Source of the DNA: a virus
Reading direction: 5' to 3' (one strand)
DNA length: 64,000 bases
Virus record (IMG/VR): IMGVR_UViG_3300045988_119787
Location: 1 to 64,000 of that record
In this document: one piece after another, positions 1 through 64,000 of the stretch
Numbering within the stretch: position 1 is the first letter of the stretch
Layout: each line of letters starts with the position of its first letter
Notes under the pieces: model-generated
The model's database searches: none
The model's input: only the letters and a program-made list of their open reading frames with translations
Told to the model about the DNA's origin: nothing
Made by a program: the position numbers and the translations under genes

Positions 1-62
1 ACCCCAACGGAATCACTAAGTCGTTATCAAATAACGCTAAAAATAGAATTTTATCTAAAAAG

Positions 63-110
63 AATACGGATGTAAGTCACTTATAATCAAGTACTTATCT
101 CCGTATTTTT
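63..110 (+). terminator. Rho-independent terminator-like hairpin, probably ending a host gene left of the window
   Basis: AATACGGATGTAAGT (63-77) pairs 13/15 with ACTTATCTCCGTATT (93-107), followed by TTT. Confidence 0.5.
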
Positions 111-232
111 CGTTTAGGGGTGTTCTTGGTGTTAGGAATAGGCTGACATTTACTGGTCGTTGACTGGTCTACGCCTAAAAACACCTTAACTCTCTGAAAA
201 CCAGCCAAATTAGCTGTCATGATAATAAATGT

Positions 233-240
233 TAAATTTG
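233..240 (+). promoter_or_regulatory. Bacteroides-type -7 promoter box (TAAATTTG) for the integrase gene
   Basis: Matches TAnnTTTG, 49 nt upstream of the int ATG at 289. Confidence 0.45.
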
Positions 241-245
241 GGGTG

Positions 246-287
246 TGTTATCAAATTGTTATCAACTCCGTAAAATTATGTTATCAA
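246..287 (+). repeat. Three direct TGTTATCAA repeats (246-254, 257-265, 279-287) between the int promoter and the int ATG; a fourth GTTATCAA lies at 23-30. Candidate arm-type or autoregulatory sites.
   Basis: Exact 9-mers read in sequence, spaced 11 and 22 bp (1 and 2 helical turns). Confidence 0.5.
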
Positions 288-288
288 A

Positions 289-1425
289 ATGGCTAGTATT
301 AATTTAAGCTTCGTTCACAATCGGTTGAAAAGAGGAACGTCACAGAAGCCAGTTTCCATCGAATTGCGGTTCAGTTACAAATATGAACGCAAGTACATTT
401 CAACCGGCATCAAGGTCACTCCAAACCAATGGTCTGACAAGTTGCAACGCATCATCAAGCACAAGGATGCTGCTGTACTCAACGAGCGGCTGGAAGCCTT
501 TGAGGAGCGTGGTCGCATCGTATTGAACAAAATGTTGAAGGAAGGTATCACGGATTTGTCTCTGATTCCTGCGCTTTTTAATGGCGAGCAAGACAAGAAC
601 ATTTCATTCATTGACTACTGCAAGAAGAGAATGAATGAACGCAAGGTGCATGATCATACCAAGAAGCGCTACGCTGTGTTTATCAGATTTCTGAAGGGCT
701 GGGGTAAGATTATCTCGTTCAGCGACTGTAATGTGCCTAAGGTGCGTGCCATGGATGAGTATCTTCACCGTCAAGGAAAGGCGCAGTGCACCATCTACGA
801 CTATCACAAGTATCTAAAGTTATTCATCAATGATGCGATGATAGACGGACTTATTGAGAAGAATCCTTATAAGTTTCTTCCGTTCCACATCGGCAAGGGT
901 GAAAAGCAGTATGTAGACTGCTGCACCGAAGAGCAGTTCGATGAAATCAAGAAGCTTGACCTTTCCACTCCTCACTTGCAGGCGACAAGAGATTTGTTTC
1001 TCTTCCAATGCTACACCGGACTGGCTTACTCTGACCTTGCTTCATTCGATTACGCCAACTGTGTTGAGAAGGATGGCAAGATGTTCTATCATGCCAAGCG
1101 CACAAAGACAGATACTGATTTCGTGTTCCAACTGCTTTCCCCTGCTGTAGAGATTCTAGTTAAATACGATTTCTCGCTGCCAAAGATTTCAAATCAGAAA
1201 TACAACGACTATCTCAAAGTTATCGGGCAAATGGTCGGGGTTGACCGTCTACACTCTCACATGGGGCGTGCTACGGCTGCTACGCTCTTCCTTTCAAAGG
1301 GTATGTCTATCAATATCGTGGCAAGGGTGCTCGGTCATACCACCTTGCGCCAAACCACAAGATACGCCCGAACTCTGAGCAAGGACGTACAGTCTGCCTT
1401 TGATGCGCTGGAAGGCAAGATGTAA
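289..1425 (+). CDS. int: Tyrosine recombinase / phage integrase (378 aa)
   Basis: Arg-I context ATRDLFLFQCYTGLAYSDL. C-terminal HMGRATAAT...LGHTTLRQTTRYAR gives the H-x-x-R, G-H and catalytic Y. The N-terminal arm-binding/SAM-like region is typical of Bacteroidota integrases. Confidence 0.9.
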   Translation: MASINLSFVHNRLKRGTSQKPVSIELRFSYKYERKYISTGIKVTPNQWSDKLQRIIKHKDAAVLNERLEAFEERGRIVLNKMLKEGITDLSLIPALFNGEQDKNISFIDYCKKRMNERKVHDHTKKRYAVFIRFLKGWGKIISFSDCNVPKVRAMDEYLHRQGKAQCTIYDYHKYLKLFINDAMIDGLIEKNPYKFLPFHIGKGEKQYVDCCTEEQFDEIKKLDLSTPHLQATRDLFLFQCYTGLAYSDLASFDYANCVEKDGKMFYHAKRTKTDTDFVFQLLSPAVEILVKYDFSLPKISNQKYNDYLKVIGQMVGVDRLHSHMGRATAATLFLSKGMSINIVARVLGHTTLRQTTRYARTLSKDVQSAFDALEGKM

Positions 1426-1446
1426 TAAACGAATAAAGGGTAGCCA

Positions 1447-1923
1447 TTACTGACTACCCTTTTCTTTGTCTCGTTCTCTTTTCTCTTGGATTGCCTTGCG
1501 TATATACTCGCCCTTCTTGTCTAGAAGGTTCTTGAGAAACTCTAGTGTTCCCTCGTCAACCCGAAAGCATACCTTGCTGGATAGGACTTCTTCGCCCTTT
1601 CGCTTTCCTCCTGCTCCTGCTCGCCTTCCTCCCCAGTTAGGGTGGATGCTCATCTTCTTTGGCTTGCCCTTGTTGGTAAGGGTCATTTTCGACTTCAACT
1701 TATCCTTCACGTATACCTCAGCTATCAATGCGCCTGGAGTGGTGCGCAAGCATGAGATAACGATTGATTCCAGATTCTTGGCATCCGTGAAGTTGGTCTC
1801 CGTCTCGTCAATGATTACCAAATCATCATACAATACGATTCTTGCCTTTTCCATACTCGCTTCCCCTTTTATCCCAGTACTGCCATCAATATTGTGAACA
1901 GAAAGATGAACAGTACGAACCAT
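1447..1923 (-). CDS. Putative ribbon-helix-helix DNA-binding protein (158 aa; alternative start MEKARIV at 1854)
   Basis: Basic NWGGRRAGAGGKRKG tract followed by a strand-helix-helix-like segment (KVCFRVDEGTLEFLKNLLDKKGEYIRKAIQE), as in Bacteroides MobC-like RHH proteins. Lies next to int. Confidence 0.45.
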   Translation of the reverse strand: MVRTVHLSVHNIDGSTGIKGEASMEKARIVLYDDLVIIDETETNFTDAKNLESIVISCLRTTPGALIAEVYVKDKLKSKMTLTNKGKPKKMSIHPNWGGRRAGAGGKRKGEEVLSSKVCFRVDEGTLEFLKNLLDKKGEYIRKAIQEKRERDKEKGSQ

Positions 1924-1937
1924 TCCTGCTTACTCAT

Positions 1938-2207
1938 TTACTTACCTCCTTCCTCGATTACTCCTATCGGTTTGATGTCGTGTACGGTCTCATCCTCGGT
2001 GAAGAAGGAGATTTTCATGTTGTCACTCACGTATCCCATGGCGATAACGTTCTCCTTGCTATCCTTGATGATGCAAATATCCCCTCTCACTTCGTTCTGA
2101 GTTTTCAGATACTTGATTGCAGCGTCCTTCACTGCCAAAGGATTCATTTCCTTTGTAATCGTCTCCCCTGACTGAGGGAAGACGAAAATAAACTCTTTCT
2201 TGTTCAT
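1938..2207 (-). CDS. hypothetical protein (89 aa)
   Basis: ORF track; 5-nt gap to the upstream ORF on the same strand. Confidence 0.55.
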   Translation of the reverse strand: MNKKEFIFVFPQSGETITKEMNPLAVKDAAIKYLKTQNEVRGDICIIKDSKENVIAMGYVSDNMKISFFTEDETVHDIKPIGVIEEGGK

Positions 2208-2212
2208 AATCT

Positions 2213-2587
2213 CTAAAATTCAAATAATTCTAACTGTGTATAGGTCTGCTTCGGGAGAAGCTTGTTGATTTCATCAAGCAGCTTTCCTGCTTTCTTGCAG
2301 ACTGTATTGTTACTATCTTCTGATTCTATCTGTCGTAACAGATATTTCTTTGCCCATTCAAGGGCATTCTTCACGGCTGCTTCCTGCGTCTTGAACCAAT
2401 CCTTGTTGCTGAGATTGTTGCCCCAGCATCCCCCTCGGTCTACCAGCATGTATCTGATTCCGTACGTCCACTTACCTCTAATCAATGCGGTGGTGATTTC
2501 GATAAAGGCTGTATCCTTGCCAACCTTTGCCGACTGGTCGGGATTGATGCAAACACCGTGCTCATTGAACTTAAAACGCTTGCTCAT
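2213..2587 (-). CDS. hypothetical protein (start moved to MSKRFKF)
   Basis: ORF track 2213..2623. The ATG at 2587 abuts the stop of the upstream ORF (2584). Confidence 0.55.
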   Translation of the reverse strand: MSKRFKFNEHGVCINPDQSAKVGKDTAFIEITTALIRGKWTYGIRYMLVDRGGCWGNNLSNKDWFKTQEAAVKNALEWAKKYLLRQIESEDSNNTVCKKAGKLLDEINKLLPKQTYTQLELFEF

Positions 2588-2868
2588 GCTAACTCCTTCT
2601 CTGTTATTAATAACTGCTCCCAAATATACTCATTCTTGTGAGTAATCTCGAAGAGTGTCGGGTGGTCCTCGGAAACCTCATACTCACCGCAAAAGGCTTG
2701 CTCGTATGATTCCAATACCTTCTGTTTTTTCTCTGCCAGCATTTCCTTTGCCTTGGTCTTGGTGGTATAGACTCCCAAAACGTTTACCTCTGTGTCACTA
2801 TCGTTGCCATAGAGTTCTGTCAATACAAAAACTATCTGCTTCTTCTCTAGTATCGAATTGTCTAACAA
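2584..2868 (-). CDS. hypothetical protein (94 aa)
   Basis: ORF track; same-strand packing. Confidence 0.5.
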   Translation of the reverse strand: MLDNSILEKKQIVFVLTELYGNDSDTEVNVLGVYTTKTKAKEMLAEKKQKVLESYEQAFCGEYEVSEDHPTLFEITHKNEYIWEQLLITEKELA

Positions 2869-2927
2869 TACTAGGAGACTCGTTTGGGTCTATCGGTTCA
2901 TGTACTAATATATACTTCTTCATAACT

Positions 2928-3083
2928 TTACAATTTACTTCTTATCTGTCTGAGTGATACTCTTTCCTTTGGAGTGAGGTAGATGCCGTTAGCACCTTCC
3001 TCGCTGCTGACAACCTCATGTAGGATATATTTAAGTACCCACAACTGGTTAGCCGTTAACTCTAGCTTCTTTACTGTTGCCAT
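2928..3083 (-). CDS. small hypothetical protein (51 aa from the ATG; the track start at 3113 is a TTG)
   Basis: ORF track 2928..3113. First ORF downstream of the leftward switch promoter. Confidence 0.4.
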   Translation of the reverse strand: MATVKKLELTANQLWVLKYILHEVVSSEEGANGIYLTPKERVSLRQIRSKL

Positions 3084-3444
3084 AATTGTTACTGTTAAAT
3101 TGTTAAACTTCAAAATAGTGCAGGTGTACGTTTGCGCCCAACGTCTGCAAGCTATATGCAGCCTAGCTCCCTCACTTAACGTTCGTGGGTCAACGTGTTT
3201 CGATATTTCTCTAGTCTAACACGACTAGCGTTTTTACATCTTGCGTGATGAGTGTTTGAGACTTCTTTGTCTTTTGCTCTTTTACAGTCTCGCTAACTGG
3301 GTTGCATTTTCCTTTGATGTTTGAAGAGTTCTATCTCTCTGACTTTCCCGACTAATCTGTACTTTTATAGAGGTAGTTAAACGTGAAGTTCTAAACGTGC
3401 CATCTTTCCTCTTGAAATCTTGAACTTGTTCTTGATTTCGCTTG

Positions 3445-3452
3445 CAAAAGTA
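3445..3452 (-). promoter_or_regulatory. Leftward -7 promoter box (TACTTTTG on the minus strand)
   Basis: Plus-strand CAAAAGTA is the reverse complement of TAnnTTTG. It directly abuts operator 1. Confidence 0.5.
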
Positions 3453-3453
3453 G

Positions 3454-3578
3454 CGTTTTAAAACGAAACTACCAAATTAATTCTTCGTTTTTGTGCGTTT
3501 TATAACGAATATTAACTAAAAACCTGCGTTTTAAAGCGAAATATTTAAAGAAATTTACATTTGATGCGTTTAGAAACG
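3454..3578. promoter_or_regulatory. Array of four 12-bp palindromic operators, CGTTTnnnAAACG
   Basis: CGTTTTAAAACG 3454-3465 (perfect), CGTTTTATAACG 3496-3507, CGTTTTAAAGCG 3527-3538, CGTTTAGAAACG 3567-3578. Centre spacings are 42, 31 and 40 bp. A related everted element, GCGAAACTTTTCGT, lies at 3617-3630. Confidence 0.7.
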
Positions 3579-3629
3579 AATATCAAAGAAATAAATCCTA
3601 ATTTTCTTGCATAAAAGCGAAACTTTTCG

Positions 3630-3637
3630 TATCTTTG
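3630..3637 (+). promoter_or_regulatory. Rightward -7 promoter box (TATCTTTG) for the XRE repressor gene
   Basis: TAnnTTTG match 18 nt upstream of the ATG at 3655. Confidence 0.55.
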
Positions 3638-3654
3638 CCGAAAAATAGAAAGAT

Positions 3655-3969
3655 ATGATTAAATTACGTATAAAAGAGTGCTGCAAAGAGCACGGAGTTA
3701 AATTAGCTGACTTGGCTACCGCATTGGGAATAAGACAAGCAACAACGCTATCACAACAGATAAAGCGCAATAAATTCGGCATTGATAGGCTGGAAGAGAT
3801 TGCAAAGATTATCGGTTGTGATGAGGTAGAATTGTTTGCTGATTATCAGAAGGATTCATCTGTGAGCGATTTTGCTTCTTATATCCGTTATAATGGTGTT
3901 CATTACACGTCTGACAATATAGACGAGTTCTTTAAACAAGTTGATGAACTAAAGACTATCGCAAGATAG
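3655..3969 (+). CDS. XRE/Cro-CI family helix-turn-helix regulator (104 aa), likely the prophage repressor
   Basis: N-terminal HTH: IKECCKEHGVKLADLATALGIRQATTLSQQIKRNKFGIDRLEEIAKIIG. Transcribed divergently across the operator array. Confidence 0.8.
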   Translation: MIKLRIKECCKEHGVKLADLATALGIRQATTLSQQIKRNKFGIDRLEEIAKIIGCDEVELFADYQKDSSVSDFASYIRYNGVHYTSDNIDEFFKQVDELKTIAR

Positions 3970-4005
3970 CAAATTATAATAAATAACGCTTTAAAATTTT
4001 TATCT

Positions 4006-4569
4006 ATGGTATTCTTATTAATTTTATTCGTAGCATTATTAATTGCTGCGATTATGGTTTTTTATGCATCCCAAAGTAATAGTAAGCCACAGAGATCACC
4101 AGTCGTGTGTGCAACAAAACTAAGAAATGTAGTGATGTCTTCCAATCCGGTTGACGGCATTCATTTTGGTGGAGTTATGGGATTTGCGCTTGGTGATAGT
4201 TATGAATTCTGCTTGTCCAGATTCTCACATCTTGAAATTAGTGTTGATTCAATAGATAAGACTGGAGCTAACTCTATGATACTTGTTTGGGGTAAAGGAG
4301 TTTACGAAAACATCAACGAGGTTCGCTTCATATTTGAAAACAATGAACTTGCTTCTATTGTTATTGATGTTGATTTCTCTAAAGAGGGTATTAGAGATAT
4401 GTACGGCATCTTGATAAGCCGCATTTGCAGAGTGCTGAAGACTGAGCCAATATTAAGCGATTCCAAACAAACAGCTTGGGCATCGCCTAAAAGTGGTATC
4501 ATTCTGTTCAGACACCTTGTGCCAATAGCGGAAGAAGAAAACCTCTTGATACAGATAGGTAGCTTGTAG
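4006..4569 (+). CDS. Single-pass membrane protein (187 aa) co-transcribed with the repressor; candidate superinfection-exclusion or lysogeny-expressed gene
   Basis: N-terminal TM helix MVFLLILFVALLIAAIMVFYA. The position immediately after the repressor supports the role; function is inferred only. Confidence 0.55.
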   Translation: MVFLLILFVALLIAAIMVFYASQSNSKPQRSPVVCATKLRNVVMSSNPVDGIHFGGVMGFALGDSYEFCLSRFSHLEISVDSIDKTGANSMILVWGKGVYENINEVRFIFENNELASIVIDVDFSKEGIRDMYGILISRICRVLKTEPILSDSKQTAWASPKSGIILFRHLVPIAEEENLLIQIGSL

Positions 4570-4598
4570 TGATGGCGCCAGCCGCCACGGCATGGGGA

Positions 4599-4629
4599 GG
4601 GCGCTTGCGCCCGTGGGGGCGCTGCCCCC
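4599..4629 (+). terminator. Two adjacent GC-rich hairpins ending the repressor operon
   Basis: GGGCGC-TT-GCGCCC (4599-4612) and GGGGGC-GCT-GCCCCC (4615-4629), with a T-rich tract at 4644-4650. Confidence 0.6.
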
Positions 4630-4703
4630 TTATCCCCCGAAGGTTTTCTTCTACCCCCTACAGAGAGAGATACACACACATCAACCCTAACCACAAAAAA
4701 CAC

Positions 4704-4744
4704 TTCTCTAACTAGGAAAATATATTTCTCCAACTAGGAAAATA
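4704..4744 (+). repeat. 19-bp direct repeat TTCTC(T/C)AACTAGGAAAATA, two copies 22 bp apart
   Basis: 4704-4722 and 4726-4744, 18/19 identical. Confidence 0.6.
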
Positions 4745-4849
4745 AAATCTCCATTTTTTTTATTTGCAAAGAATCTTCATTTATGAAATAAAAACCACAT
4801 AAATCGTCCTTCAACCTTATCAATTCTAGATGAGCGCATTATCCTGCAC

Positions 4850-4990
4850 AAAACCATGAAATCTACGAAAAACCCACAAAATCGGCTCTAATCTGCTTGG
4901 AAATGGCGCTAAAGTGGCTCAAAACTTGCGAATTTGAGAGAAATCCCGACCATTTGCCCGAAAATCGCAAAAATCAGCGAAAATGAAAGA
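4850..4990. other. 10-bp-phased A-tract region (predicted intrinsically bent DNA)
   Basis: A3-A5 tracts start at 4868, 4878, 4901, 4911, 4921, 4931, 4941, 4961, 4970 and 4980. Confidence 0.65.
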
Positions 4991-5326
4991 GGTTCGTGCT
5001 TGTTCGTGTCAGACAAACATCAAAATAGCCTAAAATCGAAATGTTAAACTTTACTATGCGCACGTGCGTACCTATTAATGCAAACAGACTTTTGTACCTA
5101 AAATCACACCTTCATCAAAATTTATAATTATCTTTATACTAAAGTTTTGTTTCTCCTTGGGAACAGTTGAGACTAAAATCTTTATTATCAAGCTATTAGC
5201 GTTTTTGACTATTTGGCAGTTTATATTACAAAATAAGGCTTCTTGAAGGGGTTGAGGTAAACGGGAAAGCGGTTTATTGCGCCCCGACTAACAAATTTGT
5301 GGGTTTTGGCGAAAACTCGGTGTAGA

Positions 5327-5367
5327 TTGGAATACCGCAAAACGTACCCCCAAATATTATATATTTG
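5327..5367 (+). promoter_or_regulatory. Late promoter copy 1: TTGGAATACCGCAAAA element plus -7 box TATATTTG
   Basis: TTGGAATACCGCAAAACGTACCCCCAAATATTATATATTTG. The element-to-box offset is 33 nt, identical to the other three copies. Confidence 0.65.
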
Positions 5368-5394
5368 CCCTCGAAAACTCAAATAATTGCAATT

Positions 5395-6087
5395 ATGATG
5401 GAAATATTATCAAAAATCCCAAAGAATTTGACCTCATCCCCAGTGCTTGGGGAGAAGAAAGAGTGGATTGCGACTGCTGCCATGCTGGCTGGCTCTGTTG
5501 CGTCCTCTTTGTTCGGTGCTAACAAGGCTAAGAAGGCGGCTAGACGAGCACAAGCCGAGAATACGTACAGAAGCAACGCTGAGAAGGCTTGGTACGACAA
5601 GGAGTACAACACGGACTATCTAGACACCAAAGCAGGGCAGAACCTCATGAGAAGAGCGCAGGAAGTGCAGAACGAGTATATCCGCAAGGCTGATGGCGCT
5701 GCTGCTGTTGGCGGTGGAACTGCTGCAAGCGTGGCAATGGCGAAGGAAGCCGCCAACAAGACGATTGGAGACACGGTTGCCAATATCGCAGCACAAGACA
5801 CCTCACGCAAGCAGCATGTCGCAGATGCCCACCTTCAGAACACTCAGCAGTTGTCAAGAGAGCGCCAGCAGATAGAGCAGCAGAAGGCGCAGGCAACCAG
5901 CGATGCAGCGCAAAACATGTCAAATGCGCTGATGTCGGCAGGTGTGAACCAGTTGGGGTCAGAACTCGAAGGTACAAAGGCACTGAATGGCAGCAAGTTA
6001 GACAATCAGACGCCAACGCTTGATAACAGAAATGTAACGGACGTAGCTGTTGGCAAGTCTACAAGACCAATCCGAGCGGTTTACTGA
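5395..6087 (+). CDS. Ala/Gln-rich hypothetical protein, possible internal virion protein (start moved to the ATG; the track start 5365 is a TTG inside the -7 box)
   Basis: ORF track 5365..6087. First gene of the late operon. Confidence 0.6.
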   Translation: MMEILSKIPKNLTSSPVLGEKKEWIATAAMLAGSVASSLFGANKAKKAARRAQAENTYRSNAEKAWYDKEYNTDYLDTKAGQNLMRRAQEVQNEYIRKADGAAAVGGGTAASVAMAKEAANKTIGDTVANIAAQDTSRKQHVADAHLQNTQQLSRERQQIEQQKAQATSDAAQNMSNALMSAGVNQLGSELEGTKALNGSKLDNQTPTLDNRNVTDVAVGKSTRPIRAVY

Positions 6088-6237
6088 ATCCTGCCACCTC
6101 TAGCGGTCACACTCTGCTGGATGATGCTGTGGGTGAACTCAACAAGAAGAAACCGAAGGTCCCTCACGTTGGGGTGTAGAGCGGTGAGAGGCAGCGAGGA
6201 TGGCAAGGCAAGGTCGAGGCAATGGCATAGAGGGACA

Positions 6238-6362
6238 CCCCAAGACCCCCACCCCCTTTGACCACCGTTGCAAATTATAGTAGATAAATACATAAATAAA
6301 AATCCTCCTCCCCCCACCCACCCCCTCATTTTGGATTTCGGTTTTCCGATTTTCCCCACCCC
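6238..6362. repeat. Cluster of C-tracts (G-tracts on the minus strand) in a 317-nt non-coding spacer
   Basis: C4 6238-6241, C5AC5 6246-6256, C6AC3AC5 6310-6325, C4AC4 6354-6362. Confidence 0.6.
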
Positions 6363-6404
6363 TAATTTTTCGGGAAGTGTTAACAATATTAAATATTGTA
6401 GATT

Positions 6405-6629
6405 ATGAATATAACAAAGATTATTCCGTGTGGTAGAGAAGAATACGAAAGGTATCACAGACCAAAAGGTTTAGCTTATGCTTACATGAACAGAGAGCCT
6501 TTTCTAAAGAGTCTCCCGAAATTAAAGAAGAGAACATGGAATATGGCTCATGAAGATGAAGCTGATAACATTCCCTTCTCATTTGAGGAATTTGTGCATT
6601 CCTCAATAGAAATATTCACGAAAAGTTAA
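6405..6629 (+). CDS. hypothetical protein (74 aa)
   Basis: ORF track; ATG start; same-strand operon context. Confidence 0.5.
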   Translation: MNITKIIPCGREEYERYHRPKGLAYAYMNREPFLKSLPKLKKRTWNMAHEDEADNIPFSFEEFVHSSIEIFTKS

Positions 6630-6649
6630 ACATTAAAACAAGATAGATT

Positions 6650-7696
6650 ATGACATTTGAAGAAGCAAAGAAGATATTGGAGAAAGAAGGTTTTAATTTA
6701 GAGGAAAATCCTGGTAAGCCTTACGCTATTAGTGAAGAGTTTACTGAATTCGAGGACCCCAACATTTGTGAAGCCATGCAAGTTGTTAGTTCTGCCGGTT
6801 ATGCTATTATGATGGTTGAAGCAGCCTTTAATGCACGTAAGGCTCGCTTGAAGGAGGAGCTTGAAGAGTATGCTAACGCACCTGTCTCTGGTAAAGAGAA
6901 AGCAAAGGAAGGAAACCCTGCCCTTAAAGAATCAGCCTCCCAGTTCAACGATGCTTTGTTGGATGAACAGGCAAAGGAGATTAAGTGTATCAAAGAGAAG
7001 AATCTGCGTCTCGGCAGGGAGATTGCCCGACTCAAGAAGAACATGAAGATTGAGGAGTTGAGAAAGGAAAGTTCTAGACACCAAGGCGAAAAGATTAAAG
7101 TGTCCTGTGAGAATCTTGATTTGGAACAGCTGTTAAAGGAAAAGAACGCTATTTTGTCTGACGTTGCAGAGGAACTTCGCCTTTCAAAGATTCGTGAGAA
7201 GAATCTGACCGAGGTAAGCCAGAAGTACATGAAGGAGAACGAGGAGTTGAAGAATGAGTTGGAGGCTTTTAAGGAAAGTTACAAGAGAAGAATCAAAGAA
7301 GACTCTGAGCATTTTGAGCATATTCAGAAAATTTGTAATGCAGGTCTACAAAAGTGGCTTATTGAATCTGAATATTTAGAAAAAGATAAGCCTTTCCGTT
7401 TTTCAAATTATGACATTGCTAGAGGAAAGGAAAACAAGAAACCTCGCATTCCTGCACCAGAAGATCCAAAGTATGATAATAGCCGTGAGGATTTCATAAA
7501 AAAAACAATTGATAGTTTTAACATAAGAGCTGCTAACCTCGGCAGTGTTGGAAGCAAGTACGGAAACGGCATCATAGACCAGATGATTGGAGTTGATATT
7601 GCAGAGGAAGGTGCAGACCTTTCTGGAGTAATTGTTTTGTGTGGCAAGGATTTTATTGATGCACTAAAGAAAGTAAAAGACGTATGGCAGGAGTAA
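6650..7696 (+). CDS. Coiled-coil hypothetical protein (348 aa)
   Basis: ORF track. Long E/K-rich heptad-like stretch. Its stop overlaps the next start by 13 nt. Confidence 0.65.
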   Translation: MTFEEAKKILEKEGFNLEENPGKPYAISEEFTEFEDPNICEAMQVVSSAGYAIMMVEAAFNARKARLKEELEEYANAPVSGKEKAKEGNPALKESASQFNDALLDEQAKEIKCIKEKNLRLGREIARLKKNMKIEELRKESSRHQGEKIKVSCENLDLEQLLKEKNAILSDVAEELRLSKIREKNLTEVSQKYMKENEELKNELEAFKESYKRRIKEDSEHFEHIQKICNAGLQKWLIESEYLEKDKPFRFSNYDIARGKENKKPRIPAPEDPKYDNSREDFIKKTIDSFNIRAANLGSVGSKYGNGIIDQMIGVDIAEEGADLSGVIVLCGKDFIDALKKVKDVWQE

Positions 7697-9021
7697 ATAA
7701 TCAGAATACACAGCAGCCTAAGAAGGTACCCATTACGATTAGTGGGTATCCTCAGGCTGTTCAGGACATGATGAGGGCGAAGCATCCTGATTATGATCAG
7801 GTGATGAACCAGGGGATGCAGGGTGCTCCTAACGGACAGATTCCTGCCGTTGCCCCTCAGTCAGCGAGTATGAATTTCTTTCAGCCGAATGGTGGCGCTG
7901 TAGGAAAGTATGAAGCGCCAGCGGTTCAGCCTCAGCCAGCGCAGCCTGTTCAGCCAGTACAGACTGGGGAAGCACCGGTTACAGACTTCACGAATATGCC
8001 CCAGCAGCCTACTGGTTGGAATGCAGACGGAACACCAAGCTATGACTCCCTTTCTTCTGCCCTTTCAGGCGCAGCAGCATCCCAGAAGCAGGAAGCACCG
8101 GCATTCCAGTCTGACCCATCCAAGAAGGACGGTGGTTTCTTCAGGTGGCTTGGCAGTCTCATACCGAAGAAGAGACCGGGAATGAGGGAAGGGGAAACTC
8201 CTGAAGAGTATGACAGACGCAGAACCCGTAACATGGAAATGATGACTACCCTAGCCGACGCCATGCGTCACATGGGAAATATCGTGAATACTTCCAAGGG
8301 CGCTCCTTTGCAGCAGTTCAATGACCCTACCGCCATGATGGAACAGGGCTACCAGACCCGTAAGGCTCAGAGACAGAAGCAGGCTGCCCTTGATGCAGAT
8401 GCGGCTTACAAGCAGGCTAATCTCAGCTTGAAGGAACGTGCTGCCAATGCACAGAACGCCTACAGGGAACTGCTTCTTGGCATGAGAGATAGAAATAATC
8501 AGCTTGCCAGGGATAAGTTCGACTACCGTCAGGGCAAGGATGCTGCAGCAGCACAGTATAAGCAGCAGAAGGACCAGCGGGACTTCGAGTATAAGCAGCA
8601 GCGTGATAAGGCGAAGGACGAGCAGACCAACAGAAGATTGAGTATTTTGCAGTATAATGCTACCCATAAGGGAAGCGGACGTGGACGATCAGGCAAGGGC
8701 GGTAGCGGCTCTGGCGGTAAGTATTGGTTTGAGGATAAGAACGGCAAGATGCGCTATCAGCCTAACAAGACCATGTGGGAACAGGAGTACTACCGTGAAT
8801 ACGGAAAGCTTCCGCAGGGCGAGACTTCTACTTCTACCAGTACAAAGGCCATCAATCCGAAGACTGGCGCAGAGGTAACGACCACCACAAGAAGAAAGGG
8901 TGCATCTGTTACCAGTCAGGCAGCAGCTTCGCAGAATGCGGCTAGGAATGCAAGAAACAGACCGAAGCCTGCAGGCAAGTCGAAGAACGGATATAAGAAT
9001 ACAAAGAAACTTGGATTATAA
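7684..9021 (+). CDS. Low-complexity Q/P-rich protein with a strongly basic C-terminus (445 aa), possible packaged DNA-associated protein
   Basis: ORF track. PQPAQPVQPVQ and GSGRGRSGKGGSGSGG tracts; basic tail RNARNRPKPAGKSKNGYKNTKK. Confidence 0.6.
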   Translation: MAGVNNQNTQQPKKVPITISGYPQAVQDMMRAKHPDYDQVMNQGMQGAPNGQIPAVAPQSASMNFFQPNGGAVGKYEAPAVQPQPAQPVQPVQTGEAPVTDFTNMPQQPTGWNADGTPSYDSLSSALSGAAASQKQEAPAFQSDPSKKDGGFFRWLGSLIPKKRPGMREGETPEEYDRRRTRNMEMMTTLADAMRHMGNIVNTSKGAPLQQFNDPTAMMEQGYQTRKAQRQKQAALDADAAYKQANLSLKERAANAQNAYRELLLGMRDRNNQLARDKFDYRQGKDAAAAQYKQQKDQRDFEYKQQRDKAKDEQTNRRLSILQYNATHKGSGRGRSGKGGSGSGGKYWFEDKNGKMRYQPNKTMWEQEYYREYGKLPQGETSTSTSTKAINPKTGAEVTTTTRRKGASVTSQAAASQNAARNARNRPKPAGKSKNGYKNTKKLGL

Positions 9022-9037
9022 ACATTAATAATAAAAT

Positions 9038-12000
9038 ATGGCTGGAGATAAATTTGACCAACTTTATAACGCCTTGAAAGCTGATGGCGCAGTATCGGGA
9101 ACTAGAGAACATTTCAGACAGTTCGTATATGCGCCGGGCAAGCAGGGCTATCATAACAGAAAGCAGCTCTATGATGCGCTTCATGCTGATGGTGCTGTTT
9201 CCAGTAATTCCTATGAGGAGTTTGCGCAGCGGCTTGGACTCCATGCTGTAAATCCGAAGCCTCAGCAGAAGCCAATAGAGCAGCAGAAGCCAATGACTAC
9301 TTCGCAGAGGGCACAGAAGGTGGCAGCTCAGTATAAGCAGCAGAGGCAGCAGCCTCAGAGACCTCAGCAGCCTAGTACGGCTACTGCTTCTGGTACAGAC
9401 TATATGAAGAACTGGCAGTTGATGCACATGCGCAACTACCAGATGAACCCGATGCAGCAGGCTCAGGCTAGCAATATGCGCACGCGCATGCAAGGAGCAC
9501 AGGAACAGGCTGCGCGTCAGGAGCAGCAGAGAGCTACCCCTATCAGTAGAAGCAGAATAACCTCTACTGCCAAGAACTTCAACGAGACGATGCAGCAGCT
9601 TTCTACTCCTGAAGCTCGCAGGGCTAGAGCCAAGCAGCAGCGAGAGGACGATGCAAGAGCATTCGCCCAGTATGAGGTTGAGGGTAATAATTTTGCCCAG
9701 AATGACGGTAAATATGGCACCATTGCACCAGAGATTGACTCTCTTGTAGCTCCTTCGATGGAGGAGGCTGATAATTTGTCTTGGTCTCAGTATCAGCAGG
9801 CTTTGAAGAATGCTGGTAATGATGCCTATCTGAGAAACAAGGCGTGGAAGGATTTGCAGGACAACAGGATCAAGAACCGTCAGAATGTACTTGCCGACAC
9901 CCTCAGTTCTAAGTTGCAGGAAATATACTCCCAGAAGGGATTGCAGGAGCATATCTTGCAGAGTGCCGAAAAGTTGAATATGGGCGTGGAGGAGTACGTT
10001 GACAAGTATGTTACTCCTCAGATGATGCAGCGTGCCCAGAATATACTGGGTGTTAAGAATATTGAGGAGATTCTGCCTCAGAGTGCCACAGAATATGTGG
10101 TGAGAAGACTCAGCGATTCCATCTTGGGAACCTTGTCTGCCGGACAGGATAAGTCGAGAGAGCAGATTGCCAGAGAGCAGGAGGCGATGGCTATTGCAGA
10201 CGGTTTGGAGGAAATGCCTACCGTTAATGGCTACAAGGCTAACGAAGGTTACAAGTCTGGCATGGGCGCACGTTTCGTTTCTACGGCGGCTAACATGGCG
10301 ATGGACTCCCCTATTCTCGGAATGACAGGCAGCGCATCCAATTTGACCGTGGATCTGGGAAAGCAGGTCCTGATGAAAGGTCTCGCCAAGGCTGGAGTTG
10401 TGAAGATGGGAGCCAAGCTTACTGCACAGCAGTTGGCATTCAAGGCTGCAAACATGACGATGGCACAGAAGATTGCTTCTGGCTTGGTGGATGGAACGGC
10501 GAAGAGTGCGCTCAATCTGGGCGGTTACTCCAGTATCACCGCAGCCCTAGGGCAGGCATCCACCGGTGATGATACTTCATTGTCGGCATTGGGTCAGGCG
10601 GCATTGGGAGGATTCGAGCATGGTGCTACCACTGGTGCGATGTTCGGAGTATCGGGTGCTATCATGGCTCCTTGGGTGTCAAAGTTCGGTATCACTGGCT
10701 TGGAGAAGAGCACAGGCGAGAAATGGCTGCATGGCACACAGAAACTTGGTGCTACCGCCGCAGGTCTCGGCGTTGAGGCTGGGACCATGATGGTTGCCGA
10801 CAATATCACTGGCGATAAGGACATTTCCTTTGGCACATGGCTTGAAGACGTGGTGATGGTGGGCGCATTCAAGGCAGGAGAGCCTAAGAATTACGCTCAT
10901 ATCGGAAATGCGTTGTATAATCTTACTCATAATAGCGGTGGTAATTTCGTGATTGGAAAGAATACCAACGGCTCCCCTATCGCCGTGGATATTCGTCTGA
11001 CTCCTGACGAGAAGAATGAATTGATTTCTTCTGCATCGGGCAAGAATCTGATGGATGCTTTCGTGAAGGTGGACCGTGCATCGAAGACAGCTCCAAGAGA
11101 TTCGAAATACAAAACGGCATACACGGATTTTATGAACGACCCAGACGTTTCTCAGAGCACCAAAGAGAAGGTGAATGCGGCCATGGGACTGTTTAACACG
11201 ACAAGAGGTAAAAGCTACCGCAGCGTAAATGACGTGAAGAACAAACAGATTCTTGAATACACCAAGAACGGAACGCTGCTTACACGTACCTCTTATAAGA
11301 ATGCCGATGAACGCCGTGCTATCCTTTACAAGCAGAAGCTTTATCGTGACAATGACGATATGATGTCGCTGATTGGCTATTCCAAGATGAAGGATATGCA
11401 GCTGACTGATGAGGACGGAAATGTTACCAGTCTGGCACTTGGCTTCCTCCGTAATAACGGCTATGACACAAGCAAGGATGTTACAGACCCGATAAACGCC
11501 CAGCTGATTAATGACTTGCGCAACCCGAAGAGTGCGCTCTATCTTGACTGGGAGAAGTATGTGGACGTTTACGGTTCGTATGGCGATCTTAAAGTAGAAT
11601 CCGCAGACGTTGTTGGTGGTTTTATGGACACCTTGAAGAAGATGATCAACGACAAGGGAAACATGACGGTTGATATTGACAACATCATGCGCAAAGACCC
11701 GATGAAGCGCACCGACCAGGAGAACAAAATCTTCTATTATGTGAAGAAAGCACTCGAAGATGAGCTTTTCCCTAGCTGGAGGCCACACGCAGACCAGTCT
11801 GCCAGCCAAGGTAAGACGGTTGCCGAGGAGCATAGTCTGGGAACGGACGACCCGGATAGCGGCGTGGTAGTTGATGAGTTGCGCAACCTTCGCAATGCCG
11901 AGCAAGCCCTTGATGCAGCGATGGATAGCAACGATGTGTTCAAGCAAACCTTTGAGAAATTGCACCAGCAGGGCTTGACACCGGCACAGATTTACGATGC

Positions 12001-15000
12001 ACTCATTCAGAATGGATTGACCCAAGAAGAGTTAACCCCACTTGCCCAATATATCAATGCGAACGCTAGAGTGCAGGGTATGCAGCAGGCTACTGCTGAT
12101 GTCATAGAGGAAAACGTGAAGAGCTTTATTTCTGATTGGAGCTATCACGGAACATTGAACGGTCAGGCGATGAATGGCGAGCAAGCTTTGTACGTGCAAG
12201 ACAGCAACGGAAGAACACTTCTTGTTGGTTCAGGTGATGTTGCCTTCGACCAGACTACAGGTAGAGCCAAGGAAGGTAGCGGTGATATGCTTGTCTGCTT
12301 CGACCCTAACACCAGGGAAATGGTCTATGTGAAGGCAGATGAGGTTACTCTGTTTCAGAATCAGCCTATCGACCAGTTCGCTGCAGAATATCGTCAGAGA
12401 TTGCAGATGAAGAACTCTGAGCCTTATAATCAGGCGGCACAGGAACAGGCGATGCAGGATGCTGCAAAGCCTCAGCAGGAGCAGGAGGCACCACAAGATA
12501 ATACCACAAAATCGGAAGATAATACCACAAAAGAGGGTGATTTAACAAAAGATGATACCACTTTAACAAAAGTTAATACCACATCGGGCAAAGATAATAC
12601 CACAAATGAGAACTTAGCACCACAAGAGCAGCCTCAACCTAGCAGAAAGTTTGCCGATGGTTCAGATGTTCCTATGGCTACGGACAGCAAGGGAAGACCT
12701 ACACCTGACTATGAGAAAATGACTCCTGAACAGAGTGCAGAGATTCTTACTGAGGACTTCGGGGATAATGCCGAGAAGGTGGTGGACGGACAGATTCAGA
12801 AAGCAGAGAAGGCTTTGAAGGATGCCGAGAAGATGAAGGTGGACTATACCGCCGAACCTAACGACATCATGGAGCAGGAGACTTTGAAGAACCAGACTAT
12901 TGAAGCTGCCAAGAAGCAGTTGGATCACGCTCAGAATATCAAGAAGGCTATGACTGCCAAGAAGGTTGCAGAGACTGTTGGTAAGACAGAACAGACTGAG
13001 GGCGCACATGAAGCTGGTAGCGTGGCTGCACAGAAGTTTGTAAATGCACCTAGGCTTATAGGCAATAAGCGCACAAGAATGCTGCCTGACGGAGAGACCA
13101 AGATTAAGGGACACTATGAGATTGTTCCGGCTGAAAGTCTTACTCCTTCTCACGATGTGAACAATGGTTACAAGAAATCTGAGGGATTCCCTACCGATGC
13201 TGAGGGCAGAACTGTGAATGATCGTGACTATGAACACGACAAGGCTGCTCAGCAGAATACGGACCAGATTGCCAGGAAGTATAACGGTATGGCTATCGAG
13301 CAGGTGCCAGTGGTATCTGACGAGGGTATCGTATATGATGGCAACGGTAGAACGATGGCAGGACAGAAGGCGGCAAAGGAAGGCACAGACGCTGAATACA
13401 TCAACGACCTCTTGGAGAATGCCGAAAACTTCGGCTTCACAAGAGAACAGATTGAACAAAGCGGTATCGAGCATCCACGTCTGGTAATGGTTACGGATGA
13501 GAGATTGCCATACGATGCGGCTACCTTCGCCAAGTTCAACCGAAACGAGAAGAAGACACAGAGCAATACCGAACAGGCGGTAGCCAAGGCTAAGACCTTG
13601 ACTTCTGACGAGGTAGGCGCGATTGTTGCCGAGATTGAGGGAAATGGTTCTCTTGATGCATTCTTTAACAATTCCAAGGCAATAAATGACTTGGTAAAGA
13701 CGTTAGTAGATAAAGGAATCATCGGACAGAACGAGGTGGCACAAATGATGGATAGCCCTGAGCGCCTTTCAGCACAAGGCAGGGAGTACGTGAAGAACCT
13801 TCTTTTGGGTTCAATCTTCAAGCCAGAGACTATCAGAATGCTGGGCATCGACTCTACGGTGAAGAATAAGGCTATCAACGCTATCCGCTCGGTGATGGAC
13901 AACATGAAGCTGGGCGAGTTCTCTCTTCGTGATGAGATTGATCAGGCTATCCAATTGCTCTATGAGGCAAGACGGGGTGGCAACAAGGTTGATACGCTGC
14001 TGAGGACACCATCCATGTTCGGTGAGGATGCAGCTAAGCGTTACTCTTCTATCTCTCAGATGATGGCTTTGGCCCTAGAAGGTAAGGTATCTGATTTCAG
14101 AGATTTGCTTGACGAGTACAACCGTATTGCTGCAGCAAGAAATACTGGCGAGGGCGATGTATTCGGCGAAGCACCTACCAAACCAGAGTTGATAAAAGAA
14201 TTTATGGACTTTAAAAAATGGCAAGATTATGGAACAGGACATTCAGAAAATGAAAGAGGCAATGATGTTTCAGGCATTGAAGAACCTCAACAAGAAGCAT
14301 CAGGAGGAAATGAACCAGCAGAAGCAGAGCGACCAAGAGTAGAAGAACCAGAAGTAGGTTCTCTCCCACTCCTTCCAAAGGAAGAGAACCCAGACCCTCA
14401 GTTTAACCCGATTGAGGCAGCTGCAGCAGAGTTCAAGAAGGAGCATCCTTTAACCGAGGAAGAGATTATGAAGGCAGACGTGGACGATTTATCCAAGGAT
14501 ATGGCGCTTGACTATCAGAACGGAGAAGTGACAGACGATTTGCACCGTGCTATCTACGAAAGCATCTATGCTAAACGCAAGGGATTGAAGGCTGAACCAA
14601 AGGTTGAGACTCCTAAATCTGAACCATCAGCTGACCCAATGGAAGCTTTCAAGAATGCTGCAGAAGGGTTCGAGAAGGAGAAGAAGGGTAAAGCAGAACA
14701 GCCAAAGAAGCCTCAGCAGACTGCTGACGATGCAGCAGTAGCGGCTTCTAACAAGAAGGTTAATGACCTTTGGGATATGCTCAAGAATGCCGGCAAGGAT
14801 GAAATGTCTGCTTCGTTTGTTGGTCTTAACTCTAGACAGCTGGAAGTATTGCCTAAGCTGGTGAGCGCCATGGCAGAGAATGCTTATCTGAGAATCAAGA
14901 GAGGTATGCACAATCTTGAAGACGTGGTGAAGGAAATGCGCAAGGAGTTTGCTCCTGCTTCCAAGATTTTCAAGAAGGAAGACGTGGATGCTATCTATGA

Positions 15001-18000
15001 GCAGATGATGAATATCCGCTATCGTGATGGTGAACAGCGCATGAGCTTGAAGGAGTGGGCTGACTACTACGAGAAGACTTCACCTAAGCATCAGGAAAAT
15101 CTGGTGGGTGACTCCAAGAGTGCCGAGGAAAGAAAGATGGCTGAGAAGAAGTTTATTGATGTCGTGAATCTACAGTTGGGCTTCAAACATAAGTTTAACG
15201 GTATTGTTGAGCTGAGAAAGATAGCTGAGAGACTCGGCTTGAAGGATATTAAGGACACAGACCTTCAGGAGCTTGCTGAAACTGCCATTGTTAAGCGTGC
15301 AAGAGGTATCGCTTCTTCTGAATCAACCAATAATGCCGAGAAGTTCAAACGCATCAAGACACTCTATGAGAATCAGCCGAGCCTCAACCAGCGTGATTCT
15401 GAGCGAGTGATGAAGCAGCAGTACTCTACCCCTGCCCCTTATGCTTTCCTTGCGGATATGTATGTGAAGGGTAACGGTAAGGTGATTGAGAGTGCTCTGG
15501 AGCCAAGTGCCGGCAACGGTATGCTTACCATCGGTCTGCCAAAGGATAAAGTGCATGTGAACGATATTGACGATACGAGATTGCTGAATCTTAACAGACA
15601 GGGCTTCGGAAAGGTGACCAGTCAGGACGGAACTCAGCCATTCAACGTAAAGCCTGTTGATATTGTGATTACCAACCCACCATTCGGTAGTGCTACCCCT
15701 AAGGAGTATGACGGCTATAAGATTTCTTCCTTGGAAGGACAGATGGCTATCAATGCCCTGGAGAGCATGAAGGACGATGGTCGTGCTGCCATTATTATCG
15801 GCGGCAAGACGGAATACGCCAAGAACGGAAGTCTGAATCCGAAAGATAAGGCTTTCCTTGGTTATCTCTATAGCCACTATAATGTGGAGGACGTGATTAA
15901 TGTGGATGGCGGTCTCTATGCAAAGCAGGGAACCAGCTACCCTACACGTATTATATTAATAAACGGAAGACGCTTGGACGAGAATGCCTTTCCACCAGTA
16001 AAGGATAAGGCTAGAGCGGAAGCCGTGAAAGATTATGACGAACTTTATAAACGAATTGAAGATGATATACTACGAGGTGAACGGATGGATTCTTCCATCG
16101 GAGGAGAAACAAGAAGTGCTCAACCAGAACTTGATAAACAAGGCGCTGCTGGTACTCCTAAAGAGAGAGTACGAGCAGGAGAACGAGGAGGAAGCAAACC
16201 AGATGGTGAGCGAGAGTCTGACCTATTTGACTCCACTTCCGTATCAGGAACCCATGATGACTTGGAGAATCAACGAGGAACCGAGCCAAGAGAAGATGGA
16301 GGACTTTCTGGTGGAGATACTGGAACAGACAGAACAGGGACAGAGCCTTCTCAGAGCGAAGGAGCAACCGCTGGAACCAATGAACAGCGAGGAGCTGGAT
16401 CAGGAGGAGCTGGACGGAATGACGCTCAGCCAAGTACTGATGAACCTGCCAGCGCCGGGAGCGGAAGCGGACCACGGGGACAATTACAGCGAGTGGACAA
16501 ATCCGTACGTGGACTAAGCACAGAGAAAGTTACCTATACCCCAAAGAGTGGAAACCCTTTCACTCTGAAAGCCGTGATGCCTGCCGATCAGCAGGAAGCG
16601 GTAAACAAGAACCTTGAAAAGCTGGGCGATGCCGACCAGTTCCTGGTTGATGAACTTGGCTATAATGACAAGGACGATTTGTATTCTCATCTTGCAGCAG
16701 AGCAAGTTGACTCTGTAGCTCTTGCCTTGCAGCAGGCAAAGAAGGGCAACGCCTTTATTATCGGAGATATGACTGGTATCGGTAAGGGAAGACAGGCTGC
16801 TTCACTTATCAGATATGCCAAGAAGCAGGGGCAGGTTCCTGTATATTTCACTAAGACCGCTGGCTTGCTGAGCGATGTTTACCGTGACTTAGTGGATATT
16901 GGAAGCCCAGAGCTGAGACCATTTGTATTCGGTAGTGCCAAGGAAGCTGCCATTACCGACTCAGACGGAAACGTAGTATTCTCCTTGCCATCTAAGAGTG
17001 AGGTGAAGCGAGTGCTTGACTACATCGAAAAGAACGGCAAGCTGCCAGAGGAATACGACTACGTATTGACTACCTACAGTCAGGTAAGCAATGGTGTATA
17101 TGAGTTTGATGAGGACGGCAACCGCAAGGAGAGAAAGCTTGCAAAGGGTAAATCATTCGGTGCTGCTGCTCTGAGCGGACAGAAAAGACGTGATGCTATT
17201 GAAAAACTGATGGGTAACGCCTATCTTATCCTTGACGAAAGCCACACGGCTGGTGGAAATAGCGGTCAGGGTAACTATTTCCAACACATTATTCAGAAGG
17301 CAAAGAACGTTACCTTCTTCTCTGCTACCTTTGCCAAGCGACCAGACAATATGCCTATCTACGCTTTGCGTACTGCCATGAACGAGGGCGGTATGAAATC
17401 ATCCGATTTGATTGATGCGGTGAAGCGTGGTGGTGCAACCTTGCAGGAGATTATGAGCCAGACCTTGACACAATGCGGTCAGATGATTCGCCGTGAGCGA
17501 GATATGACTGGCGTAACCATCGACTGGAAGGCTATTGATGATCCTGAGCGAGTTAAGGAGCAACGAGAACAGTATGATAGTATCATCGGATTGTTTAATG
17601 ATATTATCAATTTCCAGAAGAAATATGTTTCAAGTTACGTTGATGAACGTAATATTGAATTGGCAGACATCCAATCTACGATGGATATCAAGAAGGGCAC
17701 AGAATCTTTAGGTATCAAGAATCAGCCTTTTGCCAGCAAGGCATTCAATACCGTTCAGCAGGTACTTCTCTCCTTGAAAGCGAAGTCTGCTGCAGAACGT
17801 GCAATCGACTATTTGAAGCAGGGGATGAAGCCTGTGATTGCATTGAACAACACCAATGAATCGCAGACAGGAAACCTTGCACTTGGTGAGGAAATGGACG
17901 CACCAGACTTGGGCACATCTTTGAAGAAGGGTCTGGAGGGTACACTTCGCTACACTCAGAAGGATGCCAAGGACAATAGCGAAAGCGGTTATTTCAAGCT

Positions 18001-21000
18001 TGAAGACTTGGGCGAAGAGGCTGTTAAGGCTTATCACGAACTGGAAAAGAAGATTGAGCAGACAAGTACCGGTCTTTCACTCTCCCCTATAGATGTTATC
18101 AAGAACGAGCTGCAGAAGGCAGGTTATAAGGTTGGCGAGCTGACAGGAAGACAGACCGAGTTTGTTTATAACGACAACGGAACAGTTACCAAGGTAAAGC
18201 GTGCTGATACCGACAAGAAGAAACTCGCACGCGACTTTAACGATGGTAAGATTGATGCGCTTATCCTCAACAAGAGTGCTGCAACCGGTATTTCCCTTCA
18301 TGCTTCGAGCAAGTATAAGGACCAGAAGAAGCGTGTGATGATCGTGGCGCAGCAGCAGCTTGACGTGAATGACGAGGTTCAGATGCGTGGACGTATCGAC
18401 CGAACCGGTCAGGTGGCTAGAGGTGCATACGAGTATGTGGTTTCCCTTATCCCTGCCGAGCAGCGACTGCTGATGATGTTTAAGGCTAAGTTGAAGTCAC
18501 TTGATGCCAACACGACTTCTTCTCAGAAGAGTAAGTTCAACGAAATGGAAGTTGCCGATATTACCAATAAATATGGTGACAAGGTGGTTAAGGAATACAT
18601 GGCAGAGCATCTTGACCTTTATGCACGCATGGCTGATCCATTCGGATGGGAAAAGACTTACGGTGATGATTTGAGTAGAATCAACCCACAAAACCTTGTT
18701 GTCAGTGGTGGAGGTGTCGGTGATGGTGAAGCTGGTGCCGATGCAAGCAAGTTGCTTGGACGTATGGCTTTGCTGAGAGTAAACGAGCAGGAGAAGATGT
18801 TGCAGGAGATTGGCGAGCTTTACGCCAACGAGATTCAGCGACTCAACGAAATGGGCGAGAACGATTTGGAGATTACCGAGCTGCCACTGAAGGCTAAGAC
18901 TATCCACAAGGAAGTATGGAAGCAGGGCGCTGAGCCGGGCGGCGATAACGCCTTTGCCGACAACACCTATATAGAAAAGGTGAACATGGCTATCTTGAAG
19001 AAACCGATGAAGGCTTCTGAGGTGAAAGCTTCGCAGGAAGGCTTGACTGGCGGCAAGACTTGGGATGAATACAAAACCGAAAAGAAGACTGCCGTGAAGG
19101 AATACTTCGGCCAGAAGATTGCGAACGAGACTCAGAGGTATGAGGAGCGTGCGGTGAAGGCTGCAACCAAGGCAAAAGAGAAGTATATCAAGGATGGAAA
19201 GAAGGGTCAGGAGAAATCGGGCATGACCGATGAGCAGATAGAAAAGAATGCTGAATATCAGTACGAGACTATCTACAAGCAGGAGAAGGATAAGCTGGAT
19301 GATGTAGTGAAGAACTTGAAGGAGAAGGCAGAAATGTTTGACCGTGTTCTTGACACCTTCGACACCAACCAGACTTTCGTTCTGCCTACGGACATGAACA
19401 ATCCTAACGAGTTGAGCGGATTCGGCAACAGCTACGGTAGACTGATTGACATCAAGATTACTGATAACTTCTCGCCTAACGCCTCTTCTGTTTCCTTTGC
19501 AACCTTGGATGGCAGAAGAAAGATTACCTTCCCTATCGCTGGCAAGGTTGGTGCAGGTGAAAACAAGGCAGACATTATCGGCGCCATCGACAACATGACT
19601 AAGCAGGCAATCGGTATGGGAGACAGCCATCTCAGAGTATTGAACCAAAACTTTGATAACTGGGATAGACTGACTAGCAATGAGAGCCGCAAGAATGGCT
19701 ATATCGTGACCGGTAATCTGATGCAGGCTTTGGTTGACAGTAAAGATCAGGGCTTGGGCGGTCAGTTGGTGAAATATACTACTGATACTGGCGAGGTGAA
19801 GACTGGTATCTTGATGCCAGACAGATTCGACCCTAAGGGCTTGACAACGGATGCGCCTATCAACAGCGTGACAGAGAAGTTTGAGCTTTCATCATGGCAT
19901 GGTGGTATTGACGAGGTTACTTCATCGGATGGTGAAGTAAAGGTGAAGCGCATAGACAACAATCGTGGCTACTTCTACGAGCTTCGTGTACCGAAGAGCA
20001 AGGCGAAGGGCGGCAAGTACTTCATGGATGAAGATTTGCTGAAACTGGTTAATGGCAATAACTTCGAGACCAGAGGCAACAATATGCTTGCTGAGTTTAA
20101 GCCAGAGCAGTTGAAGCCAGTACTGGACCGCCTGTCTAAAATGGGCGTGAAGGTGCAGGAGGAGCGCAAAACTTCTGAGGATGAAGGCACCCACTTCCGT
20201 GAGGACCGAGGCTTGCAGTATTCTAAAACAGATACAAAAGATGTTAAGAAAGGTAGAATCATTCCCGAAGATGTAGATAAAAATGTATCTTCGCAGATTG
20301 AAAAGAAGTTTGATTCTACCATTAAGGACATCGAAGAGCATACAGAAGACAGAGATAAATCTTTGTTTGCTGATAATCTTGAATCTGCTCTGGATGAGTT
20401 TTCTGATCTTGGTAGAAGCGTTATTGAATATTACAAGAATGATTATGAACGAAAAGTTGAAAAGTTATCAGGACAGCATACCGGAGGACATCTTGGTGGT
20501 AAGAATGACGGTAAGGGAAATAAAGGCTCTTATCTACTGCAATATTATAAGACCGTTCTCGCCGTCGCTGACAGAGAACTTGCCTATAGAGACGCTAGAG
20601 CAAAGAATCTCAGAGAGACTTGGGGATTGCAGCCAGGAGGAGCGTTCACACTTGGAGCCGTTGAACGAATTTTTAAAGAAACAAATAGAGATAAAGGAAA
20701 GGCTGAACTCTTCCAAAGAGTTCTCGATATAAACAAGCGTCTTGGTGTAAACATCAAGGTAAGTGCCGAGAGTCCGAAGAAGAGATCTGGAGAAGCAGAC
20801 ACCAATAGAAACATTGATTTGTATATTGATGGTCTGACAAAAACAATGGCTCCAGACTACGCTGCCCCTACTATTATGCTGCATGAAATGATTCATGAGG
20901 TAACAATGGGTGCTATCAATCTCGTTAAGAAAGGTAAGGCTGAGGGCATACTGACCCCTAAGCAGATAGAGGGCGTAAAGACTATCCTCAAAATCTATGA

Positions 21001-24000
21001 CAAGGTAAAGGACGATAAGGAACGCTTCAAAGAAGAGCCTTACGGTCTGACTGATGCTTACGAGTTGACTGCTCAGATGGCAGATTCTAGACAGAGAAAG
21101 GCGATGGACTTGTCTATCTGGGATAGAGTTATGAATGCAGCACACGAATTTGCAAGAAGGGGCGATCGCTCTATCTTGCAGAGAGTGAAGGATGCCATCA
21201 AGAAACTGTTTGAGGTTTCTGACAAGGATAAGATGGATAAGGCTATCAACGACATCATGGATGATTTCAATGAAACCATTGATGATATTTCCATGAATGA
21301 GATTGAACAGGATGGATTCGCCTACAAGGTTACAGACAAGGATGAGCTGGACCGCCTCAACAAGGAAAAGACTTTCAGAATGTATAGCGGAATGCAGGAG
21401 GTGGACGGAAAGTTGTACTCCCCTATGGCTGCGATCATTGACGGAAAGCGTACCGATGCTACCGAGATTGGCGCTTGGATGGGCGCAGACGAGCGACCTG
21501 ACCTTGTGAAGAACGGAAAGTTTACACTTGTGAAGACTGATAAGAATAAGGGTGTTGGCGAGGGTGATGTGCCTGCTGCCTACAATCCTTATATGCACAC
21601 CTCCACTTCTATGATGAACGACCAGTTTACCGGTGCTTACGCTAGAGGCAACATCAAGGTTGTGGAATGGGAGATTCCTGAAAGCGAGAAGACCAGTGGC
21701 TATCGTGCTGAGGGTGCAAAGGATGCTGTGGGTCTTGTACCTTGGCATTCGGGTTCGGTTAATAGTTTGCTGCCGAAGGACAGACAGAGACAGGTGATGT
21801 TGTCACGCTGGAGAAAGGCGGTGAGAGTGGTTCCTGATTCAGAGGTGGCTGAGAGTATCGCAGAACAGTTGAAGGGTACAGGCTTGGCTATCCCTTGGAA
21901 TGTGGTTACTCCTAATCAGGTTAGGGAGTTGGCTAAGCTGGGCGTACCTATCACTACCGTTGAATCGGGAAGACAGGCTCCTGAAACCAAGGAGAAGTTC
22001 TTGCAGCAGATGGCTGAACTGGAACAGGAGTTCCCTCAAGCTAAGTTCGTTAACGTGAAAATGTCAAAGGATGCCTTCAAGGTATGGGGCAAGGACGGAG
22101 GCACCAAGTTCCGCACGGACCATGGAGAAAGTAGCTACCCTACTTCATCGGTTGAGAGCCATGTGGAGAAGGTGGCTCAGAAGACTGGCGCAAAGGTGAA
22201 CATGGTTTCATCAGTTGATGAAATCACCAACAAGGCTGCTAAGGCTGCTATTGAGGAAGGTAGAAAGATTACTGGCTGGTATGACGAGAAGACTGGCGAG
22301 GTACATCTTTATATGCCTAATATCCATGACAGATATACTGCCGAGAAGACTATCTGGCATGAGGTGGTTGGTCACAAGGGAATGAGAGAGTTGTTTGGTG
22401 AAGACCGATTCAACCAGTTCCTTCGTGATGTTTGGTACGACTTGGATAAGCCTGAGAATGCCGAATTGAAGAAGCTGGTGGATGAGGAGAGAAGATACAA
22501 TCCTCTGAATATCTATGATGCCATAGAGGAAGGTATCGCCCGACTCGCCGAGGATGGCAAGGGTGAACCGGGCTTCTGGAATGGTATCAAAAACAAGGTA
22601 TCTGATTTCCTTCATGAAATCGGTTATCGTATTGCTCCTAATACTAAAGATGTGAAGTATCTGCTCTGGTTGAGCAAGAACTTGCAGAAAAATCCGAATG
22701 ACCCTTATTGGAAGCTGAGAGCCGAGGCGGTGAAATTCCGTCTCGACCATGATCGTGTGCCTGCTGTCGTGGCGCATGATGGTATGTTCTACGGAAATGA
22801 CGGTAAGGTCCGCAGTATGGAGAGCATGACCAAGAGCGAATGGAACGAGGCTACAGACGGACAGATTCACTTCCGTACTACCCCATCTGCCGGCACAGCA
22901 CTTGACAGATACCACCGTTCGCTGGATGAGCACGGCTATATGTTCACCGAGAGCTATATGGATAATATGCTTTCGTTGAAGAAGTTGATGAATGCGATTG
23001 TGCCAGATAAGAAGATTGAGGATATTGCTTCTTCGGAGAATCCTTATATACTGCAGAACACCATGCAGGGTGCGATGAGTGATGCGGCTCAGATGTTTGA
23101 GCGCAACGTAATGAAGCCGCTTGACAAGGCGATGGCTGGTGTGCTGGATGCCTTTGATGGCAAGAAGGATGATGAGAAGATTAGAAACTTCAATCTCTAC
23201 ATGATTACCAAGCATGGTTTGGAGCGAAACAGAGTGTTCTTTGTTCGTGACTTCCTTAGACAGATGAGAATGTACGAGAAGAAGAAGCAGGATGCAGACA
23301 TCTTGGAGAACCGCTGGAGTAACGAGAAGGAACGTCTGGATAACGAACTGAATGCTGGTAACATCGACCTGAAGGAGTACTACAGACAGATAGACGAGTT
23401 TATCAACAACGAAATCGACCCAGACTATAAGGCTGGCGAACACGACTATTCGGGTATTCACGCTATACAAGAGGTAGCAAAGTCTTCTGACCCATACGAT
23501 GATGCAGAGGCTATCGCTAGCGTGATGGATTCGGAAGCTAAGATGGAGAGCATCAAGAAGGGAGCTGTGAAGGACTATTGGGATAAGGTGAAGGCTGCAA
23601 CCCAGTATTCGATTGACAGCGACTACAAGAATGGTATCATCAGCAAGGAGTTGCACGGTCATGTATCTAATATGTTCAACTGGTATGTGCCTTTGAGAAA
23701 GTATGATGAGGCTACTGCAGAAGATACTTATGGCTACATTACTGAGCAGGGAGACCCGAAGAGTTACATCGGAAGCACCATCATGAGAGCAAGAGGACAC
23801 AAATATCTGAGTGAGACAAATGTGCTGGCGCAGATTGGTGCGATGGGTAACAGAGCTATCAAGAACGGCGGTATGAATGCTATCCGTCAGGCTTTCGCAA
23901 GATTCGCGCGAAATAATTCGGGCAATAATCTGATTACAGAAACGAGTGTATGGTATGAGAAGGACCCAATGACCGGTATTGTTTATGAGCGCTATCCTGA

Positions 24001-26107
24001 TATTCCTGAGGACGCTACACCAGACGAAATCAACCAGATAGTTGCAGACTTCAATACAGACATGAAGGCAAAGGCTGCACAGGGCTTGGCATCGAAGGTT
24101 TACCGCAGGGGCAGTATCGGCTATAAGTTCCAAAGAGCTGAGAATAAATCACAGCATATCGTAGACGTGAAGATTGCCGGCAAGACTCATTCTTTTGTTA
24201 TCAACGGAAATCCCAGAGCAGCGCAGGCATTGAATGGGTTGCTGGAGAACTCTAGCGCCAAGGGATTCATGAAACCTTTGAGCACTATTTCTAGAATGAT
24301 GGCACAGCTCTGTACTTCATACAACCCTGAGTTCGTGATGAGAAACGCCTTCCGTGATGCTGAGTTTGCTTCGAGCAACGTTACATCGAAGGAAGGTGCA
24401 AGATACGGGGCACTCTGGGCTAAGTACTACGCACAGCTGGGTCTGTATAAGGGCGCATCGAATATCAGCTTGAAGGATTTCAGCGGTTCTACGGGTTTGG
24501 GATTGTTCGCAAAGTATCGTAACGGCACACTTGATATTTCTGACAAGGTTCAGAGATACTTCAAGGAGTTCATGGAGAACGGCGGTGAGACTGGTTGGGT
24601 TCAGATCAAGAACATGAAGGATTGGACCAAGGAATACAAGAAAGACGTGAAGGACGAAAGAAGCAAGCTGAACAAGGGCGGTGAACTGGTACGTGATTTC
24701 TTCTTCGGTAACTTGGAGAACGTGAATGAGGTGGCAGAGAATATCGCCCGATTCACTACTTACTGTACGAGTCGTGATTATGGACGTTCCGTTATCCGCT
24801 CTGTCTATGATGCCAAGGAAGTATCTACCAACTTCAACCGTCATGGTAGCGGTGATGCCGTCAAGAGTTTCAAGAACGGTGAAATGACTGGAACCAAGGC
24901 TGCAAGAAGATGGGCATACGGATTTACTTCCGGCTATCTCAGACACTGCTCTATGTTCTTCAACGCTGGTATTCAGAGTACGAACCTTCTTGCGAAGAAC
25001 TTGAAGAATCATCCTGTAGGAACTTCCATCAACATGCTTGCCATTCCTTTTGCACTCGGTGCGCTGGCTGCACTTGGAAACAATGTGCTGATTGCGAGTG
25101 AGGACGAAAAGGACAGAAAGGGAGTGAAGGACCCATACGGTGAACTGCCTGACTACGTGAGAAGGAACAATCTCTGTATCTACAAGGGAGGCGGTCAGTT
25201 TATCACGATTCCGCTTGCCATCGAGTTAAGAGCTTTCTATGGCTTGGGTGACTTGGCTGCAGGCTTGACCTTCTCGCCAAACGTGAGCGGACAGAAGAAT
25301 CCTTACTTAGATGCCGTGGGCTGTATGTCGCAGCTGGTTCCTGTGATGGACTATCTCGGTAACTCTTCGGCAGGCAAAGAACCGATTAACGAGACCATCA
25401 AGGCTATCTCTCCTTCTGCCCTATCTCCATTCGTTGAATGGGAGTTAAATACCGACTGGAAGGGTGCGCCTATTGAGAGACGTGGCGACTGGAACGAAAA
25501 TTCCCCTGCTTGGCAGAGAGCCTACAAGGGTATTCCTGACGGTTATATGGCTGTAAACAAATGGGTGAATGCCCAGACAAACGATGTAGCCAAGGGTAAC
25601 GAGGATATGCTGGGTAATAGTTTCCTGGATATGGTAACGAACCCTAGTATGCTGAATCATTACATCGGCGGTCTTGGCGGTGGTGCTGCTACCTTTACTG
25701 AGCGTGCTATTGGTGTTGTGAAGCATGGAAATGATACGGAAACCAAGGATATTCCTTTCCTTCGCTCCCTACTCTATACGCCTAGCGAGCAAAGCAGCTT
25801 GCAGAGAACCAAGAGCAAGTGGTATAACTACAAGGACGAAATGGAAAAGACCATGGCAAATGTGGACCGTCTGAAATCCAAGAACGTTCCGATTGATAAG
25901 AGAATCACGAATATTGGGGAATATTATCACTTCCAAAACTCCAAGGAAGCTGCCAAGGTGAGAGTAATCGAGCTGGCAGAGAAACAGATGAAGCGCTGGA
26001 AGAAGATGAGGGATAAGGCTAGCGATACAGAAAGCATCAACTTCGCTAATCAGAATATTGATAGGATCATGATGGATGCGGTGGACGAACTGGATAGACT
26101 GGAATAA
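9038..26107 (+). CDS. Giant polyvalent protein (5,689 aa): ParB-like + N6-adenine MTase + strawberry-notch/DarB-type SF2 helicase + two zincin-like sites + large uncharacterised C-terminal region
   Basis: A single uninterrupted 17,070-nt ORF. Motifs are listed as separate features below. A terminator follows directly. Confidence 0.9.
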   Translation: MAGDKFDQLYNALKADGAVSGTREHFRQFVYAPGKQGYHNRKQLYDALHADGAVSSNSYEEFAQRLGLHAVNPKPQQKPIEQQKPMTTSQRAQKVAAQYKQQRQQPQRPQQPSTATASGTDYMKNWQLMHMRNYQMNPMQQAQASNMRTRMQGAQEQAARQEQQRATPISRSRITSTAKNFNETMQQLSTPEARRARAKQQREDDARAFAQYEVEGNNFAQNDGKYGTIAPEIDSLVAPSMEEADNLSWSQYQQALKNAGNDAYLRNKAWKDLQDNRIKNRQNVLADTLSSKLQEIYSQKGLQEHILQSAEKLNMGVEEYVDKYVTPQMMQRAQNILGVKNIEEILPQSATEYVVRRLSDSILGTLSAGQDKSREQIAREQEAMAIADGLEEMPTVNGYKANEGYKSGMGARFVSTAANMAMDSPILGMTGSASNLTVDLGKQVLMKGLAKAGVVKMGAKLTAQQLAFKAANMTMAQKIASGLVDGTAKSALNLGGYSSITAALGQASTGDDTSLSALGQAALGGFEHGATTGAMFGVSGAIMAPWVSKFGITGLEKSTGEKWLHGTQKLGATAAGLGVEAGTMMVADNITGDKDISFGTWLEDVVMVGAFKAGEPKNYAHIGNALYNLTHNSGGNFVIGKNTNGSPIAVDIRLTPDEKNELISSASGKNLMDAFVKVDRASKTAPRDSKYKTAYTDFMNDPDVSQSTKEKVNAAMGLFNTTRGKSYRSVNDVKNKQILEYTKNGTLLTRTSYKNADERRAILYKQKLYRDNDDMMSLIGYSKMKDMQLTDEDGNVTSLALGFLRNNGYDTSKDVTDPINAQLINDLRNPKSALYLDWEKYVDVYGSYGDLKVESADVVGGFMDTLKKMINDKGNMTVDIDNIMRKDPMKRTDQENKIFYYVKKALEDELFPSWRPHADQSASQGKTVAEEHSLGTDDPDSGVVVDELRNLRNAEQALDAAMDSNDVFKQTFEKLHQQGLTPAQIYDALIQNGLTQEELTPLAQYINANARVQGMQQATADVIEENVKSFISDWSYHGTLNGQAMNGEQALYVQDSNGRTLLVGSGDVAFDQTTGRAKEGSGDMLVCFDPNTREMVYVKADEVTLFQNQPIDQFAAEYRQRLQMKNSEPYNQAAQEQAMQDAAKPQQEQEAPQDNTTKSEDNTTKEGDLTKDDTTLTKVNTTSGKDNTTNENLAPQEQPQPSRKFADGSDVPMATDSKGRPTPDYEKMTPEQSAEILTEDFGDNAEKVVDGQIQKAEKALKDAEKMKVDYTAEPNDIMEQETLKNQTIEAAKKQLDHAQNIKKAMTAKKVAETVGKTEQTEGAHEAGSVAAQKFVNAPRLIGNKRTRMLPDGETKIKGHYEIVPAESLTPSHDVNNGYKKSEGFPTDAEGRTVNDRDYEHDKAAQQNTDQIARKYNGMAIEQVPVVSDEGIVYDGNGRTMAGQKAAKEGTDAEYINDLLENAENFGFTREQIEQSGIEHPRLVMVTDERLPYDAATFAKFNRNEKKTQSNTEQAVAKAKTLTSDEVGAIVAEIEGNGSLDAFFNNSKAINDLVKTLVDKGIIGQNEVAQMMDSPERLSAQGREYVKNLLLGSIFKPETIRMLGIDSTVKNKAINAIRSVMDNMKLGEFSLRDEIDQAIQLLYEARRGGNKVDTLLRTPSMFGEDAAKRYSSISQMMALALEGKVSDFRDLLDEYNRIAAARNTGEGDVFGEAPTKPELIKEFMDFKKWQDYGTGHSENERGNDVSGIEEPQQEASGGNEPAEAERPRVEEPEVGSLPLLPKEENPDPQFNPIEAAAAEFKKEHPLTEEEIMKADVDDLSKDMALDYQNGEVTDDLHRAIYESIYAKRKGLKAEPKVETPKSEPSADPMEAFKNAAEGFEKEKKGKAEQPKKPQQTADDAAVAASNKKVNDLWDMLKNAGKDEMSASFVGLNSRQLEVLPKLVSAMAENAYLRIKRGMHNLEDVVKEMRKEFAPASKIFKKEDVDAIYEQMMNIRYRDGEQRMSLKEWADYYEKTSPKHQENLVGDSKSAEERKMAEKKFIDVVNLQLGFKHKFNGIVELRKIAERLGLKDIKDTDLQELAETAIVKRARGIASSESTNNAEKFKRIKTLYENQPSLNQRDSERVMKQQYSTPAPYAFLADMYVKGNGKVIESALEPSAGNGMLTIGLPKDKVHVNDIDDTRLLNLNRQGFGKVTSQDGTQPFNVKPVDIVITNPPFGSATPKEYDGYKISSLEGQMAINALESMKDDGRAAIIIGGKTEYAKNGSLNPKDKAFLGYLYSHYNVEDVINVDGGLYAKQGTSYPTRIILINGRRLDENAFPPVKDKARAEAVKDYDELYKRIEDDILRGERMDSSIGGETRSAQPELDKQGAAGTPKERVRAGERGGSKPDGERESDLFDSTSVSGTHDDLENQRGTEPREDGGLSGGDTGTDRTGTEPSQSEGATAGTNEQRGAGSGGAGRNDAQPSTDEPASAGSGSGPRGQLQRVDKSVRGLSTEKVTYTPKSGNPFTLKAVMPADQQEAVNKNLEKLGDADQFLVDELGYNDKDDLYSHLAAEQVDSVALALQQAKKGNAFIIGDMTGIGKGRQAASLIRYAKKQGQVPVYFTKTAGLLSDVYRDLVDIGSPELRPFVFGSAKEAAITDSDGNVVFSLPSKSEVKRVLDYIEKNGKLPEEYDYVLTTYSQVSNGVYEFDEDGNRKERKLAKGKSFGAAALSGQKRRDAIEKLMGNAYLILDESHTAGGNSGQGNYFQHIIQKAKNVTFFSATFAKRPDNMPIYALRTAMNEGGMKSSDLIDAVKRGGATLQEIMSQTLTQCGQMIRRERDMTGVTIDWKAIDDPERVKEQREQYDSIIGLFNDIINFQKKYVSSYVDERNIELADIQSTMDIKKGTESLGIKNQPFASKAFNTVQQVLLSLKAKSAAERAIDYLKQGMKPVIALNNTNESQTGNLALGEEMDAPDLGTSLKKGLEGTLRYTQKDAKDNSESGYFKLEDLGEEAVKAYHELEKKIEQTSTGLSLSPIDVIKNELQKAGYKVGELTGRQTEFVYNDNGTVTKVKRADTDKKKLARDFNDGKIDALILNKSAATGISLHASSKYKDQKKRVMIVAQQQLDVNDEVQMRGRIDRTGQVARGAYEYVVSLIPAEQRLLMMFKAKLKSLDANTTSSQKSKFNEMEVADITNKYGDKVVKEYMAEHLDLYARMADPFGWEKTYGDDLSRINPQNLVVSGGGVGDGEAGADASKLLGRMALLRVNEQEKMLQEIGELYANEIQRLNEMGENDLEITELPLKAKTIHKEVWKQGAEPGGDNAFADNTYIEKVNMAILKKPMKASEVKASQEGLTGGKTWDEYKTEKKTAVKEYFGQKIANETQRYEERAVKAATKAKEKYIKDGKKGQEKSGMTDEQIEKNAEYQYETIYKQEKDKLDDVVKNLKEKAEMFDRVLDTFDTNQTFVLPTDMNNPNELSGFGNSYGRLIDIKITDNFSPNASSVSFATLDGRRKITFPIAGKVGAGENKADIIGAIDNMTKQAIGMGDSHLRVLNQNFDNWDRLTSNESRKNGYIVTGNLMQALVDSKDQGLGGQLVKYTTDTGEVKTGILMPDRFDPKGLTTDAPINSVTEKFELSSWHGGIDEVTSSDGEVKVKRIDNNRGYFYELRVPKSKAKGGKYFMDEDLLKLVNGNNFETRGNNMLAEFKPEQLKPVLDRLSKMGVKVQEERKTSEDEGTHFREDRGLQYSKTDTKDVKKGRIIPEDVDKNVSSQIEKKFDSTIKDIEEHTEDRDKSLFADNLESALDEFSDLGRSVIEYYKNDYERKVEKLSGQHTGGHLGGKNDGKGNKGSYLLQYYKTVLAVADRELAYRDARAKNLRETWGLQPGGAFTLGAVERIFKETNRDKGKAELFQRVLDINKRLGVNIKVSAESPKKRSGEADTNRNIDLYIDGLTKTMAPDYAAPTIMLHEMIHEVTMGAINLVKKGKAEGILTPKQIEGVKTILKIYDKVKDDKERFKEEPYGLTDAYELTAQMADSRQRKAMDLSIWDRVMNAAHEFARRGDRSILQRVKDAIKKLFEVSDKDKMDKAINDIMDDFNETIDDISMNEIEQDGFAYKVTDKDELDRLNKEKTFRMYSGMQEVDGKLYSPMAAIIDGKRTDATEIGAWMGADERPDLVKNGKFTLVKTDKNKGVGEGDVPAAYNPYMHTSTSMMNDQFTGAYARGNIKVVEWEIPESEKTSGYRAEGAKDAVGLVPWHSGSVNSLLPKDRQRQVMLSRWRKAVRVVPDSEVAESIAEQLKGTGLAIPWNVVTPNQVRELAKLGVPITTVESGRQAPETKEKFLQQMAELEQEFPQAKFVNVKMSKDAFKVWGKDGGTKFRTDHGESSYPTSSVESHVEKVAQKTGAKVNMVSSVDEITNKAAKAAIEEGRKITGWYDEKTGEVHLYMPNIHDRYTAEKTIWHEVVGHKGMRELFGEDRFNQFLRDVWYDLDKPENAELKKLVDEERRYNPLNIYDAIEEGIARLAEDGKGEPGFWNGIKNKVSDFLHEIGYRIAPNTKDVKYLLWLSKNLQKNPNDPYWKLRAEAVKFRLDHDRVPAVVAHDGMFYGNDGKVRSMESMTKSEWNEATDGQIHFRTTPSAGTALDRYHRSLDEHGYMFTESYMDNMLSLKKLMNAIVPDKKIEDIASSENPYILQNTMQGAMSDAAQMFERNVMKPLDKAMAGVLDAFDGKKDDEKIRNFNLYMITKHGLERNRVFFVRDFLRQMRMYEKKKQDADILENRWSNEKERLDNELNAGNIDLKEYYRQIDEFINNEIDPDYKAGEHDYSGIHAIQEVAKSSDPYDDAEAIASVMDSEAKMESIKKGAVKDYWDKVKAATQYSIDSDYKNGIISKELHGHVSNMFNWYVPLRKYDEATAEDTYGYITEQGDPKSYIGSTIMRARGHKYLSETNVLAQIGAMGNRAIKNGGMNAIRQAFARFARNNSGNNLITETSVWYEKDPMTGIVYERYPDIPEDATPDEINQIVADFNTDMKAKAAQGLASKVYRRGSIGYKFQRAENKSQHIVDVKIAGKTHSFVINGNPRAAQALNGLLENSSAKGFMKPLSTISRMMAQLCTSYNPEFVMRNAFRDAEFASSNVTSKEGARYGALWAKYYAQLGLYKGASNISLKDFSGSTGLGLFAKYRNGTLDISDKVQRYFKEFMENGGETGWVQIKNMKDWTKEYKKDVKDERSKLNKGGELVRDFFFGNLENVNEVAENIARFTTYCTSRDYGRSVIRSVYDAKEVSTNFNRHGSGDAVKSFKNGEMTGTKAARRWAYGFTSGYLRHCSMFFNAGIQSTNLLAKNLKNHPVGTSINMLAIPFALGALAALGNNVLIASEDEKDRKGVKDPYGELPDYVRRNNLCIYKGGGQFITIPLAIELRAFYGLGDLAAGLTFSPNVSGQKNPYLDAVGCMSQLVPVMDYLGNSSAGKEPINETIKAISPSALSPFVEWELNTDWKGAPIERRGDWNENSPAWQRAYKGIPDGYMAVNKWVNAQTNDVAKGNEDMLGNSFLDMVTNPSMLNHYIGGLGGGAATFTERAIGVVKHGNDTETKDIPFLRSLLYTPSEQSSLQRTKSKWYNYKDEMEKTMANVDRLKSKNVPIDKRITNIGEYYHFQNSKEAAKVRVIELAEKQMKRWKKMRDKASDTESINFANQNIDRIMMDAVDELDRLE
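13112..13354 (+). other. ParB/sulfiredoxin-like module within the giant ORF
   Basis: HYEIVPAESLTPSHD ... VVSDEGIVYDGNGRTMAG resembles the ParB N-terminal-domain pattern, with the DGNGRT box at 13337-13354. Confidence 0.5.
15500..15685 (+). other. N6-adenine DNA methyltransferase core motifs within the giant ORF
   Basis: Motif I LEPSAGNG (15500-15520) and motif IV NPPF (15674-15685), 58 aa apart as in gamma-class enzymes such as M.TaqI. Confidence 0.8.
16763..18412 (+). other. SF2 helicase (strawberry-notch-like) core within the giant ORF
   Basis: GDMTGIGKGRQ (16763-16795), LILDESH (DESH at 17234-17245), FFSATF, LILNKSAATGISLH, QMRGRIDRTGQ (18380-18412). Confidence 0.8.
20882..20899 (+). other. 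HExxH zincin motif (HEMIHE) within the giant ORF
   Basis: Context APTIMLHEMIHEVTMGAIN. Confidence 0.55.
22358..22375 (+). other. HExxGH zincin-like motif (HEVVGH) within the giant ORF
   Basis: Context AEKTIWHEVVGHKGMRELFG. The spacing is that of M49/DPP-III-type sites, not canonical HExxH. Confidence 0.4.
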
Positions 26108-26117
26108 TATAAAAAAG

Positions 26118-26146
26118 GGAGTGGGCTTAGTGCTCACTCCTTCTTT
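26118..26146 (+). terminator. Rho-independent terminator after the giant ORF; a second perfect 8-bp hairpin lies at 26149-26167
   Basis: GGAGTGGGC-ttagt-GCTCACTCC followed by TTCTTT, then CTCAGCAT-aga-ATGCTGAG. Lies between convergent operons. Confidence 0.65.
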
Positions 26147-26176
26147 GACTCAGCATAGAATGCTGAGGAACGGGGG

Positions 26177-26563
26177 CTAGAGGGGGCTTTTCTTGCTTGT
26201 GGCGGCTTGACAGAGGGAGCCTAGGAGGTAGCAGGGTTCTTCGGTGTTCATATTTATTAGGAACTGCTCGGATATGTGCTGAACTACATGGAGCATTTCG
26301 TGGGTGAGGCTGTTTGTATATTCCCCTTTTGAGGTGGTCCGGCCTATTACTACTATCGTTTTTCTGGTTTCTATGTTGGAATAGGTTATCCCTTTGTTTG
26401 CTTCGCCTTCGAGCACGAGATTACAGGCATCTTCGAGAGGAATGCCTGTGCATCCCAAATCCCGAAGATGCCTTCTTACCTTCATGGCATCCTTTGAGTG
26501 AACATCATACATCACATGTACCATCCAGTCATACCTTTCCAAGTAAATCTCCTGCTCTGTCAT
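26177..26563 (-). CDS. Small HExxH protein (128 aa), putative zincin-like metallopeptidase
   Basis: Motif THEMLHVVQH. Last gene of the six-gene leftward operon. Confidence 0.45.
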   Translation of the reverse strand: MTEQEIYLERYDWMVHVMYDVHSKDAMKVRRHLRDLGCTGIPLEDACNLVLEGEANKGITYSNIETRKTIVVIGRTTSKGEYTNSLTHEMLHVVQHISEQFLINMNTEEPCYLLGSLCQAATSKKSPL

Positions 26564-26566
26564 ATT

Positions 26567-26980
26567 TTACAAAATGTCTTCCCAAGGAATGCCAATACCA
26601 TTGAACGATGTATCTGCATAGAAGCGGTTGAAGATGAAACCGTCCTGCTGATCCTCATCATCTACGTAGTCTTTGATGAACTGGGCCATTTGCTTTTCCT
26701 CCGTGATAGACGAACCGTAAAAATCAGCCAGGCACATGTGTGCGATGTAAACCGCATCGTAGCCCACATTATTCTCCAGCACGATATTGTTCTTCTTCAA
26801 GATGTCCTCAATATCATCCTTGCTCATCATGCGGATAGGCTTACCGTTCTTCCGCATCTGCTTAACTGCCCACTCACACATCTTCTTATTGAAGTGCCAG
26901 CCGTTGTATCTCAGGTAAGCCTTCATTTCCTCTGGCTGGTAATCGTAGGCGTTCAAAGATTGTCTGTATTTTCTTTCCAT
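26567..26980 (-). CDS. hypothetical protein (start moved to MERKYRQ)
   Basis: ORF track 26567..27031; 3-nt gap to the downstream ORF. Confidence 0.55.
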   Translation of the reverse strand: MERKYRQSLNAYDYQPEEMKAYLRYNGWHFNKKMCEWAVKQMRKNGKPIRMMSKDDIEDILKKNNIVLENNVGYDAVYIAHMCLADFYGSSITEEKQMAQFIKDYVDDEDQQDGFIFNRFYADTSFNGIGIPWEDIL

Positions 26981-27036
26981 AATCTCAATCAATTTAAGAA
27001 AGGGGTATGCCCACTTTTGAGCACACCCCAAACTAG

Positions 27037-27312
27037 TTAGTAATCTTCTCCGTAATCACTTCTGTAATCACGTCCACGGTCTTCACGTTGGCGCATGTCG
27101 TCGTACTCTTCATGCTCTCGCATACCGCTTCTACCTCCACGACCTCTATAATCGGGCATGCGGTTGCGCTCGCCGTATCGGTCACGTCTACCTTCACGCT
27201 TCATTTCATTAAGGCAGCTCATAGCCTTGCCAAAGTAGCGCAATCCCTTCTCCACGTTCTCATACAAGCCATCAAACTTGTCTTCTGTAATCTCAACCAT
27301 TATCATAATCAT
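27037..27312 (-). CDS. Small protein with an Arg/Gly/Asp-rich (RGG-like) C-terminal tail
   Basis: ORF track 27037..27372. Tail sequence DRYGERNRMPDYRGRGGRSGMREHEEYDDMRQREDRGRDYRSDYGEDY. Start set at MIMIMVEI to avoid overlap. Confidence 0.45.
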   Translation of the reverse strand: MIMIMVEITEDKFDGLYENVEKGLRYFGKAMSCLNEMKREGRRDRYGERNRMPDYRGRGGRSGMREHEEYDDMRQREDRGRDYRSDYGEDY

Positions 27313-27344
27313 AAGATTTTTTAAGTGAATAGATAGGTAGGAGA

Positions 27345-27845
27345 TTACTTGCTCATGGTCTGCTGGAGCCATCCCATCATCTTGTCAATCTTGCCCTCAA
27401 TGCCTGAAACCTTGCCTTCCAGTTTATTGATTTTCTCGGTCTGTTCCTTCTCCTTGGCTATCTGGGGGTTGAGCTGCAGTAGCATTCCCTCACAAGATTT
27501 AACGACTCTCTCATGGTAATCTACGCTCTCCAGTATCGCCTTGGATTGTCTCAGCATCGCATCGACCTCGGCACTCATGGCTTCCTTGTTGTCGCTCACC
27601 ACAAGGTTCTTGTCGTTGGCTATCTGTCCGTTAGCAGGTAACTGTTTGAAATCCACTTCCTCATCATTGATCTTCACCTTCACATCAACCACAGTTTCCA
27701 TAGGCTGAGGCGTGAAGCCATTATTGAAAGAAGGATATCTCGTCTGAGGGTTGCTCACCGAAACAACCTGACCGATCTTCAAGTTCGGGTTCTCGCCCTT
27801 GTCGAGCACATAGAATAAAGAATTTGTTCTTAAACCTTGAAACAT
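27345..27845 (-). CDS. hypothetical protein (166 aa), beta-rich N-terminus and coiled-coil C-terminus
   Basis: ORF track. Confidence 0.55.
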   Translation of the reverse strand: MFQGLRTNSLFYVLDKGENPNLKIGQVVSVSNPQTRYPSFNNGFTPQPMETVVDVKVKINDEEVDFKQLPANGQIANDKNLVVSDNKEAMSAEVDAMLRQSKAILESVDYHERVVKSCEGMLLQLNPQIAKEKEQTEKINKLEGKVSGIEGKIDKMMGWLQQTMSK

Positions 27846-27874
27846 AATGTAATCTCCTATTATCTATTCTGTTG

Positions 27875-28219
27875 TTAAACAATACCCGTCATAAGTTGAA
27901 GGGTGTTAGTGTCTCTCTCAAACCAGAGCTGAACAACTCCAGTTCCCGGCACGTCTGCAACCGTCAAAGCATCACCATTGAATTTGGTTACGGCTTGGGT
28001 TACTCCGTTGGTCTCGAAAAGGATAGGCAGCGTACCGGTCGTTCCAGTCGGAATAGCCTGACGCAGATTTACGAAAATCGTTCCTCTGTAGCTGGCATTC
28101 ACGAAGGCGTGGTTTTTAAAGGTGAACACCACATTGGCAGTATTCACCGCCACGCCTGTAGAAGCGATAGCCGCCGAACCGTTACGATTCACCCATGTAT
28201 AAGGTCTTAACCATAACAT
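27875..28219 (-). CDS. hypothetical small beta-rich protein (114 aa)
   Basis: ORF track. Confidence 0.55.
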   Translation of the reverse strand: MLWLRPYTWVNRNGSAAIASTGVAVNTANVVFTFKNHAFVNASYRGTIFVNLRQAIPTGTTGTLPILFETNGVTQAVTKFNGDALTVADVPGTGVVQLWFERDTNTLQLMTGIV

Positions 28220-28234
28220 AGCAGCCTCCTTTCT

Positions 28235-29185
28235 TTAACCCCAGAATCCTGCATTGTTAGCAGCATTCAAACCATACAATCCTGCCTGATAAGCCACGCA
28301 GTTAGGAACCGCAGTAAATGGGCTATAAGGAGTAGTTACTGTCTCCGGCAGCTTACATTTGATGCCAGCTACCTCGTTCTGCAATCCTGCCAATACAGCA
28401 TTAATAGGTGCTACCGCCTGACCAACAATCTGTGAAGTCATAGCAGAAGACTTGAAGGTGCTGTTCTCCTCACGCAGAGAATCAATCTTGTTCTGCATCT
28501 CACGCATCTCAGCCTGCTTCTGACCGTCAACGATGGTCTGAGTGCTTTCCTTGATAGCGTTATGCAAATCGCAAGTCTGGCGCTGGGTTTCGTAAGCTAC
28601 GTTAGAGAAGCCACGCTCCTGACCTACAGCCACGTTGTTGATGGCATTCTGTAAGGTACCAGTCTGCTGGCAGATAGCCAAGCGGTTCTCGCAGCAGCAG
28701 TTTGCAATCTGCTGAGCAATCTGCATGTTACCCTGCTGTAAAGCATTGATGGTCTGCATACCACTCATACCTACCTGATTACCTACACTCTGGACCTGAG
28801 AAGTCAAGGCAGAAATGGCATTCTGAATCTGACCTTCGGTACAGTTAAGCTGAGTTGCGAGATTACTGAGAGCGTTACGATTACCGCCGATGGCATCCAT
28901 CAAGAGGCTACGACCGTAGTCATTGTTAATCTCGTTAGCGATACCGCCACGACCGTTACCGCCGAAGCCACCCCAGCCATTGCCGCCCCAACCCATAAGG
29001 AAGAAGAGGAAGATAACCCACATGAACCAACCACCTTCACCGCACATTCCATTGTTACCCTTCATGGCGAGAAGCACATTTGGATCTACACCCTGCTTCT
29101 GGAGCAGAGGAGCAAGAAGTCCAAGCATTCCGTTTGAACCTCCGTTTTGGTTTTCACCAAAGATGTATGTCTTAGATTCTGACAT
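28235..29185 (-). CDS. Gly/Trp-rich membrane-segment protein with a Q/N-rich coiled-coil and a CCC motif (316 aa)
   Basis: GGWFMWVIFLFFLMGWGGNGWGGFGGNGRGG, followed by a long Q/N/A heptad-like region. First gene after the promoter at 29228. Confidence 0.6.
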   Translation of the reverse strand: MSESKTYIFGENQNGGSNGMLGLLAPLLQKQGVDPNVLLAMKGNNGMCGEGGWFMWVIFLFFLMGWGGNGWGGFGGNGRGGIANEINNDYGRSLLMDAIGGNRNALSNLATQLNCTEGQIQNAISALTSQVQSVGNQVGMSGMQTINALQQGNMQIAQQIANCCCENRLAICQQTGTLQNAINNVAVGQERGFSNVAYETQRQTCDLHNAIKESTQTIVDGQKQAEMREMQNKIDSLREENSTFKSSAMTSQIVGQAVAPINAVLAGLQNEVAGIKCKLPETVTTPYSPFTAVPNCVAYQAGLYGLNAANNAGFWG

Positions 29186-29227
29186 AATAAAATAGATTAT
29201 TCGTTTCGTCCACTATTGAACTTGGTG

Positions 29228-29235
29228 CAAAGTTA
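29228..29235 (-). promoter_or_regulatory. -7 promoter box (TAACTTTG on the minus strand) for the 29185-26177 operon
   Basis: Plus-strand CAAAGTTA, 43 nt upstream of the ATG at 29185. Lacks the late-promoter element. Confidence 0.5.
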
Positions 29236-29402
29236 CGAAGGCCCAAGCGCTCTGCCTAACTATGCTCAAAATAAAGTTTTTAAGGGTTAGATGGTTGTTT
29301 TTCAGACGTTTATGATGAGTAAGATAATACTCACTTATTTAGATTCAACCTAAACTACGAAGAAAGTAAGCTTTAGACTGTACAACCTATTGGATTTTTT
29401 CG

Positions 29403-29410
29403 TACTTTTG
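29403..29410 (+). promoter_or_regulatory. -7 promoter box (TACTTTTG) for the moron cassette
   Basis: TAnnTTTG match 30 nt upstream of the ATG at 29440. Confidence 0.5.
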
Positions 29411-29439
29411 TAGGAAAATAACGTTTTAGTATATTATCA

Positions 29440-29979
29440 ATGAAGAAATTATTGTTTTTGTTTTATTTAGTATGTTTCCCTATTGCTATACTTGCACAAG
29501 ATTCAGTGTTAGGTATAAATTTCGGGAACAGTTATAGTTCCGTCAAGTCTTCCCTTGAAAATAGATATGGCACTTTGAGCGTGATGGAAGATAAAGGAAC
29601 GCTAAGAGTCTTCGATATTTCTGTTGGTGACTACACGTTTAATATGGGAGAATTTGATTTTCAGTATAGCGGAAGTGATTCATACTTTTATTATGCGGAA
29701 TTTCAAAAAAACTTTTCTGTAAATGCTTCTCAACAGGCTAAAGACTTTAGAGAAAACTTGCGGTTTACATTGAGCCGGAAATATACAGCAGGCTATATAT
29801 GGACAAACGAACAAGGTTACAAATGCTATAATTTTGCAGAACCGGGAACAGATCCAAAAGAAAATCCTGCATGTACTTTAATAGTGCAAAAATCTAAAAG
29901 TAAGGGTGGATCAACTTATATATATGTTACTCTCTATTATGGTCCACATTATTATATAAATGAGGCTAGCGATTTTTAA
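29440..29979 (+). CDS. Secreted protein (179 aa) with a cleavable signal peptide
   Basis: MKKLLFLFYLVCFPIAILAQ signal peptide. Confidence 0.65.
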   Translation: MKKLLFLFYLVCFPIAILAQDSVLGINFGNSYSSVKSSLENRYGTLSVMEDKGTLRVFDISVGDYTFNMGEFDFQYSGSDSYFYYAEFQKNFSVNASQQAKDFRENLRFTLSRKYTAGYIWTNEQGYKCYNFAEPGTDPKENPACTLIVQKSKSKGGSTYIYVTLYYGPHYYINEASDF

Positions 29980-29981
29980 TC

Positions 29982-30200
29982 ATGAAAACATTTATACTTT
30001 TTGCGATACTGTTCTGTTCTTCCGTAGGAAGTCAAGGCGTTTATGTTTGTACTGGTCCAACAGCTTATGCTTATCACAAAACCAAAGCCTGCAGAGGTCT
30101 TAGACGATGCTCGGGAGAAATTAAGAAAATTAGTTTAGAACAAGCTAAAAAGGAAAACCGAAAAGCTTGCAAATTATGTTATAAAAAGAAACAAATATGA
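29982..30200 (+). CDS. Small secreted Cys-rich protein (72 aa)
   Basis: Signal peptide MKTFILFAILFCSSVGSQG, then six Cys (CTGP...C..L..C...C..C). Confidence 0.55.
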   Translation: MKTFILFAILFCSSVGSQGVYVCTGPTAYAYHKTKACRGLRRCSGEIKKISLEQAKKENRKACKLCYKKKQI

Positions 30201-30475
30201 GATACTTACCATTAATATTTTGTATATTTCTCCTATCTTGTGGACCATCAAAGAAAGATATGCAAGAGGAGATAGAATCTAAAAACGATACAATTATGAT
30301 TCTAAGGAGAGAAATCAACAAGCAGTCTGAGTATATAGATGAATTGCAAGAAAAGTTAGACAATGCAAGATCTTATGCGGAAGACGTTCAGGCCGCACTA
30401 GATGATGGAAGTTTTAGTGATGCTTACGATGCTGCATCAGATGCAGAATCGGAAGCTGATTATAATGATTATTAA
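30197..30475 (+). CDS. Small lipoprotein (92 aa) with an acidic C-terminus
   Basis: Lipobox-like IFLLSCG. Start overlaps the previous stop (ATGA). Confidence 0.55.
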   Translation: MRYLPLIFCIFLLSCGPSKKDMQEEIESKNDTIMILRREINKQSEYIDELQEKLDNARSYAEDVQAALDDGSFSDAYDAASDAESEADYNDY

Positions 30476-30484
30476 TAGATAGTT

Positions 30485-30667
30485 ATGAAAACAGAAGAAT
30501 GGGTTATTCTCATAGTATTTGTGTTGGTCGCCATTGAAAGATGCGGTGGTATGAATAAAGATGGTTCCGATAGAGGCGATACTTGGTATGAAGATATAAG
30601 CCTGGGAGTGCCAAACAACACTCCCATTCTTCTTTATCTATATTCTGTTTACTATCCTATCCGTTAG
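30485..30667 (+). CDS. Small membrane protein (60 aa)
   Basis: TM helix WVILIVFVLVAI. Confidence 0.4.
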   Translation: MKTEEWVILIVFVLVAIERCGGMNKDGSDRGDTWYEDISLGVPNNTPILLYLYSVYYPIR

Positions 30668-31530
30668 TCACCAGTTTGCTCCACACCTCCAATATTTATT
30701 GAAGAATAATTGCATTCTGATTTCAACTTCTTGATTGCAGCCTTTGCTGCTTCACTAGGAGTATAGGCAGATGATGTCCAAATCACAATATTCTTGTTTG
30801 AATCCTTGTTGCCTGTAAGATTTGACATATCTACCAACATGTTATTAACACTATCATTGTTATCAATAAAAACTCCTGCGCCTATATCTAACATATTTCC
30901 TGACACTTTGGAATTTGGGGCCCATGATGTAATAGTTCCACTAATTGCTTTCAAACTATTAGGAAGTGATGAAGGATTGTCTATTACCGTTCCTAGATAT
31001 TTCTCCAGCTTAACCGTTTTCATCAAGATTTCATCTGGAAAAATAATCCAAGTAGTATCTACAACATCTTCCGGATGAGCAAGTTTATCAATAGTAAATA
31101 TTTCTTTACTTGCATTTCTAATCCTATATAAGTGAATATATTCGAAATCACTCGGACTTTTGTATGGAGTAATGAAAACACCATCATAGTTTGGAAAATA
31201 GTATTTTCCCTTAATGGTGATAGTTGTTACTCCAGTATTAGGGAACTTGACAGCGTAATCTGAAATAGTCTCATCTTGAATATCTGCAAATCTAAGTGTA
31301 GTGTACTTTTTACCATTCGTTTCAAAATTACGCTGAAAGTAAGCCCCATTATCCAAGGTTGCCTCGAAATCTCCTCCTATGCTTTTTACAAAAGCTATCA
31401 TTCTCATAGAAATATAGGAATACAAAGTTTCCTTGGATTCTTTTGACACAATGAATTTAAATTCATTCAGTTTCGGAAGATTATCATTATCTACCGAACC
31501 ATAAAGTTTTGATATTAAACACTTTACCAT
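30664..31530 (-). CDS. Hypothetical protein downstream of the tail fibre gene (288 aa), possible fibre-associated or receptor-binding protein
   Basis: ORF track. AT-rich like the adjacent fibre gene. Function inferred from position only. Confidence 0.45.
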   Translation of the reverse strand: MVKCLISKLYGSVDNDNLPKLNEFKFIVSKESKETLYSYISMRMIAFVKSIGGDFEATLDNGAYFQRNFETNGKKYTTLRFADIQDETISDYAVKFPNTGVTTITIKGKYYFPNYDGVFITPYKSPSDFEYIHLYRIRNASKEIFTIDKLAHPEDVVDTTWIIFPDEILMKTVKLEKYLGTVIDNPSSLPNSLKAISGTITSWAPNSKVSGNMLDIGAGVFIDNNDSVNNMLVDMSNLTGNKDSNKNIVIWTSSAYTPSEAAKAAIKKLKSECNYSSINIGGVEQTGD

Positions 31531-31548
31531 ATTATTTATTTTTTTTAA

Positions 31549-34500
31549 TTATGATAATGAATTAATTAAATTATCAACCAAAGGAAGTCGCTCCTCTAAC
31601 CATTTCTTTACACGATATATGCTATCATAATGTCCAAGATAGAATGGTCTTTCTGAATAGTATTTTGTTACAGGAGACACGTTGGTGCAATCCTTAATAA
31701 CCTTAAATGCAAGATGCTCGAATACTACATAACTACCAGCAGTATAAGTTGTATCTTTATTCCATACCTTCTGACCAGAAGCTGTGATTCCTGCATCAGT
31801 ATATGTACATGGGGTATAGTATTCTGTGTTTATGTTACTATCCCTATGACAAGGAGATTGCTTCCATCTATCATACTCCTGCTTAAAATCATCTGTTCCA
31901 ATTCTAGAACACCAATCAGTAAGAAGGTTAATGATGTTGTCAGCAGTAAGTATAGCCTTTCTGAGTTCAGAATATCTTTTCTTCAACTCTGTTGCAAAAT
32001 ACTTATATACCCAATATGTTCCACCATATCCCTTTTTGTTTCCCATCAAGCTGATTGGCTCCATAAAATTATCTTTTGGTGAGAAGCTGAAAGTGCCATC
32101 AAAGAAATCTCCAAACACACCATCTAGGTCATAAGGATATACACCAAATCTTACTCCATTCCAAGAACCAATTTGCCAATTCTTACCAAATCCATCATAG
32201 TTAGCTATAACGTTTGAGAAACAAAGATAATCAATAATGCCATCTACATCATATCTGTTATCAATTTCATTCTTTATATCATCTTTGGTCTTGCTGCCAG
32301 CTTCTATTTGTGCTTCTACTTCAGTAAGTTCTGTATCATATTTACTTAGGGCAATGATATACTTTTTTACTTGAAATGATAGTTCCATATTCTTATTGGA
32401 AGCATCATAACTTTCAGATGTATCATCTATAAGCTCCTGCACTTTGTTTTTGTCTGCATCATATTTACTACCATCCATACAGATAAGAGACTTAGGGTTT
32501 CTTATCTCAAATCCCTGCTCACTCATCGGATTCCATGCAGTACTTGGCAATGTACCATTTGCAGAAAATAGGTTTTGTCTAATAAAACCATCCAAGTGTA
32601 TATTCTCAGCTTTATTCTTTGACATTTTCATATTGTCACGATGTTTCTTTAATTGCCAAGAAAAAACACCTAAGAACTCTCCTTCGAAATAGACTATGCA
32701 AGGAAATCCATCAGGAAAAGTTCTTGCTTCATCACCAAAGTCATAAGCAATTTCTGCATTTTGATTTATGCCATAAGATGCAGATGTGGAATCTTTATAG
32801 TATCTCTTATAAGCCCTGTCATTATGCAATCCACGACTTTTTGATATTTCATCAAACAATTTATAGCAAACAACTCCTGCACCTCTAAAGGCATCAGTAT
32901 AATATGCCTTAAAATGAAAACTGTCTTGTGATACCCAATTACCGATTTTTACTTTGCAGGTATCATCACCAATCCATTCATCATTGCATATAACTACTGC
33001 AAAATTCTTCTTTGCCAAATAGAGTGAACTACTTCCTTGCGCATTGAGAATTACACGTTTCTTAAAGTATATGCCTTCTAATGTCCATACTTCTATCCAT
33101 GCATGTAGATTCTGGGTTTTAGATGTTGGCATGTTTGATACTCCTGAAATGTTAACTATAGCCTTTCTTGGTTGATTTGGGATTCTTATATGATCATCAT
33201 TGCTCATGTCACAAGCATTGATGTTATATCCTTTACTTTTCAAATATTTAATGAAATCATTTCCGTCTTCAACATGGAGGCTGGCAACACGCATTTTTTT
33301 CTCAACCTTTGTACCATCTTTTTCACGGAAACCAAGAATTTTATCATCAGAATCAGTTATCAATTCCATGCGTTCCTCTTGGTCTTCAAAGGATTTTTTT
33401 GAATTTGCTACATCTTCATTGATAAGTGTTTTACCTACCTCCTTATTAACCTTTGTATCAAACGTTTCTGATTTCAAGTCATACACATAATGGCTTCCAT
33501 CATTGTATGTAGCAGAAAGAATCCTTCCGTCTGCATCTTTCTCTACTGCAAGGTACTCAGGATTCTCCTGCAAAGAGAAAATATCAAGAAGTTCTTGTAG
33601 ATTGGTATCTATTGTACCTACCTTCTCCTGCAATGATGCAAGGTCTGATTGAAGCTGAGAGATAACTTTCTTCAAGGCATTGACTGCATGAATCTCACCA
33701 ATGACCTCTCCGTCTCTTCTAAGACCAAGTAATACTTTATCGTCAGTAGTAACCCAAGCAGCAAAGTATTCTTCGCTCTGAATGACGTGATACATTTCAT
33801 TAAGAGGATAATATGGCTTGCCAGTTGCTCTGTAGAAGCCAAACAGTACCTTATCATCTGAATCCACTATAGCTTTGAGAAATTCTTCATTCTCAATTAT
33901 TCTAAAGCACTCTTTTACTTCATCTTCAATGAGTGATTTGCCTTCTTCCTTGTCAACCTTTGTATCTTGAAGATTCTTGATGTCCTCTCCAAACTTAGTA
34001 TTGAGACTATTGAGGTTTGCAAGAATGCTTGTAAGGGTCTGCGTATTCTCAATCTCAGCAAAGAACTTCTTCAACTCATTCATGGTATCAATGACATTTG
34101 TTGTGTCCTCATCACCCATGATGGTTGCTACTCTCTCTGCAAGAAGAGTTACTTGTGACTGCAATCTGTCCTCTACAGCACTTGTCTTACCAAATACTGG
34201 AGTGGCATCCCATTGGATACCAAAGAGAAGCTTGTCCTCTGCGTCCACCTTGGCAAAGATGAACTCTTCATTCTGAATGTAGCGGAAAGGAGTTTCTACT
34301 ACAGTTCCTTCCTCATCCTTGATAGCTACTTTATCTACTACTTCCTGCATTGTGCCAAGAGTCTGCTCTGTCTGCTCTCTAGAATCATCAGCCTTCTGGG
34401 CTGCTTCATTGGCTTTTAATGTAGCTTCTTCTGCCTTGGTTGTGGCAGCTTTAGCTTGCTCTGTAGCCTGAGCAGATGCTGTTGTTGCATTGGTTGCTAA

Positions 34501-34821
34501 CTGGGTAGCATTGTCAGCCGCTTCCTTTGCTGCTGTGGCTGCTGCTGTAGCTTGCTTTGCATTTTCTGTAGCTTGATCAGCTTTGGCGGTAGCTTCTTTT
34601 GCCTTCTCGGTTGCCTCATTTGATGCAGTTACAGAATTATTTATCTCTTGCCGGATAGACGGGGCAAGCTTTTGGGCTGTAACCGCACCGTCAGCCAACT
34701 TCTCGGAAGTAATATTGCCGTCACGAATCTTGTCTTTTGTAACAGATTGGTCATTATAATCATCTGTTTTCATCATTGGCACCATACCACCTATTTTTGT
34801 ATCTTGTCTAAATGTAGGCAT
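31549..34821 (-). CDS. Tail fibre protein (1,090 aa) with an Ala/Thr/Lys coiled coil, five ~30-aa repeats, a CotH-kinase-like domain and a CBM5/12-like C-terminal module
   Basis: The N-terminal repeats DGNITSEKLADGAVTAQKLA are typical of phage fibres. CotH-like strings: QGSSSLYLAKKNF, FPCIVYFEGEFLGVFSWQLKK, ANYDGFGKNWQIGSWNGVRFGVYPYDLDGVFG. CBM-like string: VWNKDTTYTAGSYVVFEHLAFKV. Confidence 0.7.
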   Translation of the reverse strand: MPTFRQDTKIGGMVPMMKTDDYNDQSVTKDKIRDGNITSEKLADGAVTAQKLAPSIRQEINNSVTASNEATEKAKEATAKADQATENAKQATAAATAAKEAADNATQLATNATTASAQATEQAKAATTKAEEATLKANEAAQKADDSREQTEQTLGTMQEVVDKVAIKDEEGTVVETPFRYIQNEEFIFAKVDAEDKLLFGIQWDATPVFGKTSAVEDRLQSQVTLLAERVATIMGDEDTTNVIDTMNELKKFFAEIENTQTLTSILANLNSLNTKFGEDIKNLQDTKVDKEEGKSLIEDEVKECFRIIENEEFLKAIVDSDDKVLFGFYRATGKPYYPLNEMYHVIQSEEYFAAWVTTDDKVLLGLRRDGEVIGEIHAVNALKKVISQLQSDLASLQEKVGTIDTNLQELLDIFSLQENPEYLAVEKDADGRILSATYNDGSHYVYDLKSETFDTKVNKEVGKTLINEDVANSKKSFEDQEERMELITDSDDKILGFREKDGTKVEKKMRVASLHVEDGNDFIKYLKSKGYNINACDMSNDDHIRIPNQPRKAIVNISGVSNMPTSKTQNLHAWIEVWTLEGIYFKKRVILNAQGSSSLYLAKKNFAVVICNDEWIGDDTCKVKIGNWVSQDSFHFKAYYTDAFRGAGVVCYKLFDEISKSRGLHNDRAYKRYYKDSTSASYGINQNAEIAYDFGDEARTFPDGFPCIVYFEGEFLGVFSWQLKKHRDNMKMSKNKAENIHLDGFIRQNLFSANGTLPSTAWNPMSEQGFEIRNPKSLICMDGSKYDADKNKVQELIDDTSESYDASNKNMELSFQVKKYIIALSKYDTELTEVEAQIEAGSKTKDDIKNEIDNRYDVDGIIDYLCFSNVIANYDGFGKNWQIGSWNGVRFGVYPYDLDGVFGDFFDGTFSFSPKDNFMEPISLMGNKKGYGGTYWVYKYFATELKKRYSELRKAILTADNIINLLTDWCSRIGTDDFKQEYDRWKQSPCHRDSNINTEYYTPCTYTDAGITASGQKVWNKDTTYTAGSYVVFEHLAFKVIKDCTNVSPVTKYYSERPFYLGHYDSIYRVKKWLEERLPLVDNLINSLS

Positions 34822-35110
34822 ATTTTATTTCTTTTGGTTCTGATGAAGTGAATATCTGAATTTTAACATTCTCCGGGATAATTCTCATCCTGAGATAGAA
34901 CTTATCCATGTTTTTGTGCGCTCGGATGGGTGCTCTTGGCTTTTTGCCATCGCCAATATCCTGACGAATGATAAGCTTGCCAGGGCTTTTGAGCTTAATC
35001 ATCAAATAGATGTCTCGCTGCAAGGGAATATCCTTTGTTATCCACGCACGTTCCTCTTCGCTATATGTTGAAACTACGTATTCCATTGCTTTGTAAGATA
35101 TTTCGTCCAA
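34808..35110 (-). CDS. hypothetical protein (100 aa)
   Basis: ORF track; start/stop overlaps with neighbours on the same strand. Confidence 0.5.
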   Translation of the reverse strand: MDEISYKAMEYVVSTYSEEERAWITKDIPLQRDIYLMIKLKSPGKLIIRQDIGDGKKPRAPIRAHKNMDKFYLRMRIIPENVKIQIFTSSEPKEIKYAYI

Positions 35111-35451
35111 CTGTAATGAGGTCTGTTATAAGGATAGACGGGGTATTGCTGATACGCACGTGCTTCCTGCTCGAAAGAGATTGCCCGATACGCCTTGTGA
35201 GGGTTGCGGATAACCAAGAGACGAATGAGCCATTCCAATACATACCAGAGATAGAAGAAGACATATAACATTTCCTGCATCTGCTTGGTATGGATTTGTT
35301 CATGAACTACCGTTTGCTGCGAGAGGGTTTTGTTTCCTCTGACAAACAACACTCCAAAGAGGTTTATTGCAATGAATCCCTTTGGAGGGATAAGGTTATT
35401 TCTAATTATCTTCATATCCTTATTATTTAATAATCCAGAAAGTTTGTCCAT
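35074..35451 (-). CDS. Small HExxH protein (125 aa) with a hydrophobic helix, putative zincin-like metallopeptidase
   Basis: VHEQIHTKQ, followed by LYVFFYLWYVLEWLIRLLV and FEQEARAY (ImmA/IrrE-like spacing). Confidence 0.45.
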   Translation of the reverse strand: MDKLSGLLNNKDMKIIRNNLIPPKGFIAINLFGVLFVRGNKTLSQQTVVHEQIHTKQMQEMLYVFFYLWYVLEWLIRLLVIRNPHKAYRAISFEQEARAYQQYPVYPYNRPHYSWTKYLTKQWNT

Positions 35452-37207
35452 TGTTATAGAATCCTACTATGTCGTATGCACCATAGTCCAATTCCTTCTT
35501 TCCCGATTTCGGAAGTTCCGTCTTTTCGGAAGCCAACTGCAGAAACACATTTGTGCTTATGCATTGCAAGATAGGGGCAGGGCTGCTTCTGGTAATCAAC
35601 GGTGCGTACAGTTTGAGATTCACGTAACCGTCTTCTGCCGTCAATGCCGGCATCGAGTAGGTTCCGCCACCCAACAACAAGGATCCACTGAGAATGTTGT
35701 CGTGGGAAGAAGAGATTTTGAGGCGAACAGTCTTGGCACGAATATCGCCAGCTACTTTCAGATTGCCCGAACTGTCCAATTTCAAGTTCTCGGAATCAAT
35801 CTCAATCTGTCCGGAAGCGAATTTCATCGTCTTACCTTTCAGATTAATCTGGTCTGCTGAGACTACGGCACTGGAAATGCCATCCTGAACCATGGTACGT
35901 ATCGTTGCCTCGGAAACAACCTTCCCATCAACATACTCTCTTGATGCAAGCGTTGCCTTATCTGCAGTAGTCATAAGACCCGACTTATTCTTTAGCGAAC
36001 CGTCCTCGTTAAATCTGCTGTTTGCAATCTCAATACTATTAGCGTTCTGTGAAATTTTAGAACTCAGCTTTTCGAAGTTTCCATCAGCATCTTTCTTGTT
36101 TGCCTCAATGGTAGAAGAAAGAGAGCTGGAAGTGGCTTCAAGCTTGTTGGTTATATTCTCAATAGAACCGTCTGCGTCCTGTTTGTTTGAGGATATTGTT
36201 GCCGACAAGCCTCTTGCTGTCTGCTGAAACTCGGAATAGTACTTTTCAAGCTTCACGCCCTGCTCGTCAAGTGAATTGCTCAATTCCGTGAACGTCTGCT
36301 TGAACATCTTCTGATTGCTCACCAAGGTAGTATAGAAAGTCCGCGTATTCACGAATACACGAACAATCGTAGAGTATACCAAATCACTTCCACCGATTTT
36401 GCAATCTACAGCAACCTGTGCCTGCGTGACAGGAACCTTGATGGAATTGCCATCCAAATCTGTAGTATGGACCGTTTGAAGGTCGCTTCCCCTGAGATAG
36501 AATGATTTTCCATCAGATTCAGCTGACAAACCGTTGGTAAAATTGGTAGTGCTTAGACCGACAATCGTAACATCATCAATCTCCTGACCGCCAAGATAGG
36601 CTTTCATTCGAATCAACTTATCTTGACTGGAAGAAATATTTCCCTTAGAATCGGTATTGAATGTAACAGAAGCCGGATCGGCTGAGATTCCGTAACCACT
36701 CATACCATCATCACCGTTTGAGCCAGAAGGAATACCGAAGTCAAGAACTGCAGCATTTGATGTTCCAGAATTGCGAACATAGGCAGCGGCTCCTGAATGC
36801 AGCGTTTTCACGTCACCAATCTCAATGGTAGCAGCCCTACCGATGGTGGAAGAATCACGGTCGGTATTGAGAGTTACCACTTCAAGGGCAACATTAGGGT
36901 TGTCTGTACCCTGCTCTTCCTCGCTATGAGGGACCAGCTCGAAAGCTTCGGTCTTGTCAATTGTGCTCAGATTGCCGTTAGTTGTATCACGGCACACCAA
37001 GGTATAGACTCCACAATACTTCTGCTGAGAACCAGAAAACTCGAAAGAAATAATATTCCCCTTGATGGTGAAATCTGGGATGGTTATCACCTTATTATAT
37101 ACGACAAGCTGCACTTGCAAGGTCTTTGCTTCAAGTGATTCCTGCTTGCCGTTGGTAGTGATTCCCCAACTAACATGAATGTCATTATGTAATCGAATCT
37201 TCTTCAT
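35423..37207 (-). CDS. Tail fibre/spike-like structural protein (594 aa)
   Basis: Beta-rich N-terminus. Repeated I(S/E)xNK(Q/K)DADG(S/N)(I/F)E coiled segments. Sits in the tail module. Confidence 0.5.
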   Translation of the reverse strand: MKKIRLHNDIHVSWGITTNGKQESLEAKTLQVQLVVYNKVITIPDFTIKGNIISFEFSGSQQKYCGVYTLVCRDTTNGNLSTIDKTEAFELVPHSEEEQGTDNPNVALEVVTLNTDRDSSTIGRAATIEIGDVKTLHSGAAAYVRNSGTSNAAVLDFGIPSGSNGDDGMSGYGISADPASVTFNTDSKGNISSSQDKLIRMKAYLGGQEIDDVTIVGLSTTNFTNGLSAESDGKSFYLRGSDLQTVHTTDLDGNSIKVPVTQAQVAVDCKIGGSDLVYSTIVRVFVNTRTFYTTLVSNQKMFKQTFTELSNSLDEQGVKLEKYYSEFQQTARGLSATISSNKQDADGSIENITNKLEATSSSLSSTIEANKKDADGNFEKLSSKISQNANSIEIANSRFNEDGSLKNKSGLMTTADKATLASREYVDGKVVSEATIRTMVQDGISSAVVSADQINLKGKTMKFASGQIEIDSENLKLDSSGNLKVAGDIRAKTVRLKISSSHDNILSGSLLLGGGTYSMPALTAEDGYVNLKLYAPLITRSSPAPILQCISTNVFLQLASEKTELPKSGKKELDYGAYDIVGFYNNGQTFWIIK

Positions 37208-37212
37208 ATATT

Positions 37213-37869
37213 CTAGCTTTTAGAAGTTTGTGCTCCCAGCTGCTGCAAGGCGATGGTGTACATCTGGGTAGCTTTTGTATCATCGTAAGCAGAGAGCAAC
37301 AGATAGGCGATATAGTAGATGAAAGCATTCTTTAGCATATCCGGAACGGCAATATCGGAAGAAGACTCAGTATTGATGTTCTTTGGAACGCCAACAAAAG
37401 AAACGGTTGCCTCTTCTGCCATTGGCTGTAGGAGAATCCGAATAGGATTTTCCCGAAGGATGGTAGCCTGGGGGCGGTCTTTGGTCCCCTTGGCGGTATC
37501 ATCAAACATCATGAGTGCTTCATCGGAAGTATCTTCTACCGGCACTACAGCCTTGAACCAGTCCTTGCCACGAATGCGAGAGACATTGATAATCTCTGTA
37601 TTGGCATCCATTGAGACTACTCCAATGCCCAGTTGCTCATTGTAGGTAGAAACCTGCAAGGTAGAAGTAGTAGCGCCAATCTTCTTGGAATCAGCCAAGA
37701 CAGCGGAAGAGGATGCCGTGATGGTAAGCCAATGCAAAGCATCATTAATCTTCGACTTGATGATGTTATCCATATACAAATCGTCCTTCTCATCGGTGAT
37801 TTCCGATGTGTTGTTGGATTCCTCGTCTATGCACCAACGTACTGCCTTTATGATTTCCTCTACACTCAT
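37213..37869 (-). CDS. Virion-module hypothetical protein (218 aa), possible head-tail connector
   Basis: ORF track and position between the capsid and fibre genes. Confidence 0.45.
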   Translation of the reverse strand: MSVEEIIKAVRWCIDEESNNTSEITDEKDDLYMDNIIKSKINDALHWLTITASSSAVLADSKKIGATTSTLQVSTYNEQLGIGVVSMDANTEIINVSRIRGKDWFKAVVPVEDTSDEALMMFDDTAKGTKDRPQATILRENPIRILLQPMAEEATVSFVGVPKNINTESSSDIAVPDMLKNAFIYYIAYLLLSAYDDTKATQMYTIALQQLGAQTSKS

Positions 37870-37889
37870 TACACCTTATTATATATATG

Positions 37890-38369
37890 TTACTCGTTTT
37901 CGTTAAAGTCTGGGAAAACAAGACCAGCCTTAGAAGCATGCTTCATGGCAGTAGTAAGGGTCTTGCATTCCTTGTCAAAACGATTATTTACGTAATTGAT
38001 AACCTCGTCTGCTGTGCGAATGTCTCTTACCTCTTCTTTCATTGGAGGCTGAGTTGTCTTCTTGACAGGCTCATTTGCGACTCCCGGCTCAACATTCGGC
38101 TCTAATGCCGCTTTCTTCTCCTCTTCAAGTTTAGCCTTTTCGCCAGGGAACTCTTCTTCCTCATGGTCGAGAACAATGGTGTTGCTGGCAAAAAGCAAGC
38201 TAGACTCAAGTAAATCCTGTGCGTAACGATTACGAAGCGTAATTGATGGATATTTGTTAGTTACCACATTGCCATTCGTAAAATTGTATCGCATTTGATT
38301 ACCGTGCTTACCAAGAAGCAGATAGCTAATATTGTTGTTGTTTACTCTTGCTTTATATGTCTTAATCAT
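37890..38369 (-). CDS. Virion-module hypothetical protein (159 aa), possible capsid decoration or accessory protein
   Basis: ORF track; immediately downstream of the putative major capsid gene. Confidence 0.45.
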   Translation of the reverse strand: MIKTYKARVNNNNISYLLLGKHGNQMRYNFTNGNVVTNKYPSITLRNRYAQDLLESSLLFASNTIVLDHEEEEFPGEKAKLEEEKKAALEPNVEPGVANEPVKKTTQPPMKEEVRDIRTADEVINYVNNRFDKECKTLTTAMKHASKAGLVFPDFNENE

Positions 38370-38387
38370 ATTTTCTAATTTTAAAAC

Positions 38388-38416
38388 GGAGGCAGGGCAT
38401 TTGAACCTCTGCCCCC
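38388..38416 (-). terminator. Hairpin after the putative capsid gene (attenuator or RNA-stabilising stem)
   Basis: On the minus strand GGGGGCAG pairs with CUGCCUCC (8 bp including one G-U), then a U/A-rich tract. Confidence 0.35.
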
Positions 38417-38448
38417 GTGGATATATATTTGGATGATAGAGACTCCTG

Positions 38449-40143
38449 TTACTGAGCTACATCCTGACCTGTATAGACAGTCCAAGCGCTGCCGGTATAA
38501 TAGTATACAGTACCAGCCTCGTACGTAACATCATCAGTAGGAGAATTAGTACCCTTCTTTACGTAGTCCTTTGTAAGAGCAACCTTCATGCCCTTTGCAG
38601 GAGTATCAGGAAGTTTATTCATTGAAATGATAGCATTGAGCGATTCAGTTGCAATCTTTGCGATTCTATCCTTTGGACCAACCAAGATAGAGTTGAAGCC
38701 ACGAAGTGCAACAGAATCTGCCTCCTGATGAATCCAACGCTTAGCGTCACGAACTTCGCCACCACCCGTAGACATATCGTTGGTCTGTTCCTTCTTGCCA
38801 ATCTTCACGTAACGTCGAGAAGCCTTAGGGTCAAAGATTACCATAAAGTCGGACATACCCACAAGGTCGAGATTCTGACACCAGACGAAATCAAGCGAGC
38901 CGAATGTATCCTTGAAACGTTTGAAGTTAAGATCAAACTCGTTATGATTGATGAAGTCATTCTGGTGGCTACCCTCCAGCTTGATATTCTCCAAACGCTC
39001 AATAGCATTCTTTCCGCAGAATGCGAAGCAGCGGTTGTTCTCTGAGAACTCAGTAAACTGGAGCTTAGAAATTGCGATAAGGTCAGCCAATGTATAGGTA
39101 TCGTCAATACCGTAGGTATTTGTCAACTGGTTAATGATACCCTCAGAGGTATAAACGTCCTCTATCTGACCATCACCCGTTTCTACCTTGAAACGAGACT
39201 TACAGCCTAAGAGGTAAGTACGCTCTGCACGCAGATTATACTTGATGATTGCGTCTGTTTTAAGGTCGGCAACAGTAATAGGCTGCTCCTTCTTAACCTT
39301 CTCGTAATCATCGGTGAAGACAATGTTCAAAAGCTTCTTCTGAACATATACTTCCTTCTCACGTGGCTGATAGTTCTCTGGGGTAATTGTAAGCTGAGAC
39401 TCGGATGCAGCAGAAGATGCAGCAAGGAATGTGGCGCCAACAGGAATCTCAGGACAGGTCATGTTGTCAAGATTCAAGCGTGTATCGCCGGCATTCTTTG
39501 GCTTACCATTAACCGCCTGAAGAGTAGCCTTCTTGCCGTTAGCTTCGATAACAAAGAGCATCAGATAACCCTCTCGCTTCTCCTGAGAGCCTTCTGCGTA
39601 ACCAGCTACTTCCGGAACGATAACGGTAGTGCCCTTGTAGAATGGACGAATAGAGCCAGAGAAATTGGTTGAGTTAATCTCAATGGTGTCTCCAGTTTCG
39701 ATTTTTACGGTAACCTGACCATCAAGAGTATCACCACCAACACGCATGTGCGAGATTGACCAGTTACTGATTGTGACGGTCTTAGCCATACGGCGAACGA
39801 TTGAAAGGATCGGTGTCTTATAAGGGTAGAACTGAACAATCTCCTTATCCCATTCCTTATCAAGCAAACCGCCCTCTTTAAGCTGAGTAGAAGAAGCCTG
39901 AGAGCCTGTAAGGTCTTGACCATCTTTATTGCCGCCTGGACTAAGGCGATCAGACTTGCCTGCCTCTACTGGTTCGGTAGCCTTAACGGTTGCATCGCTT
40001 GCAAGATTAGGACCTTCGTCACCAATCTGAGGTTCAACGAGATCTGCCATAGCCATTGCGCCACCGCCTGTAACTACTGCAAGAATCATCAGAATCATCT
40101 TACAGATGAACTGAGTAGAAAAATAATTAATTACTTTCTTCAT
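38449..40143 (-). CDS. Putative major capsid protein (564 aa; true start may be an internal Met, e.g. MAMADLV)
   Basis: Size, position directly after the acidic scaffold-like gene, and divergence from the portal operon. Not confirmed by any motif. Confidence 0.5.
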   Translation of the reverse strand: MKKVINYFSTQFICKMILMILAVVTGGGAMAMADLVEPQIGDEGPNLASDATVKATEPVEAGKSDRLSPGGNKDGQDLTGSQASSTQLKEGGLLDKEWDKEIVQFYPYKTPILSIVRRMAKTVTISNWSISHMRVGGDTLDGQVTVKIETGDTIEINSTNFSGSIRPFYKGTTVIVPEVAGYAEGSQEKREGYLMLFVIEANGKKATLQAVNGKPKNAGDTRLNLDNMTCPEIPVGATFLAASSAASESQLTITPENYQPREKEVYVQKKLLNIVFTDDYEKVKKEQPITVADLKTDAIIKYNLRAERTYLLGCKSRFKVETGDGQIEDVYTSEGIINQLTNTYGIDDTYTLADLIAISKLQFTEFSENNRCFAFCGKNAIERLENIKLEGSHQNDFINHNEFDLNFKRFKDTFGSLDFVWCQNLDLVGMSDFMVIFDPKASRRYVKIGKKEQTNDMSTGGGEVRDAKRWIHQEADSVALRGFNSILVGPKDRIAKIATESLNAIISMNKLPDTPAKGMKVALTKDYVKKGTNSPTDDVTYEAGTVYYYTGSAWTVYTGQDVAQ

Positions 40144-40163
40144 TTTATACTTATATTTATGGA

Positions 40164-40949
40164 TTAATTACTTCTAATATCATCAAAGAAACTTTCACGT
40201 TTCTGTTTTCTGGCAGGCTTGTTTCCTGCACCCGAACTAGACAGCGAAGGAGGAATGCCCTCTGCTGCAGAAGAGCGGACCTTATTCTGAATCTTCTCAT
40301 TTCGGGCTTGCATGGCAGCCTCTTCACGTGCGGAAGAAATATCAGAATCGTAGTTGTAGGCATTCTTGAAGAGATTCCATGTCTCGGAAGAGATATTGCC
40401 CTCTTCTGCATCCTGAATGACGCCCCAAACCTTACCGTAAAGGTCGTTTGCCTCATCATCGGAAAGACCTAACTTTAGCAAAGCCTCATAAGACTTTCTC
40501 ATATTTTCATCCAACTGCTGGCTGTGCTTCTCCTGCTCGGCTACCTTCTCTTGGAACTTGACAATCTGATCGGCAACCTTCTTGGAAAGCTCTTCATCTT
40601 CAAGAGCAGCCTTGATGTCAATACCCTGCGAAGCCATCCACTCCAATGGGTGCATGCCCTTGCGTGTAGCATCAAGAACCATGGCGCCAAGCCACTTGTT
40701 GTTGTCAAGCATCTTACTCAATGCCTGACCGTTCTTTTCATACTCGCCGAGTCTGTCAGCATCATCATTCATGGCAGCATAACGGGCTTCCTTGTCTTCG
40801 AAGTCGATGTCAGAATGGCGCTGCGAGAAACGCTTGGAGAAGGCTGTACGATTAGGTCGCTCGTCAACAGGTGGAGTCTCCTGCTCTGCTGGAGCTTCCT
40901 GCTGCGTAGCATCCTCTGCGTTCATTTTTTCTAATTCTTCTTTTGTCAT
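40164..40949 (-). CDS. Putative scaffolding protein (acidic, helical; start moved to the ATG at 40949, since the track start 40979 is a TTG inside the -7 box)
   Basis: E/D/K/A-rich helical sequence. First gene after a late promoter and immediately upstream of the capsid gene. Confidence 0.5.
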   Translation of the reverse strand: MTKEELEKMNAEDATQQEAPAEQETPPVDERPNRTAFSKRFSQRHSDIDFEDKEARYAAMNDDADRLGEYEKNGQALSKMLDNNKWLGAMVLDATRKGMHPLEWMASQGIDIKAALEDEELSKKVADQIVKFQEKVAEQEKHSQQLDENMRKSYEALLKLGLSDDEANDLYGKVWGVIQDAEEGNISSETWNLFKNAYNYDSDISSAREEAAMQARNEKIQNKVRSSAAEGIPPSLSSSGAGNKPARKQKRESFFDDIRSN

Positions 40950-40976
40950 AGTTATAACTGTTTGAAAACTTTTCGG

Positions 40977-41017
40977 CAAAAATGCAAAGAAAACAAAGAA
41001 GTTTTGCGGTGTTCCAA
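40977..41017 (-). promoter_or_regulatory. Late promoter copy 2 (leftward): TTGGAACACCGCAAAA element plus -7 box CATTTTTG
   Basis: Minus strand reads TTGGAACACCGCAAAACTTCTTTGTTTTCTTTGCATTTTTG; 33-nt offset. Confidence 0.6.
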
Positions 41018-41036
41018 ATCAGTATATATCAGCCGA

Positions 41037-41077
41037 TTGGAACACCGCAAAGAAAGCTTTGATTTTACCTATTTTTG
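41037..41077 (+). promoter_or_regulatory. Late promoter copy 3 (rightward): TTGGAACACCGCAAAG element plus -7 box TATTTTTG
   Basis: TTGGAACACCGCAAAGAAAGCTTTGATTTTACCTATTTTTG; 33-nt offset; 30 nt upstream of the portal ATG. Confidence 0.65.
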
Positions 41078-41106
41078 CGCCTATAATTAACAATGTGTAA
41101 ATAAAT

Positions 41107-43125
41107 ATGGCAAAGGCAAAGTTATTAACACTTAGTAGAGTGATGCCTCGGCATAACAAATATGATTCGGTCAAGGCTCGAAAGCGGAGACAGGAGCACG
41201 GCAAGGACTGGGAGCTTCTTACCCGATGTAAGAACGACTGGAATAACCTGAGTGGCGTAAGGGAGACGAGAGCAAGAACCATGAGATACTGTAACGGTGA
41301 ACAATGGAGCGACACCATCAGAGTTTATCATCGTGGCTATTGGGAAGAAATGTCTGAGAAAACCTATATGCAGAAGCGAAATCAGACACCAATGAGCAAC
41401 AACATCATGATAAGTATCTTGGAATCTATTGCCGGTCTCTACGCCAAGCAGGGCACGGAACCCGTCTGCTTTGCAAGAGATAATGACTCCCGACAACTGA
41501 GCGACATGATGAGTGCTACGATGCAATGCAACTGGCAGACCACCGGCATGCAGGATTTACTGAATCACCTTATCAAGGATTATCTGCAGGGCGGTCAGAT
41601 GTTCGTGAGGGAAAGCTGGGAAGACCGAGAACTTGAAATGCCCGATGCTTGGACGGACGCAATGGAACCGGACCACATGTTCTTTGAGTGCGGAAGCGAC
41701 CCAAGACACAATGACGTTTGTCTGATAGGTTGTCTGCATGACGTAAGCAAGGAAGACCTGTATCAGAAGTTTGCCAGAAGGGAATACGGACTGACGGTTG
41801 ATGATCTGAATAGGATTTTTGACATTCATGATGTAGACGATAGCAGTTATGGCTACGAGTTCAACGAGGAAAAGGCTTTGGACAATCTCAGCTTCGATTA
41901 CACCAACAAGGGCAGACACTACGTAAGAGTGATTGAGGTATGGAGTACGGAAACCAAGCCTAGACTGCAATGCTTCGACCCTATTGCCAAGAACATGAAC
42001 AACGCTTGGTTCCGTGTGGATTTGGAAGACACGGCTATGATAAACAAGCTGATTCAGGAAAACGAGAAGCGCAAGAAGCAGTATGATGAATACGGTGTGC
42101 CGGAAGAAGACCGTGCCTACATCACATCGGAAGATCTTTCTGATAAATACTGGTACTATACCTTCATGGCTCCTGACGGTACGGTCCTCTGTCGTGGCGA
42201 ATCTCCTTACGATTTCAAGAGTCACCCATACACCATGAAGCTTTATCCGTTCATCAACGGAGAGATTCATCCTTTCATGACCAACGTGATAGACCAGCAG
42301 CGCTACATCAACCGCCTGATCGTGATGAACGACATGAGTATCAGAAGCAGCTTCAAGGGATTCAAGATGATTCCTACAACCGTACTGGGTGGAAGAACAC
42401 CAGAGCAGTTCATGGAAGAGGCAATAGAATACGATGGATGGATATTCTACACACCAAAGAGAACGATGCCGAACGTGAAGCCAGAGATTATCACTTCGAA
42501 TGCGGTAAACATCGGAACAAACGAACTCTTGCAGATAGAGCTGAACCTTATCAGAGAGGTGACCAACGTGAGCGGTGCCTTGCAGGGCAAGACTCCTTCG
42601 GCTGGTACATCGGCTGCAAGATATGCACAGGAGAGTCAGAACGCAACCACTTCGCTCTACACCATCCTATCCGATATGGAGATTTTTACGGAGAAGCTGG
42701 CAATGAAAAAGTGCTCAGTTATCCAACAGTTCTACGAGGACGGAAGAAAGATTTTCAACAAGGACGGTCTGAACACCTACAGCTATGACAGGCTATCAGC
42801 AAGAGACATTCATTTCAAGATAAGCATCAAGAATGCAGCTGCATCTGCTGCCTTCAACACTTTGCAGAATGACGACTTGAAGGAGTTGCTGCAGATGGGT
42901 GCAATCAACCTGATTCAGTACTTGCAGAATGTAAACAAGCCTTATGCAGACAAGTTGCTTGCCAGCGTGCAGGAACAGCAGGCGCAGCTGGAACAGATGT
43001 ATCAGCAACAACAGGCGATGGCTCAACAGCAAGGAGGCGGTCAGGTAGTAAATGGCGTGGTACAGGGTGCAGACCAGAACGCAGTGGCACAAGCTATGAA
43101 TTTGTATAACAATCAAGCAGCATAA
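41107..43125 (+). CDS. Portal protein (672 aa)
   Basis: RYCNGEQWSD and NNIMISILESIAGLYAKQGTEPVCFAR are portal-like N-terminal motifs. Size, Q-rich C-terminus and location in the head module agree. Confidence 0.7.
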   Translation: MAKAKLLTLSRVMPRHNKYDSVKARKRRQEHGKDWELLTRCKNDWNNLSGVRETRARTMRYCNGEQWSDTIRVYHRGYWEEMSEKTYMQKRNQTPMSNNIMISILESIAGLYAKQGTEPVCFARDNDSRQLSDMMSATMQCNWQTTGMQDLLNHLIKDYLQGGQMFVRESWEDRELEMPDAWTDAMEPDHMFFECGSDPRHNDVCLIGCLHDVSKEDLYQKFARREYGLTVDDLNRIFDIHDVDDSSYGYEFNEEKALDNLSFDYTNKGRHYVRVIEVWSTETKPRLQCFDPIAKNMNNAWFRVDLEDTAMINKLIQENEKRKKQYDEYGVPEEDRAYITSEDLSDKYWYYTFMAPDGTVLCRGESPYDFKSHPYTMKLYPFINGEIHPFMTNVIDQQRYINRLIVMNDMSIRSSFKGFKMIPTTVLGGRTPEQFMEEAIEYDGWIFYTPKRTMPNVKPEIITSNAVNIGTNELLQIELNLIREVTNVSGALQGKTPSAGTSAARYAQESQNATTSLYTILSDMEIFTEKLAMKKCSVIQQFYEDGRKIFNKDGLNTYSYDRLSARDIHFKISIKNAAASAAFNTLQNDDLKELLQMGAINLIQYLQNVNKPYADKLLASVQEQQAQLEQMYQQQQAMAQQQGGGQVVNGVVQGADQNAVAQAMNLYNNQAA

Positions 43126-43128
43126 GAT

Positions 43129-43620
43129 ATGGAATTACAGATAACGATAGACTGGAGTCATGTCAAGAATGCAGTAAAGAAGCATCTTGCCATCATGGGC
43201 AAAAGGCAGAAGAACCCGGAAGGGAACACTGCCTTTGCTGGAATCACCCTATCAAGTGCGGAAGAGGACGTGATGAAGCAATACATCAATGCTGCCGTGG
43301 AAACCTTTGTGGGAGAAATGGCGCAGCTGGTAACCTATTATGATAGTGGCGATTTTCTGATATTTAAGATAAACAATTCACGCTGGGCAGGGACAGAGAC
43401 GAGCGTAACGGTTCCATTCGAAGGGAATCTGATAGGCTATGTTGTGGCTTACGTGGCAAACGCCGTACTGGGAATGAATTATCCGGAGCTGGCAAAGAAG
43501 TATGAGAGCGACATGAGCAATCACCTGAATGCCGCCATCAAGCTGGTTTTTCACAAGACCCCACCGGCAAGCAGCAACACAAGTTTGACAGACATGACTG
43601 GCGAAATAATAATTGACTAA
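43129..43620 (+). CDS. Putative head-tail connector/adaptor (163 aa)
   Basis: LSSAEEDVMKQYINAAVETFVGEM resembles gp6-like connector proteins. Follows the portal gene. Confidence 0.4.
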   Translation: MELQITIDWSHVKNAVKKHLAIMGKRQKNPEGNTAFAGITLSSAEEDVMKQYINAAVETFVGEMAQLVTYYDSGDFLIFKINNSRWAGTETSVTVPFEGNLIGYVVAYVANAVLGMNYPELAKKYESDMSNHLNAAIKLVFHKTPPASSNTSLTDMTGEIIID

Positions 43621-43632
43621 AAAGGATAAGTT

Positions 43633-44424
43633 ATGATCATAAAATTTCAAATTATCAAATCGGTAGTGATGGAGGCAGTAAAGTCGACAACCTACCTGAA
43701 AGCAAAGATAGATACTGCGGCAGACGAAAAAGCAGCGAAAGTAAGCTTTAACGAGGCTGCCGGCGACGATGAGGTTCACGAAAGAACGCTGACCCACGAC
43801 TTTGATACAGCATTGGAAGTATTGAAGACCATCTTCGTAGACTATCTTGTACCAACGCCTCAAACTATTGGCGACAACGCCATCTACTACGGAAGCAGAA
43901 CGGATGATATAGTGGAGTTCACCCTATCAGTATCAAGACGTTATAACGGAACGCTGACCGACGCGCTGGCAAGGCTGTCAGCAAGATACGTGGAGGACTA
44001 CATGATATACCAGTGGTGGCTGAAAACAACAAACCTGAAACAAGCGGAGCCATACCAAGCTACACTTGCATCAGATGAGATAGCCATCAGAAAGTGCTTC
44101 GTGATGAGTGGTCCGCTGGTCCCAAAGGTTCCTTATTCTTCCACATTGACCGCCAAGGTTGACGGAAGCGACACGGACGGTGGCGTTACAATAGCAGTAG
44201 AGAACGATGAAGTGACCCTATCCTACTCTATTGACGATGGGGCTATTGACGATATTGAGGCAAGAAGCAGCGACCCTTGTATCTTGGAAGTTCACAGAAT
44301 GCAGGAGCCTCATACCTTTTGGCTGAAACCGCTGAACACTGGAGTGGCTTACGTGACATTATTCTCACGTCACAGCGACAATCTGAAAAAGGAAATAGAA
44401 GTAACCATAGCAAAGGAGGTATAA
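43633..44424 (+). CDS. Virion protein (263 aa) with an Ig-like (Big_2-like) C-terminal domain
   Basis: C-terminal VTLSYSIDDGAIDDIEARSSDPCILEV...GVAYVTLFS pattern. Confidence 0.4.
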   Translation: MIIKFQIIKSVVMEAVKSTTYLKAKIDTAADEKAAKVSFNEAAGDDEVHERTLTHDFDTALEVLKTIFVDYLVPTPQTIGDNAIYYGSRTDDIVEFTLSVSRRYNGTLTDALARLSARYVEDYMIYQWWLKTTNLKQAEPYQATLASDEIAIRKCFVMSGPLVPKVPYSSTLTAKVDGSDTDGGVTIAVENDEVTLSYSIDDGAIDDIEARSSDPCILEVHRMQEPHTFWLKPLNTGVAYVTLFSRHSDNLKKEIEVTIAKEV

Positions 44425-44425
44425 G

Positions 44426-45034
44426 ATGGAGTTCAATTCATTACACCCTACGCATTTCCTCAGAGAGAAAGGATGGAAGCCTGAGCCAAATCCTTTCCTT
44501 CCGAAACCTCCACGTCCTGCCCATGTGTATTTCGACAAGCACATCTTTATCTATTCCAACCAACTTTGGTATGATATAGATGCAACAACCCACATGATGG
44601 GCAGAGTAAGACAGGAGAGCGACCCAAATATAGCGAATACCGTTCCGACAAGTGAGAACACGCAGGAAAGACCACTTTTCTATAGATGGTTCGACAAATA
44701 CCTGAAAAAGGCAGAAGGTCTGCTTTCTGCCTACATCATGAAACCGCAGGGCGTGGTAAGAGACAATGCCTTGAAGGAATGGGATGAGAAGGAAATGTGG
44801 CTGAGGATGCCAGATTACTGGGACGATGCAAGACTAGACGAACTGGTGCAGGCAATACATCATTATATATCAACAGGCGCTCTGTATGAATACTTCCTGC
44901 TGACATTGACAAGCAAAGACCCGCTGACCGTTGACAAGGCTACACAGCTGGAAGACGATGAGCTGGAGATTCTAGACGCAGCCAATGCCAGCAAGCCGGG
45001 TGGAATGATTCATACATTGAAGCCATTTGGATAA
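44426..45034 (+). CDS. hypothetical virion-module protein (202 aa)
   Basis: ORF track; 1-nt gap from the previous stop. Confidence 0.5.
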   Translation: MEFNSLHPTHFLREKGWKPEPNPFLPKPPRPAHVYFDKHIFIYSNQLWYDIDATTHMMGRVRQESDPNIANTVPTSENTQERPLFYRWFDKYLKKAEGLLSAYIMKPQGVVRDNALKEWDEKEMWLRMPDYWDDARLDELVQAIHHYISTGALYEYFLLTLTSKDPLTVDKATQLEDDELEILDAANASKPGGMIHTLKPFG

Positions 45035-45051
45035 AAAGGAAAGGAAGGCTT

Positions 45052-45450
45052 ATGGAAGATTTGGAATATGACGAGTTTAAATCGGTAAGGGAATTTCAGA
45101 AGGAGAAGAAGGAAAAAGCCAAGACCATTCTTCCGGCAAGGAAGAGTGCGCAGAAAGAATATATCAGAGATTTCCTTGCAAGGAATCAGGAAAAGTTTGA
45201 AGAGTGCATGGATCAGCTGGCAGAATATGACCCTAAGACATACGTCACCATCTACAAGGACCTGACCAAACACATGATACCTAAGCAGAGTGAGGTAAGC
45301 GTGACGCATGGACTGGACGAAGACTTCAAGCAGCTGGCAGCACTGGCACAGACCAAGACAGACAACAATGCCTTGGACGTTACGCAAGTTCCGCAGATAA
45401 TGGATGCGGATTTTGAAGAAATAAAGGAGTTGGGCGATGGCATTAGTTAG
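45052..45450 (+). CDS. Candidate small terminase subunit (132 aa)
   Basis: Position only: a small charged protein whose stop overlaps the TerL start. Confidence 0.3.
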   Translation: MEDLEYDEFKSVREFQKEKKEKAKTILPARKSAQKEYIRDFLARNQEKFEECMDQLAEYDPKTYVTIYKDLTKHMIPKQSEVSVTHGLDEDFKQLAALAQTKTDNNALDVTQVPQIMDADFEEIKELGDGIS

Positions 45451-47569
45451 AGAAGTAGATATTGATGAACTCGTTGCCGAGAACAAAAGACGGTATGATG
45501 AGATTTATGGCACCTACGACCCTTGGACGGGCGAAGGGTGTTATGATTTTGAACATCGCGAACTGCTGGAACTTCCGGACTTCATGATTTCGAAGATGTG
45601 GGTCCCCAAAGAATGTATGCGTACCTTATTATATAGGGGACTGAAACAGCTGGGCAGCATGAAGGAATACATCATCAGAGTATGGGGCAAGCAGTATGAA
45701 GAGAAGAGTTATTACACCAGACAGCTTAAAATGTTGCTCACCTTCGAAATCATGAAAGTCAGATTCAGAGAAGACCCTGAATTTGCCCTTTATTCTACCG
45801 ACAAGATTGAGGATAAGGTAAGCGGTGACATGATACCTTTTAAGCTGAACTATCCTCAGCGAAAACTCTTGAAGATTTTTGAGGACTTGAGAACCGGTGG
45901 CAGGGCTATCCGTGTAGTTATCCTAAAAGCTCGACAATGGGGTGGTTCTACCCTCACCCAGCTTTACATCAAATGGTTGCAGGATTTCAGAAAGGACGGT
46001 TGGAATGCTATCGTACTTGCCCAGCAGAAGAACACAGCAAAGAAAATCAAGGCAATGTATCGAAAGGCTTTGGAGAACCAACCGGGATGGACGATTGGCA
46101 GACCGGGAGCGAAGCTTCAATTCTCTCCTTACGAGAACTCGCCAGACGATTTCCAAGTTACAGACGGAATGAGGGCAATCCGAAGAAGTACACTGACTGT
46201 GGCTTCTTTCGAGAACTTCGATTCCGTGCGAGGTAGCAACTTCCACTGCGCTCACTATTCCGAGGTTGCTTACTGGAAGAAGACTCCCGAGCATGATCCT
46301 GAGGGTGTGATTTCGTCAATATCGGGTGGTATCAGAAACCAAGAGGATAACCTAGAGGTATTCGAGAGTACCGGCAAGGGTAATTCGGGATTCTTCTATG
46401 ACAAGTGCCAGTTGGCGATGGACCCAAAGAACAATGATGCCTATTCGTTCCTGTTCATTCCTTGCTTCTTTATCGAGCATGATATGGAAGAGGTGAAGGA
46501 TGAGCGTGCCTTTGCAAGATGGCTGCTGGAGAACAGAGACAAGAGTACCAACCCGAAGGGCTACCGAGAAACAGGAAAGTTCTTCTGGCGAATGTGGGAG
46601 AAGGGTGCTTGCTTCCAAGCCATTGAGTGGTACAGAAACTTCCGCAACAAGTTTACCACCCATTCATTCTGTGCTACAGAGGCGCCAGTGGACGAAGAGG
46701 ACGCTTTCAGAAACTCAGGTAACTTGGTATTCAATCCGTACAGTATTGATGATTTGCAGAAGAAGTACAAGCGTGAACCGCTCTATACGGCAGACATCAT
46801 TGTTGACGGAAACAAGAATGACTCAACCATTGAGAAGTCGAAGGTGAGCATCAGAACAGATGGTGACGGAGACTTGAAAATTTGGGCTGTTCCTAACGTC
46901 CTGCAGGTGGAGAACAGATACTTGGTGAGCGTGGATATTGGCGGTAAGAGTACCACTTCTGACTATACCGTCATGACGGTGATAGACCGATTCGGAATGA
47001 TTCCGACCGTCAAGGGCAAACCGAAGGTAGTAGCTAGATACAGAGGTCATGTAAGACACGACAAGCTGGCGTGGATGGCTGCTGCCCTAGCCCATTACTA
47101 TGATGATGCCCTGCTGGTGATTGAGAGTAATACGGCTGACCGAGAGAAGAACAACAATACGGAAGGTGACCACTTCGGAAGCATCCTGAACGAGATTGCC
47201 GACTACTACGATAATCTTTATCAGCGAACCACAAGTCCGGAAGACGTGACCGATGATGTGCTTGCTAAGTACGGTTTCCAAACCAACAAACTGACAAAGG
47301 GATGGATAATTGACAACTTGGAGCAGTTTGTGGATGATATGCTCTGGGATGAGCCAGACAAGGAAATGTATCATGAGCTGAGAATCTATGAGCGACATGA
47401 TGATGGAAGTCTCGGCAACATCGTGGGCAACGGTAATCATGATGATGTTCTGATGAGTACGGCAATCGGTCTTTGGGTGAGTGCCAACGACATGGAGAAG
47501 CCTCAATGGAAGAAGAAAGAAAAAACAAGAAGCGGTGGTGACGGTGTGTATACTGCTGCAAAAATATAA
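45437..47569 (+). CDS. terL: Terminase large subunit (710 aa)
   Basis: Walker A-like KARQWGGST; coupling region FHCAHYSEVAYW; RNaseH-like nuclease motifs YLVSVDIGGKSTTSDYTVMTV and NHDDVLMSTAIG. Confidence 0.85.
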   Translation: MALVREVDIDELVAENKRRYDEIYGTYDPWTGEGCYDFEHRELLELPDFMISKMWVPKECMRTLLYRGLKQLGSMKEYIIRVWGKQYEEKSYYTRQLKMLLTFEIMKVRFREDPEFALYSTDKIEDKVSGDMIPFKLNYPQRKLLKIFEDLRTGGRAIRVVILKARQWGGSTLTQLYIKWLQDFRKDGWNAIVLAQQKNTAKKIKAMYRKALENQPGWTIGRPGAKLQFSPYENSPDDFQVTDGMRAIRRSTLTVASFENFDSVRGSNFHCAHYSEVAYWKKTPEHDPEGVISSISGGIRNQEDNLEVFESTGKGNSGFFYDKCQLAMDPKNNDAYSFLFIPCFFIEHDMEEVKDERAFARWLLENRDKSTNPKGYRETGKFFWRMWEKGACFQAIEWYRNFRNKFTTHSFCATEAPVDEEDAFRNSGNLVFNPYSIDDLQKKYKREPLYTADIIVDGNKNDSTIEKSKVSIRTDGDGDLKIWAVPNVLQVENRYLVSVDIGGKSTTSDYTVMTVIDRFGMIPTVKGKPKVVARYRGHVRHDKLAWMAAALAHYYDDALLVIESNTADREKNNNTEGDHFGSILNEIADYYDNLYQRTTSPEDVTDDVLAKYGFQTNKLTKGWIIDNLEQFVDDMLWDEPDKEMYHELRIYERHDDGSLGNIVGNGNHDDVLMSTAIGLWVSANDMEKPQWKKKEKTRSGGDGVYTAAKI

Positions 47570-47580
47570 ACAAAAGAGCT

Positions 47581-50244
47581 ATGGAGAGAAACTTGGAAAG
47601 AAAGACTTTGAGTTTTGGTAAGGGAATGACGAATGTGCCGAGTGACTTGCTTTCAGACGATTCAGAATTACTGGAGTCTGACGGCTTTATCTTTCGTGAT
47701 GGGGAAATGAAACCTATTCAGAATCCTGTCAAGATTGGTGAGATTGCGGGGCAGAAGATCATGTACGTTCACAAGATGGCAGACTATGAGAACATCATTG
47801 CTTACGATGAAGACCGGACTATCTACTGGTATATTAGAGGAAGCAACGGAATCGAAATGCCGCCTAGTGGAGTTCCTGCAAGTTTTGAAGTTGGAAAGGT
47901 AAAGGACATCAAGAGTGTGGGCAATACGCTGGTTGTTGCTACAAAGGGTGGCTTGCATTACCTTAAATATAAAGGGAACAGGTATAAGAACCTAGGAACG
48001 GAGTTGCCTAAGCCAGAAGTGCATTTCTATATGTTTTATGCAGGAAACGTAAAAGCTGATTCAAGCATTAAATATGAAGGGTTCGTAAATCGTAAAAAAC
48101 TAACCATCCAATATGATGCCAATGGTAACGTGTGCAAAATCCAAAAGCTCCGCTACATAAACAATAGAGGTGATACAGGCTTGAACAATATTAATGTTAC
48201 AACAAATCCCCCAATGAGCAAGGAAGAGTTTTGGGCGTATGGAGTGACCAACGATGAAGATAACAACAAGAACTTGTTTCAGTCAGCTGTAGTTGGTCAT
48301 GTGTCTTCCATTATCAACAAAGCAGCAGAAGATAATATTTTCCTGTTTCCGTTTTTCGTAAGGTCTGCGCTTAAATTATTTGATGGAACGTACGCACGCA
48401 TTTCAAATCCGGTTGTCTGCTATCCATGCGTCACAGCAAACTGCAATTCCTATGTTTACGAAAAGGAAGCGAGTATCAATCTGTACGGCTATACTCTTTC
48501 CTATTCCATTTCTATACCAAATAGTGATGATTGGAAGGATATCGTTAAGAATATCAGCCTGTTTGCTACCAAAGGCGTGCAACCATTCAAGCTGGATAAA
48601 GACTGGAAGTTTGCCTATCCCGACGAAGTGTACGGAAAAGCATTTAATGACTTCCTAAGTGGCGATGTTTATAAGAAATCTATATTTTCAAGAAATGGTG
48701 GTTCTACAGACGAGCCATGTATGAGAATCATGCCTGAATATAAAACGGAAGACGATATTAGGGAAGAACTACTTGACAGAAGCGTGTTTTATAAGATAGA
48801 ACAGATAGGAATCAACTCTTCTAAGTTGAACGGCACAACACAGAAGGCAGAAATAAAGGACGGTGTTTTGTCCAATCTTGAGACACAGGAACAGCTGCAG
48901 AAAGATGATTACTACGGCTGGGCACACTACGTTTTTGACAAGATGTTTGCATACAACGGGAGACTGAACTCTTTTGGCGCAAAGAGAAAGCCTTTCGATG
49001 GGTTTAATCATTTCACGGCTCTAGATGGTGAACCACGAAACGAATACAAATACTACGTGAAGATTGAAGCAAACTCCATGTCAACATGGGTAGAATCAGA
49101 GGCGGGCATCGGAAGGACATGTGCGCTGACCGGTTGGTTCTATTATCCTGACCCTAATGCGTCAGAGGTAATCATATATGATCCACAGCATCAGAGAGGA
49201 ATCCGATTTGAGCTGCAACAGCATCCTCGTCTGAACGGTGCTTACCATTTCGGAAAACTGGAAAATGATGTAAGTTGGGATACAAGCATAAGCATTCCTT
49301 CAACTGACAACGGTGCTCAGGAAGATTTGAACTCTCAGATATTTACGTCTGTCGTGAACAACCCGTTTGTGTTTGAAGCATCTGGAGACAATACAGTAGG
49401 CACCGGCAGAATATTGGGCATTGCAGCCAACACCGAGGCGGTAAGCCAAGGACAGTTCGGTCAATATCCATTGATTGTATTTACGGACGAAGGAATCTAC
49501 GGCATGTCGGTAAATTCAGAAGGTTTGTATAGCGCCAGCCATCCAATTTCAAGAGAAGTATGTAATGAAGATTCACCATTTGTGCCTACAGACAGACTGG
49601 TATACTTTACGTCAAAGAGAGGATTGATGGCTTCTAGCGGTGGTCAGGTAGCGTGCATGAGCGAACAGCTCAGAGGGCGCACACCAAGAAACTTCATATC
49701 CGTGGGTGATGGAAAGTTCCTGGAGTTTTTGGCGAATTGTCTTATCGCCTACGATTATCGGGATTCCCTGTTGAGAATATTCAGCCAAGACAAGGACTAC
49801 CAATATATATATAATATGGTAGACAAGACTTTCTCTATAGCGAACAGCGGAATAATGGCAAAGGCTGTAGTGAATGATTATCCTGACAACCTGATTCAAG
49901 ACATCGACGGAAATGTATATTCGCTCATGGCTAAGCCGGACATCAACGATGATACGGACAACTACAGAGGCTCCTTCACTACCCGACCATTGAAGCTGGG
50001 CGGTAGCATGAACTTGAAATCGCTCAGAGCAGTGAAGCATCTGTTTGATTCCGATAACGGAAAGATTGCCATGGAGATTTACGGAAGCAACGACTGCAAG
50101 CACTGGTGCAAATTGATTTCGCTCGGTGGCAAGCCTTGGAAATACTTCACGTTCAAATATGCGTTGACGAACTTCAAGGCAACAGATTCCTTTGCAGGAA
50201 GCATTGTTGAGGTACAGAACAGAAGAGAAGACAAAATAAGATAA
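47581..50244 (+). CDS. Large virion-module protein (887 aa), function unknown (possible tail/nozzle component)
   Basis: ORF track. Last gene of the rightward head operon; a hairpin follows. Confidence 0.55.
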   Translation: MERNLERKTLSFGKGMTNVPSDLLSDDSELLESDGFIFRDGEMKPIQNPVKIGEIAGQKIMYVHKMADYENIIAYDEDRTIYWYIRGSNGIEMPPSGVPASFEVGKVKDIKSVGNTLVVATKGGLHYLKYKGNRYKNLGTELPKPEVHFYMFYAGNVKADSSIKYEGFVNRKKLTIQYDANGNVCKIQKLRYINNRGDTGLNNINVTTNPPMSKEEFWAYGVTNDEDNNKNLFQSAVVGHVSSIINKAAEDNIFLFPFFVRSALKLFDGTYARISNPVVCYPCVTANCNSYVYEKEASINLYGYTLSYSISIPNSDDWKDIVKNISLFATKGVQPFKLDKDWKFAYPDEVYGKAFNDFLSGDVYKKSIFSRNGGSTDEPCMRIMPEYKTEDDIREELLDRSVFYKIEQIGINSSKLNGTTQKAEIKDGVLSNLETQEQLQKDDYYGWAHYVFDKMFAYNGRLNSFGAKRKPFDGFNHFTALDGEPRNEYKYYVKIEANSMSTWVESEAGIGRTCALTGWFYYPDPNASEVIIYDPQHQRGIRFELQQHPRLNGAYHFGKLENDVSWDTSISIPSTDNGAQEDLNSQIFTSVVNNPFVFEASGDNTVGTGRILGIAANTEAVSQGQFGQYPLIVFTDEGIYGMSVNSEGLYSASHPISREVCNEDSPFVPTDRLVYFTSKRGLMASSGGQVACMSEQLRGRTPRNFISVGDGKFLEFLANCLIAYDYRDSLLRIFSQDKDYQYIYNMVDKTFSIANSGIMAKAVVNDYPDNLIQDIDGNVYSLMAKPDINDDTDNYRGSFTTRPLKLGGSMNLKSLRAVKHLFDSDNGKIAMEIYGSNDCKHWCKLISLGGKPWKYFTFKYALTNFKATDSFAGSIVEVQNRREDKIR

Positions 50245-50275
50245 AATTCTTTTTCCATAAGTTGATAACATAAAA

Positions 50276-50308
50276 GAAGGCGGCTACTCGTGATGAGCAG
50301 TCGCCTTC
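50276..50308. terminator. Hairpin between convergent genes
   Basis: GAAGGCG...CGCCTTC 7-bp GC stem with inner partial pairing. Confidence 0.5.
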
Positions 50309-50326
50309 GCAGTTAATAACTAAAAA

Positions 50327-50812
50327 TCAACTGAACCTATGAAACATTTTACGAAGAAATCCTATAGAATATCCTAACCAGAAGCAATATAGATGTAGAG
50401 TTCCATTGACATCATTCAACAGCATGGTAAAGAGAATGAACGGCATTGCCTTCTTGGTAGCCTCTTTCCACCTGCCGGTCTTTCCCCACATGATGCCGAG
50501 TGCGGAAAAGAGAAATCCCGACAACCCCATTGTCGGCTCTGTAACGAACATGGGCAGGAAGCTGGCTGCTACTGCTGTCACGAACGAAAGGGTTACATCT
50601 ATCTTATTCTTTATACTCCAAAGCACCATCAGATTGATGAGCAGATGGAATAAGTTGACATGAAAGAAGCTGTAGACGAAATGATTTTCAATCGGGCAAC
50701 CCTGATAGAAGCCTACGTGCTGCGTGCATAGAACCAGGCAGACAAGACTAAGAATCAGCTTGATCAGAAAGTTTCTTCTTGCGAAGGTCCATTTCCCTAT
50801 AACTCTTTCCAT
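50327..50812 (-). CDS. Rhomboid-family intramembrane serine protease (compact, 161 aa, six predicted TM helices)
   Basis: TM2 FFHVNLFHLLINL (GlpG-like H-x4-H-x3-N), TM4 MGLSGFLFSALG (GxSG catalytic Ser), TM6 TLHLYCFWLGYSIG (catalytic His, GxxxG). Confidence 0.8.
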   Translation of the reverse strand: MERVIGKWTFARRNFLIKLILSLVCLVLCTQHVGFYQGCPIENHFVYSFFHVNLFHLLINLMVLWSIKNKIDVTLSFVTAVAASFLPMFVTEPTMGLSGFLFSALGIMWGKTGRWKEATKKAMPFILFTMLLNDVNGTLHLYCFWLGYSIGFLRKMFHRFS

Positions 50813-51203
50813 ATCTTTTGCAATAATTGAAGATGAACATCATGTTCTTTGGCTTGATGAAGAATTCCGGTGCAGGCTCACTCACCAAGAACTGACAGAT
50901 GAACCAGAGCGATTTCCCAAGGAACTCTTTTTTCTGTGACATTTCCATCAGCTTATCATACAAGGAGTAATACATTCTCCTCTTGTTGGGCTTCATGTTG
51001 TCAACGGTTGAGAAATCGCCAACAACCATTTTTTCGAGCTTTCTGTACGCCTGCTTGGGAGATACATAATATCTCGGAGCTGGCGACTTCACCACCTTCT
51101 CGTATGCTTCCTGCTGCGAATGGCAGGTAGGGGCTATAGCACGATACGCCTTCATCAGGTCGTCCCTCTGTCTTTCAATCAGTTCGAAATTTGTCTTCGT
51201 CAT
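50748..51203 (-). CDS. hypothetical protein (151 aa from the ATG; the track start 51236 is a TTG)
   Basis: ORF track. -7 box 23 nt upstream of the ATG at 51203. Its 3' end overlaps the rhomboid start by 65 nt. Confidence 0.55.
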   Translation of the reverse strand: MTKTNFELIERQRDDLMKAYRAIAPTCHSQQEAYEKVVKSPAPRYYVSPKQAYRKLEKMVVGDFSTVDNMKPNKRRMYYSLYDKLMEMSQKKEFLGKSLWFICQFLVSEPAPEFFIKPKNMMFIFNYCKRYGKSYREMDLRKKKLSDQADS

Positions 51204-51225
51204 AAACACGCTAGTTAAGATGGTG

Positions 51226-51233
51226 CAAATATA
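51226..51233 (-). promoter_or_regulatory. -7 promoter box (TATATTTG on the minus strand)
   Basis: Plus strand reads CAAATATA. Confidence 0.45.
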
Positions 51234-51325
51234 CAATTTATTTAGATTCTAACCAAATAAGCGTATAAAGATTTAAATAAGTTTAATATTAGACCGATTT
51301 TCATGGCATTACGAAAGAAAAAGCT

Positions 51326-51333
51326 TAATTTTG
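51326..51333 (+). promoter_or_regulatory. -7 promoter box (TAATTTTG), followed by a TGAGAT-GCAA-ATCTCA leader hairpin at 51342-51357
   Basis: TAnnTTTG match 71 nt upstream of the ATG at 51404. Confidence 0.45.
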
Positions 51334-51403
51334 CAACAAAATGAGATGCAAATCTCAGAAAAAGTTAGCAAAAAGTAAAATTAAACCATAAAATCATAAC
51401 AAA

Positions 51404-51574
51404 ATGAGAACAAAACAGGAAACACCTCTCTCGGAAGAGGAGAAAGCCTTAGTTATGGAAGGCTTATTGAGTAGGAAGATTTGGAGGTTCTATGAACTTC
51501 TAGCAAAGTGGGCACCCATACTGTTGATGCTTGGCCATTGGTATGGAGTATGGGACTATGGGCGTTATCCCTAG
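51404..51574 (+). CDS. Small ORF (56 aa) below the track threshold, hydrophobic C-terminus
   Basis: Hand translation: MRTKQETPLSEEEKALVMEGLLSRKIWRFYELLAKWAPILLMLGHWYGVWDYGRYP. Confidence 0.35.
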   Translation: MRTKQETPLSEEEKALVMEGLLSRKIWRFYELLAKWAPILLMLGHWYGVWDYGRYP

Positions 51575-51890
51575 ACCTACCATCACAGATACCGACTGCA
51601 ACGGTAACTGCATCATCTGGATTTACGTGCTGTCGTATATCTATATGCCTTTATCCATGATTCCCGTGAGTTTCTTTTTCAGATACTGCTGGATTTTCCG
51701 CATCCCATTCTTCTATTTCATTGGCATCAATGCCATCAGACTGTATTACCATCACTGGCTCATCACTCCAGAGCAACTGGAAATGCACCATGTGTTCATT
51801 ATATTCACTTTAATGCTATACGCTTATGGATTTATCAAAATCGCTCTATCACGTAGCAAAATCTGCATTCCACATGCTACAAAACGATGA
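51543..51890 (+). CDS. Polytopic membrane protein (about 115 aa), overlapping both neighbours in other frames
   Basis: ORF track 51531..51890 (TTG start); ATG at 51543; several hydrophobic helices. Confidence 0.4.
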   Translation: MEYGTMGVIPRPTITDTDCNGNCIIWIYVLSYIYMPLSMIPVSFFFRYCWIFRIPFFYFIGINAIRLYYHHWLITPEQLEMHHVFIIFTLMLYAYGFIKIALSRSKICIPHATKR

Positions 51891-52287
51891 ATGCGGATTC
51901 ACAGAGGAAGAAGAGCAAATCGTTCAACGTAATCTCCTATACTGGATGGAGAGAAGACATCACTTCGATGAGCACTCAGGAAGAGCCTGCATTGCGAACA
52001 TCTACTACTTTGACAGTGATGTACACAAGGAGTATGCGCCTTACTTTGACTTTGAGGAGCTGAAGAAGGAGTATGATCGTTTGGCTTGGGACATTCCCGA
52101 CTACAACTTCTGGGATTTTGCAGTGACGATGAATAAGATGTACGCTGACCACATTGACGTGGTAGGTAGATGGTCCAAAAGCAAGGAAACAACAAGGAAA
52201 AGAATTTCTGAACTGTCTGTCAGTTTCCTTTGCGACGAGTCAACAAACCACCCTACTGATAAAATCTGGTGGTACATGAATAGCTAG
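51826..52287 (+). CDS. hypothetical protein (153 aa)
   Basis: ORF track. Confidence 0.5.
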   Translation: MDLSKSLYHVAKSAFHMLQNDECGFTEEEEQIVQRNLLYWMERRHHFDEHSGRACIANIYYFDSDVHKEYAPYFDFEELKKEYDRLAWDIPDYNFWDFAVTMNKMYADHIDVVGRWSKSKETTRKRISELSVSFLCDESTNHPTDKIWWYMNS

Positions 52288-52288
52288 T

Positions 52289-52329
52289 TTGGAATACCGC
52301 AAAACGTATTGGGAAGACCAGTAACTTTG
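52289..52329 (+). promoter_or_regulatory. Late promoter copy 4: TTGGAATACCGCAAAA element plus -7 box TAACTTTG, driving the lysis cassette
   Basis: TTGGAATACCGCAAAACGTATTGGGAAGACCAGTAACTTTG. The first 21 nt are identical to copy 1; 33-nt offset. Confidence 0.65.
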
Positions 52330-52356
52330 TAGCCATTAATCAAAAATAAATGATAT

Positions 52357-52806
52357 ATGGCTGAAATAATTCATACATTCTTGCAAGAGCACCTGTATAG
52401 GTCGGCATTGATCATTGCCATCTGTATGGGTGCTCTTATCATTTCTATGGGCGTGGACCTGTTCTTCGGCATCAAGAAAGCGAAAGAGAACGGACTGGCT
52501 ACGACAAGTACAGGATTCAAGAAGACTTGCGACAAGGCAAGGAAGTATTTTTCGCCCTTCATGGTGACGGTCTGCATAGACCTGATTGCCTGTACGGTTC
52601 TCCCCTTCCCGATTTTCTCCATGATTTGGGTTGGCTATTGCGTGTTCTGTGAATTTGTAAGTGTAAGAGAAAAGAGCTGGCAGAAGGCTGAGATACGGAA
52701 ACAAGAGAAGACGGTAAGCATTCTTCTGGAGAACAAAGAGGACCTTGCTAGGGCTTTTGCCGAGATTATGAAGGAACTGGAAAAGGAGAAGGAGGCAAAA
52801 GGATGA
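52357..52806 (+). CDS. Holin (149 aa, three TM helices)
   Basis: MGVDLFFGIKKAKENGLATTSTGFKKTCDK resembles the phage holin (Holin_4_1-type) signature. Directly precedes the endolysin. Confidence 0.7.
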   Translation: MAEIIHTFLQEHLYRSALIIAICMGALIISMGVDLFFGIKKAKENGLATTSTGFKKTCDKARKYFSPFMVTVCIDLIACTVLPFPIFSMIWVGYCVFCEFVSVREKSWQKAEIRKQEKTVSILLENKEDLARAFAEIMKELEKEKEAKG

Positions 52807-53348
52807 AGATAACTAGAAAACAAATGGTGAATGCTGTAGGAAATGTTGATAAAATTGACATTCTCCTACATTATATCAACATCTATCTTGATGTCTTTGA
52901 CATCAATACTCCTCTGAGAGCAGCACACTTTATGGCACAATGCTGTCACGAAACTGGCGGTCTGAAATTCCTGAAAGAGAAGGGCAATTCCAAGTATTTC
53001 AAGAAATATGAGCAGGGAAGACTCGGAAAGATTCTTGGCAATACTCAGACTGGAGACGGTGAGAAGTACAAGGGTCGTGGCTTGCTGCACCTTACTGGCA
53101 GAGCCAACTACAAGGCTTATCAGAAGTCTGGATATTGCAAGGGCGACATCATGGAGAATCCGGAATTGCTGGAGCAACCGATTGGTGCTATCAAGAGTGG
53201 TATGTGGTGGTGGATGAAGCATAAACTGAATGCTCTTGCCGACAAGGATGCTTTCGAGGCGATTACGAGAAGAGTGAACGGTGGAACAAACGGACTGGAA
53301 GACCGAGGAAGATGGCTAAGAATTTGGAAAAAGGAGTTATGCGCATGA
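52803..53348 (+). CDS. Endolysin, glycoside hydrolase family 19 (chitinase-like) fold (181 aa)
   Basis: AAHFMAQCCHETGG ... E ... YKGRGLLHLTGRANY. Confidence 0.85.
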   Translation: MKITRKQMVNAVGNVDKIDILLHYINIYLDVFDINTPLRAAHFMAQCCHETGGLKFLKEKGNSKYFKKYEQGRLGKILGNTQTGDGEKYKGRGLLHLTGRANYKAYQKSGYCKGDIMENPELLEQPIGAIKSGMWWWMKHKLNALADKDAFEAITRRVNGGTNGLEDRGRWLRIWKKELCA

Positions 53349-53785
53349 AATGGTATGATATTAGGTTTTGGAAATGGGCGTGTGTAGCCTTGGCTATTGG
53401 TGTTATCCTGCTAGCCTTTACTGGCTGCAAGACTAAGGAATACATCAAGATTCCAGAATATCACACGGAATACATCGTGAGAACCGACACAGTTGCCAAG
53501 ACGGATAGTATATACATGAAGGATTCTGTACATGTCTTTCAGAAGGGTGATACGGTGGTGATTAGCAAGGTTGCTTATCGGGACCGCTACCATAATATAT
53601 ATAAGGTGAAGCTTGACACTATCTTTAGGCATGATTCTATTGAGGTTCCTGTGCCATGTGAGCGGACGCTTACCAAGAGCGAGCAGAGACTCATGACGCT
53701 AGGAAGGTGCTATATAGCCTTTCTCTTCTTAGTGGTTGTTGTCGGAATTGGGTTTGCCTTCTGGTATCATAATAAAAAATGCTAG
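53339..53785 (+). CDS. Unimolecular spanin candidate: N-terminal lipoprotein signal plus C-terminal TM anchor
   Basis: Start set at MRMKWYD. Lipobox-like LLAFTGC, a beta-rich middle, and C-terminal IAFLFLVVVVGIGFAFW. Last of the holin-endolysin-spanin order. Confidence 0.55.
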   Translation: MRMKWYDIRFWKWACVALAIGVILLAFTGCKTKEYIKIPEYHTEYIVRTDTVAKTDSIYMKDSVHVFQKGDTVVISKVAYRDRYHNIYKVKLDTIFRHDSIEVPVPCERTLTKSEQRLMTLGRCYIAFLFLVVVVGIGFAFWYHNKKC

Positions 53786-53788
53786 CGT

Positions 53789-54100
53789 ATGGCTGAGATT
53801 AGTGAAGAACTCAAGATGATAGACTCGCTCCTGATGGAATTTCACGAGCGCATTCAAAGTGGAAGATGCTTGACCAACAAGCTCCAAAATAACATGATGT
53901 TGAAGTTCTTGCACGAAATCGCCAACAAGGATGAGCCGATCAGTAAAGCTGAGGCTTGCAGTTATGTCCGTGTTTCCAGGGCTACCTTTGACCGGTTGGT
54001 CAAGGAAGGAAGACTTCCAAAAGGACAGAAGCGCAAAGGATGGACCGAACTGATTTGGTACGAAAAGGATTTGGATAAATACATAGATAAGTTGATTTAA
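53789..54100 (+). CDS. Excisionase/AlpA-type (HTH_17-like) DNA-binding protein (103 aa)
   Basis: ISKAEACSYVRVSRATFDRLVKEGRLPKGQKRKGWTELIWYEKDL. Confidence 0.55.
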   Translation: MAEISEELKMIDSLLMEFHERIQSGRCLTNKLQNNMMLKFLHEIANKDEPISKAEACSYVRVSRATFDRLVKEGRLPKGQKRKGWTELIWYEKDLDKYIDKLI

Positions 54101-54156
54101 TTTTACTTTTTTAGTTTTTCATAGGGTTTAAATTTATTATGTTAATTGTCTTTGAC

Positions 54157-54196
54157 GAAAAAAATCCCCACTCGGCTGTGATAGCTGGGTGGGGAT
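54157..54196 (-). terminator. Rho-independent terminator of the leftward early block (may act in both directions)
   Basis: ATCCCCAC (54164-54171) pairs with GTGGGGAT (54189-54196). On the minus strand a T7 run follows (A7 at 54157-54163). Confidence 0.65.
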
Positions 54197-54202
54197 TGTG
54201 GG

Positions 54203-54544
54203 TTAATCGCCAAGAATATCCTTGATTTTCTTTTCGATGAACTCATCAGAAGTACTCTCCTTTATTATGGCATCAATGTCTGGTAACTCTGCATCAACTT
54301 TGTCTTCTTTCATTTTTGAGGTAAGCATGCCAATTACCAGTTTCGTCCAAGGGCTATTAACCATATTTGCCAATGAATCCTTTTGAAGCTCATAGGCTTT
54401 CTTTAACTCTCCGTTATCACGGAAATATCTGAGCACTTCCGTCAATGCAGTAACAAAGTTCTTGTCAGACATCGGGTTGCTCTTTGCCTCTTCCAGTTTA
54501 AGCATTAGGAAGAGTAATGATGAATGTAAATCTGTTTTGTTCAT
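54203..54544 (-). CDS. hypothetical protein (113 aa)
   Basis: ORF track; 2-nt gap to the upstream ORF. Confidence 0.55.
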   Translation of the reverse strand: MNKTDLHSSLLFLMLKLEEAKSNPMSDKNFVTALTEVLRYFRDNGELKKAYELQKDSLANMVNSPWTKLVIGMLTSKMKEDKVDAELPDIDAIIKESTSDEFIEKKIKDILGD

Positions 54545-54546
54545 AA

Positions 54547-54780
54547 CTACTTCTTTTTACGACAAGGACAACTCTCTGCGTGAACAACGCAAACACCATG
54601 TTTCGTGTCCACAATCAGATAATCATGTCCTTCCTCTGTGAATACTGACATACCAATCTTCTTTGCAGGTGCATTGCTATTAGCCAACGAGCGAATGCCC
54701 TCAAATATCAATGCTCCTACAAGCAAACACAAGACGAACCAAACGGCTGACTTGATTAAGTTTAAAATCTTATTCTTCAT
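54547..54780 (-). CDS. small membrane protein (77 aa)
   Basis: TM helix AVWFVLCLLVGALIF. Confidence 0.5.
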   Translation of the reverse strand: MKNKILNLIKSAVWFVLCLLVGALIFEGIRSLANSNAPAKKIGMSVFTEEGHDYLIVDTKHGVCVVHAESCPCRKKK

Positions 54781-54792
54781 AAGCTATTTCTT

Positions 54793-55167
54793 TTAATCGA
54801 ATTTATTACCAATTCTTTCTATCCTACAAACTTCTATAACATCGTGAAGCTTATAAGAATGTTTATTATAGCAGACCACCATAAAAGAGTATTTACCTTC
54901 CGACCAAATCACTTCGGCAGTATAGCTAAACCCTACGAAATGTATTAGGTCGTGCTCAAAGATTTCTTTTCCTTTGCAGTCTTTCAGTCCTGTGAACTGG
55001 CAGATTGTATCTGTATCAACTTCATAAGTGATATTTCTGTTCAACATACTTTCTTCTTGACGATTTTCGATGATGTAGGTATTACCACATTCGGCATAGA
55101 AGTAACCTTCAACCCACTTGCCATTATCAAGACGTTTAGCCTTGAACTTGATATTTTCTATTTTCAT
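54793..55167 (-). CDS. YopX-like protein (124 aa)
   Basis: KFKAKRLDNGKWVEGYF ... ICQFTGLKDCKGKEIFEHDLI is the typical YopX pattern. Confidence 0.65.
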   Translation of the reverse strand: MKIENIKFKAKRLDNGKWVEGYFYAECGNTYIIENRQEESMLNRNITYEVDTDTICQFTGLKDCKGKEIFEHDLIHFVGFSYTAEVIWSEGKYSFMVVCYNKHSYKLHDVIEVCRIERIGNKFD

Positions 55168-55170
55168 AAG

Positions 55171-55449
55171 CTATCTTAAAATCTTAATTTTGATACCTAA
55201 GTACTTTTCCATTTCTTTCAACCCATTTTCGTTTACACTATAATAATATATATCACGAGGAGATCCACTACCATAAGGCTGAATACTTCTTTTAGCATAT
55301 CCTTTTGACCATAAGGAATCCCATAATGTATCTGGCTCATCATAATACATCACTCCATTGCGATAGGCTTCATAAACACCCTTTTTAGGGTCCTTCCAAT
55401 CTAAGCCAATGCAATGTTTCATCTTGTATAATTCGTCTGATGTAAGCAT
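55171..55449 (-). CDS. hypothetical protein (92 aa)
   Basis: ORF track. Confidence 0.5.
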   Translation of the reverse strand: MLTSDELYKMKHCIGLDWKDPKKGVYEAYRNGVMYYDEPDTLWDSLWSKGYAKRSIQPYGSGSPRDIYYYSVNENGLKEMEKYLGIKIKILR

Positions 55450-55454
55450 GGCTA

Positions 55455-55637
55455 TTATTCTTTAAAATACGACTTTATTTTATTCCAAACTTCCTTTGGT
55501 GAATAATGGCACATGACGTATATTGCAACAATCCCAAAGGCTATTAAGAAAGCTGTCTCTATATCAAATCCTTCTCCTATCTGGCGTATTATATGATATG
55601 AGCCATCACTTCCATAAGATATATAACTGTCATTCAT
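55455..55637 (-). CDS. small membrane protein (60 aa)
   Basis: TM helix AFLIAFGIVAIYVM. Confidence 0.45.
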   Translation of the reverse strand: MNDSYISYGSDGSYHIIRQIGEGFDIETAFLIAFGIVAIYVMCHYSPKEVWNKIKSYFKE

Positions 55638-55639
55638 AA

Positions 55640-56053
55640 CTATTCATCAATTTTTACACCGAACGGAGTTCCGTCGGCAAATAACAAATTCTTAAAGCTA
55701 CTTTCAAATGTCTCATCTTCATATCCACGGAAGTGACAGCCATTAGTAACTAAGCATGTAAATGCACGATGTGTTTGATAATTAGCAAAGTACTTATCTT
55801 TAACAACACCAAACGGCTGATGCTTCATCATTTCCTCCCAGCACTCTTCTGCTTGGCAAAAAGGGCGGTACTTTTGTTCTGGCTTAATGCGATACTCTGT
55901 ATTATTCCAAAACACAATCTCTTTCATTTCCGTCCAATCATTCGGAACATCTGTACCTTCTATGAAACTTGGTTTTGTCCTACACTCAATTACCTTTCCT
56001 TCTGCAAAAGCTTTCATGATAGGATAAAATTCTTTAGCTTGATTTCTGTCCAT
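55640..56053 (-). CDS. hypothetical protein (137 aa)
   Basis: ORF track. Confidence 0.55.
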   Translation of the reverse strand: MDRNQAKEFYPIMKAFAEGKVIECRTKPSFIEGTDVPNDWTEMKEIVFWNNTEYRIKPEQKYRPFCQAEECWEEMMKHQPFGVVKDKYFANYQTHRAFTCLVTNGCHFRGYEDETFESSFKNLLFADGTPFGVKIDE

Positions 56054-56066
56054 ATTACTTTACTTA

Positions 56067-56174
56067 TTAATTATCATCATTATTTGCAGGGCAATTGGAA
56101 TACTCTGGGCAATAGTCACAAGACTGCCCATCTTTAAGTCTCCAACACGTATAGCCTTCGTAAGGTTCTGTCAT
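56067..56174 (-). CDS. tiny Cys-rich ORF (35 aa from MTEPYEG)
   Basis: Track ORF 56067..56303, trimmed to the ATG that abuts the upstream stop at 56176. Confidence 0.3.
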   Translation of the reverse strand: MTEPYEGYTCWRLKDGQSCDYCPEYSNCPANNDDN

Positions 56175-56175
56175 A

Positions 56176-56520
56176 TCAATCCTCCAATTTCTTAATAGGT
56201 TTCCAATGAGTGATACGAGCCATTCTCCCTTCCCATAAGATGATGAAGTCATTACCATCTTTTGGGACGGTAGTGCTTTCCACTCTTCTGTTTTTAAAAA
56301 CATTATCAGGTGACATCTTACTTGTTACAAAGACTTCTTCTCCATAAGGTGGCAACCCATCCTCAACAGATACCCAGTCAGACTTGGAGATTTCCTTCAA
56401 GACTACCTGCAATGTGTTTATGATGTAACTTTTTACATTTCCTTGTATGTAGTCATCATCTGTAACTTTTGTAAAACGGATAGTTTTCTCTATCAGCTTT
56501 TCAACTTTCTTCTTATCCAT
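56176..56520 (-). CDS. DUF551-like phage protein (114 aa)
   Basis: The DWVSVEDGLPPYGEEVFV motif is characteristic of DUF551. Confidence 0.5.
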   Translation of the reverse strand: MDKKKVEKLIEKTIRFTKVTDDDYIQGNVKSYIINTLQVVLKEISKSDWVSVEDGLPPYGEEVFVTSKMSPDNVFKNRRVESTTVPKDGNDFIILWEGRMARITHWKPIKKLED

Positions 56521-56522
56521 AG

Positions 56523-56828
56523 TTATAAATTAAAATATTCACGTATCTGCTCACCTGTCATGCGATATACCTCAGATATTCGGCAGTCTCTAATTGGGCT
56601 ATCCCATGCACTGATATATTCATCATTACAACTACCATCAGCAACACGCTCTACGGCTTCTTCTAATCCTGTTGCAAAGCAAACGCTTAAAAGTTCCTTT
56701 TCCTCGTCACTAAGCCCTTTTCCTTCCAAAGCAATATTTAGAGCGATTTGCAACTCGTCATGAGCCTTATCTGAATAGCCTATAGCCTTATCAATATGAC
56801 TATTGATTGATTTCTCTTTCTTATCCAT
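56523..56828 (-). CDS. hypothetical protein (101 aa)
   Basis: ORF track. Confidence 0.5.
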   Translation of the reverse strand: MDKKEKSINSHIDKAIGYSDKAHDELQIALNIALEGKGLSDEEKELLSVCFATGLEEAVERVADGSCNDEYISAWDSPIRDCRISEVYRMTGEQIREYFNL

Positions 56829-56852
56829 AGTTCTATATTGTTTCTTGTTTAA

Positions 56853-56981
56853 TCACTTCGTCAAGCCTTGCCCCATCTTCTGAATGATGTTGTCAATAGT
56901 TTTGCCTTGATAGTCGGCAGCTATCTCTTGGAGGATGCGAGTTGGCTTGTTAGTCTGAATCTGTTTGATACTGTTATACAT
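56853..56981 (-). CDS. small ORF (42 aa) below the track threshold
   Basis: Hand translation MYNSIKQIQTNKPTRILQEIAADYQGKTIDNIIQKMGQGLTK. ATG overlaps the upstream stop (ATGTATAA). Confidence 0.3.
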   Translation of the reverse strand: MYNSIKQIQTNKPTRILQEIAADYQGKTIDNIIQKMGQGLTK

Positions 56982-57426
56982 TAATTCTTTCTCTCATTTT
57001 CAGTGCTTCCTCAAAAGGTATATAACGACCATTCTTTGCAAGTATAAACACTTTACTCATATCCATTTCTGTAAAATTGCAAGAAGTAGTATCATATCTA
57101 TTACAAATACAATGTTGCTCTTTATCATATTCTTTTGGTGGCATCCATAGCGTATGGCACAGTTTACTCATCTCTGAGTCTTCCCCACCACCACATAAGA
57201 CGCAACCACCCTTGCCTAGAAAGCACACCTGTTTAGTGTCTTCTTCTTTTTTATTGAAAGAAACTATAAGTTTTGTTGAACTATACAAGTCCGTAGTCTC
57301 ATGAGGATAGAACGAGCATTTTTTACCTTCTTTGTCTATGCCTTTAACGAGATAGTAGCCATTATCAATCTCGTCCATATAAGCATCATATAAAATTTCT
57401 CCTGTCTTTTTTACTTTTGCGTACAT
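56974..57426 (-). CDS. Cys-rich (zinc-binding-like) hypothetical protein (150 aa)
   Basis: CFLGKGGCVLCGGG ... CHTLW ... HCICNRYDTTSC. Confidence 0.55.
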   Translation of the reverse strand: MYAKVKKTGEILYDAYMDEIDNGYYLVKGIDKEGKKCSFYPHETTDLYSSTKLIVSFNKKEEDTKQVCFLGKGGCVLCGGGEDSEMSKLCHTLWMPPKEYDKEQHCICNRYDTTSCNFTEMDMSKVFILAKNGRYIPFEEALKMRERINV

Positions 57427-57472
57427 ATTCTTCTTAATTATCCCTCTCCCTTTTACAGAAGAGGGCGGTTAG

Positions 57473-57649
57473 TTACTTTTTATGATGGTCAACACCAGTT
57501 GTTTGCCATCTAATATAATTTATAAATTTCGGTGTTAGGCTATCATCCTGCGACCAAAATAAAACTATGAATATCCATATAAATGGTAATAAGAGTACCG
57601 TTATTAACATGAATAATAATGGGTATCTTTTACCTTTGCATTCAAACAT
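57473..57649 (-). CDS. small membrane ORF (58 aa) below the track threshold
   Basis: Hand translation MFECKGKRYPLLFMLITVLLLPFIWIFIVLFWSQDD... Confidence 0.35.
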   Translation of the reverse strand: MFECKGKRYPLLFMLITVLLLPFIWIFIVLFWSQDDSLTPKFINYIRWQTTGVDHHKK

Positions 57650-57676
57650 AATCTATCTATTTATGCCCGAAGGCGG

Positions 57677-57823
57677 TTAATCACCTAATCTTCTATCTAT
57701 TGCTTTTATCACTTCTTGTATGGAAGCTGCCTCATCGTTGGTTTTTGTATATCGTCTTTTAAATATCATCAACATATTTTTAAGGCGAATAAAATCCGTT
57801 CTCAACAACTTATCATTTCCCAT
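57677..57823 (-). CDS. small ORF (48 aa) below the track threshold
   Basis: Hand translation MGNDKLLRTDFIRLKNMLMIFKRRYTKTNDEAASIQEVIKAIDRRLGD. Confidence 0.3.
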   Translation of the reverse strand: MGNDKLLRTDFIRLKNMLMIFKRRYTKTNDEAASIQEVIKAIDRRLGD

Positions 57824-57825
57824 AC

Positions 57826-58080
57826 CTACACCTCCATTTCTGAGTTAAGTCCTAGACCGAAGAGAAGGTGCTGGAGTTCGTGGATATAATGTATCTCCAT
57901 TATAAAGATTCTGTTAATAGCAACGTATATATTTTCGCTAAGCTCTATTGTTAAGGGAATATCGTTAACGTTCTTCTCAAAGAATTTCTCATATAATTTC
58001 TTCCACCCATTCTTCTCTAGAATCTCTGGAGTAAGAGGAATTTGGTACAATATCCTTGACACAAGCGTAGCAATTTCCAT
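57826..58080 (-). CDS. hypothetical protein (84 aa)
   Basis: ORF track; overlaps the upstream ORF by 92 nt. Confidence 0.45.
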   Translation of the reverse strand: MEIATLVSRILYQIPLTPEILEKNGWKKLYEKFFEKNVNDIPLTIELSENIYVAINRIFIMEIHYIHELQHLLFGLGLNSEMEV

Positions 58081-58285
58081 AATAAAGATAACCTCTATCT
58101 CCTAATTCTGCACCTTCGATGTTCTCTAAGCAGACAACACCTTTCAGAACCGTTCCATCGTCCAACTCCAAAGTCTTTGATGTGTCTGATGATGTTACTC
58201 GGTAAACGACATTTTGTGCTGTACCACAAGGTATTTCGTTTGTCATTACCAAATCACCTGGAATATATTCTAATTTATTGTCCAT
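57989..58285 (-). CDS. hypothetical protein (98 aa)
   Basis: ORF track. Confidence 0.5.
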   Translation of the reverse strand: MDNKLEYIPGDLVMTNEIPCGTAQNVVYRVTSSDTSKTLELDDGTVLKGVVCLENIEGAELGDRGYLYYGNCYACVKDIVPNSSYSRDSREEWVEEII

Positions 58286-58298
58286 ACTCTTTACTTCA

Positions 58299-58451
58299 TT
58301 AAACTAAGTTCTTTCTAGCCCAAGCTTCTGCCTTTGGCTTAGTCTTGAACTGTTTGTTTTTTACTTCATGCCAAACTCCATAAGGAGCGGTCTTATACTC
58401 AATGAGAAACAAACCTTTCTCAATCTTTACGATTCTATATTCAAAACACAT
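58299..58451 (-). CDS. small ORF (50 aa) below the track threshold
   Basis: Hand translation MCFEYRIVKIEKGLFLIEYKTAPYGVWHEVKNKQFKTKPKAEAWARKNLV. Confidence 0.35.
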   Translation of the reverse strand: MCFEYRIVKIEKGLFLIEYKTAPYGVWHEVKNKQFKTKPKAEAWARKNLV

Positions 58452-58453
58452 AA

Positions 58454-58615
58454 TCAAAACGCAATTCTATAGTCTTTACCTTTCAAAGTAGGTCTCTTTT
58501 TGAGGATGAACTTTGTTAAATCTTCAAAATCTATCGGGAAGAGTGCGCAATATTTATACTTTAATGTGCAGATGAATCTTCCGTTGAGCATAACATCAAA
58601 TACAAATGTCTTCAT
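58454..58615 (-). CDS. small ORF (53 aa) below the track threshold
   Basis: Hand translation MKTFVFDVMLNGRFICTLKYKYCALFPIDFEDLTKFILKKRPTLKGKDYRIAF. Confidence 0.35.
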   Translation of the reverse strand: MKTFVFDVMLNGRFICTLKYKYCALFPIDFEDLTKFILKKRPTLKGKDYRIAF

Positions 58616-58629
58616 TGCTTACATCCTCA

Positions 58630-59067
58630 TTAATTCTTAAAGATTTCATCAAGAATACTTCTGAAATTTGGATTATCAATTACAGCTTGTGCATCTTCTT
58701 CGTTTCGAAAATAGACGCAGCCATAATCTGCTTCTAATCTAGAATCCACTAACAAACGTCCGGGTCTGTAAGGCTTTACGATAAAGTATTTCTTTTCTCC
58801 TACATTACCCCAGTCTGGCTTCCAATCACCGTTATAATAACTAGCGATGTTCATGAGCTTGTTTATTGCATCTAGCTTATTCTGACTCTTTATGAAAAGA
58901 GTCACTTCAGAACAACAATCTTTCGCTAATAGGGTAGACCACACATCGTTATAATTGATTAATTTCTTTTTGAACATTATAACGCCAGCCTTCAAGTCGC
59001 TTTTCTCAACATCTATCTCCATTCCTATAGGAATATTAATAGTTATCTTTTTGCCTATGATTTCCAT
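58630..59067 (-). CDS. hypothetical protein (145 aa)
   Basis: ORF track. Confidence 0.55.
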   Translation of the reverse strand: MEIIGKKITINIPIGMEIDVEKSDLKAGVIMFKKKLINYNDVWSTLLAKDCCSEVTLFIKSQNKLDAINKLMNIASYYNGDWKPDWGNVGEKKYFIVKPYRPGRLLVDSRLEADYGCVYFRNEEDAQAVIDNPNFRSILDEIFKN

Positions 59068-59069
59068 AA

Positions 59070-59453
59070 TTATCCCTCCTCGTTAATTCCATACTCCTGC
59101 TTGAGTTTCTTAACTTCGCTAATAAACATGCCGACATTATCGCACTCTATAACTTTCATGTGATGCTTACGGGCATCCTCGATAAGATGAGTGCATTCTT
59201 CCGTGAAACCGCAGATACGGTCACCTTCGGTGGTGAAGAGATAACGGTTTGTGTTGAAGTAGGCGCACTGGCATAGATTAAAACCTTGCTCTTCCAATGC
59301 CTTTCTTGCGGTAAAGTCATTGAAGCGAAGGACGATCAGCTTACCTTGGCTTGAATAATATTTATTATACTTGATACGGTCGTATACTACGACTGCTATT
59401 GCTGCCAGCCACAAGACTGCCAGCGTGATAACTGTGATGTTATTTGCATTCAT
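59070..59453 (-). CDS. membrane-anchored hypothetical protein (start moved to MNANNITV)
   Basis: Track ORF 59070..59573. TM helix VITLAVLWLAAIAVVVY. The chosen start clears the upstream stop at 59482. Confidence 0.5.
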   Translation of the reverse strand: MNANNITVITLAVLWLAAIAVVVYDRIKYNKYYSSQGKLIVLRFNDFTARKALEEQGFNLCQCAYFNTNRYLFTTEGDRICGFTEECTHLIEDARKHHMKVIECDNVGMFISEVKKLKQEYGINEEG

Positions 59454-59481
59454 GATTTCTTCGTTTTTCTGTTTAACTATT

Positions 59482-60198
59482 CTATTGTTGTTTACGTAGG
59501 TCCTTGCGATAGAACTTCTTTTCTGCCACCTTTCTCTCTTCTTCATCCTTGTAGAGCACCTGATTAACATCATGCTTGCTCATATCTACGGTGTGAATGC
59601 GATGAGTGGATTGGTCAAGGTTGTTCTTCTCGCAATAAATCTTCCAAGCTTCCATGCCATGCGGCTTCTTGGAGTCTTCGGCTGCCTTTCTTGCCTCTTC
59701 CTGCTTCTTGCGCTCGTCCTCTATCCTGCCACGCTCTGCCAGCAGGTCTTTTTGGTAGGAATCGAGCGCAATGATTATCTCCTGTGGATTGATGGTAGTG
59801 TTGTTTTCTCCGTGCTTGTGCTGATAGATCTTGCCATAATCACCCTGCATGAAGGAGATAAATGCGTAGTCGAGTTCGGCGGTGGTCCAATAGAAGTATT
59901 TGGCGCAGATTCTTGTAGCAAGCATCTGTATTTGGAACTCAGTAACGATGTCGAAGACTCCAAGAAAGGTGAAGAGTTCTATCAGTCTGCCCTTGACCCA
60001 TCCGACCAGAGAGCGTAGCCCACCCTGCTTCTGAATGTCGAGCAAGGTGGTTTTACTCTTTGTGATAGCATCTGTGTAGGAGACTGGGCGAACGTAACCC
60101 GGCTTATCCTTGATAATCGGAACCAAGGATTCTTGCTGCCTTGGCTGTGAGGTTGATAGCTCGTTGTTGTTCATGATTCTGTACTGGATAAATTTCAT
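59482..60198 (-). CDS. hypothetical replication-module protein (start uncertain; MKFIQY chosen)
   Basis: Track ORF 59482..60261; overlaps the upstream ORF by at least 71 nt. Confidence 0.45.
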   Translation of the reverse strand: MKFIQYRIMNNNELSTSQPRQQESLVPIIKDKPGYVRPVSYTDAITKSKTTLLDIQKQGGLRSLVGWVKGRLIELFTFLGVFDIVTEFQIQMLATRICAKYFYWTTAELDYAFISFMQGDYGKIYQHKHGENNTTINPQEIIIALDSYQKDLLAERGRIEDERKKQEEARKAAEDSKKPHGMEAWKIYCEKNNLDQSTHRIHTVDMSKHDVNQVLYKDEEERKVAEKKFYRKDLRKQQ

Positions 60199-60619
60199 CT
60201 TCCCATCTTGCTCCGTTGAGATAAGTAAGTGGGTGCATTCTGTATTGTTTTCTGGTTCCATCTGATGTGAAACCTGGAATAACCGTGTTTGCTACATAAG
60301 CAGGAACGGCTCTCATGCAGGCTACCTTCTCTTTCTGCTTTAGCTTATTCCACTTCTCTTCGGCTTTTTTGCGCCCCTTCTTGTAGGCATAGGCGTCCCA
60401 AAAGTCTTGGAAGGTTGGAACGATGATGCCATCTTCTATAGGAACCGTTATCTGCAAGTCCACGGTCTCCACCTCGTTCTCTTTCGGGAACATCGGCTTC
60501 TCCTTGTAATACTTGCCGGTTGCCATGAATCTTGCGCCATTCACGAATGCTTCACGCAAGGCTTCGTTGTCGGGGGCATATCTGTTTGCCTCGGCATGGA
60601 TTTCCTTTAATGTTTTCAT
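60104..60619 (-). CDS. Conserved phage replication-module protein (171 aa), family not named
   Basis: The FWDAYAYKKGRKKAEEKWNKL ... HPLTYLNGARWEDE pattern recurs in phage replication-region proteins. Confidence 0.45.
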   Translation of the reverse strand: MKTLKEIHAEANRYAPDNEALREAFVNGARFMATGKYYKEKPMFPKENEVETVDLQITVPIEDGIIVPTFQDFWDAYAYKKGRKKAEEKWNKLKQKEKVACMRAVPAYVANTVIPGFTSDGTRKQYRMHPLTYLNGARWEDEIYPVQNHEQQRAINLTAKAARILGSDYQG

Positions 60620-60639
60620 AAGCTTTCAAGTTTAAATTT

Positions 60640-61068
60640 TTATACCCAACCATCTGCACTTTCCAGTTCCTTCTTGCAGTAAGCCAAGCCAACCTTGTCG
60701 TCAATTTCCGGAATAGGTGTTCCGTTCATGCCAGCAAAGTCGAGAAAGTTGCGGATAACGCTGCTTGCTTCTGCTGTAGTAAGGGAAGAAAGCGGCTTAA
60801 AGACATCGTTGCCCTGCTTGTCTTTCTCTCCGGTATAGAAAGGTACCGGCGCTATGTGAAGCTGAATCTTATGCAAAGTATCATAGAAGGTTTCCCCATT
60901 CTTCCATGCCCAATAGCTGATCATGAAGTGGATATATCGGGCTTGCTTGTCAGATTGCTGAGGATGGAACTTCTTTACTTCGATAACCTGCTTGTTGTCC
61001 TTGTATCTTTCAATGTCTTTGAAGAAACGCAGATAGTCGTTTGGATTGTTGAGATTGTATACACTCAT
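60640..61068 (-). CDS. hypothetical protein (142 aa), possibly recombination-associated
   Basis: ORF track and position next to the MBL/RecT genes. Confidence 0.45.
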   Translation of the reverse strand: MSVYNLNNPNDYLRFFKDIERYKDNKQVIEVKKFHPQQSDKQARYIHFMISYWAWKNGETFYDTLHKIQLHIAPVPFYTGEKDKQGNDVFKPLSSLTTAEASSVIRNFLDFAGMNGTPIPEIDDKVGLAYCKKELESADGWV

Positions 61069-61082
61069 ATTTATTCTTATAA

Positions 61083-61799
61083 TTACGTTAGATTTACTAC
61101 AAGTCCTGCCTTGGCGTAATAGGTTGGAACGCCTAGAACTTGCTGGAACTTACTTACTGCTGCATTCGGGATGAGGTGTCGGGCAGAACCGTGGATGAGG
61201 ATGATTTTGCGGGCACAGTGCTCTACGTCACAGTCATGCAGCCAAGAAATGGCGTGCTCCATACTCATGTGGGATAACCGAATGCGGTCCGCTTGTCTTT
61301 TAGGAGTTAAGCCATCTGCTGTAGCCTTGTCTAGCATACTGTCCGAATAGTTGCACTCTGCAAGATAGGTTTTGCAACCTCTGATAACAAAATTCAGATT
61401 GTAGCAATCCGTAGCAAAGAAGATGGTGCCATAGGATGATTCATGAATCAGATACCCGAAGTTTTTTGCGTCATGCTCTACTGGGAATGGGGTTACACCA
61501 AACTTTCCAAAACGGAAAGTGATGTTCTCATACATCGTATCAACACCCGGATATTTCTCTGCCACTTCATCGTTTGAAGAAACATTGATTCCTGCCCTCA
61601 GATATTCGGGAATGTGCTTGGCATGATCGCCATGAACGTGGCTTATAATGCACCCTACCACCTTGCTCGTCTTGTACCCGATAGCCTTTTTCACCTCTTT
61701 CAAGGGTACGCCTGCTTCAATCAGCAGGATTTCTCCCGAATCTGATTGAAGGGCATACGAATTGCCTTGCGATGAAGAACCGATAATGATTAGCTTCAT
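61083..61799 (-). CDS. Metallo-beta-lactamase-fold hydrolase (start at MKLIIIGSSSQGN)
   Basis: HVHGDHAKH (HxHxDH) plus downstream His/Asp positions. Confidence 0.8.
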   Translation of the reverse strand: MKLIIIGSSSQGNSYALQSDSGEILLIEAGVPLKEVKKAIGYKTSKVVGCIISHVHGDHAKHIPEYLRAGINVSSNDEVAEKYPGVDTMYENITFRFGKFGVTPFPVEHDAKNFGYLIHESSYGTIFFATDCYNLNFVIRGCKTYLAECNYSDSMLDKATADGLTPKRQADRIRLSHMSMEHAISWLHDCDVEHCARKIILIHGSARHLIPNAAVSKFQQVLGVPTYYAKAGLVVNLT

Positions 61800-61800
61800 A

Positions 61801-62040
61801 CTACAACAAGTTAAGGCTAATAGCAGTACGTCTCTTAAAATCAAGATTCATATCTGCCATACGATACTCCAGAGCTTCAAGGTAGGTGGTCATGCCTACC
61901 GACTGCTTCACCATTAGCTTATACTGGTACTCGCCAACTTTCTGCAAGAAACCTTCCTTTTTCAAGGCAGCGTTCAACTTGCTTAAACGCTCTACTAGCT
62001 CATCGTGCTCTTCGCACATTCTTTTCTGAAAATCTTCCAT
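61801..62040 (-). CDS. small helical hypothetical protein (start moved to MEDFQKRM)
   Basis: Track ORF 61801..62139. The chosen start clears the upstream stop at 62045. Confidence 0.45.
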   Translation of the reverse strand: MEDFQKRMCEEHDELVERLSKLNAALKKEGFLQKVGEYQYKLMVKQSVGMTTYLEALEYRMADMNLDFKRRTAISLNLL

Positions 62041-62044
62041 ATTA

Positions 62045-62530
62045 TTAATCTTTTTTCGGTTTAATACCCCAAGCAATACATCCAAATCTAACGTCTGTGT
62101 CAATATTTGAACCATTAAATACAATCGCGTCTCCTCCAATAGATGTTAGGGTAATACCGATTGGTAATGAAGGATAGAGATATAGCGGAATCAAACGAAG
62201 TCCAAGAGTATTTTTCTCGTTGGCAACCTTTTTATCAAATTCATCCTTTGTAAGATGCCCCTTGTCTAATGCAGATTGTAAGCAAGAAATTTCTTCCTCA
62301 ATATCTTCCTCAGATTGCCAACGTCCAAAGTGCAAAGCTTTACATTGACTTTCCGTAAGAGTATTCCAATCAATGTCTTTCTTAAACTGTTCTTGAACTT
62401 TTTGCCAAGCATCATTGAGACTTTTGTTTTTATAATCTTCATCCCAATGATATACCTGAATGCATGCAATTTGATTTGCAAGCCATTTCAAAGTATTGTT
62501 AACCTTTTCTTCTAATGAAATTTGTTTCAT
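62045..62530 (-). CDS. hypothetical protein (161 aa)
   Basis: ORF track. Confidence 0.55.
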   Translation of the reverse strand: MKQISLEEKVNNTLKWLANQIACIQVYHWDEDYKNKSLNDAWQKVQEQFKKDIDWNTLTESQCKALHFGRWQSEEDIEEEISCLQSALDKGHLTKDEFDKKVANEKNTLGLRLIPLYLYPSLPIGITLTSIGGDAIVFNGSNIDTDVRFGCIAWGIKPKKD

Positions 62531-62565
62531 ATTATTAAATAATATTATGCCCGAAGGCGTTCTTA

Positions 62566-63495
62566 CTAGATCAATTTACGATGTGATGATGCTGGTGCGG
62601 CTGCTGAAGAAGCAGCGATGACAGGCTGAGCGTTGCTTTCACCTGCCGGCTGATCAATCTCACCAGTCTCAGCATCAACCACGATTACCTTCTTATCCTC
62701 AGCAAATTCCTCGTCTCGCTGCTGCTCAGCAGATGGAGCTTCGTCAATGTTGAGAATATCATTGTTCTCAATGGAAAGCTCACCCCACTTGGAGAGGAGT
62801 CTTCTCAGCACGGTCTTCAATGCCATACTCTCGAAGTTGGAATACCAGCCCACTCCATCGCTTACTCCCGATGCAGCCTGCTTTAATGCCAAATTCTTCA
62901 AGGTTTCCGATGTAACACTGTCCTTAAACTTGACGGTAGGGCTATACTGCTTGGCGTAAAGGCAAACTTCATCGAGCGACATGTAGAGAAGCTTGGAAAA
63001 TCCGTTCTTCATCTTCATGTATGCAAAGTATCCGATTGGCACATTTGATGTGCGAATACCCGACAAGTCGAGATTACCGGTCACCTTGTCATAGCCTTTC
63101 AGCTCGCCCTCATACACCACATCAGAGTTGATGGTCTCGTATTTACCAGTTCGCATTGCCAACTGGAGATAGCCCTTTGTACCCACCACGAGCGTAGGAG
63201 TCAATACTCCATGATTCTTGAAAGGCAGGATATAACACTGACCCAACTGCTTGTTGAGCGGAAGATGCAGGGATGCTGCTTTCAGAGCTTCTGCCATCAA
63301 AGCATTCGGGTTGCACTGGAGAAGGCTTTCGTCCGATGTGGCAAGCTCCATCAAGCTTGTTGTGAAAGTTCCCTTATTCTCCTTCAATGTGTTCTGCAAC
63401 AAGGTCTGGTAATAGCTGTTGTTCATTACCGCCTGAAAGTTCTTTACTGCCAGCGCCTTCTGTGAAGGCTGCTTTGCTACTGCTGTTTCTGCCAT
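62566..63495 (-). CDS. recT: RecT-family single-strand annealing recombinase (309 aa)
   Basis: LLQCNPNALMAEALKAASLHLPLNKQLGQCYILPF...LVVGTKGYLQLAMRTGKY is a typical RecT core. Confidence 0.8.
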   Translation of the reverse strand: MAETAVAKQPSQKALAVKNFQAVMNNSYYQTLLQNTLKENKGTFTTSLMELATSDESLLQCNPNALMAEALKAASLHLPLNKQLGQCYILPFKNHGVLTPTLVVGTKGYLQLAMRTGKYETINSDVVYEGELKGYDKVTGNLDLSGIRTSNVPIGYFAYMKMKNGFSKLLYMSLDEVCLYAKQYSPTVKFKDSVTSETLKNLALKQAASGVSDGVGWYSNFESMALKTVLRRLLSKWGELSIENNDILNIDEAPSAEQQRDEEFAEDKKVIVVDAETGEIDQPAGESNAQPVIAASSAAAPASSHRKLI

Positions 63496-63550
63496 GATTG
63501 TAAATTTATTTTTTTATTTACTAAAGTATTACACATTATTTACTAAAGTA

Positions 63551-64000
63551 TTATTCCATAACCGCAAGGGATGGATATTCAAACTTCAACTCGTCGTCTG
63601 TTGTCACGTTCAACCGAATCTGCTGACCGCCATGATACAGTGGTCTGTTCACGCTCTCGCATTCATCGAGCAGCATTGGAACTGAGATTTCATTGTATCT
63701 TGCGAAGGTGTAGGCGATGTCGATTCCAGCATTCACCTTTGCAGCGGTGTTGAGTCGGCTGTAAGGTACACCAACATGGTAGCACTCGCAGAACGGCTTC
63801 TTCTCTCCATCAAGCGTAGTCTTGAACAAACTCCACTTCACATAAGCGAAATGTCCGTTTACCCGGTCTTCGAGCAACTGACAAGATTTCTGATTGTATT
63901 CGTTTGCGATGTCAAGTTCCTCATCGAGTGCGTCAAGCTGAGTCTGATAGGTCTCCTTATCCTTGTTTATATCCTCAATGCGGGTGCTGATACGGTCAAA
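63551..64000 (-). CDS. C-terminal part of an SMC/Rad50/SbcC-like ATPase (5' end outside the window)
   Basis: The frame stays open to the window edge beyond the track's TTG start at 63877. A coiled-coil segment is followed by a Walker-B-like PMLLDECESV. Confidence 0.45.
   Translation of the reverse strand, partial: FDRISTRIEDINKDKETYQTQLDALDEELDIANEYNQKSCQLLEDRVNGHFAYVKWSLFKTTLDGEKKPFCECYHVGVPYSRLNTAAKVNAGIDIAYTFARYNEISVPMLLDECESVNRPLYHGGQQIRLNVTTDDELKFEYPSLAVME

Follow-up and report, generated by a model that had tools for sequence, protein, structure and literature searches.

A 5,689-residue polyvalent protein with apparently conserved ends and an exchangeable middle in a temperate phage of Segatella

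One open reading frame (ORF) fills a quarter of the 64-kb window, by which we mean the whole stretch of viral DNA that was analyzed. A frame of this size raises the questions of whether it is a genuine, intact gene, to which known proteins its product is related, and what such a product may contribute to infection. A first-pass annotation had read it as a packaged multienzyme protein of the polyvalent class that acts as a one-gene counterdefense system.

The giant ORF is a single, intact gene

The giant ORF (positions 9038 to 26107, plus strand) starts with ATG and encodes a protein of 5,689 aa (634 kDa, pI 5.7). The frame of 17,070 nt described earlier is present at exactly these coordinates, with no internal stops across 17 kb; the probability of 5,689 random sense codons in a row is ~1e-119. 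All of the motifs named before (leader repeats, ParB, methyltransferase, helicase, and both zincin sites) were found in the translation. The database entries of close relatives are fragments of ~2,000 aa or shorter, as might be expected if the ORF were an artifact, whether genes fused by misassembly, a pseudogene in decay, or an annotation error. We traced these short fragments to scaffold gaps and contig ends, and the “split” genes of a 95%-identical scaffold are due to runs of 10 N. Furthermore, the homologue P0091 (5,932 aa) is intact and collinear with the giant ORF at 73 to 82% identity over aa 1191 to 5689, a 61%-identical relative has a single ORF of 4,821 aa, and unbroken ORFs of 4,821 to 6,927 aa were seen repeatedly in independent assemblies and isolated phages. 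Together with 17 kb free of stops, these intact relatives make an artifact extremely improbable.

The giant gene lies in the virion region of a short-tailed prophage

Three low-complexity proteins had been noted upstream of the giant ORF, and we found counterparts for two of them. Upstream partner gene 1 (5365 to 6087, plus strand), recognized by synteny, encodes a small protein that is rich in Ala and Gln and has a hydrophobic segment at its N terminus; its counterparts lie directly upstream of the giant gene in the phages BKO1-TP3 (gp57; E = 8e-22), BF1-TP2 (gp70), and BS-TP4 (gp1). The ATG at 5395 is its likely start, as a Bacteroidota-type −7 box (TAtaTTTG at 5360 to 5367) overlaps the listed TTG. 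Upstream partner gene 2 (7684 to 9021, plus strand), also recognized by synteny, encodes a low-complexity protein of 445 aa that is 48% identical to the product of the 484-aa ORF preceding the giant gene in L001 and weakly matches BF1-TP2 gp69. The first 13 nt of this gene lie within the preceding ORF, and 16 nt separate its end from the start of the giant ORF. The preceding ORF itself (6650 to 7696, plus strand; Glu/Lys-rich, 348 aa) had no counterpart among the phages compared. The promoter sequence previously placed at 5327 had no further copies in the window at up to three mismatches. Past the stop codon of the giant ORF, direct folding revealed an 11-bp hairpin (26116 to 26142; −18.7 kcal/mol, z = −4.5) preceded by an A-run and followed by UUCUUUG; this hairpin is terminator-like on both strands and was not flagged by a consensus terminator scan. 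A direct-repeat scan returned only low-complexity coding repeats, and no tRNA genes were found in the window.

The window also encodes an integrase, a terminase-like protein, a GH19-type glycoside hydrolase domain, and RecT, as well as a portal resembling that of P22 and an adaptor resembling that of SU10. The portal and adaptor denote a short-tailed prophage, for which a tape measure is therefore not expected, explaining the lack of a tape-measure gene remarked upon earlier. Close relatives were found in Segatella genomes, and the host phage is a temperate short-tailed phage of this gut bacterium. A 15-kb minus-strand block lies between the giant gene and the portal block, whereas in BKO1-TP3 and BS-TP4 the giant gene adjoins the portal gene; in all relatives examined, the giant gene is grouped with virion genes. 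We considered an origin from a conjugative element and rejected it, the context being wholly phage and the domains restricted to the phage type. A nucleotide search of positions 1 to 25000 of the window against phage records gave no match.

Domain architecture of the giant protein

All of the domains described here are encoded on the plus strand. The protein begins with a tandem leader motif, LY[ND]AL.ADGA ... F (aa 8 to 21 and 43 to 56; 9038 to 9247), that reads QLYNALKADGA at aa 8 and QLYDALHADGA at aa 43. In 33 of the 107 long relatives, a leader-related motif lay within the N-terminal 90 aa, as against 0.5% of interior windows. Beyond the leader, composition (per 200 aa) delimits a Gln/Ala/Arg-rich low-complexity region (aa 70 to 400; 9245 to 10237), which had no match in Pfam and PHROG scans, and composition and hydropathy delimit a Gly/Ala/Thr-rich region (aa 400 to 640; 10235 to 10957), which is common to just 11 of 147 relatives. 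The latter had been described as a Gly/Ala-rich hydrophobic segment; its composition agrees, but it is only mildly hydrophobic, and no hydropathy window in it reaches a transmembrane-like level. The ParB-like module proposed before is supported by Pfam and is of the DdrB type (PF18763, aa 1354 to 1481, 13097 to 13480; E = 5.7e-11, 43 bits against a cutoff of 27.6), with its DGxxR motif present as DGNGR at aa 1434.

The next block carries an N6-adenine methyltransferase resembling type I HsdM/EcoKI (15305 to 16087). Its motifs QQYSTP (aa 2127), EPSAGNG (aa 2155), and NPPF (aa 2213) are invariant columns in our alignment (A6), and the region weakly matches the Pfam families MTS and UPF0020. In searches of the PDB with the profile of A6, the top matches were type I restriction-modification methyltransferase subunits (E = 0.0023 for the best, up to 0.06). 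Motifs and profile searches thus support the methyltransferase assignment, the PDB matches being marginal. A linker rich in Gly, Ser, Glu, and Arg, seen in sequence and composition (aa 2360 to 2500; 16115 to 16537), separates it from a strawberry-notch-type SF2 ATPase/helicase (16691 to 18877), whose domains start ~200 aa C-terminal to the methyltransferase. The helicase assignment is upheld by two Pfam families that each exceed their cutoffs (AAA_34, E = 4.5e-15; Helicase_C_4, E = 1.5e-25) and by the P-loop GIGKG (aa 2580), DESH (aa 2733), and QMRGRIDR (aa 3115); a single-sequence search of the PDB with the helicase tile alone returned nothing at E ≤ 1. The giant ORF therefore does contain the methyltransferase-helicase pair of the DarB kind that had been reported.

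Two zincin-like sites follow. Zincin-like domain 1 (20675 to 21217) has HEMIH at aa 3949 and an invariant Glu downstream, and HEMxH is invariant across 10 homologues of 25 to 64% identity, 7 of which gave weak hits to the SprT-like family of Pfam, the best at E = 8.7e-5. This domain aligned with aa 381 to 465 of the PhiM1 ejection protein gp48 with an hhalign probability of 78%, and its profile matched PhiM1 gp48 in the PDB at E = 0.093. The HExxH zincin claimed earlier is thus backed by its motif and by weak, consistent profiles, but not by a fold match. The second site, which had been given as HExxGH, has HExxxH spacing: this HExxxH domain (22175 to 22747), defined by motif conservation only, carries GWYD at aa 4413 and HEVVGH at aa 4441, and its motif and downstream Glu residues are invariant in the corresponding alignment (A4). 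It was present in 97 of the 107 long relatives, and its profile found nothing meaningful in Pfam or the PDB. Foldseek searches of the PDB with a model spanning both sites (aa 3880 to 4640) gave nothing significant (best E = 0.34), and the profiles of the two sites matched each other with an hhalign probability of 5%. Between them, alignment revealed a mobile module (aa 4080 to 4340, 21275 to 22057; AAYNPYxHTS ... NDQF) that occurs in 31 of the 107 long relatives in varying contexts; its predicted structure is a block with pLDDT mostly 74 to 93, for which fold comparison with the PDB gave no match.

The HExxxH domain is the beginning of a C-terminal arm (aa 4353 to 5689, ~1,330 aa; 22094 to 26104) that is common to all relatives compared and, consisting of this domain and an all-alpha LPD38 module, is conserved more strongly than any other part of it. 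The roughly 1,500 C-terminal residues had been thought to hold no nameable motif, which proved incorrect, since Pfam identifies LPD38 there (PF18857, aa 5365 to 5575, 25130 to 25762; E = 1.3e-24, 87.8 bits against a cutoff of 27). Just ahead of LPD38 lies the sole transmembrane-like segment of the protein (aa 5327 to 5352, 25016 to 25093; 1.6 to 1.8 in a 19-aa Kyte-Doolittle window). An AlphaFold2 model of aa 4490 to 5689 (pLDDT 73, pTM 0.66) is mainly helical with few strands. Foldseek comparison of this model with the PDB found nothing significant, the best matches being membrane transporters at E ≥ 0.28, and comparison with BFVD gave 70 matches at E ≤ 0.001, mostly pieces of polyvalent proteins. 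Some of the family members in BFVD combine a lytic transglycosylase (LT_GEWL) domain and the C-terminal module in one protein; T7 gp16 likewise carries a lytic transglycosylase domain.

Taken tile by tile, the domains proposed earlier are supported clearly for ParB and the helicase, marginally for the methyltransferase, and by motifs and weak profiles for the zincins, whose tiles gave no significant fold match. A single-sequence PDB search with aa 1 to 5000 yielded nothing at E ≤ 0.01, and an NCBIfam scan added nothing.

The giant protein belongs to a large mosaic family

All recognizable domains of the giant ORF, including the HExxxH peptidase variant, had already been described in phage-type polyvalent proteins, to which DdrB-ParB and LPD38 are restricted and in which a strawberry-notch-type helicase was found in “a few instances” (Iyer, Burroughs, Anand, de Souza, and Aravind, 2017; PMC5512222). 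Since a single ORF contains ParB, the methyltransferase, the strawberry-notch helicase, and LPD38, and since DdrB-ParB and LPD38 exceed their Pfam cutoffs, the earlier assignment to this class is correct as judged from sequence. Like the proteins described in PMC5512222, the giant ORF joins numerous unrelated enzyme domains into a polypeptide of >2,000 aa and has portal and terminase neighbors, and it shares with them DdrB-ParB, LPD38, the methyltransferase-helicase pair, and putative zincin domains including HExxxH; we found no categorical difference. Proteins of this class are predicted to be packaged and delivered alongside DNA (PMC5512222).

Among the closest known systems are Bacteroides temperate phages of the same kind and host order, in which a small and a mid-sized partner gene precede the giant gene: BKO1-TP3 (gp55, 5,553 aa, annotated as “DarB-like antirestriction”), BS-TP4 (gp3, 5,391 aa), and BF1-TP2 (gp68, 3,633 aa) (PMC12694917). 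When the text of that paper was searched for DarB and antirestriction terms, these giant proteins did not come up. All three share a homologous C-terminal arm (27 to 28% identity), and BS-TP4 also shares the methyltransferase-helicase block (40% identity), whereas the N-terminal and middle parts differ. The C-terminal module is in common with still other giant proteins, those of Bcep22 (gp75, 4,602 aa), JC1 (gp69, 4,515 aa), and phi24B (gp47, ~2,810 aa), the arm matching phi24B vb_24B_48 at E = 4e-36 and Bcep22 gp75 at E = 2e-18. These phages are also short-tailed and have the giant gene at the end of the virion operon, after mid-sized virion proteins, but they have Proteobacterial hosts and other payload domains. 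For phi24B gp47, LPD5, LPD1, and MuF-C are listed and a methyltransferase-helicase domain is unmentioned (phi24B preprint). Segments of PTXU04 gp25 with HExxxH and LPD38 are collinear with those of the giant ORF but match them weakly in sequence (E about 5e-4 per segment); in the BFVD comparison of the C-terminal model, this protein was matched at E = 3e-18.

We analyzed mosaicism with local BLASTP and phmmer, comparing the protein with six giant homologues, 147 representatives, and the close relatives. The C-terminal 1,200 aa are common to 3,800 cluster representatives; among the best 147 of these, 50 have a length of 5,000 aa or more, 19 equal or exceed the giant ORF in length, and 1 (P0091) repeats its exact domain order. 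Family matches were in phages of Bacteroidota and Proteobacteria except for one in a Methanosarcina virus, and a match to PHROG 14770 spans aa ~2070 to 5689. In 40 of the 107 long relatives, the chassis is kept with none of the payload modules of the giant ORF. As far as sequence comparison can tell, the protein has conserved ends and an exchangeable middle, the methyltransferase, helicase, and zincin part being a swappable cassette. The view that this domain combination and size match no characterized protein thus does not hold: both are usual in a family whose members number in the thousands, with annotated counterparts in isolated Bacteroides phages, and the giant ORF is one ordinary, typical representative of that large known family, striking in its size.

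Resemblance to DarB and to ejection proteins

P1 DarB (2,255 aa) likewise fuses an N6-adenine methyltransferase to an SF2 helicase, is packaged in the head, and shields incoming DNA in cis against type I restriction. It differs from the giant ORF in its phage, which has a contractile tail and a DarA/Hdf packaging pathway of its own, in being reported as accessory, and in its helicase, which in the giant ORF is of the strawberry-notch type. LPD36, which lies upstream of the methyltransferase in DarB, had no match at E ≤ 0.1 in our Pfam scan. A tblastn search with aa 2050 to 3320 against 50,697 phage records matched 3 records; because P1 was not among them at E ≤ 1e-5, we treat a DarB-like function of the methyltransferase-helicase pair as an analogy.

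The putative set of a small, a medium, and a large gene in a late operon may be comparable to that for the ejection proteins which short-tailed phages store in the capsid and release on infection (T7 gp14/15/16, P22 gp7/20/16, and PhiM1 gp50/49/48). The giant ORF differs in being four to five times larger and full of nucleic acid enzymes. PhiM1 gp48 resembles it in the alignment with zincin-like domain 1 only, and has no sequence or fold similarity to the C-terminal arm (hhalign probability of 0.1% with the C-terminal profile). Since no solved structure proved analogous to the C-terminal module, and PhiM1 gp48 shows no likeness beyond zincin-like domain 1, its proposed role as an “ejection conduit” rests on context and on a preprint proposal.

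Proposed role of the giant protein

We favor the reading, to which we assign a probability of roughly 0.7, that the giant ORF encodes a capsid-packaged, ejected polyvalent protein with conserved ends and a variable counterdefense payload. We infer packaging, ejection, the roles of the ends, the enzyme activities, and processing as follows. The giant protein would be expressed late, jointly with the small hydrophobic protein (5365 to 6087) and the 445-aa protein (7684 to 9021), then packaged within the capsid and expelled via the portal and tail together with the DNA or just ahead of it. The C-terminal ~1,330 aa (HExxxH domain, helical module, hydrophobic helix, and LPD38) may be an invariant chassis for encapsidation, envelope crossing, or both, with the N-terminal tandem leader motif as a possible second conserved handle. 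Between these ends, the payload would comprise a DdrB-type ParB nuclease/NTPase, the HsdM-like methyltransferase with the strawberry-notch helicase, the HExxH zincin, and the mobile module. The methyltransferase-helicase pair could move along the DNA as it enters, guarding it in cis against restriction, the ParB domain could work on nucleic acid after entry, and the zincins could cleave the polyprotein into working pieces.

Packaging is plausible by homology because proteins with the C-terminal module have been detected in the virions of both JC1 and phi24B after purification. JC1 gp69 was detected by 51 unique peptides in CsCl-purified virions, in which the two proteins encoded immediately upstream are also virion proteins, and phi24B gp47 is abundant in virions and missing from the cryo-EM map (phi24B preprint). 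The finding of such proteins in virions of phages from two unrelated hosts, along with the virion-gene neighborhood in all relatives examined, speaks against a late cytoplasmic multienzyme that stays unpackaged and methylates progeny DNA or remodels host DNA before lysis. The enzymes could indeed work on replicating phage DNA, and sequence does not prove encapsidation, yet we consider this alternative quite improbable. An external tail component (a fibre, a spike, or a substitute for a tape measure) would suit the great length, the Gly/Ala-rich and low-complexity stretches, and the location in the virion module. Such a role is very improbable given that phi24B gp47 is not in the resolved tail or capsid shell, that nucleic acid enzymes are on board, that the model of aa 4490 to 5689 is mainly helical with few strands, and that no tail-fibre families were matched in Pfam, PHROG, and NCBIfam scans. 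The same three scans found no polymerase family that would indicate a T7-like RNA polymerase module, as in an N4-type virion RNA polymerase.

A closer competitor holds that the protein is purely accessory cargo like DarB, injected for antidefense only and dispensable where defenses are lacking, with the arm as a packaging tag. The methyltransferase-helicase pair of the DarB archetype, the “DarB-like antirestriction” label of relatives, and the rapid turnover of cassettes, as expected under an arms race, would all accord with it. However, an invariant ~1,330 aa with a hydrophobic helix far exceeds the size of a tag, the chassis persists in the long relatives that have none of these payload modules, some members carry a lytic transglycosylase, and knockdown of PTXU04 gp25, a distant family member, strongly lowered plating on a laboratory host. 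We therefore regard the accessory-cargo alternative as unlikely. The one-gene counterdefense reading of the first-pass annotation leaves out of account that the invariant part of the protein is the C-terminal module and not the enzymes. Because this module is invariant and infection of a laboratory host depends on a distant family member, the comparison points to a possible core entry role beyond counterdefense. A wider version of the favored reading, which we advance only tentatively, is that the giant proteins may be an essential large subunit of the ejection complex in a widespread short-tailed lineage, their ends targeting the capsid, crossing the envelope, and carrying any inserted cassette.

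Implications

In the human gut, Segatella copri is a dominant species, and to our knowledge its phages have been little studied. The present locus is not exceptional within its family. If the giant proteins do prove to be essential subunits, they would represent a modular natural delivery vehicle of >600 kDa with unfolded passage through the portal. If the combination of chassis and payload is true, the storage and portal threading of a 634-kDa protein would become a concrete structural question, one also posed by the phi24B authors for a smaller homologue (phi24B preprint). The middle cassette would then be a readable record of the host defenses that these phages have met, and the conserved ends would be engineering candidates for protein delivery into gut Bacteroidota.

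A 17-kb ORF closes an operon in a prophage

The giant ORF extends from 9038 to 26107 on the plus strand, begins with ATG, and encodes a protein of 5,689 aa with a computed mass of 634 kDa and a pI of 5.7. We detected no internal stop in its translation (chance probability, ~1e-119). The gene seemingly lies in three pieces in a scaffold of 95% identity, with runs of 10 N at the breaks. A relative, L001, carries a single ORF of 4,821 aa with a C-terminal end 61% identical to that of the giant protein, and P0091, a 5,932-aa cluster representative, is collinear with it at 73-82% identity over aa 1191-5689. The N-run breaks and the intact ORFs in relatives rule out an assembly artefact as the origin of the giant ORF. 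With internal stops absent and a collinear relative in another assembly, the uninterrupted frame reported in the first-pass annotation is borne out.

The window is a prophage encoding a tyrosine integrase (289-1425), an HTH regulator (3655-3969), an SU10-adaptor-like protein (37213-37869, minus strand), a P22-like portal (41107-43125), a terminase-like protein (45437-47569), a GH19-type glycoside hydrolase domain (52803-53348), and RecT (62566-63495, minus strand). Short-tailed phages have no tape measure, so its absence from the window is expected because this phage is short-tailed. Close homologues are named Prevotella or Segatella copri, and genome matches were limited to two, one in Segatella copri and one in Candidatus Segatella violae.

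Four ORFs run in one direction here, and the giant ORF ends the series. Positions 5360-5367 carry a Bacteroidota-type -7 box (TAtaTTTG), with an in-frame ATG 28 nt further on at 5395. The promoter sequence upstream of the operon occurs once within the 64-kb window. The 445-aa ORF has a 13-nt overlap with the 348-aa ORF and stops 16 nt upstream of the giant ORF. Beyond the stop codon of the latter we observed an 11-bp hairpin (26116-26142; -18.7 kcal/mol, z = -4.5) with an A-run on one side and a U-rich run on the other. The Glu/Lys-rich 348-aa ORF (6650-7696) sits between two conserved partner genes after a 560-nt gap, and it had no counterpart among the compared phages and no family match. 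An 800-nt non-coding stretch (4570-5365) lies ahead of the operon. It is rich in G+C at about 4570-4640, contains a run rich in CA, and carries AACTAGGAAAATA twice (4710-4722 and 4732-4744); these features may be regulatory or attachment-site elements. A 31-nt stretch coding AAQYKQQ(K/R) in the 445-aa partner gene (8548-8578) is 87% identical to one in the N-terminal part of the giant gene (9323-9353), a hint that the two genes share low-complexity sequence or have undergone exchange.

Elsewhere in the window, G+C content falls to 34-35% at 30000-34800, compared with about 45-50% in flanking blocks; this block holds a 1,090-aa ORF (31549-34821, minus strand) that encodes a CotH kinase-like domain (E = 9e-15) and may be a tail or host-interaction gene of recent acquisition. 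The product of 45437-47569, a 710-aa protein, matches terminase PHROGs, and about 2.8 kb from its gene is a rhomboid-domain protein (50327-50812, minus strand). A similar small protein adjoins the terminase-like gene in three isolated Bacteroides phages (L003, 27078-27596; L004, 22426-22944; L005, 28251-28718). The rhomboid gene's neighbour is named "tail spike protein" in these records (L003, 24971-27085; L004, 20340-22436; L005, 26207-28234), and the structure-alignment notes in two of the three name terminase entries. Going by the records' own notes, this naming looks like an annotation error.

Predicted enzymatic domains of the giant protein

All motifs named in the first-pass annotation were found in the translation: QLYNALKADGA (aa 8), QLYDALHADGA (aa 43), DGNGR (aa 1434), NPPF (aa 2213), GIGKG (aa 2580), DESH (aa 2733), HEMIH (aa 3949), and HEVVGH (aa 4441), the last of which has HExxxH rather than HExxH spacing. 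Pfam domains scoring above curated cut-offs were a DdrB-like ParB domain (aa 1354-1481, E = 5.7e-11), AAA_34 (aa 2552-2847, E = 4.5e-15), the strawberry-notch C-terminal domain Helicase_C_4 (aa 3030-3280, E = 1.5e-25), and LPD38 (aa 5365-5575, E = 1.3e-24). PHROG 14770, a 3,427-position profile of unknown function, spans aa ~2070-5689.

The methyltransferase region fell under Pfam thresholds; QQYSTP (aa 2127), EPSAGNG (aa 2155), and the NPPF motif are invariant in eight homologues. The best PDB matches of its profile were type I restriction-modification methyltransferase subunits (7eew, E = 0.0023; StySJI M, 0.023; EcoKI M, 0.06). These features match the EcoKI/TaqI-like family described for polyvalent proteins (Iyer et al. 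2017, PMC5512222).

Ten homologues of 25-64% identity all retain HEMxH and a downstream Glu in zincin 1, and they gave weak Pfam matches to SprT-like (7 of 10; best E = 8.7e-5), Peptidase_M90 (4 of 10), and Aspzincin (3 of 10). The top PDB match of its profile was the tetrameric ejection protein gp48 of Pectobacterium phage PhiM1 (8vb2_A, E = 0.093), with hhalign giving 78% probability and 34% identity over 77 columns. Eleven aligned sequences of the HExxxH domain share GW.D, E..GH, and two downstream Glu, with the first His replaced by Arg in one; its profile matched nothing in Pfam or PDB. Considering the motif and the HEXXXH class of Iyer et al. 2017 (PMC5512222), we regard this site as a putative peptidase.

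Conserved arms flank an exchangeable middle

We compared the giant protein with six giant homologues. BS-TP4 gp3 (5,391 aa) shares aa 2053-3709 (40% identity) together with the C-terminal arm (aa 4353-5689), the only part common to BKO1-TP3 gp55 (5,553 aa) and BF1-TP2 gp68 (3,633 aa). The L001 ORF (4,821 aa) shares aa 285-1765 and aa 4353-5688 and is without the middle block, apart from a weak 110-aa match near the NPPF region. More distant matches covered aa 4822-5404 in Bcep22 gp75 (4,602 aa; E = 2e-18) and aa 5048-5687 in phi24B vb_24B_48 (2,807 aa; E = 4e-36). In close relatives, aa 1 to ~1800 and the stretch from aa ~4353 onwards are retained with the middle replaced, and the giant protein therefore consists of two conserved arms flanking an exchangeable cassette.

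Searched exhaustively, the final 1,200 aa matched 3,800 cluster representatives at E ≤ 1e-3 (966 at E ≤ 1e-30); in the proteins listed, the matching region is C-terminal. The best 147 have a median length of 4,162 aa and a maximum of 6,927 aa; 50 reach 5,000 aa or more and 19 reach 5,689 aa or more. Among the 107 of these 147 that reach at least 3,000 aa, the HExxxH domain occurs in 97, the ParB domain in 33, the helicase in 18, and the methyltransferase and zincin 1 in 16 each, and only P0091 combines ParB, methyltransferase, helicase, and two zincin domains. A well-folded module of unknown function at aa 4080-4340 (21275-22057), with near-invariant AAYNPYxHTS and NDQF motifs and no match in Pfam or PDB, occurs in 31 of the 107. 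In representative P0058 a PBECR3 nuclease domain follows such a module, and P0062 has a DdrB-ParB domain besides it; the module behaves as a mobile unit.

The N-terminal tandem motif is likewise a family feature, a similar pattern being present within the N-terminal 90 aa in 33 of the 107 long relatives versus 0.5% of interior windows. When N-termini of P0088-P0144 were compared, two or more alternative conserved leaders were seen: the tandem LYxALKxDG...F (9038-9247 in the window) and "YYYFKDAKGNRHTV..." in L001, P0095, P0098, and others. These may be capsid-targeting signals. Methanosarcina virus MetMV (MK170447.1, 41038-42684) matches the last 642 aa (24% identity, 98% coverage, E = 3e-18), and the C-terminal module is therefore present in a virus of archaea too.

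The AlphaFold model of aa 3880-4640 (pLDDT 64, pTM 0.36) had no significant match in PDB. That of aa 4490-5689 (pLDDT 73, pTM 0.66) is almost all helix and had no solved analogue in PDB (top E-value, 0.28), with 70 matches at E ≤ 0.001 in a viral predicted-structure library. Most were C-terminal pieces of "large polyvalent protein associated domain" proteins; others were named for a lytic transglycosylase domain, a RelA/SpoT domain, or a type I methylase.

Virion association of relatives and a proposed role

Virion association of family members has been demonstrated experimentally. In CsCl-purified JC1 virions, gp69 (4,515 aa, closest in sequence to Bcep22 gp75) yielded 51 unique peptides, outnumbered by the capsid protein alone, and gp67 and gp68, encoded directly upstream, are virion proteins as well. 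The phi24B gp47 protein (LPD5, LPD1, LPD38, and MuF-C domains) is plentiful in virions and not seen in the cryo-EM map; its authors proposed an encapsidated ejection protein. Bcep22, phi24B, and PTXU04 share the layout of the window, small and mid-sized genes followed by a giant last gene. The 240-aa partner protein has counterparts in BKO1-TP3 gp57 (E = 8e-22), BF1-TP2 gp70, and BS-TP4 gp1, and the 445-aa partner is 48% identical to a 484-aa ORF of L001.

We place the giant protein in the polyvalent class with a probability of about 0.95, and it is probably packaged in the virion. We propose that it would be synthesized late, packaged in the capsid together with its partner proteins, and released via the portal at infection. 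The C-terminal arm, and probably the N-terminal leader, would serve encapsidation and envelope crossing, with the cassette bringing in enzymes that would work on incoming DNA and on the host. The zincins may process the polyprotein, and the methyltransferase-helicase pair may shield DNA in cis in the way reported of P1 DarB (Iyer et al. 2017, PMC5512222).

Direct involvement in the entry path is a tentative suggestion, at somewhat less than even odds, and the leading alternative is that the protein is DarB-like cargo of purely accessory function. Knock-down of PTXU04 gp25, a putative polyvalent protein of 2,198 aa, strongly lowered plating; its HExxxH and LPD38 segments are collinear with those of the giant protein at a weak sequence match, and it matches the aa 4490-5689 model structurally (E = 3e-18). 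P1 DarB itself has no BLAST-level homology to the giant protein, which may be DarB-like in its working and is not itself a DarB.

The first-pass annotation could not map the protein to any characterised one, a view countered by Iyer et al. 2017 (PMC5512222), where all its recognisable domains and their combination logic already appear, and by annotated counterparts of similar size in isolated Bacteroides phages. The methyltransferase plus strawberry-notch block is rare among deposited phages (3 of 50,697 records). Of interest are the division into a conserved chassis and an exchangeable payload, the conserved leader, the C-terminal arm with its unsolved fold, and the question of how a 634-kDa protein is physically stored and ejected, all of them properties of the whole family rather than of this locus.

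Follow-up and report, generated by a model that had tools for sequence, protein, structure and literature searches.

DarB of phage P1, an antirestriction methylase-helicase and virion internal protein, protects DNA in cis from type I restriction (cited in PMC5512222). It is a standalone protein of 2,255 aa, in which an EcoKI/TaqI-like N6-adenine methyltransferase (MTase) with the TP motif, EPSAGxG, and NxPFG is followed by an SF2 ATPase in one polypeptide; darB adjoins the portal gene in P1. The methylase-helicase dyad of polyvalent proteins was already described by Iyer, Burroughs, Anantharaman, and Aravind (2017, PMC5512222); in the sections of that paper on these proteins, a Strawberry-notch (Sno)-like ATPase is part of the dyad "in a few instances", RadC is given as typical of polyvalent proteins of conjugative elements, and no overlapping reading frame is described.

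Bacteroidota "strawberry notch family" MTase-helicase proteins (about 1,550–1,950 aa, many with RadC/JAB) have the same domain order as the protein analyzed here, with identities of 44–51% for the MTase and about 40% for the Sno ATPase. Their spacer is different, being either short and non-polar (21–41 aa) or an inserted folded domain of 213–339 aa. Same-strand overlapping genes are represented by Rz/Rz1 of phage lambda, where one complete gene is wholly contained, in the +1 register, within another and both products are thought to be made. Among small, strongly acidic anti-restriction proteins of mobile elements are Ocr and ArdA.

We analyzed a 64,000-nt stretch of DNA (the window; positions 1 to 64,000 of IMG/VR record IMGVR_UViG_3300045988_119787). 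The carrier is a Segatella copri prophage, with integrase, P22-like portal, terminase-like, and tail-fibre genes around one giant gene (Table 1). Its product has the domain order DdrB-ParB, MTase, Sno helicase, and LPD38, like the prophage giants of phage type in the polyvalent-protein sections of PMC5512222; LPD38 and DdrB-ParB (dN/dS 0.033) are markers of this type. LPD36, described in the same sections 5' of the MTase, was not detected here by Pfam; a helical domain was modelled at that place. Relatives were found on 219 IMG/VR contigs, and each complete related locus contained a homologous giant ORF of 5,083–6,793 aa without interruption. In the cultured Bacteroides phage BS-TP4, the homologue is gp3, located immediately 5' of the portal gene, which darB of P1 also adjoins. 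The MTase and helicase are thus genuine parts of a giant phage protein of an already known anti-restriction type. We consider it likely that the locus as a whole is explained by the methylase-helicase core of this protein together with a dual-coding spacer that carries a nested gene, designated X.

Table 1. Features of the giant gene in the window and the evidence for each.
Feature	Coordinates (nt)	Strand	Evidence
Giant polyvalent-protein gene, 5,689 aa	9038..26107	+	Single ORF
DdrB-like ParB domain, aa 1354-1481	13097..13480	+	Pfam PF18763, E=2.9e-10, above curated cut-off
N-terminal helical region and gamma-class N6-adenine MTase, aa 2040-2340	15155..16057	+	Alignment invariants, hhalign, AF2/Foldseek
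Dual-coding segment; giant frame is a 150-aa polar spacer, aa 2341-2490	16058..16507	+	Polarity, dN/dS, stop avoidance
Nested gene X, +1 frame, 151 aa	16062..16517	+	dN/dS, open frame, BLASTP, conserved ATG, AF2
Pre-helicase segment and Strawberry-notch-type SF2 ATPase	16508..18877	+	Pfam AAA_34, Helicase_C_4
Variable cassette, aa about 3750-4350	20285..22090	+	Present in only 48-73% of close relatives (n=75)
LPD38 domain, aa 5365-5575	25130..25762	+	Pfam PF18857, E=3e-24

The original prediction, a DarB-like methyltransferase and a Sno helicase at 15400–18500, described a real unit, which is an internal portion of a single ORF; all motifs named in it were found in one frame, at the positions given and inside that span, but the helicase module extends further, to about nt 18877. 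The order of a gamma-class MTase 5' of a complete Sno SF2 set was borne out by Pfam, hhalign, and AlphaFold/Foldseek. In the MTase, the "TP" motif QQYSTPAP (aa 2127–2134), motif I LEPSAGNG (aa 2154, nt 15497–15520), motif II VNDID, and motif IV NPPF (aa 2213, nt 15674–15685) are invariant in the alignment of the family. Pfam gave only sub-threshold matches for this module; its family profile matched HsdM and METTL5 among PDB sequences, and the N-terminus of P1 DarB was matched by hhalign (95.6%, E=1.2e-8). The AlphaFold (AF2) model (pLDDT 88.4) had HsdM of StySJI and EcoKI, M.BseCI, CamA, and M.TaqI as its top Foldseek matches. The MTase is therefore an N6-adenine enzyme of the gamma class and a homologue of the P1 DarB MTase; no target-recognition domain follows it.

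The two Sno Pfam families, AAA_34 (PF13872, aa 2551–2847, E=8.9e-15) and Helicase_C_4 (PF13871, aa 3030–3280, E=2.5e-25), were both found in the helicase module, together with the motifs GDMTGIGKGRQ (aa 2576, nt 16763), DESH (aa 2733, nt 17234), SAT (aa 2762, nt 17321), and QMRGRIDRTGQ (aa 3115, nt 18380). It is the best-conserved portion of the giant protein (92–99% identity in 75 relatives, dN/dS 0.05). The likeness to DarB holds for the MTase and not for the helicase family: the ATPase of DarB matches Pfam SNF2-rel_dom and Helicase_C instead of the Sno families, and the proposal that the pairing is the same one is not supported as it stands. BLASTP between DarB and the window protein showed similarity at the level of motifs only, and the dyad is here enclosed in a much longer protein.

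Given the homology with the P1 DarB MTase and the location of the gene in a prophage, a DarB-like anti-restriction role of the dyad is a reasonable reading by analogy. The region would then belong to a temperate Segatella/Prevotella phage and form the methylase-helicase core of its giant polyvalent protein. By the same analogy, this protein is probably packaged in the virion and delivered with the incoming phage DNA, or acts on such DNA. The Sno-type ATPase would translocate along dsDNA, and the HsdM/TaqI-like MTase, which lacks its own target-recognition domain, would blunt restriction by methylating adenines. Self/non-self marking, a function in replication or packaging, or an offensive helicase-methylase acting against competing elements is a rather unlikely, though not negligible, alternative. 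The missing target-recognition domain and the wide occurrence of homologous dyads in the Bacteroidota proteins mentioned above are in its favour, and discrimination between invasive and host DNA is offered as an alternative to protection in the sections of Iyer et al. on these proteins (PMC5512222). However, P1 DarB, the sole experimentally studied protein of this arrangement, protects in cis (cited in PMC5512222), and the dyad is the best-conserved part of a protein otherwise made of conflict-type modules.

The MTase and the pre-helicase segment are 21–41 aa apart in about two thirds of the MTase-helicase family, whereas the window has a dual-coding spacer. In the giant frame, the spacer peptide consists of about 80% G/S/E/D/R/P/T/Q with 8–9% hydrophobic residues; thus, the predicted polar linker was correct in composition, but the segment does not evolve as a linker. 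For 56 unique spacers, dN/dS (Nei–Gojobori) was 3.09 in the giant frame, 0.133 in the +1 frame, and 1.32 in the +2 frame; such estimates are biased where genes overlap, and the contrast between the giant and +1 frames here is more than 20-fold. Diversity at giant-frame codon positions 1/2/3 was 0.202/0.106/0.079 in the spacer, compared with 0.040/0.029/0.214 in the MTase (dN/dS 0.14) and 0.046/0.025/0.264 in the helicase, so that the three-base periodicity of variation in the spacer follows the 3 > 1 > 2 order of the +1 frame. Synonymous-site divergence of the giant frame was about 7-fold lower in the spacer than in its flanks. The +1 frame was open across the entire spacer in all 95 locatable loci (MTase identity down to 52%) and in two further lineages (47–51%). 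Codon shuffles predicted 2–10 stops in this frame where none was observed; the probability of zero stops was <0.001 in 8 of the 12 representatives and ≤0.065 in the other four. Likewise, no stop interrupted the giant frame in any relative, although 7–12 would be expected under selection on the +1 protein alone (synonymous resampling of X, 3,000 trials, P(0) = 0). Both frames of the spacer are kept open, and the +1 frame is under purifying selection.

Across clades, the +1 product was conserved far better than the linker peptide in BLASTP comparisons: 157 against 33 bits between the window and L006, and 74 bits (E=2e-21) for L015–L009 and E=1e-11 for L008–L012, where the giant-frame peptides gave nothing significant. 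A scan along the 17-kb gene revealed the spacer as the sole extended segment with the dual-coding pattern. The G/S/E/D/R-rich peptide is largely the E/Q/L/M-rich +1 protein shifted one base earlier, and the supposed disordered linker encodes a conserved, foldable protein in its +1 frame. The giant frame, remaining stop-free, keeps the MTase and helicase in one polypeptide; as it appears unconstrained over the overlap apart from its openness, these 450 nt would provide a flexible polar tether of essentially free sequence. As in Rz/Rz1, a same-strand +1 gene is embedded; in the lambda pair, however, both frames are constrained and functionally linked, while X occupies exactly the stretch that separates two enzymatic domains of a giant protein, and it is free-standing elsewhere.

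The product of X, presumably an independent folded protein of about 130–150 aa, is acidic (pI about 4.1 in the window; 4.1–5.2 among X proteins, with 16–39 Asp+Glu versus 8–16 Lys+Arg). Its AF2 model had pLDDT 85 and pTM 0.80 with residues 1–134 ordered, i.e., X is predicted to fold. The longest ORF form begins at ATG 16035, and the stop codon is TAA (16515–16517). The start ATG of X was retained in 15 of 15 representative loci, and the nucleotides just 5' of it (GAACTTTATAAACGA) are highly conserved, distant clades included. This AT-rich site is unusually unstructured: predicted energies for positions −30 to +30 were −0.5 to −4.2 kcal/mol, compared with gene-wide means of −7 to −14, and the ATG window belonged to the least structured 0–6% of windows in all nine clades. 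No Bacteroidota-type −7 promoter motif (TAnnTTTG) was found within 400 nt 5' of X; consequently, expression would have to depend on ribosomes initiating inside a very long mRNA. We infer that X is translated from an internal site of the giant mRNA, most likely this conserved AUG at the spacer's 5' end.

Defence islands of Bacteroidales also contain X as a free-standing gene, which begins at the same Met. Two such copies (P0196 and P0199) retain only spacer-sized DNA (74.5% nucleotide identity over 518 nt), in which the equivalent of the giant frame contains four stops and the X frame is open with 68% identity. Compared with the window, the X frame had a dN/dS of 0.33, against 3.6 for the equivalent of the giant frame; the two free-standing types themselves (dN 0.018, dS 0.020) are too close to gauge selection within their lineage. 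X can therefore exist as an autonomous gene.

Programmed ribosomal frameshifting at the end of the MTase, yielding a product of ~2,490 aa that ends in an X domain beside the full-length protein, would make X an alternative C-terminal domain instead of a separate protein. Frameshifting for two products is common in phages, both frames are maintained, and in the window and several clades no stop occurs in the +1 frame over the 11 codons 5' of the X Met. Yet in 6 of the 15 representatives, the conserved ATG is preceded by a +1 stop at a distance of only 1–4 codons, so that hardly any space is left for a shift site, and visual inspection of the conserved sequence immediately 5' of the ATG revealed no conspicuous slippery motif. 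The retention of this ATG in all clades in an initiation-like, unstructured AT-rich setting and the start of the autonomous gene at the same Met also argue against frameshifting, which we regard as improbable, both for the longer product and for X as its terminal domain.

A plain disordered G/S/E/D/R-rich linker, with the +1 ORF as a by-product of a T-poor codon position 2, is very unlikely. Polar composition does reduce the expected number of +1 stops (P(0) by synonymous resampling reached 0.16 for the window sequence alone), and spacer length is roughly kept at 120–181 aa. This simple reading is contradicted by the codon-position order 1 > 2 > 3, the low +1 dN/dS, the cross-clade BLASTP results, and the free-standing copy with only the +1 frame open; the lowered synonymous divergence and the confident AF2 fold are likewise unexplained by it. 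A second long +1 ORF of the same gene (20283..20732), composition-matched and used as a control, failed the same tests. Conservation of an RNA or DNA element (structured RNA, packaging or regulatory site, or intron-like insertion) would fit the conserved nucleotides just 5' of the ATG but is scarcely credible given the +1-frame periodicity, low dN/dS confined to one frame, stop avoidance in both frames (an intron would need no open giant frame), the complete free-standing ORF, and the confidently predicted fold.

The separate X protein, as judged from its sequence, appears to be a conserved acidic protein of a previously unannotated kind hidden in a phage "linker". Sequence, profile, and fold searches gave no family, fold, or defence-library match for X, so that any function assigned to it is a guess; most of the database "proteins" that match it were called on contig fragments shorter than 1 kb and do not count as independent evidence. 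Since the nested and free-standing copies both adjoin SF2 helicase-type proteins, X may tentatively be taken, with low confidence, for an anti-defence factor or for an acidic protein acting as partner or inhibitor of such proteins. Its likeness to Ocr and ArdA is compositional only, with no sequence, profile, or fold similarity found.

No Pfam family was matched by the variable cassette, and no MPTase-family match was obtained for the giant protein with Pfam; the cassette contains HEMIHE (HExxH) at aa 3949.

The spacer separating the methyltransferase (MTase) from the Strawberry-notch (Sno) helicase in the giant protein is dual-coding: besides the giant frame, it holds a nested ORF, X, in the +1 frame. 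The original prediction had called this segment a disordered linker. Its composition agrees with that description (about 80% G/S/E/D/R/P/T/Q); the purifying selection, however, acts on the +1 frame. Among 56 unique ungapped 450-nt spacers, dN/dS values (Nei–Gojobori) were 3.09 for the giant frame, 0.133 for the +1 frame, and 1.32 for the +2 frame, and the +1 value is as low as those of the flanking enzymes in their own frame (0.05–0.14). Giant-frame diversity at codon positions 1/2/3 was 0.202/0.106/0.079 in the spacer, 0.040/0.029/0.214 in the MTase, and 0.046/0.025/0.264 in the helicase. The codon-position pattern of the spacer is thus shifted by one base, its most variable position being the third position of the +1 frame. 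dS relative to the window copy was 0.045 in the spacer, about 0.31 in the MTase, and about 0.39 in the helicase. When the whole 17-kb gene was scanned, the spacer was the only extended stretch in which position 3 was the least variable.

In each of the 95 loci with a locatable spacer, the +1 frame ran through virtually all of it without a stop codon; among these loci were lineages with only 52–64% MTase identity (the cultured temperate Bacteroides phage BS-TP4, as well as prophages attributed to Muribaculaceae, Porphyromonadaceae, and Prevotella). It was likewise open in two further lineages with 47–51% MTase identity, one of which has a stand-alone 1,744-aa protein with the MTase–helicase pair (dyad). 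Across lineages, 0–2 stops were observed in the +1 frame versus 2–10 expected from codon shuffling; the probability of finding none was <0.001 in 8 of 12 representatives and at most 0.065 in the others. In the giant frame, no stops were observed versus 7–12 expected if selection acted on the +1 protein alone (P(0) = 0 in 3,000 trials). Both readings have therefore been selected to remain open. An intron, an intein, or a translational bypass was ruled out as an explanation of the spacer, since stops are non-randomly kept out of the giant frame.

The next-longest +1 ORF of the gene (149 aa) served as a negative control. It was interrupted by stops in 15 of 17 relatives, and its dN/dS was 0.57 in the +1 frame versus 0.39 in the giant frame, without frame-specific constraint; it is a chance ORF. 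In another, short polar stretch (window 14198–14317, giant aa 1721–1760), diversity at position 1 was slightly higher than at position 3 (0.153 vs. 0.131) and the +1 frame had no stops, the stretch being too short to judge.

The giant gene is a single ORF. The homologous frame was uninterrupted in every related locus holding the whole gene (5,083–6,793 aa), which argues that the ORF is real and maintained; lengths within the close group were 5,083 to 6,087 aa. The window represents a prophage or phage genome: apart from the integrase and the P22-like portal, it encodes terminase-like and tail-fibre-like proteins and a RecT/MBL-fold recombination module. A CotH kinase domain was found in the C-terminal part of one tail-fibre-like protein of 1,090 aa (Pfam E=9e-15).

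Coordinates of the features of the giant gene and its surroundings
Feature	Window position (nt)	Strand	Giant-protein position (aa)	Remarks
Tyrosine integrase	289-1425			
Giant gene	9038..26107	+		single ORF, 5,689 aa
DdrB-ParB			1354-1481	Pfam PF18763, E=2.9e-10
QQYSTPxP			2127-2134	TP motif capping the N-terminal helix of the MTase
LEPSAGNG	15497		2155 (EPSAGNG)	MTase motif I
NPPF	15674		2213	MTase motif IV
Spacer	16058-16507		2341-2490	
X	16062..16517			+1 frame, 151 aa
GDMTGIGKGRQ	16763			helicase motif I
AAA_34			2551-2847	Pfam PF13872, 54.8 bits vs. cut-off 27
DESH	17234			helicase motif II
SAT	17321			helicase motif III
QMRGRIDRTGQ	18380			helicase motif VI
Helicase_C_4			3030-3280	Pfam PF13871, 90.2 bits vs. 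cut-off 30.5
HEMIH(E)			3949	possible zincin-like motif
Second +1 ORF	20283..20732			149 aa, chance ORF
HEVVGH			4441	possible zincin-like motif
LPD38			5365-5575	Pfam PF18857, E=3e-24
Tail-fibre-like protein	31549-34821	-		1,090 aa, CotH kinase domain
P22-like portal	41107-43125			

Close relatives of the MTase–helicase segment (82–97% identity) were found on 219 IMG/VR contigs of roughly 50–80 kb and on Segatella copri assemblies. Four assemblies with this Bacteroidota phage gene (L004, L008, L011, L017) were labelled Bacilli, Staphylococcus, Saccharibacteria, or Ruminiclostridium; these odd labels are probably metagenome binning errors. BS-TP4 is the nearest cultured phage: its gp3 (5,391 aa), annotated as a hypothetical protein and followed directly by the portal gene, is 44.6% identical over the region. 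The paper describing BS-TP4 does not discuss gp3.

Both phage-type marker domains, DdrB-ParB and LPD38, were detected in the giant protein by Pfam; Iyer et al. (2017, PMC5512222) list them as restricted to phage-type polyvalent proteins. Together with the MTase and the Sno ATPase, they lie in one ORF in a prophage context, and the giant protein is thus of the phage-type polyvalent kind. Relaxed Pfam scans (E<=5) of the rest of the protein added no domains, MPTase, LPD36, and ART included, and NCBIfam gave nothing useful. Two possible zincin-like motifs were present, with no Pfam peptidase match even at E<=5. Among 75 close relatives, conservation of the giant protein is highest in the MTase and the helicase and dips in the spacer between them. 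A segment at giant aa about 3750–4350 (window 20285–22090) was present in only 48–73% of these relatives; it contains the first possible zincin-like motif, read as HEMIHE, has no Pfam match, and looks like a swappable effector cassette.

Every motif named in the original prediction, for the MTase and the helicase alike, was located in the giant frame at the position given there. The order and spacing of the MTase motifs are those of the gamma class, with motif IV following motif I within about 60 aa. In the family alignment (A1), QQYSTPxP, EPSAGNG, VN[DE]ID, and NPPFG were invariant across 18 diverse members. Pfam gave sub-threshold matches only for the MTase, and a whole-region phmmer search against PDB sequences gave no match; the domain was therefore tested by a family profile and a structure model. 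The profile matched HsdM (7eew, E=2e-4) and METTL5 among PDB sequences, and A1 aligned with aa 1–400 of DarB, the antirestriction methylase–helicase of phage P1 (hhalign probability 95.6%, E=1.2e-8, 121 columns). The AlphaFold (AF2) model (pLDDT 88.4) showed a Rossmann-like class I MTase fold, with StySJI HsdM (2okc, E=2e-10), EcoKI M, M.BseCI, CamA, and TaqI as the top Foldseek matches. From these profiles and the model, the enzyme is predicted to be a gamma-class (EcoKI/TaqI-like) N6-adenine MTase homologous to that of DarB.

No target-recognition domain was found: the MTase domain stops about 127 aa past NPPF (window 15686–16057). An HsdS-like gene was also absent from the part of the window ORFs that was scanned with Pfam. 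The missing domain bears on specificity and not on membership of the catalytic domain in its class. Its absence from the sequence suggests that methylation would be of low specificity or guided by the helicase.

The helicase has a complete SF2 motif set, and its assignment to the strawberry-notch type, a subfamily of the SWI2/SNF2-clade SF2 ATPases, held: AAA_34 and Helicase_C_4, the two Sno families, both scored above the curated thresholds, and relatives bear the source name "strawberry notch family protein". This region is 92–99% conserved among close relatives, with a dN/dS of 0.05. The proposed sharing of the same pairing with DarB stands at the level of the dyad, where the MTases are homologous, but not for the ATPase subfamily. 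P1 DarB has SNF2-rel_dom, Helicase_C, and ResIII and no Sno family, unlike the window protein, and BLASTP between the two proteins returned only short motif matches. Judged by these domain matches, "DarB-like" applies to the dyad and not to the ATPase subfamily. The methylase–helicase dyad with P1 DarB as its archetype, including rare Sno-type versions, was described by Iyer et al. (2017, PMC5512222); ours is a further member of this known type of phage polyvalent methylase–helicase. By analogy with DarB, the dyad may act on incoming DNA, and the MTase, having no target-recognition domain, would probably methylate at low sequence specificity during translocation. The phage context, with gp3 of BS-TP4 next to the portal gene, would also fit DarB-like packaging into the virion and protection of DNA in cis from type I restriction.

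A search of 5.8 billion proteins yielded 414 relatives. The MTase (44–51% identity) and the Sno ATPase (about 40%) are co-conserved in many Bacteroidota proteins of about 1,550–1,950 aa, often with RadC/JAB. Spacers fell into three size groups. About two thirds of 118 sequences have a non-polar spacer of 21–41 aa linking the catalytic domain to the pre-helicase segment. The giant phage-type proteins have spacers of 112–168 aa that are at least 79% polar, a few non-polar inserts also being of this size, and the third group (213–339 aa) contains an inserted folded domain. In locus L078, the nested protein (giant aa about 2518–2700) contains about five tandem 7-aa (21-nt) EE[TM]YRNQ units, which lengthen the spacer to 181 aa; as the inserted length is divisible by three, neither frame is broken. 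Of the two further, more distant lineages mentioned above (L105:1-12936 and L106:4922-12038), one has the polyvalent protein split into three adjacent genes (4,396 + 2,311 + 1,428 aa), the other has the stand-alone dyad with ART-PolyVal genes on both sides, and both keep a +1 ORF (117 and 133 aa, respectively) over the polar spacer.

Between clades, the +1 products were far more alike than the giant-frame peptides. In BLASTP, the window and L006 scored 157 bits for the +1 product and 33 bits for the giant frame, and L013 and L015 scored 103 and 33 bits, respectively; for L015 and L009 (+1, 74 bits, E=2e-21) and for L008 and L012 (+1, E=1e-11), the giant frame gave nothing significant. X products are acidic proteins of 116–182 aa with a pI of 4.1–5.2 and 27–38% hydrophobic residues. 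The AlphaFold model of X, built from a 14-sequence alignment (56–83% identity to the window protein), had a pLDDT of 85 and a pTM of 0.80; residues 1–134 formed an ordered part made up of a beta-hairpin and helices, followed by 17 disordered residues. Pfam gave only noise for seven orthologues, an X profile (HMM) run against 1.84 billion representative proteins recovered only the same family and its fragments, PADLOC gave no real match, and Foldseek of the model against PDB and BFVD found no match (best E about 1.5, TM below 0.25). With the DNA mimics Ocr and ArdA, X shares acidity alone, no similarity having been found in Pfam, PADLOC, PDB, or BFVD.

The start codon of X was conserved in all 15 representative loci, within the motif K-M-[IT]-[YF]-Y. 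It was codon 1 or 2 of the spacer in 13 loci and lay within seven codons in the other two. Relative to where the pre-helicase segment begins, the X stop was located between 8 codons before and 2 codons after. Six of the 15 loci have a stop in the +1 frame 1–4 codons upstream of the ATG, which leaves little room for frameshifting and favours independent initiation. In all nine clades, the 60 nt around the ATG were among the least structured of the gene (bottom 0–6% of windows), with a predicted folding energy of −0.5 to −4.2 kcal/mol versus gene-wide means of −7 to −14, and the start region is AT-rich. Bacteroidota rely little on Shine–Dalgarno pairing, and an unstructured AT-rich site is the expected signature of initiation. 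No Bacteroidota −7 promoter box (TAnnTTTG) was found within 400 nt upstream of X in any of the nine clades, and our working inference is accordingly that X is translated from the giant mRNA. To judge from this initiation-like sequence context, X would be made by internal initiation. The giant frame would be read straight through the spacer, giving a flexible tether. The tether's G/R/S/P/T/A/D/E-rich composition would follow from the E/Q/L/M-rich +1 sequence being read one base earlier; for example, GAR of the +1 frame would be read as xGA (Gly/Arg), and CAR or CTG as xCA/xCT (Ser, Pro, Thr, Ala).

Gene-caller predictions of the X ORF make up 111 protein clusters, most of them from sub-kb contigs. 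Gene callers forbid nested genes, so such cases are missed unless the contig is fragmented. Free-standing X was also found on long contigs, as protein types P0196 (9 contigs) and P0199 (at least 24 contigs), downstream of a conserved gene pair encoding proteins of 1,231–1,235 and 667 aa (L098:537-10399; L101-L104:824-8393). The larger of these matches the defence protein DdmD (PADLOC E=2e-20), and one variant has a type IV restriction (REase)/PbeA-like helicase and a TraG coupling protein nearby. Genes near free-standing X vary (NYN/OST-HTH, AbiEii, type IV REase/PbeA-like helicase, TraG), and the setting looks like a Bacteroidales defence island or the cargo of a conjugative element.

These loci carry spacer-sized DNA alone (74.5% nucleotide identity over 518 nt, from 78 nt upstream of the ATG), the rest of the giant protein having no match in them. 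Their X frame is intact, at 68% identity, while the giant-frame equivalent contains four stops. Between the free-standing and window copies, the X frame had a dN/dS of 0.33, and the giant-frame equivalent one of 3.6. Upstream of free-standing X, remnants of the MTase C-terminus (…KRIEDGIL…) suggest that this copy was derived from a giant-gene copy. The extent of the free-standing ORF, which stops near residue 130, corresponds to the folded core of the AlphaFold model.

The spacer encodes an embedded, conserved, acidic protein, predicted to be foldable, whose gene can stand alone. Because X is strongly acidic and both copy types have SF2 helicase-type conflict proteins as neighbours, we propose, with low confidence, that X is an anti-defence factor or a partner or inhibitor of the helicase. 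The full proposal is that X is an unrecognised family of acidic proteins (about 130–150 aa) without known fold relatives, encoded out of frame in MTase–Sno spacers across Bacteroidota phages, its overlap serving as a sequence-free tether, and that it is a new, mobile anti-defence or helicase-modulating factor captured as a stand-alone gene beside DdmD-like systems in Bacteroidales defence islands. Taken whole, this proposal has our belief by a slight margin over our doubt.

The embedded X gene is a variant of a known phenomenon, that of same-strand embedded genes, of which lambda Rz/Rz1 is an example. What is unusual in X is its position exactly between two enzymatic domains of a giant protein whose frame serves as a sequence-free tether, its conservation down to about 47–52% MTase identity, and its independent capture as a stand-alone gene. 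Literature searches on overlapping genes in polyvalent proteins or Bacteroides phages returned nothing relevant, and X was undescribed there. The value of the dyad lies chiefly in offering a tractable example from a human-gut phage lineage that is abundant and has a cultured relative. The spacer is the weightier layer: in a clean case with strong statistics, a whole gene is embedded out of frame in another, whose own frame dropped sequence constraint to stay a physical tether. X brings to very common gut phages, and likewise to Bacteroidales defence islands, a protein family so far lacking annotation, and it offers a concrete candidate for a factor of a new kind that counters defence or regulates helicases. 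If the proposal is true, current annotation may be discarding embedded genes hidden in the "disordered linkers" of giant phage proteins. The case also warns that a low-complexity "disordered" segment whose dN/dS exceeds 1 need not be a fast-evolving linker and can instead be the shadow cast by an overlapping gene.

In the P1 record (L002), an ORF of unknown function, iddB (26577–26975), known so far from annotation only, lies antisense within ddrB; it is a further nested ORF in a gene of the Dar operon or polyvalent type.

Follow-up and report, generated by a model that had tools for sequence, protein, structure and literature searches.

Phage host range is decided by receptor-binding proteins, and those of gut Bacteroidales phages are mostly uncharacterised. 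One open reading frame in the 64-kb window (the whole stretch of viral DNA that was analysed) raises the question of what a kinase-like fold might do at the tip of a tail fibre. An earlier note on this DNA had described the gene product as a fibre that carries a CotH-kinase-like domain and a CBM5/12-like module, and had offered two roles for it, a receptor-binding scaffold or an agent that modifies surface components. These appear to be the right options, and both are kept here. Judging from the sequence evidence, we consider it moderately likely that the protein is a receptor-recognition fibre whose head is built on an enzyme, one that is probably catalytic family-wide and possibly attenuated in this lineage. 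The features on which the argument draws are the following.

31549–34821, minus strand: tail-fibre gene, 1090 residues (ORF list, position and synteny)
34327–34641, minus strand: Ala/Thr/Lys/Glu-rich heptad coiled coil, residues 61–165 (Ala autocorrelation)
33292–34287, minus strand: shaft with dispersed repeats of ~33 residues (leave-one-out HMM against shuffles; DNA repeat families D1 and D2)
31810–33204, minus strand: core of the CotH (protein-kinase-like) domain, residues 540–1004 (Pfam, AF2, Foldseek, motif alignment, conservation and dN/dS)
Within the CotH core, minus strand: active-site equivalents D876, N881, D898 and D900 (alignment to the 5JD9 motifs)
32992–32994, minus strand: V610, codon GTT (family alignment and sibling contigs)
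31627–31809, minus strand: variable insert, residues 1005–1065, with a CBM5/12-like unit W1020-x5-Y1026-x2-G1029...F1039 (alignments, profile and fold searches)
31552–31626, minus strand: terminal helix, residues 1066–1090, D-S-I-Y-R-V-x-x-W (models and alignments)
30664–31530, minus strand: downstream partner gene, 288 residues (co-transferred with the distal fibre; blastn cassette to L005)

The 1090-residue product is laid out as an Ala-rich heptad coil, dispersed repeats and a C-terminal CotH module. Initiation at an alternative start, M16 (nt 34776), would give a protein of 1075 residues, which is how gene callers place it on sibling contigs. In the translation of ORF 31549..34821, all of the motif strings quoted by the earlier note were found where it had claimed them: QGSSSLYLAKKNF occupies residues 595–607, FPCIVYF...QLKK residues 706–726, and NYDGFGKNW...YPYDLDGVFG residues 874–904, with the YDLD located exactly at nt 32122–32133. 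VWNKDTTYTAGSYVVFEHLAFKV spans residues 1019–1041 (nt 31699–31767), within the interval 31657–31779 that had been assigned to the carbohydrate-binding module. The "typical fibre N-terminus" gained no support from profile searches. Residues 1–60 were matched by no profile, profile searches recognised no virion-attachment domain in them, and the tail-fibre PHROG matches fell only on the low-complexity coil; Mtd_N is carried by relatives only, and the fibre studied shows just an "FRQDTK" trace. Because fibres attach to the virion via their N-terminus, the C-terminal 550 residues would make up a globular, distally placed head.

The coiled coil that had been proposed at about 34340–34640 has genuine heptad periodicity, with Ala autocorrelation over residues 61–165 peaking at lag 7 (0.44) and lag 14 (0.39). 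It is presumably the proximal, trimeric part of the shaft; its matches to Pfam Alanine_zipper and to a tail-fibre PHROG are weak. The ~33-residue repeats take the form F-x-x-I-(Q/E)-N-E-E-F...D-x-D-D-K-(V/L)-L-x-G, lie at residues 179, 306, 344, (415) and 478, and are interspersed with coil segments and a second motif, DTKV(D/N)KE-GK-(S/T)-LI, at residues 286–302 and 455–471. Five repeats had been reported and five copies can indeed be aligned, but only three stand strongly above chance. In leave-one-out HMM comparisons, these three score 16–37 bits where shuffles reach at most 5, the copy at residue 478 is marginal (5.6 versus 3.1 for shuffles), and the copy at residue 415 does not rise above chance. 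Three copies are detectable in the DNA and, with the second-motif pair, are the only direct repeats of at least 50 nt in the window. The KVDKEEGKSLI motif recurs in 46 of the 120 relatives. Pfam "Phage_fiber_rpt" was rejected as the identity of the DTKVDKEEGKSLI motif, as the matching P0045 segment is a different sequence. At the sequence level, heptad periodicity and repeats together describe the elongated shaft expected of a tail fibre; dN/dS was not used for this region, where indels make it unreliable.

Profile and structural evidence support the assignment of the CotH domain. Pfam PF08757 matched residues 784–990 with 55.4 bits (cut-off 23.8), and relatives match the profile from position 4, at the QG(S/T)SS...KKN motif. 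The AF2 model is of high quality (pLDDT 90.5, pTM 0.91) and matches the Bacillus cereus CotH kinase: Foldseek returned 5JDA/5JD9 with an E value of 1.2e-12 and a probability of 1.0 over ~460 columns (target TM 0.60–0.64), and all subsequent matches had E > 0.05. The terminal helix closes the domain and is kept even in relatives that have no insert. The dN/dS of the core is 0.11.

A CotH fold on a fibre tip had been called unusual, a view that its distribution does not support. At 50% identity, the module accounts for about 1,900 clusters, and 95 of 121 close relatives are fibre-type, meaning that they lack a signal peptide, carry CotH at the C-terminus and are extended N-terminally by 150 residues or more. 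In relatives, the CotH module is coupled to Mtd_N, collagen and fibre-repeat domains, BFVD contains 13 viral CotH folds, and the module is also found in a Klebsiella prophage and in crAss-like phages. CotH-tipped fibres are thus common, and databases and surveys have already recorded them. Published DGR surveys mention phage CotH proteins as unstudied, and the literature describes Bacteroides DGR proteins that combine CotH with carbohydrate-binding motifs and LRRs. The "CotH" of Pseudomonas KIL phage papers proved to be the author name Cother.

A check of the catalytic residues identified D876, N881 and D898 as the equivalents of the catalytic Asp, the catalytic-loop Asn and the metal-binding Asp, respectively. 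None of the three varies in any of the 121 sequences, and the same holds for K725, K726, R728, N730, D744, E772, R774 and K777. D876 and D898 align, with equal spacing, with the NFDGF and WDYD motifs of 5JD9, and are the equivalents of B. subtilis CotH D228 and D251, for which catalytically dead mutants have been published (PMC7821199). About 50 columns are at least 98% conserved over 120 relatives that share roughly 40% identity, secreted cellular members included, and the QGSSS, KKN and KKHRDN motifs are conserved family-wide. An N-lobe profile gave no match to 5JD9, and a homologue search seeded with a 5JD9 fragment returned fragments only.

Position 610 is Asp in all 120 other family members and Val in the fibre studied. 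A sequencing error was ruled out, since seven independent sibling contigs share the Val. These siblings also carry R728S, which is found in 7 of the 8 members of the D610V micro-lineage, and both substitutions fall in two of the 50 most conserved columns. Catalysis may have been weakened in this lineage after D610V (and R728S in the siblings), leaving mainly binding; the two changes could even mean that the fibre copy in this lineage is not catalytic at all.

The CBM5/12-like module had been placed within the last ~90 residues of the protein. It is inserted into the final part of the CotH domain and does not form a free-standing terminal domain; in relatives the insert is absent, single or double. 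Pfam CBM_5_12 (PF02839) did not match the fibre, either as a whole protein (E up to 10) or as its C-terminal segment (E up to 1), but did match the equivalent insert in 6 of 30 relatives (best E 1.4e-6), and relative P0099 scored 26.6 against a cut-off of 26.2. A PDB profile search with the insert gave sub-threshold matches to the CBM12 of Vibrio chitin deacetylases (E 0.6–3.6). Residues 986–1090 were modelled with a pLDDT of 90.2, and nearly all of the top ~25 Foldseek matches to this model are CBM5/12-bearing chitinases or chitin deacetylases, all with E of at least 0.2. The comparison with 1WVV gave an rmsd of 0.9 Å over 34 residues and that with 2D49 a target TM of 0.57, again at E of at least 0.2. 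The aromatic residues W1020, Y1026 and F1039 are present in the insert sequence. The likeness to CBM5/12 comes from the relatives and from non-significant top fold matches, not from any Pfam match in the fibre itself, and the assignment is plausible, if weakly supported.

The fibre gene lies downstream of genes for a portal, an SU10-type capsid protein, an SU10-like adaptor and a 594-residue tail-like protein. The locus is syntenic with L001, L002 and L009–L015, and a widespread gut podovirus lineage, detected in 303 index blocks of human-gut assemblies, has the same gene order. The 288-residue partner has 57 homologue clusters, all of 288 residues and without a known domain. Its N-terminal ~30 residues are homologous to a 375-residue protein of L001 (phmmer E 7e-9), which is encoded next after the CotH fibre there and carries LRR_4; PDB sequence searches with the 594- and 288-residue neighbours gave nothing significant. 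DNA identity to L005 (92%, blastn) is limited to 30643–33906, a block whose start lies on a repeat unit and which corresponds to a trough in GC, and the same CotH head is joined to differing N-terminal parts in L011, L012 and L015. The distal fibre and the 288-residue gene move together as a cassette whose breakpoint lies in a repeat unit. This cassette with its partner gene is newly described here, as is D610V (with R728S in the siblings) at otherwise invariant columns. No near-identical DNA was found in the cultured-phage collection, and the nearest cultured relatives by capsid protein are Bacteroides phages, at only 24% identity. The source is an uncultured podovirus of the human gut whose hosts are probably Bacteroidales.

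For receptor binding, any catalysis and its substrate, we infer the following scheme. The short anchor, the alanine-zipper-type coil and the repeat and coil segments form the shaft, and the C-terminal head consists of a complete CotH-type domain with a small CBM5/12-like, putatively sugar-binding unit before the last helix. As an "enzyme plus targeting module," this head would engage a host surface glycan or glycoconjugate, with specificity provided by the variable CBM-like insert and by a separate partner (the 288-residue protein here, an LRR protein in a related phage). In most family members, the conserved kinase-type site would carry out a phosphoryl-transfer step on the receptor, either phosphorylation with luminal ATP or phosphodiester cleavage. 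The logic would be that of esterase-tipped fibres, in which the receptor is modified rather than depolymerised. Recombination at the shaft repeats swaps the distal fibre and the partner gene between phages. To our knowledge, phosphoryl-transfer-type chemistry is not known for any phage receptor-binding protein. Several points count against this scheme: a kinase outside the cell has no assured source of ATP, the N-terminal anchor resembles no known fibre domain, the fibre's own insert falls short of every CBM5/12 threshold, and D610V and R728S alter highly conserved columns. In addition, head identity is about 40–50% across very different phages, and such strong conservation is atypical of a specificity-determining tip.

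The scheme can be extended to the whole family, such that CotH-tipped fibres would be a large unrecognised class of virion-borne receptor-modifying enzymes. Working with a divalent metal, and either with luminal ATP or without any nucleotide, these would phosphorylate a glycan on the host surface or cleave a phosphodiester in it, and would be targeted by the CBM-like insert and a partner LRR protein or ORFan. We think this generalisation unlikely; if it were true, the D610V/R728S micro-lineage would be a snapshot of a receptor-modifying enzyme becoming a pure adhesin.

The same substitutions bear on the alternative that the CotH fold serves purely as an adhesin and that the conserved cleft is a ligand pocket. 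A location outside the cell makes ATP-dependent chemistry awkward. D610V is fixed in the lineage and was followed by R728S in 7 of its 8 members, both at otherwise invariant columns, as might be expected of a pseudoenzyme, and Mucorales CotH invasins are reported to act as ligands of a host receptor (PMC9973265). Binding alone, however, rarely demands conservation of 98% or more in about 50 columns, those of the catalytic Asp/Asn/Asp triad among them, across relatives that include cellular secreted members. The triad is still intact in the fibre studied, and the core dN/dS is 0.11. We regard a binding-only scaffold as rather unlikely.

ATP would be available if the protein acted as a kinase within the infected cell, phosphorylating virion or host proteins before its incorporation into the particle and taking on its structural role as a second job. 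The intact active site is compatible with this, Bacillus CotH is itself an assembled coat component that phosphorylates its neighbours CotB and CotG (PMC7821199), and Roux et al. speculated on a role for phage CotH proteins in the manipulation of host signalling. An extracellular, glycan-facing role is indicated instead by the embedded CBM5/12-like unit, by the cellular relatives with dockerins or signal peptides, and by the presumably distal position of the head, and no Ser-rich, CotB/CotG-like substrate gene was seen near the fibre in the ORF list; we rate an intracellular kinase as improbable. We give still less credence to the idea that the head binds a non-host polysaccharide, such as dietary chitin or fibre or mucus glycans, and so holds the phage where its hosts feed. 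Two observations would suit such niche adherence: among cellular proteins, the nearest relatives are of the cellulosome type and carry dockerin and CBM_5_12, and the insert finds its best fold matches in chitin-binding modules (E of at least 0.2). Yet the gene sits in the main fibre slot and is swapped, with its partner gene, as a host-range-type cassette, and the structural module showed no other obvious gene for a long fibre.

Among the recurrent fibre tips of gut phages is a module of kinase fold whose active site is fully conserved. If it is catalytic, as we favour for the family, phosphoryl transfer would join the glycosidases, lyases and esterases in the virion enzyme repertoire, and the widespread secreted and cellulosomal CotH proteins would gain a function open to experiment. 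Should the module instead be a binding scaffold, it would plainly illustrate the recruitment of a kinase fold for adhesion. The D610V and R728S forms that occur in nature could serve directly as constructs for comparison.

Comparison with known systems places the head within the CotH family while setting it apart in context. It shares its fold with Bacillus CotH (PF08757; 5JD9/5JDA), together with the N-x-D-G-F...N and (W/Y)-D-x-D motifs, and both proteins belong to a large assembled structure. Identity is only about 12%, however, and the phage domain exceeds the Bacillus one by ~100 residues and contains an additional helical region and the CBM-like insert; unlike Bacillus CotH, it is fused to a fibre shaft and is presumably extracellular. 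The CotH proteins of DGR phages and prophages (about 2,000–2,300 residues, with CotH, Laminin_G_3/CBM/LRR modules and a hypervariable C-type lectin) are likewise phage-encoded and gut- or Bacteroides-associated, and have a CotH active region beside carbohydrate-binding or LRR modules. The fibre is half their size and has no C-type lectin, its LRR or other binding module is encoded by a separate downstream gene rather than within the same protein, and it varies by cassette exchange rather than by mutagenic retrohoming. It was ruled out as a DGR target, as the window contains no template/variable repeat pair and the fibre gave no C-type-lectin match.

Gut and rumen bacteria encode cellulosomal and secreted CotH proteins (CotH and dockerin, with or without CBM_5_12) that are 36–41% identical to the fibre over the whole head, insert included, and the insert of some members reaches the Pfam CBM_5_12 threshold. 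In these proteins a signal peptide or dockerin replaces the fibre shaft and the insert is in tandem (double); their role is likewise unknown (PMC12484212). SGNH-esterase fibres, such as gp63.1 of E. coli phage G7C and the receptor-binding proteins of Klebsiella prophages, offer an analogy only. They too have a non-depolymerase tip enzyme that modifies the receptor glycan, and this activity has been shown experimentally (PMC13123978), but their fold and chemistry are unrelated to those of the CotH head.

A homologue of the head (E 5e-59) is found in gp13, a "CotH kinase family protein" of Klebsiella phage ST437-OXA245phi4.1 (a P2-like prophage, RefSeq NC_049448), which has a full-length Pfam CotH match and occupies the tail-fibre slot directly after the baseplate genes. 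The protein encoded downstream of gp13 was considered as a C-type lectin because of a GNVWERT string, and this identity had no Pfam support. Unlike the gut phage fibre, gp13 is a 649-residue protein of an Enterobacteria myovirus and has neither the CBM-like insert nor the helical region (profile positions 218–303), and it has not kept the KK motif (725/726). It retains the catalytic residues, an acidic residue at position 610 and Arg at position 728.

The fibre gene lies in a podovirus-type structural module, the members of which are given here in their listed order.

Features around the fibre (window coordinates)
41107–43125: P22-like portal
between portal and adaptor: 564-aa capsid-type protein
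37213–37869: SU10-like adaptor
after the adaptor: 594-aa tail-like protein, then two small genes
31549–34821, minus strand: tail fibre, 1090 aa in the ORF list
30664–31530, minus strand: 288-aa ORFan, next gene downstream of the fibre

All strings quoted in the earlier note for the fibre were found in place, including YDLD (nt 32122–32133) and VWNKDTTYTAGSYVVFEHLAFKV (nt 31699–31767). The CotH assignment held up. The Pfam profile (PF08757) matched residues 784–990 with 55.4 bits (gathering score 23.8). In relatives, the match begins at profile position 4 with a QG(S/T)SS...KKN motif, which supports the proposal that CotH extends to the more N-terminal strings. For the C-terminal head (residues 540–1090, 65 homologues as input), the AlphaFold2 model was confident (pLDDT 90.5, pTM 0.91). 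In the PDB it significantly matched just two entries, 5JDA and 5JD9, both Bacillus cereus CotH kinase (about 460 columns aligned with probability 1.0 and E about 1e-12); the next in rank, PI3K and HipA kinases, had non-significant E-values. In the family-profile alignment, N-Y-D876-G-F-G-K-N881 and Y-D898-L-D900 of the fibre align with NFDGFVHN and WDYD of 5JD9. The aligned Asp residues are 23 apart in the 5JD9 chain and 22 in the fibre, with a one-residue alignment gap. The 5JD9 spacing is that of D228–D251 in B. subtilis CotH, where D228Q and D251A are catalytically dead mutants (PMC7821199). D876, N881 and D898 are invariant in 121/121 sequences (the fibre and its 120 best matches), as are K725, K726, R728, N730, D744, E772, R774 and K777. 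The CotH core has a dN/dS of 0.11 in the comparison of the window with its nearest diverged relative. The fold assignment itself is routine.

Position 610 of the fibre is Val (GTT, 32992–32994) and is Asp in all 120 other relatives. V610 is common to seven independent contigs, which differ from the window at merely 2–3 of 551 residues and also carry R728S, in a column that is invariant elsewhere in the family. The two substitutions arose one after the other, and the catalytic triad is intact in this micro-lineage. A homologue from Klebsiella, in contrast, has Glu in the 610 column and Arg in the 728 column. V610/R728S is specific to this lineage and lies at the active-site face; it may reflect either stepwise loss of a D610–R728 salt bridge or relaxed catalytic constraint, as in an incipient pseudoenzyme.

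The carbohydrate-binding module claimed at the C terminus sits inside the CotH domain as an insert and is not a free terminal domain. The variable insertion runs from the invariant W986 to the terminal helix D-S-I-Y-R-V-x-x-W (residues 1066–1087); it is absent from the group of the relative P0009, present as one ~60-aa unit in the fibre and doubled in dockerin-bearing cellular relatives. Pfam CBM_5_12 does not match the fibre itself but does match 6 of 30 relatives (best E 1.4e-6); the relative P0099 is barely over the curated cut-off (26.6 versus 26.2 bits). The insert profile gave only sub-threshold PDB matches (E 0.6–3.6), all real ones falling on CBM12 modules of Vibrio chitin-oligosaccharide deacetylases. 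A separate model of residues 986–1090 (pLDDT 90.2) returned nothing from Foldseek at E <=0.001, yet nearly all of its top 25 matches were CBM5/12-bearing chitinases or deacetylases (1WVV, rmsd 0.9 Å over 34 residues; 2D49, target TM 0.57). Convergence of these three weak lines makes it plausible that the insert is a CBM5/12-like module.

The shaft agreed in part with its earlier description. The Ala/Thr/Lys/Glu coil is a true heptad repeat (residues 61–165; alanine autocorrelation at lags 7 and 14 is 0.44 and 0.39, respectively). Five units of ~33 aa align with one another (at residues 179, 306, 344, 415 and 478). When they were scored by leave-one-out HMM against 200 shuffles, three stood far above chance (16–37 bits, shuffle maximum 5), the unit at 478 was marginal and that at 415 was not above chance. 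A second motif pair, DTKV[D/N]KE-GK-[S/T]-LI, occupies residues 286–302 and 455–471; together with three repeat units, it accounts for the only DNA-level direct repeats of at least 50 nt in the window. A typical fibre N terminus was not confirmed: residues 1–60 had no profile match, and tail-fibre PHROG matches were confined to the low-complexity coil. The start is ambiguous (34776–34821, minus strand). With a start at the first ATG, the protein has 1090 aa and its gene overlaps the upstream one by 14 nt; M16, chosen by gene callers on sibling contigs, gives 1075 aa and a 31-nt gap. FRQDTK, upstream of M16, faintly resembles the Mtd_N start in the relative P0029.

The window and the contig that carries the nearest diverged relative resemble each other at the DNA level in 30643–33906 alone (92% identity), a segment that comprises the distal ~780 fibre residues and the entire 288-aa gene. 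On the left, the segment breaks at base 1 of repeat unit 2, and it overlies a GC trough (0.34–0.35 versus 0.42–0.48 elsewhere). Sibling contigs carry the same head on differing N-terminal parts. The distal fibre and the 288-aa gene undergo cassette exchange. Homologues of the 288-aa protein form 57 clusters, every one exactly 288 aa, in which no known domain was found; dN/dS against the nearest diverged relative is 0.27. Over its first ~30 residues it is homologous (E 7e-9) to an LRR-repeat protein encoded next after the fibre of P0009. This N terminus resembles a conserved docking end to which variable binding domains are attached.

The earlier note considered a CotH fold on a fibre unusual, but such folds on phage tail proteins are already catalogued and are not rare, judging from cluster counts, BFVD, a Klebsiella prophage and published surveys. 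A word-index search with the head gave 698 clusters at 90% identity; an exhaustive search gave 1,933 at 50% identity with E <=1e-3, 400 of them with E <=1e-30. Among the fibre and its 120 best matches, 95 carry the module C-terminally, preceded by 150 aa or more with no signal peptide, and 15 look like secreted cellular proteins (several with dockerin, one in a cellular context in a Bacteroides MAG). Thirteen significant viral CotH folds are in BFVD, among them Bacillus phage G Gp353, large proteins of crAss-like phages and some that already bear the name "CotH kinase protein". In the Klebsiella P2-like prophage ST437-OXA245phi4.1, the fibre position immediately behind the baseplate genes is occupied by a RefSeq "CotH kinase family protein", a true homologue of the head (E 5e-59). 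In published surveys, phage CotH proteins figure as DGR targets of ~2,000 aa with fused C-type lectins, carbohydrate-binding motifs and LRRs, and are termed unstudied; we found no functional study of a phage-tail CotH protein in the literature. This class had been noticed, but the present fibre differs from it in being a compact, non-DGR, fibre-tip form that has a CBM5/12-like insert and whose partner gene is transferred along with it.

We favor, with moderate confidence, a tail fibre whose head combines an enzyme with a targeting module. The head would lie at the distal end of the fibre. That family members from phages and cells alike strictly keep a kinase-type active site speaks for catalysis in the family; a glycan or glycoconjugate ligand is suggested by the variable CBM-like insert together with the partner protein, and a role in host range by cassette exchange. 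The chemistry could be phosphorylation with luminal ATP or phosphodiester cleavage. Catalysis may be attenuated in this lineage, given V610/R728S, and a head that only binds, as a pseudoenzyme, is a lesser but real prospect, against which the family-wide conservation speaks. We regard a kinase acting inside the cell, in assembly or host takeover, by analogy with Bacillus CotH, as improbable, and adherence of the head to a non-host polysaccharide as more doubtful still. CotH proteins of phages and secreted CotH proteins of bacteria form a very large family, for which this locus, with its natural D610V/R728S variants, makes the question of function directly testable.

The same gene order surrounds the fibre of P0009, where genes are annotated as SU10_MCP and SU10_adaptor and a polyvalent protein of 5767 aa is present. 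In the assembly collection, P0009 has entries in 303 index blocks; the contigs examined came from human-gut metagenomes. No cultured phage is close at the DNA level; the nearest capsid homologues are from Bacteroides phages (24% identity). Near the fibre module, a giant 5689-aa ORF (9038–26107, plus strand) has a homologue of the same length on sibling contigs with Pfam ddrB-ParB, AAA_34, Helicase_C_4 and LPD38 domains, which mark it as a polyvalent protein, a kind known from conjugative elements and some phages. Three small ORFs (29440–30475, plus strand; 179, 72 and 92 aa) have signal-peptide or lipoprotein-like N termini and are moron-like, lying on the strand opposite to the flanking tail-module genes. 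A 125-aa ORF (35074–35451, minus strand), called as a gene on sibling contigs, contains an HExxH-like HEQIH string and has no family match. A 316-aa Gly/Asn/Gln/Cys-rich protein (28235–29185, minus strand) matches PHROG 16490, of unknown function (E 1.6e-45). A second low-GC trough (0.36; 54001–58000), with negative GC skew, resembles that of the fibre cassette and may be another horizontally acquired segment.
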